A stretch of DNA of 44,807 nt from Candidatus Sumerlaeales bacterium (lineage in GTDB: Bacteria; Sumerlaeota; Sumerlaeia; Sumerlaeales; Sumerlaeaceae). The position numbers and the translations under genes were made by a program. A model generated the notes under the pieces. That model worked only from the letters and a program-made list of their open reading frames with translations. It did no database searches and was not told where the DNA came from. The stretch lies in NCBI GenBank assembly GCA_038243585.1, contig JBBSQY010000027.1, positions 1-44,807 of the forward strand, written 5' to 3'. Positions 1 to 44,807 of this stretch are shown one piece after another (position 1 is the first letter of the stretch; every line of letters starts with the position of its first letter).

Positions 1-537
1 GGCTTCCTCGACCCCGCCATGGGAAAAATCACCACCCGCGACGGCGACTACGCCGCCATCGTCACCGTCGGCAAAGCCCCCGACAACACCCTCTACGTCG
101 TCGACGTCTGGATGGAAAAAACCTCACCCATGAACCAGGTCAAACAGATCTTCGCCCTCCACGACCGCTTCAAATACGAGAAGTTCGGCTTCGAATCCAA
201 CGGCTTCCAGGAAACCCTCGGCACCTTCATCCGCGACGAACAACTCAAACGCAAAACCGAAGGCGCCACATGGCACCTGCCCATCGAAAAGTTTCCCAAC
301 ACCCACAGCAAACACAGCCGCATCAGCCTGTTGGAGCCCCACATCCTCGCCGGCAGCATCCTGTTTCAGCAAACCCTGCGGCAGGAGTTCTTCGTCCAGG
401 CGGACGAATACAACGGCCGCCCCAATACGCACGACGATGGGCTGGACGCGCTGGCCAGTTGCGTGGAGATGATCCGCCGGACGCAAACTCTGCTGAACCC
501 GATTCGGAACATCAAGGGGCGGGCGAGGGTTTTTTGA
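1..537 (+). CDS. Phage terminase large subunit, C-terminal nuclease domain (5' truncated by window edge)
   Basis: Frame is open from base 1 (GFLDPAMGK...). It has the DPA...GDYAAIVTVG, GFESNGFQ, KHSRI..LEP and HDDGLDALA motifs typical of the RNase H-like terminase C-terminal domain. Confidence 0.8.
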   Translation, partial: GFLDPAMGKITTRDGDYAAIVTVGKAPDNTLYVVDVWMEKTSPMNQVKQIFALHDRFKYEKFGFESNGFQETLGTFIRDEQLKRKTEGATWHLPIEKFPNTHSKHSRISLLEPHILAGSILFQQTLRQEFFVQADEYNGRPNTHDDGLDALASCVEMIRRTQTLLNPIRNIKGRARVF

Positions 538-633
538 GACCAGGGGATAGGGTGATGCAGAGCGGCGTGGAGTTGGTTGTGGAATGGTTGCGTGGGTGCG
601 GTAGCTTCCGGGGTCAGGCTCCGCCTGGAGTTA

Positions 634-659
634 GGGCGGCGACAGGTCGCCGCACTCCA
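634..659 (-). repeat. REP-like palindrome, family C (GGAG foot)
   Basis: GCGGCGAC-AG-GTCGCCGC followed by ACTCCA. Near-identical copies at about 25936 and 33907. Confidence 0.85.
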
Positions 660-915
660 TGATGATTGCTTTGTTGGTGGGGTTTTTGTGGGTGTCGGTG
701 ATTCTATGGATGGGTTTGTATGGGATGGCCGGGGCGATTTCGCGCTCTGGATTAGGACTTTATTATCCGGGGTCTTATTTTAAACTCTTGTGGAAACCAC
801 GGATTATTTTGCGCTTTTGAACACTGCGATTGGGAATTTGCACTCTCTGATTCCATAAGCCCTTTTCGCATGAGGCAATTTTTGCTGACTAACCTACCCA
901 GGCAGGCTTCCGCAG

Positions 916-2325
916 TTGGTTTTTGATACCCCAGAATTCTTTATCTTTTTTGTTATCGTGTTGGGGCTCTATTATGTCCTGAACTTCCGGTGGCAGAATA
1001 TCCTGCTTGTGGCGTCGAGCTACTTTTTTTATGGGTGGTTTGACTGGCGTTTTTGCGGGTTGCTGGCGGTGTCGACGGTGCTGGACTGGTATTGCGGGCT
1101 GAAGATTCCGGGGCCGGGCGGGCGTCGATGGCTTTATGTGAGCGTGATTGGTCAGCTTTCGCTGCTGGGATTCTTTAAGTATTTTAACTTTTTCGAGGAG
1201 AATTTCGAGCGGCTTTTTCAGGCGATCGGCTTTAATGCGGATGGCTGGACGCTTCATGTGGTGCTGCCGCTGGGGATTTCGTTTTATACTTTTCAGACGC
1301 TGTCTTATACGATCGATGTGGGTCGGGGGCAGCTTAAGCCGGTGCGGAACCTGATGGATTTCGCGGTGTTTGTTTCGTTCTGGCCGCACCTGGTGGCGGG
1401 GCCTATTCTTCGGGCGTCTTATATGTTGCCCCAGGTGCTGGCACCTCGGCGGGTGGATACCCGAATGTGGGCGGAGGGCACGTATTTCGTTCTGGTGGGG
1501 CTGGTGAAAAAGGTGGCGGTGGCGGATGTGATCGCCAGTTGGATTGAGGCGCCCGTTAATAATCCGGCGGATTACTCTAGCTGGACGCTGCTGCTGGTGG
1601 CTTATATGTTTGCCATTCGGATTTACTGCGATTTCGCGGGTTATACGGATATTGCCCGGGGGGTGTCGCTTTTCATGGGGTTTCGCCTGCAGGAGAATTT
1701 CATGTGGCCGTATTTCGCGGTGGGGATCGCGGATTTCTGGCGGCGGTGGCATATCTCGCTGGCGAGCTGGCTTCGGGATTATCTGTATTTTCCGCTGGGG
1801 GGAAGCCGGGGGGGGATCTGGAAGACGTATCGTAACCTGATTATTACTTTTACGCTGTGCGGATTATGGCATAAGCCGACGTGGAATTTTATCGTCTGGG
1901 GGTTTCTGAACGGTGTGCTGCTGTGCGTGGGGAAGGCCATATCCCCCTGGTACAGGGTGTTTCTGGAGGCGACCAAACGGACGGGGCTTTACATGGCTGC
2001 GATGTTTGTGCTGGGTCTGCTGACTTTCCATATGCTGATTCTCACGCAGATCGTGGCGATTATTCCGGGTATGGATCGGACGGTGGATTTCTATCGTCGC
2101 CTGTTGGAGTTTACGTGGTCGCCGGAGCCGGACAGGGGGCGCCTGGTGCTGTATGCGATGGGGGTGATGCTGCTTATCGATGTGCCGGAGTTTCTCCATG
2201 GGCGTCATACGTGGATCGTGGACAAGCCGGTGCTGCTTCGCGCCGCGGTGTATGCCGCCTTTATCGTCCTGCTCGTGCTTACGTGGACGAAGGATTATCA
2301 GCCGTTTTTTTACTTTCAGTTCTAA
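916..2325 (+). CDS. MBOAT family O-acyltransferase (AlgI/PatA/DltB-like)
   Basis: LPLGISFYTFQTLSY, VAGPILRA, YCDFAGYTDIARG, FWRRWHISLASWLRDYLY and LCGLWH motifs; multiple TM segments. Confidence 0.95.
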   Translation: MVFDTPEFFIFFVIVLGLYYVLNFRWQNILLVASSYFFYGWFDWRFCGLLAVSTVLDWYCGLKIPGPGGRRWLYVSVIGQLSLLGFFKYFNFFEENFERLFQAIGFNADGWTLHVVLPLGISFYTFQTLSYTIDVGRGQLKPVRNLMDFAVFVSFWPHLVAGPILRASYMLPQVLAPRRVDTRMWAEGTYFVLVGLVKKVAVADVIASWIEAPVNNPADYSSWTLLLVAYMFAIRIYCDFAGYTDIARGVSLFMGFRLQENFMWPYFAVGIADFWRRWHISLASWLRDYLYFPLGGSRGGIWKTYRNLIITFTLCGLWHKPTWNFIVWGFLNGVLLCVGKAISPWYRVFLEATKRTGLYMAAMFVLGLLTFHMLILTQIVAIIPGMDRTVDFYRRLLEFTWSPEPDRGRLVLYAMGVMLLIDVPEFLHGRHTWIVDKPVLLRAAVYAAFIVLLVLTWTKDYQPFFYFQF

Positions 2326-2352
2326 TCCCGCAAGGATAGCGAGTCTATTTCA

Positions 2353-3885
2353 GTGTTCAGCTTCGATACTCTTCATATCAGTTTCCGACGGATCATTCCG
2401 ACGCTCGTGATTACCGCAGGGCTTTTGCTGGCATTGGAGGTGGTGTTTCGGGCGGGCAACTGGTTTTACACCTATGAGGGGTGGGAGAGCCCGGGCCTGA
2501 TGAAGAAGATGGAGCAGGCGGAGAAGCTGTTTCAGGCGGAGGGGCGGATCGACCTGGTGACCATGAGCACGTCGGTGGGGAGGTCCTGGGATGTGCGCCA
2601 GTGGGAAGAGGCGACGGGCGGGGGCATCGTGGCCTATAATTTCGGGTTCCCGGATCAGCGCCCGGAGCGGCAGTATTTTCTGTTCAAGAATCATATTTTT
2701 CCGAAGTACCATCCGACTCATATCATTTATGGGATCGGGGCGGGGGATGTGAACTCGAACATCCACGGGATGAAACCGGATCGGCCTCGGCAGGGACCGT
2801 TCTGGAGGAATGGAAGGATTCGGGCTTTGGCGGCCAAGACGCTGTTGGAAAAAGCTACGGTGAAACTGGAGGACTGGAGCGTCATGTTTCGGTCGCGGCA
2901 GCGGGCGCGGTTTACTTTGCAGCATGGGCCGATGTGGATGCTGGAGGAGGATCCGACGATCGGGCGGGGCGTGCTTGCGCCAACGGTGCGCCGGCAGGCG
3001 TTTGGGCCAATGGAGTCTTCCTGGGGATTACTTCCAGAGGGGCTTCCAAATAATAATTACCACGATTACTGGGTGCCGGACGATGGCGAAATCGGGGAGC
3101 TCCTTAAGCTGTCGGAGTTTTGCGAGAAGCATGGCATCAAGCTGGCGATTGTGGAAATTCCGGCATCGCCGTATGCTCATACGAATTTTGACGATCCCGA
3201 AAAGGATTACTGGCGCTTTACGAATGCGCTGGATCACCTGGCGGCTAATGGGGCGTGGGTTCTTCCGATGGCGTGGGATCTGAAACTGGACAACACTTAT
3301 TTTGAGGATCAGGCGCATCTGAACCGTTGGGGCGGCCAGATGGTGACGGATTATGTTTACCGGAAAGTGATTCGGAAGTGGTACCCGGAGCAGGCGGCGA
3401 CGACGGCGGCGGCGTTGCCGGAGCCGGCGGAGGTGTGGTTTGAGGATCTGGTGACGACGGGCGGCGAGGGCGTTGCTGTCGAACGGCGGTACGTGGTGTC
3501 GGCGGACGCGCAGTATGCGGCGGCGCGGCAGGTGGTTGTTACGGCGGCGGTGGATATTACGCTGAGCGCGTCGGTGTCGCAGGGGAGTTATGCTGTGGAG
3601 ATCTATGGGGGGGACGGCTCAACAACGGAGCCGCTGCGTTCGGGAGATGCAAAGGTGGAATTGGCTGCGGTGGGGCCTGACGGTGAGGTATCGGCCAGGC
3701 TGCCCCTGGATAAATGGATTCTTTCGCGTATCGGCGTGACTTATACGCAGGCGTATTTTACTGTTCCCACTACGGGCGCGCTTGTGCTGCGGGTTCTGGA
3801 TGCGGGGAAGCGTCCGCTGGTGCTGGATTCGGCGTTTGTACGGAGACGGCTTACGAGTTCAAGCGACGCGATTATTGTGGAGTAA
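2353..3885 (+). CDS. SGNH/DltD-like periplasmic acyltransferase partner of the MBOAT, with extra C-terminal beta-rich domain
   Basis: N-terminal TM anchor, Ser motif (TMSTSVG), AYNFG and YFEDQAHLN (DxxH); directly downstream of the MBOAT gene. Confidence 0.7.
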   Translation: MFSFDTLHISFRRIIPTLVITAGLLLALEVVFRAGNWFYTYEGWESPGLMKKMEQAEKLFQAEGRIDLVTMSTSVGRSWDVRQWEEATGGGIVAYNFGFPDQRPERQYFLFKNHIFPKYHPTHIIYGIGAGDVNSNIHGMKPDRPRQGPFWRNGRIRALAAKTLLEKATVKLEDWSVMFRSRQRARFTLQHGPMWMLEEDPTIGRGVLAPTVRRQAFGPMESSWGLLPEGLPNNNYHDYWVPDDGEIGELLKLSEFCEKHGIKLAIVEIPASPYAHTNFDDPEKDYWRFTNALDHLAANGAWVLPMAWDLKLDNTYFEDQAHLNRWGGQMVTDYVYRKVIRKWYPEQAATTAAALPEPAEVWFEDLVTTGGEGVAVERRYVVSADAQYAAARQVVVTAAVDITLSASVSQGSYAVEIYGGDGSTTEPLRSGDAKVELAAVGPDGEVSARLPLDKWILSRIGVTYTQAYFTVPTTGALVLRVLDAGKRPLVLDSAFVRRRLTSSSDAIIVE

Positions 3886-3891
3886 ATATCG

Positions 3892-4353
3892 ATGACCGGT
3901 ATGGACAAACCTGAGTATGTGGTGCGATTTGTGGAATGGAATTCTCCCGAAGCGGAAACGCTGAAGCGAATTAGGTTTCGCGTTTTTGTGGACGAGCAGA
4001 AAGTTCCTGCGGACCTGGAGTTGGATGAGACGGACTGTGTCGCGCTGCATGTGCTGGCGGAGAACGGGGCGGGGGATCCGTGTGGCACGGGACGGTTGTT
4101 TCCGGATCTGGACAAGGCGGAGCAGGCAAAAATTGGACGAATGGCGGTGCTGAAGGAGCACCGCGGCTCGGGCTGCGGCGCGGCGGTGTTAATTGCGCTT
4201 GTTGATGAGGCCCGGAACGCAGGGTATCAGTCGGTAGTGCTGTCGGCTCAATTGCACGCGGTGCCGTTTTACCAGCGGTTCGGTTTCGACTCCGTAGGAC
4301 CGCTTTATGATGACGCAGGGATCCCTCATCAGGCGATGATCCTGAGGTTTTGA
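3892..4353 (+). CDS. GNAT N-acetyltransferase (ElaA/YjcF-like)
   Basis: RFRVFVDEQ, IGRMAVLKEHRGSGCG, LSAQLHAVPFYQRFGF and DAGIPH motifs. Confidence 0.92.
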   Translation: MTGMDKPEYVVRFVEWNSPEAETLKRIRFRVFVDEQKVPADLELDETDCVALHVLAENGAGDPCGTGRLFPDLDKAEQAKIGRMAVLKEHRGSGCGAAVLIALVDEARNAGYQSVVLSAQLHAVPFYQRFGFDSVGPLYDDAGIPHQAMILRF

Positions 4354-4572
4354 AAGTGGGCGCGGGGCAATTAACTTTGTGTTTCCAGAGTTGGATTGGT
4401 ATCGGGCTAAAGCAGTCAGAAAGCCGCGCTAAACCCGGCGACTCTCAGACGATATCGCCTGTTTACCAAAGGAAATTCGTCGGTTGCTTGCATGGGATTT
4501 TTCTGATTCTGATATTGGCTGATAAGTCGCTTTACGTATTGGTGAGTGAGGCTTTGCCAGCGGTGCTGGAAG

Positions 4573-5697
4573 CTATTTTTTGGATTTGAAACCAGCCAAA
4601 ATTCCCTGGGCGGCGGCGGCGACTCCTACTATGATTCCTGCAGCTTTGCCTATCGGATTAGGTTTTTCTTCTAGTTCGGATATCGCAGCAGGGGCGGCTA
4701 CGGTTTCCTTCGCAGAGCGCGGGTTGTAGGCGGCGCCTGCTGGCAGTTTGTCAGTTTCCAAGATCGACAGAGTCTTTTCTCCGGGCTCCTGGTCTGGTGC
4801 CTCCTTCGCCTTCACTGTCTTTTTTACACGACCCTTCCACGCCCCGTAGTTGCGGGAATACACCTGCGTGAGTTCAGCACCAAAAAAGACGATTTGGGCC
4901 GAATAGTAGATCCAGACCAGCAACACGACGAACGATCCAGCTGCACCGTAGGTTGATGCCATGCTGCTTTTGGCGAGATATAGACCCAGGGCGAATTTGC
5001 CGAGGGTAAATAAAATCGCTGTCAGCGCCGCGCCAAGCCAGACGTCGCGCCATGGCAGCTCTATATCTGGTAGAAATTTAAAGATCATGGCGAAGAGGGT
5101 GGTGACAACGGCGAAGGATACGACAATGTTCAGGATCTGAAGCAGAGGTCCCAAGGCTCCGGAGCCGCCAATGTATGTACCGAAGGCAGAGAGGATCGTG
5201 CTGATGACGAGAGACGCCAGCAATATAAAGCCGACGCCCAGGACCAGACCAAAGGATAAAAAACGATCTTTAATGAAGCCCATTATCCCGCCGCTGGATT
5301 CTTTTTCGGGCACGTCCCATACAGTATTCATGGCGTCTTTGAGCTGGACGAACACGCCGGAAGCGCCAAAAAGAAGCAGTAGCGAACTGATGATGGTGGC
5401 GAATATACCCTGACCCTTTTCCTCGTTAGCTCCCGCTATCATGGATTGAATGGCCTCTGCCCCCTGCTCGCCGACAATGCCGCCGATCTGACCTTGTATG
5501 CCTCCGGAAGCCGCTTCGTCTCCAAACACAAAACCGACAATGGCGATGGTAATGAGTAAGAGCGGCGCAATGGAAAATACCGTGTAGTAGGCGAGGGCGG
5601 CGCCGAGACGGGAAGCTTTATCGTCGGACCACTCGCGGGCGGCTTCCATTACGAGATCTTTGACGGTTTTGAAGGTTAACGGCATTTTTTGCTCCAA
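4573..5697 (-). CDS. YihY/virulence factor BrkB family membrane protein
   Basis: LGAALAYYTVFSIAPLL and STYGAAGSFVVLLVWIYYSAQIVFFGAE motifs. Start could be 5685. Confidence 0.93.
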   Translation of the reverse strand: MEQKMPLTFKTVKDLVMEAAREWSDDKASRLGAALAYYTVFSIAPLLLITIAIVGFVFGDEAASGGIQGQIGGIVGEQGAEAIQSMIAGANEEKGQGIFATIISSLLLLFGASGVFVQLKDAMNTVWDVPEKESSGGIMGFIKDRFLSFGLVLGVGFILLASLVISTILSAFGTYIGGSGALGPLLQILNIVVSFAVVTTLFAMIFKFLPDIELPWRDVWLGAALTAILFTLGKFALGLYLAKSSMASTYGAAGSFVVLLVWIYYSAQIVFFGAELTQVYSRNYGAWKGRVKKTVKAKEAPDQEPGEKTLSILETDKLPAGAAYNPRSAKETVAAPAAISELEEKPNPIGKAAGIIVGVAAAAQGILAGFKSKK

Positions 5698-5718
5698 CGA
5701 AATAGGTAGCCTTCGTAT

Positions 5719-5734
5719 TACAAATGCCGTGCCA
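5719..5734 (-). promoter_or_regulatory. Putative sigma-54 (-24/-12) promoter for the yihY-like gene
   Basis: Minus strand TGGCACGGCATTTGTA: perfect -24 box, GG-N10 spacing, -12 box TTGT (one mismatch). Confidence 0.55.
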
Positions 5735-5846
5735 GTTTAGATTTGGAGTTGACGGAGCGAATAACGGACGGCGGTGCATACGCGGAGTTGTGATTAGTAT
5801 TCTGGGTAGGCTCCGGCTTTTAACGGGGAGTCAAATTTATTATGAA

Positions 5847-7019
5847 ATGACTACGATCTTGAACTTTAAACTTATTAACGCTGCGTTTGTGTTGGGCGTA
5901 TTCTTTATTTTATCTCCATCCGCAAATGCGGCTGACGAACCGGCAGAGGAGAAATCCAGCAAGTCGGACGGAGCTGCAAAAACTGAAAAACATGACGCAT
6001 TTACAAGTTCAGTAATGGAAACACAGGTCTTGCTCGATCGGCTCTTGTTTTCTCCCGGAGCAATTGACGGCCTTAAAGGTCGGAACGCCGATTTCGCGCT
6101 GAAAGCTTTTCAGGAGGCGAACGATTTAGATGTTTCTGGCGAAATGGACGATAAGACCAGCGAGACCCTGCGCAATGCGGCCCAGGTGGACGGCTTCCTA
6201 CAGAGCTATACTTTAACCGAAGCCGATTTGGACAGCCAGTTTCTTGAATCTATTCCGGAGGATATGGGGAAGAGTGCGGAGCTCGATGCGCTGTCTTATG
6301 GTTCGGTTCAGGAAATGATCGCGGAGCGGTTTCATACGACTGCGGATTCACTGAAATACCTGAATCCAGGCGCGGAGTGGAAGACCGGGGATGTGCTTCA
6401 GGTTCCGAATGTGTTTCCAACTGAAATCAGCAACGTACCGCCCGGATCTAAGGCTGAATCGACGGAGACGGCTGAGAAGAATGACGATGACCAGACAAAG
6501 GATGAAGCGGCTGGCACAGATGACAAAGCAACGACTGATGGCGCTGAGCGACGGCCTTCGGGGCTTAAAAGTAAGCCAGAAGGACCTGTGACCATATTCG
6601 TTTCAAAACAAGACACCTACTTGAGGGTGTGGGATAAGGACGGCAAAATCCTGTTCCATGCTCCGGTATCGGCGGGCAGCGAACATGACCCGCTGCCGTT
6701 GGGGGACTGGAAAGTCAATGGGACGGAGAAGTATCCGAAATATAACTATAACCCGGACCTTTTCTGGGATGCGGACGAATCTGATAAAAAAGCAAAGGTT
6801 CCCGCTGGACCGAACAACCCGGTCGGGGTTGCATGGGTTGATATTACAAAGCCTCATTATGGACTTCATGGCACGCCGAACCCGGAGAAAATCGGTTATA
6901 CAGAAAGCCATGGCTGCGTTAGGCTGACAAACTGGGATGTGTTGCGGTTGGCAGATATGGTGAAACCGGGCACAAACGTTGAATTTCGCGAGAAGGCTGA
7001 AGAGAAGAAGAAACAGTAA
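5847..7019 (+). CDS. L,D-transpeptidase (YkuD family) with peptidoglycan-binding domain
   Basis: Signal peptide from Met at 5847; SPGAIDG..G PG-binding motif; GPNNPVG and YGLHGT...SHGCVRL catalytic motifs. Confidence 0.93.
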   Translation: MTTILNFKLINAAFVLGVFFILSPSANAADEPAEEKSSKSDGAAKTEKHDAFTSSVMETQVLLDRLLFSPGAIDGLKGRNADFALKAFQEANDLDVSGEMDDKTSETLRNAAQVDGFLQSYTLTEADLDSQFLESIPEDMGKSAELDALSYGSVQEMIAERFHTTADSLKYLNPGAEWKTGDVLQVPNVFPTEISNVPPGSKAESTETAEKNDDDQTKDEAAGTDDKATTDGAERRPSGLKSKPEGPVTIFVSKQDTYLRVWDKDGKILFHAPVSAGSEHDPLPLGDWKVNGTEKYPKYNYNPDLFWDADESDKKAKVPAGPNNPVGVAWVDITKPHYGLHGTPNPEKIGYTESHGCVRLTNWDVLRLADMVKPGTNVEFREKAEEKKKQ

Positions 7020-7206
7020 ACGTTGCTGCGCCGGGGCCCTCAACCGAGCAGGGCTCTGGCGAACAACGGGCCGAGATGGCCGCGTGGAAGTGCGGGTGTG
7101 GGCTGCGTTAGCGGCCAGGGATTTGCACACCCGGGAGCGGGCAACGGAAATAATCCGTAGACTTCCCGTTGCATAACAACGCGTCCGCATCATATCATTG
7201 GCGGAT

Positions 7207-7866
7207 ATGGATAACTTTAATTACGACGTCTTTCTGATATTTCCGATTGTGCTGTTCAGCCTGTCGGTGCATGAGTGTGCCCATGCGTTGGTGGCCTGGT
7301 GGGGCGGCGACGACACGGCGCGGTTGCAGGGTCGAATTACGCTTAACCCGATTTCGCATATTGATATATTTGGAACGATCATCATCCCGATTATCGCGGC
7401 CATTTCATCGCTGCCGCTGATCGGGTGGGCCAAGCCGGTTCCTGTGAATTTGAGCCGCCTGGAGAAGCCGTGGTGGGATGTGCTGGTGACGCTGGCGGGG
7501 CCGGGCTCAAATCTGTTGCTGGCGCTCCTGGCTACGCTGATTATGAAGTTCGCCCTGCTGTTTTTCGATCCTGCAACGGCGCACCCGGTTGTTTTTAACT
7601 TTGCCTATTATTTTATCGTCGTGAACGTGAGCCTGGCGATCTTTAATATGATTCCTGTGCCGCCGCTGGATGGTAGCCGGATATTGTTTCACTATGTCAT
7701 AAGCGGTCGGCCGAAACTGTACCCGGCGTGGGAAATGGCTGAACGTTTTTCTATAGTGTTCTTGTACTTGATTATAAGCATTCCAGGGACAAGCAGACTG
7801 CTATGGAGCACGGTAAACGGGCTTTCCAGTCCGATGCTGATGTTTATTGGTTTAAAGGATACCTGA
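7207..7866 (+). CDS. Site-2 protease (peptidase M50)
   Basis: HECAH zinc motif, LAGPGSN and FNMIPVPPLDG. Typical position upstream of trpS. Confidence 0.95.
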   Translation: MDNFNYDVFLIFPIVLFSLSVHECAHALVAWWGGDDTARLQGRITLNPISHIDIFGTIIIPIIAAISSLPLIGWAKPVPVNLSRLEKPWWDVLVTLAGPGSNLLLALLATLIMKFALLFFDPATAHPVVFNFAYYFIVVNVSLAIFNMIPVPPLDGSRILFHYVISGRPKLYPAWEMAERFSIVFLYLIISIPGTSRLLWSTVNGLSSPMLMFIGLKDT

Positions 7867-8915
7867 TGCGCATATTAAGTGGAATGCGTTCGACGGGGCG
7901 TCTCCATGTGGGGCACTACCTGGGCGCTTTGAAGAATTGGATCAGCCTGCAGGAAGCGGGTAACGAGTGCTTCTTCATGGTGGCGGATTGGCACGCGCTT
8001 ACGAGCGATTACGCGGATCCGTCGCGGCTGGGCGAGAATATGCGCGAGAGCGTGCTGGCGTGGTTGGCGGCAGGGCTTGATCCGGAACGGAGCACGATCT
8101 TCGTTCAATCTCATGTGAAGGAACATGCGGAGCTGGCTTTGTTGCTGGGAATGTTTACGCCGCTGACCTGGCTGGAGCGCAATCCCACTTATAAGGATCA
8201 GGTTGTGCAACTGGCCAATAAGGATGTGCAGACTTATGGCTTCCTGGGGTACCCGGTGTTGCAGGCGGCGGATATCCTGATCTACCGGGCGGAGGCTGTG
8301 CCGGTGGGGGAGGATCAATTGCCGCATCTTGAACTGACGCGGGAGATCGCGCGGCGGGTGAATTTCATACATGGCGGGCCTATCGAGGCTGGTACGAACC
8401 GTCCGCTGAACCCGATTTTTCCGGAACCGGATCCGCTGCTCAGCCCCGTGCCCAAGCTGCTGGGGCTGGATGGTCGGAAGATGAGCAAGAGCTATGATAA
8501 TGGCATCTATTTAAACGATGCACCGGATGTGATTGAGAAAAAAGTCAAGGGTATGCTGTCGGATACGGAACGGGTTCGGAAGAGTGATCCGGGACATCCG
8601 GAAAACTGTACGGTGTGCGGCTATCAGACGATCTTTAACGCAGCGAAGGCGGCGGAGCTGCATGAAGGTTGCCGTTCGGCGACCATCGGATGCTTTGACA
8701 ACAAGCGGGAACTGGCCGCGGCGCTGAATGAAATGCTGGAACCAATGCGGGAGCGCAGGGCCTATTATGAAGCTCGTCCGGATGAGGTGATTGCTATTAT
8801 TGAGGCGGGAAATAAGCGGGCACGGGAAGAGGCGCAGAAGACTATGGCCGTGTTGCGAGAGCGATTGAGTCTTGTGGAAACGGTTCAACAGATATTTGGT
8901 TTGTCCCACAGTTAA
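7866..8915 (+). CDS. trpS: Tryptophanyl-tRNA synthetase
   Basis: LSGMRSTGRLHVGH (HIGH), YPVLQAADIL, VPVGEDQ and KMSKS. ATG overlaps the upstream TGA. Confidence 0.97.
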   Translation: MRILSGMRSTGRLHVGHYLGALKNWISLQEAGNECFFMVADWHALTSDYADPSRLGENMRESVLAWLAAGLDPERSTIFVQSHVKEHAELALLLGMFTPLTWLERNPTYKDQVVQLANKDVQTYGFLGYPVLQAADILIYRAEAVPVGEDQLPHLELTREIARRVNFIHGGPIEAGTNRPLNPIFPEPDPLLSPVPKLLGLDGRKMSKSYDNGIYLNDAPDVIEKKVKGMLSDTERVRKSDPGHPENCTVCGYQTIFNAAKAAELHEGCRSATIGCFDNKRELAAALNEMLEPMRERRAYYEARPDEVIAIIEAGNKRAREEAQKTMAVLRERLSLVETVQQIFGLSHS

Positions 8916-8960
8916 GGCTAAAATGATTGCGGTTATTGCGCGACGGAAAGGTTTTTTTTG

Positions 8961-9188
8961 ATGCCTGATGGACGTTCATCGATTGATGATATTATCCAGA
9001 TTTATAAGTTGGATGTAGATGTTTCGCTGTTAAGGGAAAACCTGAAGTTAACTCCTGACGAACGCTTGCGGAACACGGCCAGATATGCAAATTTTGTTTT
9101 GCAAGCCAGGGAGGCCGGGGCGAAGCTCAGGAATAAGTCGAATGTGCCGAATAGTGATGTTAAGTCACTCCCGCCCGCAGATAGATAA
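8961..9188 (+). CDS. Small hypothetical protein (DVSLLRENLKLTPDERL type, often found next to nucleotidyltransferase genes)
   Basis: 75-aa ORF filling the trpS-scpA gap, with a recognisable short motif. Confidence 0.6.
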   Translation: MPDGRSSIDDIIQIYKLDVDVSLLRENLKLTPDERLRNTARYANFVLQAREAGAKLRNKSNVPNSDVKSLPPADR

Positions 9189-9200
9189 GCTGGCGCTGTT

Positions 9201-9947
9201 ATGACCTATACCATTAAACTGCCGGTCTTTGAAGGCCCGTTTGATTTGCTTCTGCATCTGATTCGGGTTAATGAGATGGATATCCACGACATCCGCATCG
9301 CGGAAGTGACGCGGCAGTATCTGGATTATATCGAGATGATGCGTGAGTTGGATCTGGAACTGGCAGGGGAGTTCCTGGTGATGGCGGCGACGCTGATTCG
9401 GATCAAGGCGCGGATGCTGTTGCCGGCGAACGTGGAGACGGAAGAGAACGAAGAAGAGATTGACGAGATATTGAGCGCGCGAGAGCTGGTGCGCCAGCTT
9501 GTGGAATATCGCAAGTTCAAAGAGGCCGCGGGTGAGCTGCGCCACCGGGAAGAACACGCGGCGCGACTGGTGTTTCGACATAATCCAGAAGTGCGGATCG
9601 TGGCGGAGGAAAAAGAGGAGCTGTCGGTGGATATCGCGCTTCTGTACAAGGCTTTCAGTCGGGTGCTGCGGTTCGTAGACAATCCGGTTTACAGCCCGAA
9701 CATGAATGAGAAGTTTTCCGTCGAGGACAAGATCACTTACCTGCAGGATCTGATTGTGGGAAAAGCTTCGGTGGATCTGGAAGCGGTGTTCAGACGATGT
9801 TTTAATCGCGACGAGGTTATTGTAACTTTCCTGGCGCTGCTGGAGTTGTGTCGCATGAAGCGGCTGATCATCCAGCAGGAGGGATCCTTTGAAAAGATAA
9901 CGGTAACCGCTTCGGAAGGGCAGTTGGAGTATGACATTGAATCCTGA
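9201..9947 (+). CDS. scpA: Segregation and condensation protein A
   Basis: FEGPFDLLLHLI, EFLVMAATLIRIKARMLLP and IVTFLALLEL motifs. Confidence 0.96.
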   Translation: MTYTIKLPVFEGPFDLLLHLIRVNEMDIHDIRIAEVTRQYLDYIEMMRELDLELAGEFLVMAATLIRIKARMLLPANVETEENEEEIDEILSARELVRQLVEYRKFKEAAGELRHREEHAARLVFRHNPEVRIVAEEKEELSVDIALLYKAFSRVLRFVDNPVYSPNMNEKFSVEDKITYLQDLIVGKASVDLEAVFRRCFNRDEVIVTFLALLELCRMKRLIIQQEGSFEKITVTASEGQLEYDIES

Positions 9948-11142
9948 AGATGATATTGTGGAAAGTTCGGAGCAAGAAGAAGTCGAGGAGGTATCCGTCG
10001 ATGCCGACATGACGGATTCATCTGACTTGTCCGATATATCCGACACGCCCGACCTGGAAGATGTATCTGACTTATCGGAAGTGTCCGATACTCCTGACGA
10101 ACCGGCTTCTCTCGAGCCGGATGACCCGCCTGACGATGCTGAGGATGGAGACGATGATCTTGCTGACGCAGTAACTTTTGACGGGGATCGGCCGGTGGTT
10201 AGCGAACTGGAATACCAGGCGCCAAAGCTTACAAAAGCCGCTGATTATGACGAAGGTTCTGATACCAAATTTTCTTCGGTTGCGGAAGCGAAGGCCGTGG
10301 TGGAAGGGTTTTTGTTCAGCTGTAATGAGCCGCTCAGCGTGCAGAAGCTGAGCAAGCTGATGGGAAATCTCCATCCGAAATCCGTGCGCGGGCTGCTGTT
10401 GGAGCTTCAGTGGGATTATGAAAATCATCACGGCGCATTGCAGGTTATTGAAATCGCCGGTGGGTATCAGTTGTGTACGCGAGCTTTTGTGGCTCCGTGG
10501 ATGTTTCGTCTGCACAAGCACAAGCGCCGCAGCGCGCTGTCGCCCGCGACGCTGGAGACTCTGGCCATTATCGCCTATCGGCAACCAATCACCAAGGGAG
10601 AAATCGAGGGGATTCGCGGGGTTGAGAGCGGAGCGCCTGTGCGGACTTTGCAGGACCTAAGCCTGGTGGAAGCCAGCGGGCGGCGGGAAGTGGTGGGTCG
10701 TCCGCAGCTTTATGTGACGACGGAACAGTTTCTTAGAACCTTCGGTTTGAAATCTGTCGGGGACCTTCCATCGATTTCGGAGCTGAAGTCGAGGTTCGCG
10801 GAAGAGCAAAAGCTGAAGCCGGTAACGGCAGCGGCGACGCCACAAGTGACAGAAGAAGTGGCTGAAGATCCGGAAGCGGCTAAAAAGCTGGAAGAGATTG
10901 CGGAGACTGACGCGACTGAAAATCTGGAAGAGATTGAGGTAATTGAAGAGTCGGACCAGTTGGACTCTTCGGATCCGTCAGAGGAATTAGACCAGCAAAA
11001 TCAGTCGGACCTGTCCGACGAATCGGACTCGGAGGAGCTACCGGGTGATTCGGACATATTAGAAGAGGCTGAAGAACTGGAAACAACGGAACAGTCGGAA
11101 GTTTCTGCGCCTATTGAAGATGATCATCCATCCATTCAATAA
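9931..11142 (+). CDS. scpB: Segregation and condensation protein B with long acidic N- and C-terminal extensions
   Basis: LSPATLETLAIIAYRQPITKGEIEGIRGV and GRPQLYVTTEQFLRTFGLKS..DLP motifs. Confidence 0.95.
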   Translation: MTLNPEDDIVESSEQEEVEEVSVDADMTDSSDLSDISDTPDLEDVSDLSEVSDTPDEPASLEPDDPPDDAEDGDDDLADAVTFDGDRPVVSELEYQAPKLTKAADYDEGSDTKFSSVAEAKAVVEGFLFSCNEPLSVQKLSKLMGNLHPKSVRGLLLELQWDYENHHGALQVIEIAGGYQLCTRAFVAPWMFRLHKHKRRSALSPATLETLAIIAYRQPITKGEIEGIRGVESGAPVRTLQDLSLVEASGRREVVGRPQLYVTTEQFLRTFGLKSVGDLPSISELKSRFAEEQKLKPVTAAATPQVTEEVAEDPEAAKKLEEIAETDATENLEEIEVIEESDQLDSSDPSEELDQQNQSDLSDESDSEELPGDSDILEEAEELETTEQSEVSAPIEDDHPSIQ

Positions 11143-12055
11143 GCAGGATGTTGTCCTTGTCCTGGCCGATCCAGCCGTGACCTGCGCCCGGTTTTCTAAT
11201 GAGGCTTGCTTCGACGCCGGCTTCTGTTAATTTTGTAACCATAGTTTCCGACTGTTGAATCGGAACCAGTTTGTCGTTATCGCCGTGGATAATCAATATG
11301 GGCGCATCGTCGGGTGTGACATGGGTAATTGGAGAAACTTCTCCAAGTACTTTTTCAAAGGTCACTTGATCAGTTAGCGGTTTTATGGTTGTCCCAAGCT
11401 TGCCCAGGCTGCGCTGATCCAGAGTGCGATCCAGGAAATTGAAGGACGCGGAAAATCTCTCTCCCACGGTGGATTGCTTAATTTTGGCGCCCTCGCTACC
11501 ATAGTTCAGGAAATCGGTGGGAGGGTAAAAACACGCGGCTGCCTGCACGCGGCTGGATGTCTGTTCGACAGGATCCTTTGATTTTGGATTTCCGTCGTCT
11601 CCGGTGGTGGCGGCTATCAGGGCGAGATGCCCGCCTGCGGATCCGCCCATTATTCCGATAGGGCTGGATGTGTTTCCGTCCTGATGGCGGATGAAGCGGA
11701 TGGATCGGGTGACGTCTTCAATGGCGTGTTCGATATTAAAGTAAGGGCTGCTCCGGTGGACCACCGCGCATACTTCATATCCGCGATCAATCAGGCCGCG
11801 TATGGGCACGATAGGGTTGTCTGGCCTGATGGAATCGTGAGACGAAAACCAGCCGCCGCTGATGACCCACACTACAGTTGCACCGTTGGCCCCTTGTTTC
11901 GGTTTAAAAACATCCATGGTCAGCGCGGTGCCGTAGGCTCGACCATAGACTACGTCCTGAGTCCGGGTGAAATCGGCGTGAACGACGGGCGCTTGTTTAT
12001 TATCGTTAGCACCGGAAAGCGCTAGCAAAACGGCTGTGGTAACTAGAGTAAACAT
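11111..12055 (-). CDS. Secreted alpha/beta hydrolase (BD-FAE-like esterase)
   Basis: SGGW, GGSAGGH (GxSxG), IIHGDNDKLVP and GAGHG. Overlaps the 3' end of scpB by 32 bp, convergently. Confidence 0.9.
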   Translation of the reverse strand: MFTLVTTAVLLALSGANDNKQAPVVHADFTRTQDVVYGRAYGTALTMDVFKPKQGANGATVVWVISGGWFSSHDSIRPDNPIVPIRGLIDRGYEVCAVVHRSSPYFNIEHAIEDVTRSIRFIRHQDGNTSSPIGIMGGSAGGHLALIAATTGDDGNPKSKDPVEQTSSRVQAAACFYPPTDFLNYGSEGAKIKQSTVGERFSASFNFLDRTLDQRSLGKLGTTIKPLTDQVTFEKVLGEVSPITHVTPDDAPILIIHGDNDKLVPIQQSETMVTKLTEAGVEASLIRKPGAGHGWIGQDKDNILLIEWMDDHLQ

Positions 12056-12112
12056 AGGCGCTTTCTATGTAATATGGAGTTAGTACTCGCCTGACTAATC
12101 ACCGAATCAGAG

Positions 12113-13501
12113 TTATTTTGTGCCGCGCGGTTTTTTTGCCGGCGGTTTGGCGGTTGCTTTTTTTGGCTTTGTCTTTTGCAGGTCCGGCGTCTCTTCGTTG
12201 CTTCCGCTTATGCGGCCGGTCAGGGTTTCGTTGGCGCCAAATTTTTGGCCGTCGGAGATATCCAGAGGGGCCACGAAGGTGCTTCTGCTTCCGAGGAAAA
12301 CGTCGTCTCCGATCACCGTTTTGCGGCGCTTGTTTCCGTCGAAATTGACAGTGAGGCTGCCGGCGCCGACGCTTGACCGGTCGCCTATCTGGGCGTCGCC
12401 GATGTAGCACAGGTGGAGGATATCGCTGTCGGCGCCTATGTCGCTTCGGGTTACTTCCACGAAGGTGCCTATGCGGGTGCCGCTGGCAATGGTTGTTTGC
12501 GGGCGAACGCTTGAGTATGGCCCGACGGTGACTTTGTCTCCGATAACCGCTTTTTCGATCGACGCAAATTTCAGGGAGCAGTCGCTGCCGATGGTGCTGT
12601 CGGTGATATGGGCGTTTGGTCCGATATCGCACCGCTCGCCGATGTCACATTTGCCCTGGATGATCGTGAAGGGGCGAATTACGGTGTCGCGGCCAAGGCG
12701 GACTTGCTTATCAATGTAGGTGGTTGACGGATCAATGACGGTGACGCCCTGCTCCATCACCTGTTGTGCGATGCGGTTCCGCAGGTAGCCTTCAGCACGG
12801 GCCAGTTCCGACCGGCTGTTGATTCCCATGGTTTCCGATGAATCCTCCGCGACGACAGGCTCCACTTCGTCGCCCAGCTGGCCGAGAATCTCGATGGTGT
12901 CGGTGAGGTAATATTCCTTCTGGACGTTCTTGTTACCGACCTTTTTCAGGGCTGAGATCATCTTCTGGCAGTCGAACACGTAGATACCGGTATTGACCTC
13001 CTGAATGGCGACCTCGTAGGTGTTTGTGTCTTTTTCTTCTACGATCTTGTGTACGGTGCCGTCGCGGCTTCTGACGATGCGGCCGTAACCGGTGGGGGGG
13101 TCGAGTTCCGTCGTCAATACAGTGGCGGAAACCTGGTGGGCGCGGCGGCGCTTTACCAGTTCGCGCAATGTCTCGGTTTTAATGAGAGGCGCGTCGCCAA
13201 CGGTGACCAGCACATCACCCTTAAAGTCCTTAATGTAAGGCAATACCTGCTTAACGGCATGGGCGGTGCCGAGGCGCTTTTCCTGCTTTACACAGACGGC
13301 ACGTTTGCCGACGTGGTCCTCAACTGCGTCGGCCATAAAGCCGGTTACGACATAGATTTTTTTCGGTCCGAGGGCCTGAATAGCCTCGAGGACGTGATCG
13401 ATCATGGGCTGCCCGGCTACGCTATGGAGCACCTTGGGCAGGCCGCTGTACATGCGCGTGCCTTGTCCCGCCGCTAAAATTATTGCCACCAGTTCAGTCA
13501 T
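12113..13501 (-). CDS. glmU: GlmU (UDP-GlcNAc pyrophosphorylase / GlcN-1-P acetyltransferase)
   Basis: ILAAGQGTRMYSGLPKVLH, EVNTGIY and EYYLTD, followed by a hexapeptide-repeat domain. Confidence 0.93.
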   Translation of the reverse strand: MTELVAIILAAGQGTRMYSGLPKVLHSVAGQPMIDHVLEAIQALGPKKIYVVTGFMADAVEDHVGKRAVCVKQEKRLGTAHAVKQVLPYIKDFKGDVLVTVGDAPLIKTETLRELVKRRRAHQVSATVLTTELDPPTGYGRIVRSRDGTVHKIVEEKDTNTYEVAIQEVNTGIYVFDCQKMISALKKVGNKNVQKEYYLTDTIEILGQLGDEVEPVVAEDSSETMGINSRSELARAEGYLRNRIAQQVMEQGVTVIDPSTTYIDKQVRLGRDTVIRPFTIIQGKCDIGERCDIGPNAHITDSTIGSDCSLKFASIEKAVIGDKVTVGPYSSVRPQTTIASGTRIGTFVEVTRSDIGADSDILHLCYIGDAQIGDRSSVGAGSLTVNFDGNKRRKTVIGDDVFLGSRSTFVAPLDISDGQKFGANETLTGRISGSNEETPDLQKTKPKKATAKPPAKKPRGTK

Positions 13502-13564
13502 TCAGGTGCTACCTTTCAAAGCTGCGGTTGAGGTTGCGGCACGCAAAAATCGTATGAGTATTCG

Positions 13565-13843
13565 TCAGGTTTCTGTGCCAAATTTATTAGTTATAAGATC
13601 AACCAGTTCCTCAAGGGCGGGTTCTGACCCTTCGCCGGCACACTCTATGGTCAGACAAGTCCCTTTTGAGGCTGCCAACATTACCAGCCCCATGATACTT
13701 TTTCCGTTAACACGCTGGCCGTTTGATATGACGTGAATGTCGCACCCTTTGTGTTTATTAGCGGTGTGTACGAAAGCCGCAGCCGGGCGCAAATGCATTC
13801 CCGCCTCATTAGAAACCACCACGTCGCCCTTTGCTATACTCAT
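13565..13843 (-). CDS. ptsH: HPr/NPr phosphocarrier protein
   Basis: GMHLRPAA (His15) and NGKSIMGL (Ser46) motifs. Confidence 0.95.
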   Translation of the reverse strand: MSIAKGDVVVSNEAGMHLRPAAAFVHTANKHKGCDIHVISNGQRVNGKSIMGLVMLAASKGTCLTIECAGEGSEPALEELVDLITNKFGTET

Positions 13844-13955
13844 TGAGTCCTATCGCATCCAGTTTACTCAGCAAAATAGTTTGCCCGTTTCCGACATGGC
13901 ATTTACCAGAGAATGGGCGTGGCATTGCTGCAACGGTTAAATTATTTCAGTGAGT

Positions 13956-13971
13956 TGCAATATGAATGCCA
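13956..13971 (-). promoter_or_regulatory. Putative sigma-54 promoter for ptsH-glmU
   Basis: Minus strand TGGCATTCATATTGCA = TGGCA-N6-TTGCA with exact GG-N10-GC spacing. Confidence 0.6.
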
Positions 13972-14025
13972 TCTCAATTGCTTTTAACTGGATTTTGCCA
14001 GTAAGGAACCTGTAGGTTCTTACCT

Positions 14026-14388
14026 ATGAAAACTAATATTTTAAAAAGCCTTGTTTTTGCTGCCGGTCTTTTATCCCTGTGCGCCTGCCGGGTGGAAACC
14101 AACACGGAGTCTGTTCCTGAAGCGGAAGGGTCTGGGAAAAAAGCGATAAACATTCGTGTGGAACCGCTTTCGAGGCAGGAAATTAAAGATGTCACAAATA
14201 CGACCATAGACCGGGCATCGGACGCGGCCTCTGTCGTTCGTGAAGCCGCGTCGTCGGCGGTCGACAACGCGCAGCGCGTGGGTAAGAGCGTAACGACGCT
14301 GACGGAGGGCATGGTTGACATTAACTTCCCTGGGAAGAACGATGCGACGGTGACGACAGTGACCCAGGTGACGACCGAAACAGAGTAG
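14026..14388 (+). CDS. Hypothetical lipoprotein
   Basis: MKTNILK + hydrophobic stretch + LCAC lipobox-like sequence. Confidence 0.7.
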   Translation: MKTNILKSLVFAAGLLSLCACRVETNTESVPEAEGSGKKAINIRVEPLSRQEIKDVTNTTIDRASDAASVVREAASSAVDNAQRVGKSVTTLTEGMVDINFPGKNDATVTTVTQVTTETE

Positions 14389-14414
14389 GCTTCATCGCGC
14401 GAGGCGTTGGTTTG

Positions 14415-15419
14415 CTAGCGCACCGCCGACTCTTCTATTATCAGGTCGCCGGTTCGACTGTTCATGGTGGCCATTATCCCGAGGGGCAATGTCGCGTAAT
14501 CCTGAATGTGGCCGAAGGGCAAACCGGAGATGACCGGGATGCCCAGCGGGCGCAGACGGTCGTAAAGTACATCATCCATCAGAGGCTCCAGGGCGCGGGG
14601 CAGCTGAGACGGCAGCGGTTTTACGGTGCGGCCGGCGGTTTGCGCAGCTTTTTGTTCCAGGGCCGCGAAATCTGAATCAGGCACGTTGCGGCCAATGACG
14701 ATACCTGCTGCGTCTTTTAGCTTTCCGGCGGACAACAGCTGCGTCAACATTCGATCAACGCGGTAGGGTTTCTCGTCGACCTCTTCGATGAACACGATGG
14801 CGTTGCGGGTCTGGACGGCGAAGGGGGTTCCGACGCTTGCGGCGAGGAGGCTCAGATTACCGCCGACAAGGCGACCAGTGGCGGTGCCGGGACGGATGAT
14901 TCTGTAGTCGCGGTCGTTATGGTCTGTCCAAATTGATCCGGCCGGTTCCGCGCGACCAACGGTCCGAAGGAAGCTGAAAATCGAAAAGCGACTTGGGGCG
15001 CTGTCCGCGAACGTCGAAGCCGCCATGGGCCCATTAAAGCTGACTAGTCCGCATTTTTTCAGGAATGCCAGATTCAGCATGGTTATGTCGCTGAACCCAA
15101 TGAACACTTTTGGGTTAGCTTTTATCAGGTCGTAATCGATGGCGTCGACCAGTCGGCCGGTGCCATAACCGCCGCGAAGGCACATTATGGCGTCGACCTT
15201 TTTATCGGCAAACATGCTGTGGAGGTCGGCCAGCCGGTTTTTATCGGAGGAGGCCAAAAAGCCGTGACGGTCGCGCACATGGCGACCGGCCTTTATCTGG
15301 AAACCCATAACTTCCAAGCCATGAATCGCCTGGTCTACGTGGATTTCTTCTTTGGCCGCGCTGGCAGGGGCCACTATTCCGATTGTCATTCCAAGCTGAA
15401 GGCGCGCAGGTTTTATCAT
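14415..15419 (-). CDS. ldcA: LD-carboxypeptidase (peptidase S66)
   Basis: LRGGYG, FIGFSDIT, GGNLSL, FIEEVDE and PFGH (Ser-Glu-His triad). Confidence 0.92.
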   Translation of the reverse strand: MIKPARLQLGMTIGIVAPASAAKEEIHVDQAIHGLEVMGFQIKAGRHVRDRHGFLASSDKNRLADLHSMFADKKVDAIMCLRGGYGTGRLVDAIDYDLIKANPKVFIGFSDITMLNLAFLKKCGLVSFNGPMAASTFADSAPSRFSIFSFLRTVGRAEPAGSIWTDHNDRDYRIIRPGTATGRLVGGNLSLLAASVGTPFAVQTRNAIVFIEEVDEKPYRVDRMLTQLLSAGKLKDAAGIVIGRNVPDSDFAALEQKAAQTAGRTVKPLPSQLPRALEPLMDDVLYDRLRPLGIPVISGLPFGHIQDYATLPLGIMATMNSRTGDLIIEESAVR

Positions 15420-15484
15420 AGTCGCAGTGGGTGGTTATCGGGTGGCGTATTCAACACTTTTTATGGGCTGAGGACGGCCGTTGC

Positions 15485-16249
15485 TTAGTCTTTTTTGCGG
15501 TCCTGCAAATTAATGCCGCAGTAGATCGGTTCAGCCTGTGTGTCGGGGGCTTTTTCACGGATATGCCGCCAGCGCCCGGCCCGTTTGTCTTCGCCGGGTA
15601 ATACGGGGGTTGTGCAGGTAAAGCAGCCTATGCTGGTATAGCCACGGGCATACAGCGGGTGCACAGGGAGATCATGTTCTTCCGTATAGCGATCCACATC
15701 GGCGTCGATCCAGGTGGCCAGCGGGTAGATTTTATAAGCATCAAAACGGTCGTCCCAGCTGATAAGGGGGGTGTCGCCCCGATTTCCGCCCTCGCTGCGC
15801 ATGAGGCCGCCTGCCACCGCATCGAAGCGGCCTTTTACAGCGGCGATAAATGGAACTTCTTTGCGAAGAAAACAGCAATGGCGGTAGCCGGGTTCAGAAT
15901 CGGGCAATGAGTCGTCGCTTTCGTGCAGGTAGCGCCCGAAATCCGCGTATTGTTGTTCAAATGTACGTTTGGCGCTATAGGTCTGGATGTTCAGATTATA
16001 ACGTTTTATGAATTCGTCTCGCACGTCCAGAGTTTCTCGAAAATGAACGTCGGTGTCAACGAATACGATCTCTGTCTGGGGGGCGATCCGTCCGATCATG
16101 TGCATGAGTACGCCGCCGGTTTTCTGCATGCTGGATTGTACGGCGAAGCGGTCGCCAAAGGTGCTCACCGCCCAGCGTAGTACCTCGTCGGCCGGCAGTT
16201 GCTCCAGCTCCTCATTTAACTTATTTAACTCTAGTTGTCTTGTAGACAT
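15485..16249 (-). CDS. cysH: APS/PAPS reductase (CC...CxxC Fe-S type, likely APS-preferring)
   Basis: FVDTDVHFRET, CCFLRK, GYTSIGCFTCT, RAGRW and CGIN motifs. Confidence 0.9.
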   Translation of the reverse strand: MSTRQLELNKLNEELEQLPADEVLRWAVSTFGDRFAVQSSMQKTGGVLMHMIGRIAPQTEIVFVDTDVHFRETLDVRDEFIKRYNLNIQTYSAKRTFEQQYADFGRYLHESDDSLPDSEPGYRHCCFLRKEVPFIAAVKGRFDAVAGGLMRSEGGNRGDTPLISWDDRFDAYKIYPLATWIDADVDRYTEEHDLPVHPLYARGYTSIGCFTCTTPVLPGEDKRAGRWRHIREKAPDTQAEPIYCGINLQDRKKD

Positions 16250-16379
16250 TGCCGTGAGTGGTACCAGCGCCTGATGATTTTTGTTTTAGAAAACTTGATA
16301 TGATGAGGTCGGACGGACAGGGTAGTTCTGGTGTCTCATGGGGGGATTCGCCATGATAATTGTGAACAACTGATGTTTA

Positions 16380-16405
16380 CACAGGCGGGACGCCTATGCT
16401 ACTTC
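16380..16405 (-). repeat. REP-like palindrome, family A (GTAG foot)
   Basis: Minus strand GAA-GTAG-CATAGGCG-TCC-CGCCTGTG. Seven copies in the window. Confidence 0.9.
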
Positions 16406-16428
16406 AGGGGCGGATACTTCATGATGCG

Positions 16429-17016
16429 TTAGACTTCTTCGATTCCCTCGGGCAGTTGTGCTGTTATGCGGCCTTGGTTTAGATCAACGCCGGTCACGAT
16501 TTCCGGTACGTAGGGGATCAGGAATTCCCGCTCCAGTCCGGTGATAATCAGGTAGTCCTGCACGCCGGCACGCATGGCTTTGACTTTCCCGACGACGGCG
16601 TTTTTGTTTGTGTCGAAAAGTTCGAGGCCTTCGAGCTGGAAGCCGTAATAGCGTCCTTCGGGTAGATCCCAAAGTTCTTCTTCGTAGACGTATGCTTGGA
16701 GGTTGCGGAAGGCTTCTGCCCTGTTGATGTCCGGGGCTTCTTCAAAGTACACGACCAGGAACCGGTGATGTATGTCGAATTCTGTAAGGGTAACCTGGCT
16801 GTAGGCGGAGGGTCGCGGACGCAGTCCGGCGGTGGATGGATCGGGCTTGAGGAAGATGCGATCGGTTTTCAGGTTTTCGAAGTCATCGGGATTATCGAAC
16901 TGCGCCATAAGACGCAGGCCGCCTTTGATTCCCTGGGGCTTGGTGATGATTCCAAGCAGGACCAGCCGAGCTTCGTCCGGCTTTGCGGGGGTGCCGGGGA
17001 GCGGGTGCTTTTCCAA
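16429..17016 (-). CDS. rimM: Ribosome maturation factor RimM
   Basis: GIITKPQGIKG, LPEGRYYGFQLEGL and FLIPYVPEIV; downstream of rpsP-khpA. Confidence 0.93.
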   Translation of the reverse strand: MEKHPLPGTPAKPDEARLVLLGIITKPQGIKGGLRLMAQFDNPDDFENLKTDRIFLKPDPSTAGLRPRPSAYSQVTLTEFDIHHRFLVVYFEEAPDINRAEAFRNLQAYVYEEELWDLPEGRYYGFQLEGLELFDTNKNAVVGKVKAMRAGVQDYLIITGLEREFLIPYVPEIVTGVDLNQGRITAQLPEGIEEV

Positions 17017-17019
17017 AAT

Positions 17020-17277
17020 TTACTCGACTATCTGGAGGAGGGATTTCTTTTTGAGCTTGGTTGCGGCTGCGCTGAGTATTTTGCGAAGAGCCTTGGCGGT
17101 CTGACCGCCTTTGCCAATCACTTTGCCGACATCGTCCGGAGCCACTTTAAGTTCCAATATAATGGAGTTCTCGCCTTCGATGACGGTAACTCTTACATCA
17201 TCAGGCTTGTCTACGAGGGCTTCGGAGATGTATTGTACCAGGTCACGCATGACCTGGCCTTCGGTTGGATTGCTCAT
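17020..17277 (-). CDS. khpA: KH-domain RNA-binding protein KhpA
   Basis: DVGKVIGKGGQTAKALR motif; lies between rpsP and rimM. Confidence 0.93.
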   Translation of the reverse strand: MSNPTEGQVMRDLVQYISEALVDKPDDVRVTVIEGENSIILELKVAPDDVGKVIGKGGQTAKALRKILSAAATKLKKKSLLQIVE

Positions 17278-17395
17278 GTAGGGGCTGTCTCCGAGTCAAC
17301 GTTGTTTCGAACAGGAATGGAACCGCTGCCTTATCTGAACAGAAGTTAGGACAAGCTCATAAAATTCCACAACAAAAATATTGCGGAGATACGAT

Positions 17396-17680
17396 TTAAG
17401 CTGTTTTTGGAGCCGGTTTGCGGGCTTCGTGGAACTGCTTTAGAATGCCTGATTTACGCATGAGCGACTTTACGGTATCGGAAGGCTGTGCGCCGACCTT
17501 CAACCAGTACAGGGCGCGTTCACTGTCGATCTGCACTTTGGTCTCAGCCGAAAGGGGCTGGTAGTGACCAAGAATTTCAATAAAGCGGCCATCACGTTTC
17601 ATGTGGCTGTCTGCCACTACAACGCGATACGCTGGACTTTTGCTGCGACCCATGCGGGTCAAACGAATTTTAACTGACAT
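17396..17680 (-). CDS. rpsP: 30S ribosomal protein S16
   Basis: VKIRLTRMG, RDGRFIEILGHY and WLKVGAQPSDTV motifs. Confidence 0.98.
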   Translation of the reverse strand: MSVKIRLTRMGRSKSPAYRVVVADSHMKRDGRFIEILGHYQPLSAETKVQIDSERALYWLKVGAQPSDTVKSLMRKSGILKQFHEARKPAPKTA

Positions 17681-17775
17681 TCAACTCATCCTCATTTAAC
17701 TTAAGCGGCTTGTATTATTATGTCTGTTGAAGTTTGTTCAGGGGTTTCTGATTTCGGCCACTGAGAAAATGCGGG

Positions 17776-17865
17776 CGGACGGCTCGGCGAACCATCCCTG
17801 CCAAATGCGCGAATTGATGACGGACGGCTCGGCGAGCCATCCCTACCTAATGCGCTGATTGCTGG
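17776..17865 (-). repeat. Two tandem REP family B copies (45-bp period)
   Basis: GGACGGCTCGGCGA(A/G)CCATCCCT(G/A)C at 17777 and 17822, with similar flanks. Confidence 0.88.
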
Positions 17866-17973
17866 CGCTGCTACCGAATAGCGCCCCCCTTTTACTGATA
17901 ACAGTTGCAGGGCAGTTTGTATTACCCGCTGTGGGTGCCTCTATCTTTACGGAATCGGTGGGCTGCGGAAACA

Positions 17974-18597
17974 ATGAGCTTTATACCTTATGTAATCGAA
18001 CAGAACGAACGTGGCGAACGCGCTTATGATATCTATTCGCGCCTGTTGAAAGACCGAATTATCTTCCTGGGGACGCCCATTGACGACAATGTGGCCAATG
18101 CCATTATTGCTCAGCTTCTTTTTCTGGAAAGCGAAGATCCAGACAAAGACATCAATATCTATGTTAACAGCCCGGGTGGCTCTGTTACGGCGGGTCTGGC
18201 CATTTATGACACCATGCAATTGGTTAAGCCGGATGTCGCTACGATCTGCGTAGGGCAGGCTGCCAGCATGGGCGCGATTTTGTTGACCGCAGGTGCTAAA
18301 GAAAAGCGTTATTGTTTGCCTCATTCGCGTATCATGATCCATCAGCCACTGGGCGGAGTGCAAGGCCAGGCGGCGGATATCGACATTCAGGCGAAGGAGA
18401 TTTTGCGTATGAAGGCGCGCCTGAACGAGATTTTACAGCGGCATACAGGACAGACCCTGGAGAAGATCGAGAAGGATACGGACCGCGATTATTTCCTTTC
18501 AGGGGAGCAGGCCGTGGAGTATGGTATTATTGATAAGGTTGTGTTCGATAAGCACGCATTTGCCAAGGGCAATAGCAAGGACGGCGATAAGAAGTAG
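17974..18597 (+). CDS. clpP: ATP-dependent Clp protease proteolytic subunit
   Basis: [36 protein letters not shown] and DTDRD motifs. Confidence 0.98.
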
Positions 18598-18649
18598 GGT
18601 GCGTATAAAAATTCGTAGAAGGCGGGGCGAGGGCGCGTGATCATTGCGT

Positions 18650-18848
18650 GAAGCCGCATAGGCGTCCCGCCTGTGTTGCCCGGGATTTCAGTTAAATCCC
18701 GGGCAGCTGCATTTAAGGCCTGAGTTGAAGGTTGGTGGTGTTTGCTGGCGCCATTGAGAATGTGCGAATGGGTGTCGGTCGTAATAAGGTTTTTTTAGGG
18801 TTATTTGTTCCGTCTGCGGTTTCACAGGCGAGACGCCTATGCTACTTC
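18650..18848. repeat. Inverted pair of REP family A copies (REPIN-like) with an internal 12-bp perfect hairpin
   Basis: 18650-18675 is the reverse complement of 18823-18848 (few mismatches). TGCCCGGGATTT-cagtt-AAATCCCGGGCA at 18677-18705. Confidence 0.82.
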
Positions 18849-18879
18849 AGGATAGAGAGAAGCGTAACAGAAGCAATTG

Positions 18880-19560
18880 ATGATGACAACAGAACCAATG
18901 GAAATAAAGCTTGTTCGCCTGCAGATCTCTGAAATTTATCTTTCAGTGCAGGGAGAATCTACGTGGACAGGGCTGCCTTGCACTTTTATCCGGCTTACGG
19001 GTTGCCCGTTGCGCTGTACTTATTGCGATACGCAGTATGCGTTCTTCGGCGGGCAAAAGATGGAACTGTCGGCGGTCATTGATCGCGTGCGAGAACTGGG
19101 CTGTCGGCTGGTGGAAGTGACTGGCGGCGAACCGCTGGCTCAGCCGAACTGCATTGCGCTGCTTGACGCTCTGGTGGATGATGGATACACGGTGCTTCTG
19201 GAGACCAGCGGGGCTTACTCTGTAGCGGCCGTGCCGCAGGCGGTGGTTCGCATTGTGGACCTCAAGGGGCCTTCCAGCGGAGAGATGCACCGCAATTTTT
19301 ATGAGAACATGGACCTGTTGCAGCCCCATGATGAAGTGAAGTTTGTGCTCGGAAGCCGCGAGGATTATGAATGGGCGGTGGCCCAGGTGCGGCAATACGA
19401 ATTAACGGCAAAGGTTCGGGCTGTGCTGTTTTCCTGCGTGTTTGGCAGCCTTGAGCCCGCTACCCTCGTGCAATGGATGCTGGATGACCAGCTTAACCAG
19501 GTCCGATTTCAGTTACAGGCGCACAAGTTTATCTGGCCTCCCGATATGAAGGGCGTTTAA
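18880..19560 (+). CDS. queE: 7-carboxy-7-deazaguanine synthase (radical SAM)
   Basis: SVQGE, FIRLTGCPLRCTYCDT, VTGGEPL, LETSG and QLQAHKFIW motifs. Confidence 0.9.
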   Translation: MMTTEPMEIKLVRLQISEIYLSVQGESTWTGLPCTFIRLTGCPLRCTYCDTQYAFFGGQKMELSAVIDRVRELGCRLVEVTGGEPLAQPNCIALLDALVDDGYTVLLETSGAYSVAAVPQAVVRIVDLKGPSSGEMHRNFYENMDLLQPHDEVKFVLGSREDYEWAVAQVRQYELTAKVRAVLFSCVFGSLEPATLVQWMLDDQLNQVRFQLQAHKFIWPPDMKGV

Positions 19561-19572
19561 CGCGCCGGATGC

Positions 19573-20925
19573 ATGAAAGTGAAAATGACTAATTACCCTT
19601 ATGATATCGCCATAATTGGCGCCGGCGCGGCCGGTTTGACTGCCGCCATTTTTGCTGCCGAGGAGGCCGTGCGCCTTGATTTGTCTCTGCGCATTTGCCT
19701 GATCGATGGCTCAGCGAAGCCAGGAGCAAAGATTCTGGTGAGCGGCGGCGGCCGTTGTAACGTTACCAACGAGGCTGTTGCGCCGGAGGATTTTAGCGGA
19801 GGATCACAGAAGATTATCCGTAACGTCCTGCTGTCGTTTGATGAAAAACGGACGGTAGAGTGGATGGAGTCTATCGGGGTGCCGCTGAAACTGGAACCTA
19901 CTGGAAAGTATTTTCCAGAGAGCGACAGCGCCCGCACGGTACTGAACGCTCTGCTGGCGCGCGCGCAAACCCTGGGCGTCGAGACGCGGTTTGGCTTTCG
20001 TGTCCGCGAGCTAAGCCGTAATGAAGAAGAGCCGGGCTGGGTGATCAGCAACGCCGGCGATGAGGACGATCTTACGGCGACCAAGGTGATTGTCGCTACG
20101 GGTGGGCGGGCGCTTCCGAAATCGGGGAGCGACGGGGCCGGTTATCCATGGCTGGAACGGCTTGGCCATACCATCGTCCCGACGGTGCCGGCGCTGGCAC
20201 CCCTGGTGCTGGATGAAAATGGGTTTGCGGATTCTCCACTCAGCAAGTATTTCGCTGAGCTTTCCGGGGTTACGCTTGAGGCTCAACTGGAATTTGTGGT
20301 AGATGGACGGCGGGTGGCCAGCTTCATCGGGTCGACGCTGTTCACGCATTTTGGCCTTAGCGGGCCCGCGCCTATGAATATGTCGCGGCATATCGCGCGG
20401 CACAGGCAGGCAAATCCGGATGCCGACCAGGGACACCTGCTGATCAGTCTGGGGGTGCCGCAGGAGGCGGGGTGGTCGACGCAGCAGTATTTTGCCTGGG
20501 CAGACGAATGGTTGCTTAAACAGATTCGGATGCATCCTACGGCGAGCCTCGTGAACATTTTGCGCGCTCTTTGTCCCATGCAGATGGCGGATTGCGTATC
20601 CTCTGCGGTCAGGGCTGAGCGCATGAGCGATGTGACACGGCCGGAGCGCTTGTTGCTGGCTAAGCTTATCAGCGGCTCTCCGTTGCGGGTGAAAGAGGAT
20701 CGTGGTTATTCGTTTGCGGAAGCCACGGCGGGCGGCGTGGCGCTGGGCGAGGTTAACTGGAAAACGATGCAGTCGCGCAAAGCCGACGATCTTTATTTGT
20801 GCGGAGAAGTGCTTGACGTGGACGGGCGCATCGGCGGATTTAACTTTCAGTGGGCGTGGGCCAGCGGATTTCTTGCGGGTCGAGCGGCGACTGGCGGAGT
20901 AAAAGGTGATAAGGTCATAGCGTAA
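19573..20925 (+). CDS. HI0933/BaiN family flavoprotein
   Basis: IIGAGAAG, KILVSGGGRCNVTN, LFTHFGLSGP and GGFNFQWAWASG motifs. Confidence 0.93.
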   Translation: MKVKMTNYPYDIAIIGAGAAGLTAAIFAAEEAVRLDLSLRICLIDGSAKPGAKILVSGGGRCNVTNEAVAPEDFSGGSQKIIRNVLLSFDEKRTVEWMESIGVPLKLEPTGKYFPESDSARTVLNALLARAQTLGVETRFGFRVRELSRNEEEPGWVISNAGDEDDLTATKVIVATGGRALPKSGSDGAGYPWLERLGHTIVPTVPALAPLVLDENGFADSPLSKYFAELSGVTLEAQLEFVVDGRRVASFIGSTLFTHFGLSGPAPMNMSRHIARHRQANPDADQGHLLISLGVPQEAGWSTQQYFAWADEWLLKQIRMHPTASLVNILRALCPMQMADCVSSAVRAERMSDVTRPERLLLAKLISGSPLRVKEDRGYSFAEATAGGVALGEVNWKTMQSRKADDLYLCGEVLDVDGRIGGFNFQWAWASGFLAGRAATGGVKGDKVIA

Positions 20926-21038
20926 GATTGTAGAGTGGCGAACGCAGCAGAGATAATCGGAAGTCGTTCATCTCTCACTTTAGTTTCTCACGTTCTCGAG
21001 CACCTTCTCAGTTTCTCACATAATATCTGGAGATTTTC

Positions 21039-22013
21039 ATGGCAAAAAAAGCTTTAATTACTGGCCTTACCGGGCAGGATGGATCATATCTGGCGGAATT
21101 TCTCCGGGACAAGGGCTACGACGTTCATGGGCTTTTGCGCCGATCAAGCCAGCAGATGGAGCAGCGCGTTGGGGCTATGGAACAGTATGTAACCATCCAC
21201 CATGGCGACCTGACTGACAGCCTTTCTCTTCGCGAAATCCTGAGCAATGTCCAGCCGGACGAGATTTATAACCTGGCGGCGCAAAGCCATGTGGCCTGGA
21301 GTTTTCAGACGCCGGAAAGTACCTTTGACATTACGGGGGCGGGTTGCCTCCGCCTGCTGGAGGCCATGCGCCAGACCAGTCCGCAGTCGCGTTTTTATCA
21401 GGCGTCTAGCAGTGAGATGTTTGGCCTGGTTCAGGAGACCCCGCAAACGGAGCGTACGCCGTTTCACCCGCGCAGCCCTTACGGCGTAGCAAAAGTGGCG
21501 GCGTTCTGGGCGACGGTTAATTATCGCGAGGGTTACGACCTGTTTGCCTGCAACGGCATTCTGTTTAACCATGAAAGCGAGCGGCGCGGGGAAGAATTCG
21601 TGACGCGAAAGATCACCATTGCCGTGGCCAAAATCGCGCTTGGTCTGCAGAAGAAACTGATGCTGGGGAACCTGGACGCCAAGCGGGACTGGGGATATGC
21701 TCCTGAGTATGTGGAGGCCATGTGGCTGATGTTGCAACAGGATAAGCCGGAGGATTTCGTCATCGCCACCGGCGTGACGCGTTCAGTACGAGATTTCTGT
21801 GAGGCCGCGTTTTCTCATGTCGGCTTGGACTGGGAGAAATATGTGGAGATCGATCCGAACTTTTTCCGGCCAGCGGAAGTGAGCCTGCTTGTGGGCGACC
21901 CAACGAAGGCAAAAACGCAATTGGGCTGGGAAGCGAAAGTCTCGCTGCAAGAATTGGTGTCTAAAATGGTGGACGCGGACATGAAGCGGCTGAAGGATTG
22001 TCAGCCAGGATGA
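21039..22013 (+). CDS. gmd: GDP-mannose 4,6-dehydratase
   Basis: [37 protein letters not shown] and RDWG motifs. Confidence 0.97.
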
Positions 22014-22019
22014 AAAGAG

Positions 22020-22041
22020 GCGCCCCCGGTCAACGGGGCGC
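22020..22041 (+). terminator. Hairpin after gmd (possible terminator)
   Basis: GCGCCCC-N8-GGGGCGC directly after the stop codon; no clear U tract. Confidence 0.4.
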
Positions 22042-22118
22042 TGTAAGGGGTATCTTATAAGCGCTGACTAATTCCAGAGTGGAAACGCTCCTTATTTAGG
22101 TCCGACGTTTCGTGTTTC

Positions 22119-22438
22119 GGGTAGGGATGGCTCACCGAGCCGTCCGAAACGCCAAAACTGAGAAGTCGGCAAGTTGTTTACCGGGGGCGATTCTGGAATC
22201 TTATTGCGATTCGCTTCTCTTGATCTGGCAATTTGTCTGCCGCAAACTCTATGAGGAACGTGTTGAGTAACGTGCGCATTTACAGGTAGGGACGGCTCGG
22301 CGAGCCATCCCTACCCGGGGGTTTTTGTTTGGGTTGGTTGGGGTTCTGTGGCTGAGGCTGTTGTTGAGTAACGTGCGCTTTTGCAGTTTCGGACGGCTCG
22401 GCGAGCCATCCCTACCCGGGGGATTTTGTTTGGGTTGG
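22119..22438. repeat. REP family B cluster downstream of the RAYT gene (copies at 22121, 22286, 22391)
   Basis: GTAG-GGATGGCTC-(A/G)CC-GAGCCGTCC. The 22121 copy is inverted relative to 22391. 22261-22337 and 22362-22438 are direct duplicates. Confidence 0.9.
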
Positions 22439-22897
22439 GGAGATGTCTAATGTGTCACTGTTCCAAATATATGGCCAGTCTTCGGCTTTTAAGACTAAGC
22501 CTGCTCTCACTGGATTTTGTATTATATAGTCGGCTTTCTCACGGGTTTGTTCGTCGTTGCGGAGCCGGTGTTCAAAGAACAATCGCTGCCAGAGAATGCC
22601 GTGTTGTCGGGAGTGCCACCGTTTCCAGTCTTCTATGGTTCGCTCTATTTTCCGGTCGGATGCAAATGTAAATAAACCATGGATGTGATCCGGCATGATC
22701 AGAAAAAGATGAGGATACCATTGTTGCACCTCTTTCCGCTTACGAAGGCTTTCCAATAATGCTGTTGCGGCGGTCTCATTGGCGATCTGGTTTGACCCGC
22801 GCTTGGCGCAGTTGACGGTTATAAAGAAAAGTGAGCCTTCGGGAACCCAGTCCGGCAGGTCGTGATGTAAAGATTTGCGTTTTGGCAGCACGGGCAT
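22412..22897 (-). mobile_element. REP-associated tyrosine transposase (RAYT / TnpA-REP, Y1 HUH family)
   Basis: FFITV, IMPDHIH (HUH), WQ..FFEHRLR and YIIQNPVRAGL...DWPY; flanked on both sides by GTAG palindromes. Confidence 0.92.
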
Positions 22898-23038
22898 TAT
22901 TGATTCTTTCCGAAGGTATTAGGCTGTAGAATGTTGCGCATTGAAATGTTTTTGGCAATGAGATTATCCATTAATTTACAACGCATACGGTTAACGCATA
23001 TGGGTAACGCGGGCGGTTACGGTAACCTTTCCAGTTTC

Positions 23039-23103
23039 GGACGGCTCGGCGAGCCATCCCTACCCGTCCTGTTATTTCGGACGGCTTGGTGAGGTATCCC
23101 GAC
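23039..23103 (-). repeat. REP family B copies upstream of RAYT (one intact, one degenerate)
   Basis: GGACGGCTCGGCGAGCCATCCCTAC at 23039-23063 and ggacggcttggtgaggtatcccgac at 23079-23103. Confidence 0.85.
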
Positions 23104-23105
23104 GC

Positions 23106-24062
23106 ATGATCAAACAGATCGTCACCCGCCCTGCCCGTACTGTTACAGGCTTTGCCGGTGGATTTCGGTATCCGCTGGTGGCGGGGCTGTTTATTATGCG
23201 ACATCCGTCGCTTTGGCCCTGGTGTATTGTTCCGGTGATTATCAACATTATCGTGCTGGTGCTGGTGTGGAACTGGACTGGGGATTACAGCGCGCAACTG
23301 CTGGCGAGCTACGTGACTGACGCTGCCGGATGGTTTTGGGATTGGGTTCGTAAGGGTGCGGGAGTGGTTGCGTTTGTAGGGCGGGTTATTGTGAGCCTGG
23401 TGGCGTTTGTGGTGGTGGGGACGTTCGCAGCGCTGCCGTTTAATGATCTTCTGAGCGAAAAAACCGATAGGCTGGCGGGGGGGTGGACTGATCCTCGACC
23501 GTTTTCGCTGCCGCGCACGGTGTGGGAGCTGACTGTCACGGGCATGCAGGAGGGAAAGCGCATGACTCTCTTTTTGATGATCATTATTCCACTTTTTGCG
23601 TTATCGTTTATTCCCGTACTGGCGCCGTTTGCCCTGGTGCTAAAACTCATTGTAACTGCGCTATTTTTTACGTCTGATTACCTAAGCTACCCGATGGAGC
23701 GACGGGGCGCACTGCTTTTCCGGCACAAGTTCCTGATCGCGCGGCGCTATTTTTTCCCGAGCCTGGGCTTTGGTATGGCGGTGACGTGTCTGGCATTGGT
23801 GCCTATCGTAAATTTTATGTTTTTTCCGCTGGCAGTGGTGGGGGGGACGTTGTTGTTTTCCGATCTGGTGCGTCAGCATGGGGATAATCTGCGCCGCGGA
23901 ATGCCTCCTAGGTTTAATCCTTATGGTCCGCCAGTTACGCCGGGTCATCGGCCGGCGCGACAATCTCAGAGGCGGCGATCGCAGGGGCGGATTGATGCGC
24001 CTGCGGCTCCTGCCATTCCGCCTCCTCCCCCGCCTATCGTCATCGATAGTCCGAAAAATTGA
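23106..24062 (+). CDS. EI24/CysZ-like membrane protein with Pro-rich tail
   Basis: LWPWCIVPVIIN, ALPFNDLLSEKT, DYLSYPMERR and PLAVVGGTLLF motifs. Confidence 0.85.
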   Translation: MIKQIVTRPARTVTGFAGGFRYPLVAGLFIMRHPSLWPWCIVPVIINIIVLVLVWNWTGDYSAQLLASYVTDAAGWFWDWVRKGAGVVAFVGRVIVSLVAFVVVGTFAALPFNDLLSEKTDRLAGGWTDPRPFSLPRTVWELTVTGMQEGKRMTLFLMIIIPLFALSFIPVLAPFALVLKLIVTALFFTSDYLSYPMERRGALLFRHKFLIARRYFFPSLGFGMAVTCLALVPIVNFMFFPLAVVGGTLLFSDLVRQHGDNLRRGMPPRFNPYGPPVTPGHRPARQSQRRRSQGRIDAPAAPAIPPPPPPIVIDSPKN

Positions 24063-25036
24063 AGATTTTTTTTATCATAAACGGTGGCAGGGCACCCGTG
24101 TCTCCAACGTTAATAAGGCGGTTGCGCCACTTGCTGGACGAGGCAGCAGTGGATTATCGGCTGGAGGTTAGCCGGACGCTGGAGGAATCCAACAGCCTGG
24201 TCATGCAGGCGGCCTCGCAGGGATTTGATACCCTTTGGATGGGGGGCGGTGATGGGACTATCAACGTGCTTCTGAACCAGAGTATACCTGCCAATCTGAC
24301 GCTGGGGGTTGTGCCGATGGGCACCGTCAACGCCCTGGCGCGGGCGCTGGGGATCCCTATCAATCCGGAGGAAGCAGTGAAGTTTCTTCTCAAAGCGCAG
24401 CCGAGGGCCATGAATGTGGGATGCGTTAATGGAGAGAGGCTGTTTTTGTGTTTTGCGGGGGTGGGATTTGACGCGGCGGTGGTGCATGATGTGGGCGGAG
24501 CTTTTAAGCGCGTGGGGGGGCGGCTCGCTTATCTGGCTGCAGGCGTGGCGTCGGTGTTTGCTCTGCGGAGGATCGTGCCGTTTGATCTGGAACTGACGGG
24601 CAAGGATGTTTCGCAGGAGCGGAAAAAGTTTTTAGGGCGAGAAGGCTCTACGGGTTCGACTTACAGTCGTGAAGAGTTCGGTCCTATTAGCGACCGGGGC
24701 TATTCTTTTGTTCTCAGCAACATCCGGAATTATGCGGGATTTAATCTTTTCCCGGATGCGCATCCGTGTGCGGAAGCGATGGAGATGTGGCTTTTCAGGC
24801 ATCGCCGTGTGGACGCGATGGCGGCATGGAGCGCCTTGTGTCTGCTGGGTTGGAACCGGGGTCGGATGTACCTGCGGGGTAATGTGGGCCATTACCTGGT
24901 GACGGGGTTTACGGTAAAAAGCAGGCAGCCTATGTATCTGCAACTGGACGGCGAGGCCGTCAGGATGGGCGACGGAACGCGGTATGAAGTGGTGTATCAG
25001 CAGGCGGCGGTTAAGGTGCTGGCGGGGGATGAGTAA
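24059..25036 (+). CDS. Diacylglycerol/lipid kinase family protein
   Basis: GGGDGTIN, PMGTVNALARALGIP, AGVGFDA and QLDGE motifs. Confidence 0.92.
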   Translation: MKIFFIINGGRAPVSPTLIRRLRHLLDEAAVDYRLEVSRTLEESNSLVMQAASQGFDTLWMGGGDGTINVLLNQSIPANLTLGVVPMGTVNALARALGIPINPEEAVKFLLKAQPRAMNVGCVNGERLFLCFAGVGFDAAVVHDVGGAFKRVGGRLAYLAAGVASVFALRRIVPFDLELTGKDVSQERKKFLGREGSTGSTYSREEFGPISDRGYSFVLSNIRNYAGFNLFPDAHPCAEAMEMWLFRHRRVDAMAAWSALCLLGWNRGRMYLRGNVGHYLVTGFTVKSRQPMYLQLDGEAVRMGDGTRYEVVYQQAAVKVLAGDE

Positions 25037-25065
25037 TTGGCCGGCTTCCCGGCTGAAATTGTTGG

Positions 25066-25704
25066 TTAACCTTTAGCCATAACCCAAGTGGTCATGCAGC
25101 GGAGGTTTTGGACGTTGACGGTTTTGATGGGATCGAGAAGCTGACCGTTCAGGTCGCTGGTCATTTGGAGCAGGTTTTCGAGGCTGACAAGATAGCGGGT
25201 GCTGCCGTCGGGAACGGCGTAGCGGCCGGGGCTAAGGGGGCGGACCAGGTGTTCAATCCCAACGGTGGAACCGAGGCGCGCGAAGAACACGCCGCCGGGG
25301 TGGAGGACGCGCCACATTTCTGCGATCATCTGTTGGAAATGGGTATCGTCGCGGGCGAAATGCAGCACGGCGATGGAGAGGACGGCGTCGAAGGAGTTGT
25401 CTGGAAAGGTGATGTTTTCAACGGGTTCAGTCCGGAAGTTTTCAGGCGACAGGTGGGGGGCTGACTGAGCGGCGGCTTGCCGAAGGGACGCAACGGCGGC
25501 GGGGTTTGTGTCGACGGCGGAGACATCGTACCCGCCCTGGAGAAACCACGCCGCGTTTCTCCCGCCGCCGCAGCCGGCGTCAAGGATTCGGTGGGTGTCG
25601 GCGAAGCGGCCTTTGGCGATTTGATCGAGAAGGTAAATGTCGACGCCGCCGATCTGGTCGGTGAGGTGGCGGGTGGATTCTGCGGGGGAGTTTGGCGAGG
25701 GATG
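25066..25704 (-). CDS. Class I SAM-dependent methyltransferase (no canonical start codon; possibly pseudogene or sequence error)
   Basis: The frame extends without stops upstream of the listed ORF and encodes VDIYLLDQ..KGRF..RILDAGCGGGRN (motif I). There is no in-frame ATG/GTG/TTG upstream of 25368. Confidence 0.8.
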   Translation of the reverse strand, partial: HPSPNSPAESTRHLTDQIGGVDIYLLDQIAKGRFADTHRILDAGCGGGRNAAWFLQGGYDVSAVDTNPAAVASLRQAAAQSAPHLSPENFRTEPVENITFPDNSFDAVLSIAVLHFARDDTHFQQMIAEMWRVLHPGGVFFARLGSTVGIEHLVRPLSPGRYAVPDGSTRYLVSLENLLQMTSDLNGQLLDPIKTVNVQNLRCMTTWVMAKG

Positions 25705-25742
25705 TTCTTTTCTGAAGATGATGTGGAGTATGCTGGGAGTGG

Positions 25743-26076
25743 TGTAAGTGGACGGTAAGGTGTTACACAGGCGGGACGCCTATGCTACTTCATACAGAAA
25801 ATCAGGTGGCGTCCTGGAGTGCGTGCTACCTGTTGTCGCCTTTCCTATGCGCGGAGTGCATCAGTGGCATTGCATTTATCTGGAGTCCGACGCCGAGGAG
25901 CAGTAGGCGTCGTCTGGTGTGCTCCGCACACATCCAAGGCGGCGACAGGTCGCACGCACTCCAGGATGTTTTGGTGGATGCTGGGACCGTTGTAAGTGGA
26001 TGATACGATGCTACACAGGCGGGACGCCTATGCTACTTCATACGGGATTGCACAGGCGGGACGCCTATGCTACTTC
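25743..26076. repeat. Composite REP array: family A x3 plus an inverted family C pair
   Basis: Family A at 25766, 26014 and 26051; family C inverted pair at 25810-25842 and 25936-25968. Confidence 0.9.
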
Positions 26077-26088
26077 TGGTGGTTAAAG

Positions 26089-27636
26089 CTAAGCGCCGCC
26101 GGCCATGGCTTTCATTACTCGGGTTTCGTTGATGTCTGGGCCCCGGAGGGTTTCGGCTTGTTTGCCGTCGCGCATTACCACGAGTTGCTCGCTTACGCGG
26201 AGGGTTTCGTCGAGCTCTGAGGAGATAAAGAGAACCGCCATGCCTTCGTTTCGCAGCTTTGTGACGAGAGCTTCAATCTCGGCTTTTGCGCCGACGTCGA
26301 TGCCGCGGGTGGGCTCGTCTAAAATGAGAAGCTTTGGATTTGCGGCCAGCCAGCGGGCGAGGATTGCCTTTTGCTGATTGCCGCCGCTTAGGTAACGTAT
26401 GGATTTTTCGCCGTCGGGGGTGGCTATGCGGAGGGCTTTGATATATTGATCCGCGAGGGCAAGCTGGGCACGTTTGCCGATAGGGCGCCACCAGCCGCGG
26501 CGCGATTGCAGGGCCAGCACAATGTTTTCGCGTACGCTGAGATCGGGTATGATGCCTTCGGTTTTGCGGTCTTCGGAAAGGAATCCAAATCCGAGGCTCA
26601 TCGCCTTGCGGGGGCTGTTGATGCGGACGGGTTTACCCTGGTAGGCCCATCGTCCACCGGTGGATTTGTCGGCGCCGAAAATGAGACGGCCGGTTTCGGT
26701 GCGGCCCGAGCCAAGAAGGCCCGCAAGGCCGGTGGTCTGGCCTGAGTGAAGGGCAAAATTTAAATGTTCGACGCTGCCCTTGCGGCCGGCGTCGTGGGCT
26801 TCCAGCAGCGGTGGCGCGGTTGCGGGTTTGGCCCCATCTTCAGCGCGGGCCTCGATGGTTTCCTGTTCGACGGCTTCCAGCTTTTTAAGCTCGCGACCAA
26901 GCATCTGACCGACAAGTTCTTCACGGGTGAGATCGGCGGCGTTCCATTCTCCGATATACTTTCCGTTGCGGAGCACGGTGATGCGGTCGCTGACCTCGAA
27001 AACCTGATCGAGAAAATGAGTTACGAAAATTAGGCCCAGGCCTTCACTGCGCAGGCGGCGCATGACCTCATAAAGACGGCGCACTTCGTCGGGATCGAGG
27101 CTGGAGGTTGGTTCGTCCAGCACCAGAACTTTTGCGTCGACGTCGAGAGCGCGGGCGATGGCGACCATCTGCTGAACGGCTATGGAGTAGGTTGCGACTG
27201 GTTTGTCGGTATCGAGTTTCAGACCCAGCCGATCGATGGCGGCCTCGGCGCGGCGGCGCATGGCGCGGTAGTTAACCAGGCCGGGGATGCCGCGTTTGCG
27301 GCCGAGGCAGATGTTTTCCGCCACGCTGAGGTGGGGGATGAGGTTCACTTCCTGGTAGACCATGCTCACGCCGAGGCGCTGGGCGTCGGAAGGAGATTTC
27401 GGGGCGATGGCGGCACCGTCGAGCCGGATACTGCCGGAGTCGGGCTTATAGACGCCGGTGAGGATTTTCAGCAGGGTGGATTTCCCCGCGCCGTTCTCGC
27501 CCATGACCGTATGAATTTCGCCGGAGCGCACGGTGAGCGCAACCTGATCCAGCGCCTGAACGGCACCGAAGCGGATAGAGATGTCGCGCATCTCGAGGAG
27601 GACGGGGGCGGAGTCGGGGGTTGAGGACGAAGTCAT
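26089..27636 (-). CDS. ytfR: Sugar ABC transporter ATP-binding protein (YtfR-like, tandem ATPase)
   Basis: GENGAGKS, LDEPT, GLLGSGRTE, LSGGNQQK and LDEPTRGIDVGAK motifs. Confidence 0.9.
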   Translation of the reverse strand: MTSSSTPDSAPVLLEMRDISIRFGAVQALDQVALTVRSGEIHTVMGENGAGKSTLLKILTGVYKPDSGSIRLDGAAIAPKSPSDAQRLGVSMVYQEVNLIPHLSVAENICLGRKRGIPGLVNYRAMRRRAEAAIDRLGLKLDTDKPVATYSIAVQQMVAIARALDVDAKVLVLDEPTSSLDPDEVRRLYEVMRRLRSEGLGLIFVTHFLDQVFEVSDRITVLRNGKYIGEWNAADLTREELVGQMLGRELKKLEAVEQETIEARAEDGAKPATAPPLLEAHDAGRKGSVEHLNFALHSGQTTGLAGLLGSGRTETGRLIFGADKSTGGRWAYQGKPVRINSPRKAMSLGFGFLSEDRKTEGIIPDLSVRENIVLALQSRRGWWRPIGKRAQLALADQYIKALRIATPDGEKSIRYLSGGNQQKAILARWLAANPKLLILDEPTRGIDVGAKAEIEALVTKLRNEGMAVLFISSELDETLRVSEQLVVMRDGKQAETLRGPDINETRVMKAMAGGA

Positions 27637-27719
27637 TTGGCGTTTACCTGGAAATTAACAAATTTGACGGATAGGCGGGAAGAACGCGAAGAAAAAGTAT
27701 TAGCTGGAAAAGCGAAGGT

Positions 27720-27797
27720 GGTAGCCGCAGTCTGGTGATACAGGCTGCGGCTACCTGGTTAGCTGGCGATTCACAGGCGGGACGCCTATGCTACTTC
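27720..27797. repeat. GTAG-bounded hairpin plus REP family A copy between ytfQ and ytfR
   Basis: GGTAGCCGCAGTCTG-N6-CAGGCTGCGGCTACC (27720-27755) and family A at 27772-27797. Confidence 0.8.
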
Positions 27798-27822
27798 AAC
27801 AGCCTCGGGATGCTTATGCTTT

Positions 27823-28830
27823 TTAGTATTTACGATCTGGGAGGACCTGGGCTGCGTTGGACTGATCGAACAGCTGGTCTTCAATGACGGTGTTTTTTGG
27901 CAGTTCTTCTCCGGCGATGGCTTTGTTTACGGCGTCAAATGCTGCCGGGCCGAGGAGGGGGTTGCATTCGACTGTGCAGTTTGCCTTGCCGGCGGCGATG
28001 GCTTCCAGCATGTCTTTTGTGCCGTCGATGGATACTACAAGGATATCCGTTCCTGGCTTTTTGCCGGCTTCTTCGATAGCTTGAATGGCGCCGATGCCCA
28101 TGCCGTCGTTGTGAGCGTAGACAGCGGTAATATTGGGATCTGCTTTGAGGAAGGCCTCCATGACTTCTTTGCCTTTGGCGCGGTTAAAATCGCCGGACTG
28201 GCTGCGGACGACTTTCATGCCGGGGTGTTTGGCGATGGCTTCGGCAAAGCCTTTGGCGCGATCGTTGGCCGGTGCGGCACCGGCAGTGCCCTGAAGCTCG
28301 ACGATTGTGGCGACACCGCTGGTTTTTTCCGCCAGCCATTCGCCGGCGCGGCGTCCCTCTTCCACGAAGTCGCTGGCTATTAATGTGGTGTATAGCGACT
28401 CATCTCCAACGGTAACGCCGCGATCAACCAGGATAACCGGAATTTTGGCTGCCTTGGCTTTCATGAGAACAGGCTCCCAACCTGTCTCGACTTTAGGCGC
28501 GAGAATGATAGCGTCGACTTTTTGAGCGATGAAGGAATTGATGGCCTGTACCTGATTTTCCTGTTTGCCCTGGGCGTCAGAAAATTTAAGATCAATGCCA
28601 CGCTTTTCCGCTTCGCCGCGGATGCTGTTGGTTTCGGCGGTGCGCCATGGATCTTCAGCGCCTACCTGAGAAAAACCGACGGTTAAATCGCTGCTGCCGG
28701 AGGTCTGCGTACTATCTTCTCCGGAAGTACCGTCGCTGGCTTTTTTCTGGCAACCGGTCAGCATGAGGCCGGCCATGGCAACTGTTATCAGGCTGTGGGT
28801 AAGGTGGCGCATACTCAGACGTGCGATCAT
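27823..28830 (-). CDS. ytfQ: Sugar ABC substrate-binding lipoprotein (YtfQ/galactofuranose-like)
   Basis: LTGC lipobox; VGFSQVGAE..WRTAET, SDFVEEG, AHNDGM and TVECNP motifs; GAGG SD before Met at 28830. Confidence 0.88.
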   Translation of the reverse strand: MIARLSMRHLTHSLITVAMAGLMLTGCQKKASDGTSGEDSTQTSGSSDLTVGFSQVGAEDPWRTAETNSIRGEAEKRGIDLKFSDAQGKQENQVQAINSFIAQKVDAIILAPKVETGWEPVLMKAKAAKIPVILVDRGVTVGDESLYTTLIASDFVEEGRRAGEWLAEKTSGVATIVELQGTAGAAPANDRAKGFAEAIAKHPGMKVVRSQSGDFNRAKGKEVMEAFLKADPNITAVYAHNDGMGIGAIQAIEEAGKKPGTDILVVSIDGTKDMLEAIAAGKANCTVECNPLLGPAAFDAVNKAIAGEELPKNTVIEDQLFDQSNAAQVLPDRKY

Positions 28831-28974
28831 TTGATAATTTCCTCTTATACTATAATGTGCGTTTACCATGGGACAATTGAGAGGCAATTGCGTTTCAATC
28901 AAGTAAGTTTTGCACGTGTCGTTGTTTTTGGGGGGGCGGAGAGGTTTTATGGGTTTGGACTGGAGCCGGTTTCG

Positions 28975-29937
28975 TTATTGTTGTTGGCGGCGAGTTAGTT
29001 CCAGGAAGAACTGTTTCAGATTTTTTCTTTGCGGAATGACGGCTTTGGGGGCGGCACCGGCGGACGCCAGACCTGATACGACTTCTCCTGCCATGCCATG
29101 GCGAAGGCGTACCGATATGGACGGACCCTCGGCGGAGGGAGCGGCGGTGTCGGTTTTCAGGATTTCGATTCCCGCCTTGCCGTCCAGCCATTCCAAGGCC
29201 GTCTGCCGTGCGGAGGCGGTGTCGAACATCAGCAGGTGATCTTCTTTGTTGAAGAAGAGCAGGCTTTTCACGTGGTCACAGGCAACCAGGATGCCCTGGT
29301 TGATAACTGCTATGCGGTTGCAGTTTTCTTCTACTTCGTGAAGCAGGTGGCTTGAAATGAAAACGGTCATTCGCTCATCGCGCACCAGGGAGTGCAATAT
29401 TTCCCATACCTGGGCGCTGCCATCCGGATCGAGGCCATTAGTTGGTTCGTCCAGCAGCAGCAGGTGCGGCTGGTGAAGCAGGGCCTGGGCTATCCCGAGG
29501 CGCTGTTTCATGCCGTGGCTGTATTCTCGTACGGCATCTTTGCCGCGGGGCAGCAGTCCGACCCGGTCGAGCACATAATCGACGCGTTCTTTTGCCACTC
29601 CGCCGTGGGTAAGTGCCAGCACTTCCAGGTTTTTTCGGCCAGACATATACTCGTAGAAGGCAGGGGTTTCTATGAGAGCGCCCATGTCGCGCCGGACTTC
29701 CGGCCCGGCGGTGTGAGGCCGGCCAAAGAGTTCGATGCGGCCGGAGGTCGGGCGCACGAGGCCGCTGATCATGTACATGGTCGTGGATTTCCCTGCGCCG
29801 TTGGGGCCAAGGAACCCAAAGATGTCGCCTTCGTTGACGTCGAAGCTGAGTTCATTGACGGCAGTGTGTTTGCCGAAATGCTTCGTCAAATTCTGAAGGC
29901 TGAGAATTGTCGGAGTTGTTGATAAAGTTGTGGTCAT
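28975..29937 (-). CDS. ABC-2 type exporter ATP-binding protein
   Basis: GPNGAGKST, YSHGMKQRLGIAQAL, LDEPTNGLDP and SSHLL. Start taken at Met 29937. Confidence 0.92.
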   Translation of the reverse strand: MTTTLSTTPTILSLQNLTKHFGKHTAVNELSFDVNEGDIFGFLGPNGAGKSTTMYMISGLVRPTSGRIELFGRPHTAGPEVRRDMGALIETPAFYEYMSGRKNLEVLALTHGGVAKERVDYVLDRVGLLPRGKDAVREYSHGMKQRLGIAQALLHQPHLLLLDEPTNGLDPDGSAQVWEILHSLVRDERMTVFISSHLLHEVEENCNRIAVINQGILVACDHVKSLLFFNKEDHLLMFDTASARQTALEWLDGKAGIEILKTDTAAPSAEGPSISVRLRHGMAGEVVSGLASAGAAPKAVIPQRKNLKQFFLELTRRQQQ

Positions 29938-30149
29938 GCTGGAGGATGTGCTATCACGGTGTTTGGCAGACGCAAGGGAATGATGCAGAGTTTGGGGCCA
30001 GTGGCTAAGGATTGGGAATTTGGCACTGATAGAGCGGATACACGAAGATGAAGGGAAAGCCAGATGCGCAGATTGAGCAGGAAAAGAAGATAAATGGAAT
30101 TGGTTAGTTCTTGCATTGCAATGGCACGCTGCGCAGGCAGTTGAAACAA

Positions 30150-30626
30150 ATGCCGGAGACTTCGTACCCACAACCAAATGATTCGCGCCCGAAGGGCCTG
30201 ACGCGCAGCCAGGTCATTACTGTGTGGGTGGGCCTGATTGGCTCTGCAATGGGGTGTTCCGCCTGGATGCTGGCCATGGCGGGCATGGGCGGGGACTGGT
30301 TGAGTTTCGGCGTTACTCTGGCGTTTGACGTCATCATGGTTTTGGTTTTTGCGCTGCTTAGTCTGCGGCGTCCTACCTGGCGTTTTCCCCTTCTGGCGCT
30401 GTTTATCGTTTTGATCACGGGTCATTGCCTGGCCATGTATTGGTTGAGATATGAACTGTGGCGGGGCGGCGGTATTATAACACCAGCGGAACTGGTGGAG
30501 GAAAAAGAAATGCTGACCATGACGGTTGTCGCTCTGATAAGTATTCTGCTGGCGCAATTTCTTGTGGTTTATATTTTGCAGGCGAACAGTCGCCGGAACC
30601 GCGCAAAAATGACGCGAAAGTCTTAG
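30150..30626 (+). CDS. Hypothetical membrane protein (about 4 TM)
   Basis: Four hydrophobic segments; fills the gap before pspC. Confidence 0.65.
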   Translation: MPETSYPQPNDSRPKGLTRSQVITVWVGLIGSAMGCSAWMLAMAGMGGDWLSFGVTLAFDVIMVLVFALLSLRRPTWRFPLLALFIVLITGHCLAMYWLRYELWRGGGIITPAELVEEKEMLTMTVVALISILLAQFLVVYILQANSRRNRAKMTRKS

Positions 30627-30656
30627 GGCTGAGCTGAACAAGCTCAGGTCGTCAAC

Positions 30657-30672
30657 AGGCACTAACCTTGCA
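30657..30672 (+). promoter_or_regulatory. Putative sigma-54 promoter for the pspC-domain gene
   Basis: AGGCACTAACCTTGCA with exact GG-N10-GC spacing, 35 bp before the ATG, followed by an AAAAGGAA SD. Confidence 0.65.
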
Positions 30673-30706
30673 GTCATTGTAGATAAACTATTAAAAGGAA
30701 CTGAAT

Positions 30707-30895
30707 ATGGCTCTTGTGCGTTCACGTGAGAACAAAATTATTGCCGGGGTATGCGGAGGCATTGCCGATTCGCTGGGGTGGAGCCCAACACTGGTGCGAT
30801 TCCTTTACATTGTCGGCAGCCTGATCTCTGCTGCGTTTCCGGGCGCGATTGTGTATATCATCTTGTGGATGATCATGCCAAAAGCCAGATATTAG
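30707..30895 (+). CDS. PspC domain protein
   Basis: RSRENKIIAGVCGGIA..LG.SPTLVR and YIILWMIMP motifs. Confidence 0.93.
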   Translation: MALVRSRENKIIAGVCGGIADSLGWSPTLVRFLYIVGSLISAAFPGAIVYIILWMIMPKARY

Positions 30896-30907
30896 CGGCC
30901 AGTTACT

Positions 30908-32113
30908 ATGGGATGGACCTTACCACAGGTGTCTGAATTCTGGATTGCATCGCTTATCTGCGCAACCTTTATGATTGGTTCCGCGTCGTCCGTGGCGCAG
31001 GGTACAAGTTCAACAATGGATTCGTACCGTGTGCCGAATACTACCACATCGCCAGCAGAATTGTTGCTTTCCATTGATCCTGATAGTGCCGCTCCGCGTA
31101 ACAGCGAGGGCGACATTATTGAGCTGAGCAATGGGCGACTGGCGTTGGTTTACTCCAAATTTTCTGGCGGCAAGGAAGACCACAGTGCGGCGCGGCTGGC
31201 GATGCGGACGTCAAGCGACGGGGGGCGAAGCTGGTCGGCGGACAAATCGCTATTGGACAATGAGGGTGGTGTCAACGTGATGTCGGTTTCTCTGGTCCCG
31301 TCGCGGGATGATGGGATACTGCTCTTTTATCTTCGGAAAGATAGTGCCGCGACTTCGTGTGCCTTGTTTGTCCGGCGGTCGACGGATGATCTTCAAACTT
31401 TGTCGGAAGCGGTGCTGGTAACGACGCTGCCGGGTTACAACGTGGTGAACAACGATCGAGTGATCCGCCTGAAAAGCGGGCGGCTGCTGGTGCCGGTTGC
31501 GCTTCACACGGATTCTAAAACGGTGGATAACCTGAATCCAAAATTTGAGGAAAAGGGCGCGATGATAGCCTACTACTCTGACGATGATGGAAAGACCTGG
31601 CAACGTGACATGATGCCGGTGCCAGCGGTGGCAGAGCGTACTCTGCATTTACAGGAGCCCGGGGTGGTGGAATTGGCAGATGGCCGGGTGATGATGTATA
31701 TTCGCACGGGCCACGGGGCGCAGTATGCCAGCTATTCCAAAGATGGCGGCGAGACCTGGACGGTGCCGGAGCCCATGGCTCTTGTATCGCCTCTGAGCCC
31801 AGCCACGATTGAGCGAGTGCCGGATTCGAATCTGCTGGTGGCCGTGTGGAATGACCACAGCGGTCGGTGGCCATTTAAAAAAGAAAATCGCACTCCGCTA
31901 TGCCTGGCGGTGAGCAAGGATGAAGGAAAAACCTGGTCGCCGTCGCAGATGGTGGAGTCTGATCCGAACGGATGGTATTGTTACACCAGCATGTCGTTTA
32001 TTAATGACCGCCTGATCCTTAGTTATTGTGCAGGTCAGGGCCGGGCAAACGGCCTGAACCGTCTGAAAGTTTCGGAAGTGCCGCTTGCATGGGTGAAATA
32101 CCTGGGACGTTGA
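30908..32113 (+). CDS. Secreted sialidase-like BNR/Asp-box beta-propeller protein
   Basis: Asp boxes SSDGGRSW, SDDDGKTW, SKDGGETW and SKDEGKTW; also PRNSEG and QEPG. Confidence 0.88.
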   Translation: MGWTLPQVSEFWIASLICATFMIGSASSVAQGTSSTMDSYRVPNTTTSPAELLLSIDPDSAAPRNSEGDIIELSNGRLALVYSKFSGGKEDHSAARLAMRTSSDGGRSWSADKSLLDNEGGVNVMSVSLVPSRDDGILLFYLRKDSAATSCALFVRRSTDDLQTLSEAVLVTTLPGYNVVNNDRVIRLKSGRLLVPVALHTDSKTVDNLNPKFEEKGAMIAYYSDDDGKTWQRDMMPVPAVAERTLHLQEPGVVELADGRVMMYIRTGHGAQYASYSKDGGETWTVPEPMALVSPLSPATIERVPDSNLLVAVWNDHSGRWPFKKENRTPLCLAVSKDEGKTWSPSQMVESDPNGWYCYTSMSFINDRLILSYCAGQGRANGLNRLKVSEVPLAWVKYLGR

Positions 32114-32152
32114 GCGCGAGTGGGGCGCCGATTTTACTCTATATTCCTGGCG

Positions 32153-33781
32153 TTACTGGAAAAGCTGCCAGTCAGTCACTCCCGATAGGTCGAGGGGGCC
32201 GTCGTATACGAACTTGACGCTGTCAGCGATGGTCGTGGCGACAGGATTTGTCGTTGCGTTAATGGCGACAGAGCCGGCTGTTCCGGCGTTAAAGGGATAG
32301 GTTCCGAGATAGGTCCATTTGTGGCGATCGTTTGCAGTTACGACTTTTTGCGCTGTCCCGCTGCGGTGATTGATTGTCGCATTGGAGAAGGTATTGCCGG
32401 CGAACACGCGATAGTTTCCGGCCTTAGGCAGGGCGGGGCGGAAAGTAACTGAACTGGCCTCGGTGGAAAGCTCCAAAGCGTCGCCATCGAAACACTCATG
32501 GGAAATCATATCCTGGGTGGTGCTTGTACATAGCCCGTTGACATCCACTGACGCTCCCGGCGGGATTTTATCCGTTTCCACGATATAGTGCAGGTTGCGC
32601 TCAAGCGTTTTGAGTGAAACGCCCCAGCTTTGCAGTACGGGAAGCGCCTGCAGAATCCCGGGCACGGTGTATTCCCGCTGATGACAGATCATGACGTAGT
32701 TATAGTTGGGTGCATTCAGGGCCTGCCGGGCGACGGTTTCAATAAGAGCTTTCGTGTTGGCCACGGAGGTTCCATCGACAAACAAATCGCGTTCTGCGGT
32801 AAGCAGGCCTTTCTCTCGGGCGATATCATATGCGACGGAATCGGAAATCGTCCGGCTGTCCAGAAAGTACATATTGCGGTCTTTCAGGTTCTGGATCATC
32901 ACCTCAAGGCCGGGGCGATATTGACTGAAACGGCTGCCCTGGTGATTGTTCAGGCCTCCGACGTGGGGTGCAACATTAGTTAGGTTTTCGTCCAGCACCT
33001 GCAAAATTTTCGTTGGCGTCATGCTGATATAAAGGCGATGAGGGTCGCTTGGGTTGGAGTCGGCCTGGCCTATATACTGCAGGGGCTGGTGCAGCATGGT
33101 TTCAATGTCCTTAGTTTCTGCATCGTCAAGAACAGCGGCACTGTAGGTGAGAAAAGGAATGATCGCATAGGCAAGGCCGGGGGCCTGATTGAAGAGGGTA
33201 TGGGTATAGGTTCCCGGACTTGCGGGGTTAAGGGCTCCGAGGTCGTCTACAACTATGGTGACTTCTGGCGGAGCAGACCCTTCTGCAGGTGGCGCGGCTT
33301 CGCCCTGGAGGGTAAGCCGCAGGGCGTCCGCAATGACTTTGGTTCCTGCGCCCGTCCATAGGTCCGTCTGGGTTATTCGGCCCGCTCCTGTAAACGTAAA
33401 GGTTCCTATAGAATGCCATCCGGTGCCCACATAGTTTTGTGATCGCTTAACGGTTTGAATGCCGGAGTCATCCTCGACAAGGTATTGTGCGGCGGCGGCG
33501 TAGTTGCCGTTGTCCACGTGGAACTCTACGAGATATGTTCCGTCAGGGATGCCGTCTATGTCCCAGACAGCAAGAGACGATCCGGTGCCAGGGCCGGCGG
33601 CGCTGAACTGGTAGTTTCCCAAAAAGGTTCCAGTTTTATCCAATATCCAGTTGCCGGATTTGACGCGGAACGACGAGTCTTCTCCATCGAAAACGATCTG
33701 ATAGGCACTGGCGCTGGAAGCGGTAAAAGCGACGGCGACCGCCATGGCGATGGTTCGAATTATGAGGGCTGGGGTTTTCAA
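32153..33781 (-). CDS. Secreted divergent polysaccharide deacetylase flanked by golvesin-like beta-sandwich domains
   Basis: Signal peptide; IVVDDLG, MLHQPL, GLNNHQGS, FLDSRT and RDLFVD; VIADAL/IADSVKF-type modules on both sides. TTG start at 33781. Confidence 0.85.
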   Translation of the reverse strand: MKTPALIIRTIAMAVAVAFTASSASAYQIVFDGEDSSFRVKSGNWILDKTGTFLGNYQFSAAGPGTGSSLAVWDIDGIPDGTYLVEFHVDNGNYAAAAQYLVEDDSGIQTVKRSQNYVGTGWHSIGTFTFTGAGRITQTDLWTGAGTKVIADALRLTLQGEAAPPAEGSAPPEVTIVVDDLGALNPASPGTYTHTLFNQAPGLAYAIIPFLTYSAAVLDDAETKDIETMLHQPLQYIGQADSNPSDPHRLYISMTPTKILQVLDENLTNVAPHVGGLNNHQGSRFSQYRPGLEVMIQNLKDRNMYFLDSRTISDSVAYDIAREKGLLTAERDLFVDGTSVANTKALIETVARQALNAPNYNYVMICHQREYTVPGILQALPVLQSWGVSLKTLERNLHYIVETDKIPPGASVDVNGLCTSTTQDMISHECFDGDALELSTEASSVTFRPALPKAGNYRVFAGNTFSNATINHRSGTAQKVVTANDRHKWTYLGTYPFNAGTAGSVAINATTNPVATTIADSVKFVYDGPLDLSGVTDWQLFQ

Positions 33782-33883
33782 AGGGGGCGGATCCTTTTCC
33801 TTTTTTGGGGAGGTCGCTAATTTGGCTGCGCGAGCTATCTCAGGAAGGCAAGTGTATTGCGCCTTTGTTGAGCCGATAGTCCA

Positions 33884-33937
33884 CTGGTGCGCTCCGCGCA
33901 CAGCCAGGGCGGCGACAGGTCGCCGCACTCCAGGACG
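33884..33937 (-). repeat. REP family C copy with extended flank
   Basis: About 54 bp nearly identical to 25914-25968. Confidence 0.88.
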
Positions 33938-33961
33938 TTTACTCCTAGACGGTTGCTTCCG

Positions 33962-34543
33962 CTATTCGGAGTGGTTTCGCTGGCGCGTCAGCTCGTCTAT
34001 GATGCGTTTCATGTGATCCTTTTCGCCAGCGGTCAGATAGATCATCCTGATTCCTGCGTGGATAATGGCAATGATGATTCGAACCAGGAGCATGAGGAGC
34101 ACTATGATCAGGAACAAGGCTGCGGGGCGGGCGGATTTTGAGCCGATGCGCCCGATGAAACGAGCCATCTCGTCTGTCTGCTCACTCTGGGCAGCGCGTA
34201 TTTCCTCGAGTCCTTCCGGCTGAGAAGATTCCGCTTCCGAATCGTCTGACTGGGCGAGAGGAGCTGGGTTTAATGTTCGTCGTTCCGGCGTTTCGTAGGC
34301 TTGGGGAAAGGCATCGGTGGTGTGGCCGCGGATGACAAATTCCCACCTGTCGACCTGGGTTTCAATGGCCCGGGGATCCATCACCACCTCTCCGATGCGG
34401 AACAAAACATAACCGGCCATGGCCACGCCAAAGGCTATTAAAAGGAGTCCCATCCAAGCGGCAAAAATCCGCACGTCGCTGGACGCGTCCGGCTGGCTTG
34501 CGGTCGGTTGCGGTTGCGAAGGAATGGTGCTGTCCTGTTTCAT
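33962..34543 (-). CDS. Hypothetical membrane protein (2 TM)
   Basis: Two hydrophobic helices. Start moved to Met 34543 to avoid overlap with the divergent gene. Confidence 0.65.
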   Translation of the reverse strand: MKQDSTIPSQPQPTASQPDASSDVRIFAAWMGLLLIAFGVAMAGYVLFRIGEVVMDPRAIETQVDRWEFVIRGHTTDAFPQAYETPERRTLNPAPLAQSDDSEAESSQPEGLEEIRAAQSEQTDEMARFIGRIGSKSARPAALFLIIVLLMLLVRIIIAIIHAGIRMIYLTAGEKDHMKRIIDELTRQRNHSE

Positions 34544-34658
34544 TTTCCATGAGTAAATACGGGCCAGAAGGGCATTCACGTCGTGGATAATTGAGCCGAA
34601 GTCGTTTGACAGCAATTTAATATAATTCGAATGACAAAACGTGGCTGGAGACTGCTGA

Positions 34659-36422
34659 GTGATTGACGTTTTGGAAAAAAAACCGGTATGGCGCACTGTC
34701 TGGTTTGCGGTGTTGCTTTGCGGGGTACTGCTTGGGCTCAGCCTGGCTCCGGGTACGAGTGATTGGATAGAGCTAAATGACCAGCGCGCTGCGCTATGGT
34801 TTAATGATCTAGCTGGAGCATCTCCGGTGTTTGACCGTATTGTGCTTTTGGTCGCAGACGATGACGAAGGGACTGAGGGACTGGTGGCGCTGGCTGCCGT
34901 ATGGTTTTTAAGCACCCTCTGGTTAGCCCCCACCCGGGTGGCAAAAGCCCGCCTTTTGGGAACCTTCTTTTTCATTGTTGCGGTGCTGGTCCCTTACTTC
35001 ATGTTGGATTCGATTCTGGACGACGTTATTGAACGCAAAAGTCCATCCATGGAGTTTCTCAAGCCGTTTAATGATCTGGGTAAGTTGCTTGACTATAATG
35101 TTGATTTGACGGACAAACGCAGTTTTCCTAACATCGATGCGATGATCATGTTTACCATTGGTTTTTTGCTGTTGAGACTGGGACGGCGGCATGGTGGGAT
35201 TGTCGCGCTTGGGCTGGGTGCCACAGTGCCAGTTCTTCTGTGCGTTGCCGGTCTGGCTTGGGTTAGCGACATTTTTCTAGGATCACTCCCGCTGTCGATT
35301 CTTGTAAGCGCAATTGCTCTTGAGACGCCCTTTGCCCGATTGTTCGAAGGTCTCGTGGATGCCTCCGCTGCTGGCATCGATGAGGGGGAAAGGATGTTAC
35401 GTAACTTTTATCCGATATGGCGCCATCGCAGACTTTATTGGCTTTCCCAAAAGGCGTCGCATATGGAGGTGGCGGTCAAACGATTTACGCGGCGGGATAT
35501 ACCGACTATACTTGATAAAAAAGGGCGTTATGCCGCCGAAGTGCCTTCGCTTACGGTGCCGTTAGGAGGACTGCGATCGGTTATTCGCATTGTTTCAATG
35601 GGGCCTCTGAAGGCCGTCATTCGAGCATATCCGCTAAACCAGCGGGGCGACGCAGAACAGCACTTTCGTGCTTCCACCCTGTTGGCACAGCACGAGGTTC
35701 GTGTGCCTGAGATCTACCATCGGACTGATAGTCCCAAAGATTACGGGGCGCTTTTCATAGTGGAGGAGTTTATTGAGGGTTGCTCGAAAAAACCGTCGCA
35801 AATTACACCGGATGAATTTGTGGCTGCCGCAAAAGAATTGGCGCGACTGCATCAGCTAACAAGCCAAACCTGGGGTCCGGTGGATCAGCCTAGAACAGAA
35901 GATTTCGCGAACGTGCTTTTGCGGCGGCTGGAACGGCAGGTTGGTCAGCTTGTTCGAGGCTCTATTTCAGGGGTGGATCAGGCGTCGGTAGGCCTGGTGA
36001 GAAGGTGGTTTCAAAACTGGCAACAGGATCTTTTTGCTGTTACTAACTTTTCGCTGATCCATGGCAAACTGCATCGTGATAATTGTATGTTTGAAACAGG
36101 CGGGGGCTTTTGCCTGCTGGATGTCACAACGCTAGAATGGGGGATTCCCGCGGTGGACCTGGTGCAGGTACACCATTCTCTATGTGGCGACAGACCGGAA
36201 CTTATTGCCCAGTTCGATGCTGCTTATTACAATGAAACGTCGGAAACGGAAGCGGCCAAGCGGTTACACTTTGTGGCTTTGTTCGAGGCAATGTACTGTG
36301 TTGGACAGATTTCGAAACACCGGAAACGGATGGCCCGAGGGTTTAAATCAGGAAAAGGAGTCGGCGTGGCAAAAAGCGCACTGTGGTGGCGCAGGCTCAT
36401 GGATATCGTGCGGGCGCAGTAA
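34659..36422 (+). CDS. Fusion of a PAP2/LpxT-like membrane domain and an aminoglycoside-phosphotransferase-like kinase domain
   Basis: N-terminal: ERKSPS, RSFPN and WVSDIFLG in a TM context. C-terminal: VRVPEI, VEEFIEG, ELARLH, LIHGKLHRDN and LLD..TLEWG.PAVDL. Confidence 0.75.
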   Translation: MIDVLEKKPVWRTVWFAVLLCGVLLGLSLAPGTSDWIELNDQRAALWFNDLAGASPVFDRIVLLVADDDEGTEGLVALAAVWFLSTLWLAPTRVAKARLLGTFFFIVAVLVPYFMLDSILDDVIERKSPSMEFLKPFNDLGKLLDYNVDLTDKRSFPNIDAMIMFTIGFLLLRLGRRHGGIVALGLGATVPVLLCVAGLAWVSDIFLGSLPLSILVSAIALETPFARLFEGLVDASAAGIDEGERMLRNFYPIWRHRRLYWLSQKASHMEVAVKRFTRRDIPTILDKKGRYAAEVPSLTVPLGGLRSVIRIVSMGPLKAVIRAYPLNQRGDAEQHFRASTLLAQHEVRVPEIYHRTDSPKDYGALFIVEEFIEGCSKKPSQITPDEFVAAAKELARLHQLTSQTWGPVDQPRTEDFANVLLRRLERQVGQLVRGSISGVDQASVGLVRRWFQNWQQDLFAVTNFSLIHGKLHRDNCMFETGGGFCLLDVTTLEWGIPAVDLVQVHHSLCGDRPELIAQFDAAYYNETSETEAAKRLHFVALFEAMYCVGQISKHRKRMARGFKSGKGVGVAKSALWWRRLMDIVRAQ

Positions 36423-36458
36423 ACTTGGCAGCGGCGCTCACCTGTCTAGTATAAAGGG

Positions 36459-37448
36459 TCATTGGACTTTCCAATGGCCGCCTTTGGTGGGTCCAATTCT
36501 GAGTAGTCTTCCGGAATTACGTAGTTTCGAAATTTTCTTTTCCACAGCTCGGGAGCTGATACCCAGAGTAAATGAGATTTCTTTGGCAGTGAGCGCAGGA
36601 TTGATTTTCAACATTTCCAGGATTAGCCTGGAAGTCGTGTCCGGGTTTTCTTCCGAACTTTCTTCCGAACTTTCTTCCGAACTTGCGGATTCTAAAATCT
36701 GGGTCATTGAATGCCGGAGGGCCTGTAGCATAAATTCCACGAACGGCGTTGCTTCCCCTGCTTTATCGGCGTTTGATAGAGCCTTATAGTAGTCGTCCTG
36801 CTGATGATGGATTACCGTTTCAACAGGCAGATAGCCAAGCATCGGTTGCCAATTGCTTAGAATAACTGTTTGCCACAATCGCCCCATACGACCATTTCCA
36901 TCTTCAAACGGATGTATGAATTCCAGTTCATAATGGACCACGCAGCTGGCTATCAGCGGGTGGGCGTCAGTTTGGGCCAGCCAAGTCAGCAGGTCGTCCA
37001 GCAGCTTCGGAACTCGTTTTGCCGGCGGTGCCATGTGGACTAGAGTTTTTTCCTGAAAAATTCCTACGCCGCCGGCCCGAATTATTCCTGGCCTGTCTAC
37101 CAGGCCGGCCATTAAAATACCGTATGCCTCCAGAAAATCACAGGGCCGGGATGGGTTCCATTGATCCATTTTGTCATAGGCGGCGAAGGTATTTCTAACC
37201 TCCTGAATTTCCCGCGGCAATCCCAGCACGCGCTTTCCATCCAGTACTGCTGTAACCTGCTCAAGGGTCAGGGTGTTATTTTCAATGGCAAGCGAGGCCT
37301 GGATCGTTTTAATCCGATTCTGGCGGCGCAATTGCGGCGAAAGCGCGGCGTCGGTGGACGCAGACCATCTTCCCAGCATTTCGCTTATGAGAGCAACCTG
37401 GTTGATAATCTGCGATGTGATTTGAAATGGCGGCGAATACGGCATCAT
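36459..37448 (-). CDS. Fic family protein with N-terminal inhibitory motif and C-terminal HTH
   Basis: Canonical HPFEDGNGRMGR motif; SLAIEN (S/T)xxxE(G/N); C-terminal wHTH ending RIGPTKGGHW. Confidence 0.93.
   Translation of the reverse strand: MMPYSPPFQITSQIINQVALISEMLGRWSASTDAALSPQLRRQNRIKTIQASLAIENNTLTLEQVTAVLDGKRVLGLPREIQEVRNTFAAYDKMDQWNPSRPCDFLEAYGILMAGLVDRPGIIRAGGVGIFQEKTLVHMAPPAKRVPKLLDDLLTWLAQTDAHPLIASCVVHYELEFIHPFEDGNGRMGRLWQTVILSNWQPMLGYLPVETVIHHQQDDYYKALSNADKAGEATPFVEFMLQALRHSMTQILESASSEESSEESSEENPDTTSRLILEMLKINPALTAKEISFTLGISSRAVEKKISKLRNSGRLLRIGPTKGGHWKVQ
36648..36683 (+). repeat. 12-bp tandem repeat x3 (in-frame SSEE units)
   Basis: TTCTTCCGAACT x3. Confidence 0.9.
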
Positions 37449-37604
37449 AGCGTTAGCTGAGAAAGTCAGTCTTTTGCACCTGCGACGTCAATTGTTACTT
37501 CATTGGAACGCATTAAGCAGGTGCCACCGGGAGAATGGATGGCGGTAACGCGGGAAATATAGGTGAAAGGCCATTTTCTGATTTTTCGTCAACATTTAAT
37601 CGAG

Positions 37605-37724
37605 CTGGAGTATGTGAGGCCTGCCACCGAAATTGTTATTTACAGACCATGGCGTTCCTCCCATGTTCCTGGGCCCCGCTCCGCGGGAGATTAAGGCGGT
37701 GGCGGGCCACCGCACTCCAGGACG
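37605..37724. repeat. REP family C variant with a degenerate inverted partner
   Basis: GCGGTGGC-GG-GCCACCGC-ACTCCAGGACG at 37693-37724; degenerate inverted copy ctggagtatgtgaggcctgccaccg at 37605-37629. Confidence 0.7.
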
Positions 37725-37919
37725 CCTATATACAATCCTCAAATTAAGGTGAATTCGGAGCGACGTTACGGCGACGCACTCGAGAGGGGGTGTTTCCGTT
37801 TTGTCGGGTTTTTGAGTGGTGGCGCTTGTTGATTGGAAAATCCCTTGAACACTGGATATTTACAGAGGAATTGTTATTCTGATCTATACAGAAACTCCCT
37901 TTCAGGAGGCCCAGTTACT

Positions 37920-38882
37920 TTGAGTGAATTCATTTCTCGTCGCGACTTTCTTGCCGGCGGCGCTGTTGTCGCCGCAGCTACTGTCGCGATAAGTCGTCAG
38001 GCTGCCGGCCAGACCGGCACCACTGTCACAACCACATCCGCCGGCGTGCCGGCCAGCAATCCTCGCGGCGGTGCGTTCAAGCTTCTTTACGCGCCGCATC
38101 TGGGCCTGTTTGAAAAAAGCGCGGGAAAAGACCCCATCGATCAGATTAAGTTCATGGCCGACGAAGGATTCCGGGCTTATGAAGACAACGGTCTACCTAA
38201 GCGTCCGGTTGAGTTGCAGGAAAAAATAGGGCAGGAACTTCGGCGGCTAAACATGGCCATGGGCGTTTTTGTTGCTCATGGAGACTTTGCCGCTGAATCA
38301 TTCGTTAAGCGGGATCCAGCGGTGCGCGACGCGCTGGTTAAGGAAATGCACGCGGCGGTAGAAGTGGCCAAGCGCGTGGACGCCAAGTGGTGTACCGTGG
38401 TGCTGGATGCGAATGATCCAAAAACTGACGTGGGAATTCAGACGGCTAACGCTATAGACAATCTGCGCGCGTGTGCTGAGGTGTTTGAAAAGGCCGGCCT
38501 GGTAATGGTGCTGGAGCCGTTGAACCACTGGAATCATCCCGGTTTGTTTCTGACGAGCGTTCCGCAGGCTTACGCCATCTGCCGCGCCGTCGACAGCCCG
38601 GCCTGCAAAATTTTGAACGATTTTTACCATCAACAGATTGCCGTGGGCAACCTGATTCCAAACATGGAAGCTTGCTGGGACGAGACTGCTTATCTCCAGG
38701 TGGGTGATAATCCCGGTCGCAATGAGCCGGGGACGGGCGAGATCAATTACCGTAATATCTTCAAGCGGGTTCATGAAAAAGGATATGCGGGCGTCATCGG
38801 CATGGAGCACGGTAAGGCGGACAAGTCACAAGCGGGCGAACGGGCAGTAATTGACGCGTATAAAGAAGCCGATAACTTTTAA
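37920..38882 (+). CDS. Tat-exported hydroxypyruvate isomerase-like TIM-barrel protein
   Basis: AGGAGG SD and TTG start; SRRDFL Tat motif; VLEPLN, DFYHQQI and DNPGRNEPGTGEINY. Confidence 0.9.
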   Translation: MSEFISRRDFLAGGAVVAAATVAISRQAAGQTGTTVTTTSAGVPASNPRGGAFKLLYAPHLGLFEKSAGKDPIDQIKFMADEGFRAYEDNGLPKRPVELQEKIGQELRRLNMAMGVFVAHGDFAAESFVKRDPAVRDALVKEMHAAVEVAKRVDAKWCTVVLDANDPKTDVGIQTANAIDNLRACAEVFEKAGLVMVLEPLNHWNHPGLFLTSVPQAYAICRAVDSPACKILNDFYHQQIAVGNLIPNMEACWDETAYLQVGDNPGRNEPGTGEINYRNIFKRVHEKGYAGVIGMEHGKADKSQAGERAVIDAYKEADNF

Positions 38883-38921
38883 TTTTTTGGCAAAGCGGAA
38901 CCCATTTCAGGAGAAAATTAT

Positions 38922-40241
38922 ATGAGCGATTTTACACGCAGGTCATTTCTTAAATCCGCAGCGCTGGCGACCGGCCTGGCCGCAGTAGCTACGCAGAAGG
39001 TTGTGGCGCAGACCAAAGACACAGCGGCAGCGGCGACAGATACCACCGGAACGATGAGGGCGAATGTTGCTGGCAGCGATGTCATTCGGGTGGGAGTAAT
39101 CGGCGCAGGCGGACGCGGCACTGGGGCGGCCATTGATTGTATCAAATCGTCTCCGGGTGTTCAGATTGTGGCTATCGGCGACGCCTTTATGGATCGCGCC
39201 GAGGAATGCCTGAAGAAACTGCAGGAAAAGCATCCTGAGAACTGCACAGCTACCAAGGAGACGCTATTTGACGGCTTCGACTGTTATGATAAAGTTATAA
39301 ATGCCGGGGTCGACTTAGTCATACTGGCGTCGCCTCCGGGATTTCGTCCGACGCAGCTTCGCGCGGCGGTGGAGGCAGACAAGCACGTTTTCGCAGAGAA
39401 GCCTGTCGCAGTTGATCCTGTAGGTGTGCGGCACGTTTTGGAGACGTATGAGATGGCCAAAACGAAGGGGCTGGCCATTGTTGCCGGAACCCAGCGCCGG
39501 CATTCCAAAATCTATCTGGAAACCATGCAGCGTGTCAAGGACGGTGCCATCGGCGAGTTGGTTGGCGGGCAGTTTTATTGGGTTCAGGAGGGTCTCTGGG
39601 TTAAGGAGAAACAACCCGAGTGGAGCGATATGGAATGGCAGATGCGCAACTGGCTGTATTTCGATTGGACGTCTGGCGACATCATTGTGGAGCAGCATCT
39701 TCATAATATCGACGTCATGAATTGGGCCATGGGCGGACCGCCGGAAAAATGTATCGCATCTGGCGGCAGACTGGTTCGCGATGAACCTAAGTACGGCAAC
39801 GTCTATGATCACTTCGACGTGGAATTTGAGTATGCCAACGGCGTGCGCACCACCAGCATGTGCCGCCAATGGGAAGGGGGCACGCGCCGCGTGTCTGAAC
39901 GCCTTGTGGGGACAAATGGCACGGCAGATCCCAACGGGATCATTAACGGTCCGGAAGCCTGGAAGTTCGAAGGTGATTATGACATGAAGGACGCTTATGT
40001 ACAGGAGCACACGGACCTGATCAAAAGCATCCGGGACGGCAAACCACTGAATGAGCTGAAACAGGTGGCGGAAAGCTGTCTGACCGCTATCATGGCGCGC
40101 ACTGCAGCTTACACTGGCCAGGCGGTTTCCTTTAAATGGGCAATGAACGCGAGCAAGCTCGACCTGACTCCGGAAAAGATGGAGTTCGGGCCTCACGAAA
40201 TTAATCCGGTACCAAAAGCCGGAGTTACTAAACTGGTATAA
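38922..40241 (+). CDS. Tat-exported Gfo/Idh/MocA oxidoreductase
   Basis: TRRSFLK, VIGAGGRG, HVFAEKPVA and EQHLHNIDV motifs. Confidence 0.94.
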   Translation: MSDFTRRSFLKSAALATGLAAVATQKVVAQTKDTAAAATDTTGTMRANVAGSDVIRVGVIGAGGRGTGAAIDCIKSSPGVQIVAIGDAFMDRAEECLKKLQEKHPENCTATKETLFDGFDCYDKVINAGVDLVILASPPGFRPTQLRAAVEADKHVFAEKPVAVDPVGVRHVLETYEMAKTKGLAIVAGTQRRHSKIYLETMQRVKDGAIGELVGGQFYWVQEGLWVKEKQPEWSDMEWQMRNWLYFDWTSGDIIVEQHLHNIDVMNWAMGGPPEKCIASGGRLVRDEPKYGNVYDHFDVEFEYANGVRTTSMCRQWEGGTRRVSERLVGTNGTADPNGIINGPEAWKFEGDYDMKDAYVQEHTDLIKSIRDGKPLNELKQVAESCLTAIMARTAAYTGQAVSFKWAMNASKLDLTPEKMEFGPHEINPVPKAGVTKLV

Positions 40242-40248
40242 TGTAATG

Positions 40249-40283
40249 AATGGGCCGGGAAATTTTCCCGGCCCATTTTGTTT
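40249..40283. terminator. Rho-independent terminator between convergent genes
   Basis: AATGGGCCGGGAAA/TTTCCCGGCCCATT inverted repeat followed by TTGTTT. Confidence 0.85.
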
Positions 40284-41154
40284 AGATCAGGCCATGGGCG
40301 GCCATGCTCCATTCTCTTCCGTGGACTAAGCCACGGCCCGTGGCGAGTGTCATTTTTCGGGCCAGGACGTCGTTGCGCCACTCTTCATTTGCGCACGCGG
40401 CCACGGCCCGTGCAGCTACGATCAGTGATTTCTGTTCGATGTTGGATTGCCAGTCTGACATCCGCCTGACTGTTGCCAGGTGTTGCCTGCGCCAGCCGCC
40501 GTTTTGAACGGCGACGTCCAGGAAGAAGCATCGCGCCTGTAGGGATGTGAAGCCGAGGGATGCCGCCGCAGCAGTAGCGGGTGTCCAAAAGCGTTTTTTT
40601 GCGGTATGGAGTTGGAGCTTCCGCATCGCGGGACACCGACCCCACTGGCGCAAGGCCGTGCGCCATTCTGCCGATACAACGTTGTCCGCTCCGTAGAAGA
40701 GTTTGCGCCATTGGACAGCAGAGCGCCGTTGGTCCATGCAATCAGTCAGTCTGTCTCGCAGGCGCGCCGGCAATTCGTTCAGCGCGGCGGGCATTTCTGA
40801 TAGATATTCCGCCAGCAGTTGCTGTACCTCGCCGTGAGCTGTGGTAAATCCGGCAATGCCCATGGTGAGGCCCGCGTCGTCAATGTCCCTGGCGTTGCAA
40901 TCGCCAAACGAGGTTCCTTCGAAGTTCGAGACCAGGTTCATGGCCCGCGCGAATTCGGTCGGCCACTCCACTCCTGTTGCTTCAAATTCCCGCTGCCCGG
41001 CCCTGCCGGTTGGAGGCAGCTTGTGAGCAAGTTGGATCCGCTGGATGGCCAGGGCCGTTTGTTTGCCAAATTCGCCGTCGGCCAGTATCCCAAGGCCCTG
41101 TTGCAGCCGTTCCACGATGAAACCTTTTGCACCTGTTGAGTAATTAAAGCTCAT
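40282..41154 (-). CDS. Peptidoglycan-binding domain + GH46 (chitosanase)/lysozyme-like hydrolase
   Basis: VERLQQGLGILADGEFGKQT..A (PGBD) and AMNLVSNFE...DIDDAGLTMGIAGF (GH46-like). Start taken at Met 41154. Confidence 0.75.
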   Translation of the reverse strand: MSFNYSTGAKGFIVERLQQGLGILADGEFGKQTALAIQRIQLAHKLPPTGRAGQREFEATGVEWPTEFARAMNLVSNFEGTSFGDCNARDIDDAGLTMGIAGFTTAHGEVQQLLAEYLSEMPAALNELPARLRDRLTDCMDQRRSAVQWRKLFYGADNVVSAEWRTALRQWGRCPAMRKLQLHTAKKRFWTPATAAAASLGFTSLQARCFFLDVAVQNGGWRRQHLATVRRMSDWQSNIEQKSLIVAARAVAACANEEWRNDVLARKMTLATGRGLVHGREWSMAAHGLI

Positions 41155-41315
41155 GTTTCGTTCCATCCATTTATTAAGATGGAGCAAAATTATCAAGGGG
41201 AAAAGGGTCGCGGTATTCCCGCACGGGCACTTAACACGATTTTTTTCAGATGCAAATTCAGGGGACGGAGGCGAAAAGAATGCCCATTTGATCCTCCGAT
41301 GTTTCACCCTTGTGC

Positions 41316-42329
41316 TTAGTTGGAAGTCGACAATGCTCTGGTGCTATCTGCCTTTGTCTCGCGCAGGTAAAATCCCGCAGTGAAGTACACACTCCAGATA
41401 ACCAAAGTCGCTCCAGCGAAGGTGTAACGGGCGGTCTGGGACAGGTGGCTTTGGCGTAGATAGCTTTCTATAATGGCGGCGATAAGCAGCATTAACCCTA
41501 CGCCTACGATAGTTCGAGCCGCTTCTTCTCCGGCCAGGCGCATGCTTTCGCCCCGGGTCAGCAGGCCCGGGCTTAACACTGCCTGGCCGATGCGGAGGCC
41601 CGCTCCACTGCACAGTACTATCGCCCATAGCTCGGTAATTCCGTGGGGAAGTATCCAGGCCCAGAATTCGGCATTAATGCCGGCGTTGTAGTGCACGGCA
41701 GCGAACGCTCCAAGCATCAGACCGTTGTAGAGGGTCAGGAAAACCGTCGGAATGGCGGCGAGGGCGCCGGCAGCCAAAGCTACGATTCCGACCTTAAGAT
41801 TGTGACTGAAAAGGAACGAGGCAAAATGAAATTTTTGACCGGCCTCTGTATCGCGGCCATGTCTGAGCACATACAGGAGCTGCTCTTTTGATGCGCCGGG
41901 CTGGCGAAGTTCATCGCCGATGAGGAGGGCGTAAGCATTGGTAGAATCCTGTTGCACGGCGAAAAAGGCTACGAGCATACCGAGCAGAAGGAGGAACCCG
42001 GCGAGGGTGTGAAACTTCCACAAACGGGCGACCGACGCGGGGAAACTTCTGGCAAAAAATCGGGGAATGCCGCTTATCACGTTTCGCCGTGGGGGCAAGT
42101 ATATGATGCTGTGTGCAGCAGCGGTCAGGTTGTTTAGATATTGGATAAGCCCATGGTCGGTGGTGCGAGAGGATACCTGGGCCAGATGGGAGCTGGTGCG
42201 TCGATAGAGGATGTCCAGGCGGCTGAGGTCCTCCGGCGTGAGTTTACGAATTGACTTGCGGGCTCTGCTTACCAGCAATTCAAGTTCGTCCCACTCCGGT
42301 TTGTAGCGTGATACATAATTAATCGCCAT
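41316..42329 (-). CDS. SpoIIM-like membrane protein
   Basis: W.ELE.L, LYRRTSSHLA, LFSHNLKV, WILPHGITEL and AAIIESY motifs. Confidence 0.92.
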   Translation of the reverse strand: MAINYVSRYKPEWDELELLVSRARKSIRKLTPEDLSRLDILYRRTSSHLAQVSSRTTDHGLIQYLNNLTAAAHSIIYLPPRRNVISGIPRFFARSFPASVARLWKFHTLAGFLLLLGMLVAFFAVQQDSTNAYALLIGDELRQPGASKEQLLYVLRHGRDTEAGQKFHFASFLFSHNLKVGIVALAAGALAAIPTVFLTLYNGLMLGAFAAVHYNAGINAEFWAWILPHGITELWAIVLCSGAGLRIGQAVLSPGLLTRGESMRLAGEEAARTIVGVGLMLLIAAIIESYLRQSHLSQTARYTFAGATLVIWSVYFTAGFYLRETKADSTRALSTSN

Positions 42330-42349
42330 TTAAAAACTCGCTAAAAGGT

Positions 42350-43153
42350 GTGCTTTTGAAAGACAGTATTCAATTTGAAACGCCGGAAAACGTGCAAGTC
42401 ACGTACGAAATCGCGGGTCTGGGATCTCGCTTTGTCGCCTGGTTTGAAGATCAGCTTATTTTGCTGGTGCTGCTGTTCATCGTGTTCCTCTGCCTGCTTT
42501 TCCTTGGAATGGGGAACGCGTGGGTGGTGGCCAATTATTTCCCTTCGGGTGTCGATGAAAAAGACTCGGCATTCTATTTCATAGGCCTTGCCACGCTTAT
42601 TATGGGATTCGCAAACTTCATTTACTTTGGTTTGTCTGAACTGCTGATGCGCGGTCAGACGATTGGAAAGCGTCATGCCCATATCCGGGTGGTAAAATTA
42701 AATGGCTATGCCCTGGACGCCGGGAGCATTTTAATGCGAAATGCTTTTCGAGTGCTTGATCATATCCCGCTCCTGTGGATTGTTCCTGCTTTTGCGCCGC
42801 GGTCGCAGCGGCTGGGCGACATGCTGGCAGGAACGCTGTGTATCTCCGATGAACAGAAGACGCTGGGGAGCCTGCGGGAAGTTCTGCTGGCGCGCCCGGC
42901 GACGGAGCGGGAATTTCGTTTCGACATCGGCGCACTGAACAGGGCAAGGCAAACGGATATTGAAGCGGTGGAGCGGATACTGGAGAACATTCCGACTATG
43001 ACGGAGGAGCGGCAGGCCTATTTGCTTGAGATCATTTGCAATCCATTGGCGGAACGCCTGCAGGTACCTGAGCCGGATCCGGGCAGTCGACGTCAGTTTC
43101 TTGAAGATTTTCTCGCGGCGGATTATCGCCGCCGGCAACGTCAACTAGGGTAG
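42350..43153 (+). CDS. RDD family protein
   Basis: ETPENV..YEIAGLGSRFVAWFED, GQTIGKR and QRLGDMLAGT motifs. Confidence 0.92.
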   Translation: MLLKDSIQFETPENVQVTYEIAGLGSRFVAWFEDQLILLVLLFIVFLCLLFLGMGNAWVVANYFPSGVDEKDSAFYFIGLATLIMGFANFIYFGLSELLMRGQTIGKRHAHIRVVKLNGYALDAGSILMRNAFRVLDHIPLLWIVPAFAPRSQRLGDMLAGTLCISDEQKTLGSLREVLLARPATEREFRFDIGALNRARQTDIEAVERILENIPTMTEERQAYLLEIICNPLAERLQVPEPDPGSRRQFLEDFLAADYRRRQRQLG

Positions 43154-43275
43154 GAGCTTTGCGAGGCAGCCTCGCTCATTTACAAGAATATACAGCATGA
43201 AACTTCTTGCGTAATTCTGGCCGCGGGGCAACGGCTATTGCATCGACAACATAACCGGGGCCGGAAGGATCAATT

Positions 43276-44100
43276 ATGCGTTACGCCATGGGACAACTTT
43301 CCATAGGTCAGATACTGGACCAAAGCTTTAGCCTTTTTAAAAATCACACCAAGTTGTTTCTGGGTATAGCTGCAATTCTTTATACGCCTGTGTTGTTTAT
43401 CTATGGACTGGTGAACATGCTGGCGACGCCAAAACTTTCTCCGGGGGCGACTGCGGAAGAAACGGCCGCGGCCGCGGTTGAATCCTTGCCGTATACTTTT
43501 GGGGCCAGCCTTGTGTTTTTGGTTGTGGTGTTTACGATCATAGGTCCGCTTTTTTCGGCAGCCATTACGTATGCCGTGGGCAGCGAGTACCTGGATAAGC
43601 CCACCACGGTAAAGGAAGCCATCAGCGCAGCATGGTCAAGGTTCGGGTCTGTACTCTATACGGGAATCCTATCCGGCCTTTTCATTTTGCTCGGCTTCAT
43701 ATTGTTTATTATCCCGGGCATTTACCTAATGTTTAAGTATTACCTGGCGATGCCGGTGGTCGTGCTGGAAGATGTAAAAGGTCGCGCTGCCTTAAAACGC
43801 AGTGGGTTTCTGATGAAGGGCAACATGGGCATTGCCTTTGTGCTGGGGATCCTGCTGATGGTGTTGTCGCTTGCAGCCACGTTTGTCAGTTCCCTCATCC
43901 CGATCCCGTTTGTTACGCTTGTGATCGATACTATCGTTCAGACATGCGTGGTTACTATCACATATGTAGCGGGCGTAGTGCTCTACTTCCATGCCCGGTC
44001 GAAGCATGAAAACTATGATTTGCAGATGCTGGCGGAATCTGTGGGCGCTGATGAGCCGTTCGACTCCCAGGGGCCTCCACCCCTCCCGTCCATGCAGTAA
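43276..44100 (+). CDS. Membrane protein (GDPD-membrane-domain/DUF7544-like) of the MoxR-associated cluster
   Basis: LSIGQILDQSF, FIIPGIY, VVVLE....ALKRS..L and LYFHARSKHENYDL motifs. Confidence 0.75.
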   Translation: MRYAMGQLSIGQILDQSFSLFKNHTKLFLGIAAILYTPVLFIYGLVNMLATPKLSPGATAEETAAAAVESLPYTFGASLVFLVVVFTIIGPLFSAAITYAVGSEYLDKPTTVKEAISAAWSRFGSVLYTGILSGLFILLGFILFIIPGIYLMFKYYLAMPVVVLEDVKGRAALKRSGFLMKGNMGIAFVLGILLMVLSLAATFVSSLIPIPFVTLVIDTIVQTCVVTITYVAGVVLYFHARSKHENYDLQMLAESVGADEPFDSQGPPPLPSMQ

Positions 44101-44105
44101 GCATA

Positions 44106-44750
44106 TTGACACAAGTTCCCGCACCGGTGGCGGATGCCGACGCCATTCGAAAACTTGCCTCTGACGTGCTCCTGCAGCCGGATTACAAGCTACAGTCTAC
44201 TGAAAACTTCGCCCGACTGGTGGAGTGGTTCTTTGACTTGTTTCGGGCCTTATTTAAAATGTTTGATGCGCTTTACGACTTCTCGCCCTATGTTTTCTAT
44301 GCGCTGGTGGCGGTGCTAGTCCTGATCGCCGGGGGCTTAATTTTTCATATAGCATACAGTTTGAGAACCGCCATGCGTGGGCGTCGCGCGTTGAAAGCCT
44401 ATGAGGAACAGGGAGGCGCGGCGGAGGCGCTGCCGGATACCTGGGCGCGCCGGGCGCGGGACGCTTTCGCGGCGGACGATTATCTGCCGGCGATTCGGTT
44501 TCTTCTTCATGCGAGCCTCCTTCGACTGGAACTCGCCCGCAAGGCGACGTTCCGGCGTGGGGCGACCAATAGAGAATACCTGAGGCGCTACAAGAATACC
44601 GGAGCCTATCCGCCGCTCGCGGAACTGGTGGAGATAACAGATTCGAGGTGGTTCGGCGGCATCGATTGTTCGCGTGGCGACGTTGAGGCGTGTTTTCAGG
44701 CGCACCAGCAGATCGAACAACTCGTGTCCGAAGGCAACCTTCGTGCTTAG
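44106..44750 (+). CDS. DUF4129 domain protein
   Basis: TM segment, then AIRFLLHASLLRL, ATNREYLR and WFGG motifs. Confidence 0.8.
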   Translation: MTQVPAPVADADAIRKLASDVLLQPDYKLQSTENFARLVEWFFDLFRALFKMFDALYDFSPYVFYALVAVLVLIAGGLIFHIAYSLRTAMRGRRALKAYEEQGGAAEALPDTWARRARDAFAADDYLPAIRFLLHASLLRLELARKATFRRGATNREYLRRYKNTGAYPPLAELVEITDSRWFGGIDCSRGDVEACFQAHQQIEQLVSEGNLRA

Positions 44751-44807
44751 CGCCCGTAACGCCCTTGTGCTGTTTGTTCTCGCGGCGTTGCTCTCTATCG
44801 GCGCGAC
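44743..44807 (+). CDS. Start of next gene (probably DUF4350-like), truncated
   Basis: GTG overlapping the DUF4129 stop and a hydrophobic N-terminus (VLSARNALVLFVLAALLSIGA). Identity inferred from usual gene order only. Confidence 0.45.
   Translation, partial: MLSARNALVLFVLAALLSIGA

Follow-up and report, generated by a model that had tools for sequence, protein, structure and literature searches.

In a Candidatus Sumerlaeales genome (GCA_038243585.1), REP repeats of several families lie with their foot on the locally C-rich strand over tens of kilobases, and this orientation follows patches of GC skew centred on dispersed terminase cassettes and on a motif that we call X (ATTCCCGYAYGGGnnCTTA). 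The orientation bias over tens of kilobases is the new part of the finding. We found neither this polarity nor such cassettes reported in the open-access literature, although the supplements of published papers may hold orientation data. The work started from one stretch of 44,807 nucleotides (the window; contig JBBSQY010000027.1) and was extended to the whole assembly, which is 89.7% complete in 99 contigs, and to relatives given below as G numbers.

Repeat families and their RAYTs

The three families of a preliminary description lie where it had placed them: seven copies of A, seven sites of B and, for C, five recognisable copies with a weak sixth candidate at 37757-37782 (minus strand). Family A occupies 16380-16402 and 27772-27794 (both minus), an inverted pair with outward feet at 18653-18675 (plus) and 18823-18845 (minus), and positions 25766, 26014 and 26051 (all minus) of a mixed cluster at 25766-26073. 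Two C variants form an inverted pair inside that cluster, 25816-25841 (plus), which hardly folds at -1.4 kcal/mol, and 25939-25962 (minus). The other C copies, all minus, are at 636-658 (GGAG foot), 33909-33931 and, as a variant with altered stem pairs, 37696-37718. Family B forms a tandem pair (17777-17801 and 17822-17846, minus), a cluster 3' of a RAYT gene (22121-22415) with copies at 22121-22145 (plus) and 22391-22415 (minus) around a double-foot palindrome at 22286-22314, and two copies 5' of that gene (23039-23103, minus), at 23039 and, degenerate, at 23079. As first described, the foot is mostly on the minus strand (6/7 for A), and the plus-strand copies at 18653, 22121 and 25816 are each a partner in an inverted pair.

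The RAYT (TnpA-REP) gene (22412-22897, minus) encodes 161 residues with HIH at 71 and YIIQNP at 124. It scores 97.9 bits against NF047646 (cut-off 80) and matches E. coli TnpA-REP (4ER8) at E 2.9e-12; Pfam Y1_Tnp gave no match at E 0.001. The gene is single-copy and not IS-like, its next best match in the genome being 29% identical. Five B sites flank it on both sides within 1 kb, a distance in which no other family has a copy, as the preliminary description had noted, and B is its cognate repeat. A RAYT in a Verrucomicrobia record, 50% identical, is likewise flanked by B.

Position-weight scans of the whole genome found 106 copies of A, 88 of B, 16 of C, 44 of D and 10 of J, and none in the reversed genome; the repeats thus extend well beyond the window and are not due to chance. 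The consensus of A, B and D carries the canonical REP foot GT[A/G]G (GTAG in common). C and J start with GGAG instead and behave like REPs despite it, since both flank NF047646 genes. The notion of a multi-family REP/RAYT system therefore stands, and its single RAYT does not: as the preliminary description had suspected, others lie elsewhere, one on contig C73 with C repeats on both sides and one on contig C4 flanked by J, so that each of B, C and J has a separate RAYT beside it. The three intact RAYTs are 25-34% identical in pairs over 56-116 residues; a poorly supported tree, which leaves out the C73 protein, puts the window RAYT on a long branch. Five families are ordinary, several REP/RAYT families per genome being known already. 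Copies in inverted clusters number 26/106 for A, 7/88 for B, 0/16 for C, 22/44 for D and 5/10 for J; inverted doublets are not the majority of copies that defines REPINs, and most copies are singlets or stand in tandem arrays. All 26 mixed clusters carry outward feet.

Orientation polarity

Among 158 single or tandem clusters, the foot strand is the locally C-rich one in 131 and the G-rich one in 27 when skew is taken over 25 kb. Over 7 kb the count is 109:16 (109/125 scorable, 33 undetermined), by contig majority it is 41:6 with 7 ties, and for tandem arrays alone it is 32:1. The congener G002 agrees (24:3 C-rich among 28 clusters). The B repeat of other lineages is unpolarised (22:20, or 22/42), and the complete relative G021 stands at 10:9, with 6/10 of its C-rich cases inside one 43-kb block. 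Of the strand-polarised spread proposed earlier, then, the genome-wide strand bias is borne out; a replichore pattern is not, and local skew patches centred on terminase/X cassettes take its place. We speak of G-rich and C-rich rather than leading and lagging strands because the leading strand cannot be assigned in this genome: dnaA lies on a uniformly skewed contig, no dif-like site stood out, the assembly holds no rRNA, tRNAs split 20 G : 13 C : 10 undetermined, and matches to housekeeping motifs, some of them spurious, split 19 G : 17 C : 12.

Transcription does not explain the polarity. Between co-directional genes the mRNA strand carries the foot in 58 cases against 24, but where the mRNA strand is the G-rich one the template carries it in 17/22, so that skew overrides the mRNA strand. 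Hairpin stability does not explain it either. The foot strand of A, B and D folds about 1 kcal/mol better than its opposite, yet the bias is 53:3 for copies that fold equally on both strands and 11:3 for those whose iREP folds better. Base make-up was discarded as a cause, since foot strands hold more G than C and would favour the opposite orientation. The repeats do not make the skew: six strongly skewed loci in G001 carry no B-like copies, and that genome (81% complete) gave no RAYT, A-type or D match.

Skew domains at terminase cassettes

At its start the window holds the 3' portion of an orphan gene for the terminase large subunit, terL (1-537, plus; phrog_38, E 3.9e-30), a cassette that had gone unmentioned before. 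Its coding strand is C-rich and the flank turns G-rich immediately after the gene. A domain with a G/T-rich plus strand begins at the stop codon of the fragment and spans 538-40000, with a skew at fourfold sites of +0.63 near terL that declines to +0.11 farther away; it counts G 814 to C 268, against G 594 to C 419, a far weaker skew, in the G002 orthologues. The fragment is 77% identical to a complete copy on contig C36 and 94-96% identical to copies at the ends of contigs C65, C4 and C51, and at least five copies, the fragment included, are dispersed in the genome. These paralogues differ by 14-17 synonymous and 0-1 non-synonymous codon changes, which indicates purifying selection. The complete cassette on C36 sits between two host genes and encodes TerL alone. 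Contig depth is 9-13 along window positions 1-20 kb, repeats aside, and is flat by construction; a terL depth of about 5-6 times the flank, in contigs of the one matching sequencing run (probably of the source sample; no RNA run was listed), was set aside as a signal, the joints stemming from shared repeats.

At three syntenic sites, V-shaped skew appears only in the genome that carries the cassette. The two genes that border the terL and X of contig C36 are neighbours in G002 with no cassette between them; in our genome skew is -0.68 to the left and +0.79 to the right, and G002 has no step. Conversely, a cassette on G002:C137 has -0.44 to -0.07 on its left (one gene at +0.53) and +0.65/+0.77 on its right, and its counterpart in our genome has no step. 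In G001, genes that adjoin in our genome are separated by two outward-facing X sites, at which contigs C147 and C58 end; skew there is -0.91/-0.97 against +0.78, where the counterpart reads +0.12 to +0.27. Synteny was unreadable at the X sites of contigs C39, C41 and C28, where the relatives' contigs break.

Motif X occurs 41 times in the genome and not at all in the control. It stands before orphan genes for terminase, portal and endolysin-like proteins and also leads portal-protease-capsid genes. The window holds one copy (41215-41233, plus), which has positive skew on both sides and leads an endolysin-like gene (40282-41166, minus; peptidoglycan-binding and GH46, Pfam PF01374 and PF01471; weak phrog_1493 endolysin match, E 1.2e-4) that starts 48 nt from it. 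REP clusters 0.6-20 kb downstream of X share one orientation by 30:2, against 12:14 upstream, and the combined score of 42:16 was reached by 0/2000 random site sets. Downstream of X the favoured orientation is enriched, at 8.2 per 100 kb compared with 3.3-3.7 elsewhere for both orientations. Skew is positive downstream at 29/33 sites and upstream at 14/30. The downstream skew holds for genes on either strand and between genes, and over 30 kb at nine sites it decays (0.18, 0.23, 0.18, 0.11, 0.07); upstream the sign is random and the mean absolute value, 0.138, is close to the 0.141 of the genome.

The link between X and skew is not uniform. X sites in relatives replicate it in 17/24 cases (p 0.06). 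X before portal genes shows no skew (contig C67 +0.03; G002:C374 -0.01; G001:C90 -0.13), X sites at hairpin ORFs reach only +0.10 with two negative, and G008:C90 has negative skew downstream although terL and X are present. Of the 22 largest upward steps in skew, only 7 have an X within 5 kb, and the other 15 imply that patches have other causes as well. A viral search gave a single IMG/VR match to X, among thymidylate synthase and polymerase genes, which we took as chance. The oriIS of IS91/ISCR elements is presumably similar to X. A search for their Y2 transposase (PF04986) found it in 0/5 genomes, with a control that was matchless everywhere too.

Terminase, portal, protease and capsid genes are chromosomal and conserved (PHROGs matches), as the genes of a gene transfer agent (GTA) should be, and terL was found in 52/61 genomes searched. 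A gene found class-wide upstream of terL is a possible small terminase; a profile of 11 such proteins from relatives had no match in our incomplete assembly. ComEC, through which GTA DNA uptake is described to go (PMC5496983), is present in 5/5 genomes and also common in controls (10/14).

Proposed mechanism and alternatives

To join the observed repeats, their RAYT pairing, their polarity with its link to local skew and X, and the cassette-dependent V-shaped skew, we propose that X/terL cassettes start one-way strand exposure and that RAYTs cut REPs on the exposed strand, sorting their orientation. We give this proposal an even chance. TerL from each cassette would cut nearby in cis and start headful packaging into a domesticated head; packaged DNA would re-enter cells as one strand via ComEC, or outward replication would repair the break. 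On both routes, the strand whose 5' to 3' direction points outward from the site would be single-stranded for a time and lose C. RAYTs likely remove REPs from that strand, while the opposite orientation would be kept and multiplied; TnpA-Ec and TnpA-Sm are described as cleaving only the single-stranded REP foot strand and not the iREP (PMC8266576). The favoured orientation is enriched rather than simply what remains, so new copies and tandem arrays would arise mainly on the complementary strand. More tentatively, with the balance somewhat against it, X and the large terminase may form a selfish cassette that has multiplied, with non-coding derivatives, and each copy of which would transfer or copy 10-40 kb of host DNA in one direction via ssDNA, rewriting base composition in V-shaped domains within the lifetime of the genus and sorting RAYT-dependent repeats by strand. 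If so, dozens of local start sites, and not one origin, shape the chromosome.

The skew would need no packaging if X/terL were dozens of phage-derived local run-off replication origins, with the G-rich strand as lagging-strand template. A V of skew decaying around a point is the imprint of a bidirectional origin, the distribution of skew steps leans towards abrupt upward ones (skewness 0.48-0.56; p 0.011-0.045 by sign flips), and X carries 10-bp-spaced repeats in relatives. Some X flanks have AT runs and words that resemble the DnaA-box consensus. A run-off origin, ROR, is moreover described as tied to a GTA (PMC5496983). We nevertheless hold this account to be unlikely: the complete C36 cassette has no initiator, primase or helicase gene, most X sites act one-sidedly, and ordinary replication skew elsewhere leaves the B repeat unpolarised. 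X as a purely bidirectional origin was rejected, its average effect being downstream only and two-sided mainly at terL cassettes. Contig ends, also tried as origins, showed no bias (30:26 and 29:27).

Alternatively, the patches could be shuffled pieces of two replichores, with X inserting fork-dependently near breakpoints and REP polarity being plain replication polarity. Gene order often differs between congeners, the assembly is in many contigs, skew upstream of X is ordinary in size and random in sign, and most of the largest up-steps are not near X. Against this stand the three sites that are collinear in a congener and step only with the cassette, the decay of skew with distance, fourfold-site values of 0.8-1.0 in G001, and the absence of polarity in other lineages and most of G021; we judge shuffling decidedly unlikely.

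The preliminary description had also offered one promiscuous enzyme, the window RAYT spreading A, B and C. Among the eight Y1 loci found none is flanked by A or D, the GTAG foot is common to A, B and D, and E. coli TnpA-REP is described as able to cut foreign group-2 REPs (PMC8266576). But C and J each accompany a RAYT of their own, A-type repeats flank differing RAYTs in G034 and G009, a pair of D copies brackets a RAYT match on G002:C170, and RAYT genes for A and D may be missing from the incomplete assembly or lost, all of which makes a shared enzyme quite improbable. Least probable is that cassettes make the skew while REPs are filtered without any RAYT, by host hairpin deletion or selection on RNA structure: the stabler foot strand, the mRNA-strand excess between co-directional genes and the polarity of A and D with no RAYT for them in the assembly would suit such a filter, but polarity persists in copies whose stability is equal or reversed, skew prevails over the mRNA strand, and the favoured orientation is enriched.

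Relation to known systems

The REPtrons of E. coli (4ER8), Stenotrophomonas and Pseudomonas are described with the same HUH-Y1 enzyme and foot-plus-hairpin flanks, and likewise with several RAYTs in one genome that diverge from each other and are paired with separate repeats, and with hundreds of extragenic copies (PMC8266576, PMC3686654, PMC6006769). In contrast, most copies here are single or in tandem arrays and strongly oriented, the foot of C and J is GGAG, and the assembly offers no RAYT for A, the most frequent family. For Pseudomonas fluorescens SBW25, 61% of REPs are reported as doublets and singlets are read as remnants (PMC3116915), whereas inverted clusters here hold only the minor shares of A and B given above. 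The nearest printed hint of polarity that we found is in the same report, 11 tandem arrays oriented oppositely on two sides of the SBW25 chromosome (PMC3116915). IS200/IS605 elements also have a Y1 enzyme acting on ssDNA and an orientation bias that tracks local GC skew (PMC3971601, PMC3333891). Their coding strands are described as lying with the fork (positive skew), whereas here the C-rich strand carries the foot (109:16) and the skew does not follow two replichores. This opposite polarity constrains models, as the cleavable strand avoids the exposed strand, and REP orientation offers a genome-wide readout on in vivo spread, the ssDNA source and the fate of the cut strand.

The Bartonella GTA likewise comprises domesticated phage packaging genes, partly scattered, and its ROR is a phage-derived cis site with a decaying gradient on the flanking chromosome and uptake that needs ComEC (PMC5496983, PMC11841831). 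One ROR is described as acting over hundreds of kilobases; here about 41 sites act over 10-40 kb, TerL cassettes are multiplied, the imprint is base skew and repeat orientation, and a search of the complete C36 cassette found terL only, with no phage replication genes. Strong, fast-changing local GC skew tied to dispersed terminase cassettes bears on the calling of origins from GC skew, on the role of domesticated phage heads and on packaging genes as selfish elements. Clusters of the RcGTA type also have genes with extreme GC skew, ascribed to the codon usage of leading-strand core and GTA genes (PMC9836097); the skew described here, unlike that one, is strand-specific whichever strand a gene is on, and its sign flips at the cassette.

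REP polarity and local skew

The orientation of REP repeats (a GTAG or GGAG foot plus a hairpin) tracks local skew in the Candidatus Sumerlaeales assembly (G000; 3.43 Mb, 99 contigs, 89.7% complete), of which the window is the entire contig C27. Unless labelled raw, skew denotes the excess of G over C at fourfold codon sites after subtraction of the average coding-strand term. The 2616 gene calls came from a simple codon-trained script, so gene-based figures are approximate, and REP copies were counted by weight-matrix scans of the whole assembly, with the reversed genome as control. The 184 REP clusters comprise 125 single, 33 tandem, and 26 inverted clusters, the last with feet outward in all 26. 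Among the 158 clusters that are single or tandem, a 25-kb window puts 131 feet on the C-rich strand against 27 on the G-rich one; tandem clusters alone give 32:1. A 7-kb window gave 109:16 for the same clusters, with no call for 33 (by family: A 47:6, B 34:4, C 10:4, D 15:2, J 3:0), and polarity per contig was 41:6 with 7 ties. Hairpin stability was rejected as the cause, with 53:3 for copies that fold equally on both strands. Transcription was likewise rejected, as the foot tracks the C-rich strand whichever strand the mRNA is on: where the mRNA strand is G-rich, the foot falls on the template (17 of 22 cases), and where it is C-rich, on the mRNA itself (42 of 45 cases).

In the congener G002, sampled as 28 clusters in 27 loci (16 taken for listed repeats and 11 for motif X, described below), 24 of the 27 clusters that could be scored have a C-rich foot strand. 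G034 gave 6:1 (21 clusters in 12 loci), and the complete relative G021 gave 10:9 (31 clusters), six of its 10 C-rich cases falling within one 43-kb block of reversed skew. This block (G021:C1:4,086,500-4,130,000; L091, L092, L116), read as a putative prophage from its layout, lies in a negative arm and has a raw skew between +0.2 and +0.4; its left flank carries a negative skew that grows, and in its first 34 kb all nine REP copies found face the C-rich way. Across 111 loci of the B repeat in other lineages, the raw-skew count was 22:20 after 41 too-short clusters, 21 without a call, and 12 inverted ones were left out; the polarity is therefore lineage-limited. The IS200 coding strand goes with positive skew (PMC3971601), the opposite polarity to the REPs of G000, whose foot sits on the C-rich strand. 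Searches of an open-access library turned up no report that foot strands avoid the G-rich strand or that terminase cassettes imprint skew; the nearest printed hint, in PMC3116915, is SBW25 tandem arrays in opposite orientations.

Motif X and the terminase cassette

Skew in G000 is patchy, with the window the strongest among the 60 largest contigs, and many patch edges carry X (ATTCCCGYAYGGGnnCTTA), a motif with 41 copies dispersed over the genome and none in the control; the window holds one at 41215. The mean skew step over X was +0.135 (18 of 24 positive, p 0.0005), compared with a mean of 0.006 across 653 long intergenic gaps. The effect is polar: skew was positive downstream of X at 29 of 33 sites and upstream at 14 of 30. 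The downstream skew is present in genes on either strand and between genes, and, at the 9 sites followed, weakens with distance across 30 kb. Of 32 REP clusters situated 0.6-20 kb downstream, 30 carry a foot opposite to X; upstream clusters are patternless (12:14). Downstream of X, the favored orientation reaches 8.2 per 100 kb (42 clusters, those nearest to X included) and the disfavored one 0.39; both orientations together amount to 3.3-3.7 elsewhere. Within 600 bp of X lie 26 REP copies, 21 of them B, every foot opposite to X. X variants number 17 in G002, 8 in G008, and 5 in G001, with none in G004 or G005; at X sites of relatives, raw skew was positive downstream in 17 of 24 scorable cases and upstream in 9 of 17. 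Three G001 contigs (C84, C136, C109; L217, L231, L233) show fourfold-site G/C skew of 0.8-1.0 across entire genes on both strands, well beyond usual replication skew.

X often lies ~35 or 62-70 nt ahead of an ATG on the opposite strand, a placement like that of a promoter or activator site. The genes it leads include the large terminase (terL), a portal-protease-capsid cluster, and the endolysin-like gene of the window; most remaining sites precede short, often decayed ORFs. terL is present in 52 of 61 genomes, in most as a single gene after a conserved small gene that has no match in G000 (89.7% complete). G000 has one complete terL and four further 3' ends, including the first 537 bases of the window; comparing the copies gives 14-17 synonymous codon changes and 0-1 non-synonymous ones. 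Upstream of X, a ~400-bp stretch with a stem and X-like words is conserved at G000:C15:48,900-49,300 and 14 similar sites; frameshifts are common in its short ORF, so the stretch may function at the DNA or RNA level. At G000:C8:2367 and C31:17916 (L107, L108), X leads ORFs of 212 and 376 aa, candidates for further packaging-system parts that have no PHROGs match. Right downstream of X, G000:C25:37,274-45,628 and C30:1,613-8,250 hold putative restriction-modification/defence islands, judged from sequence starts. Elsewhere, G000:C2:104,900-110,000 holds a small gene cluster that looks phage-like from translated starts alone.

Three collinear comparisons argue for the terL+X cassette as a cause of skew rather than a marker. 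The two genes flanking the cassette on C36 of G000 are adjacent in G002, which lacks it. At aligned fourfold sites, the left flank in G000 declines from ~0 to -0.68 and the right flank opens at +0.79; G002 has no step (right-side G:C 533:211 in G000 vs 378:463 in G002). The left-side skew may be older, because G001 shares it. A cassette on G002:C137 occupies the interval that holds the J REPtron in G000, with a V-shaped skew in G002 that is absent in G000. G001 contigs C147 and C58, whose join we infer, end at two outward-facing X sites; the bordering genes are adjacent in G000, and skew is -0.91 and -0.97 on one side and +0.78 on the other, with +0.12 to +0.27 in G000. Several observations speak against a simple rule from X to skew: 15 of the 22 largest up-steps in G000 are not near X, X ahead of portal genes left no skew, the skew of G008:C90 runs opposite to expectation, and the window's own X has no clear step.

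Proposed mechanism

The outward strand, which leads away from the cassette, has more G and T and fewer C and A, the direction of change expected of DNA that is single-stranded for part of the time. The complete cassette encodes one protein, TerL, which appears from codon comparisons to be kept intact in each copy. Because TerL is the sole protein and the base change is of the single-strand type, we favor a TerL cut in cis, which would start packaging or outward repair. The main rival is a run-off origin at X/terL, which would leave an identical mark on the strands. Following a TerL cut, the DNA might be taken up as a single strand via ComEC, present in 5/5 genomes and employed for uptake by the Bartonella GTA (PMC5496983). 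As RAYTs cleave the foot strand only (PMC8266576), any repeat whose foot is on the exposed strand would be cleaved and lost. A gain step would be required in addition to this proposed loss, because the other orientation is in excess and tandem arrays stand at 32:1.

REP families and their RAYTs

The preliminary description placed three REP families in the window, and all three were present where it had located them (A 7 copies, B 7 sites, C 5 recognizable plus 1 weak), the three plus-strand copies being partners within inverted pairs. Genome totals were A 106, B 88, and C 16, with two more families, D (44) and J (10), all at 0 in the reversed genome. The window RAYT (22412-22897) scores above the NF047646 cut-off and is alignable to 4ER8; its TAG stop lies within the GTAG foot of the nearest B repeat downstream (22412-22415). 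G000 has four NF047646 matches and four IS200-like Y1 genes, and a six-frame profile search returned the same 8 loci with no other significant match. B flanks the window RAYT, C flanks the C73 gene on both sides, J flanks the C4 gene, and no RAYT was found for A or D; thus there is one enzyme per family, with A and D orphan. The preliminary observation was confirmed, and its reading, with RAYTs elsewhere or one promiscuous enzyme, is supported only in part. Several REPtrons per genome are already known (PMC8266576, PMC3686654); the multi-family aspect is ordinary and the components belong to known kinds, although, unlike known REPs, C and J lack a GT[A/G]G foot and doublets are not dominant in G000.

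Of 61 genomes searched, 23 contain the A-type pattern, which flanks RAYTs in G034 and G009. Many records labelled Verrucomicrobia, Kiritimatiellales, or Lentisphaerae contain the exact B repeat, and in one of them B copies flank a 50%-identical RAYT. A TGA-interrupted RAYT-like gene (G000:C65:2879-3418, L006) adjoins an IS-like fragment, and no copy of the five families lies within 1 kb of it. Both ends of the J RAYT reading frame (G000:C4:38066-38797, L008) contain J repeats. The four IS200-like genes (G000:C62, C28, C16, C67; L001-L004) are flanked by long palindromes of their own, with dispersed copies also found without a gene. Finally, an MBOAT gene and several of its neighbors (partner gene, GNAT, M50 peptidase, TrpRS; window 763-1500 and 2407-8915) have second copies at G000:C68:1008-9136 (MBOAT nucleotide identity 85%), reflecting either duplication beside terL or contamination.
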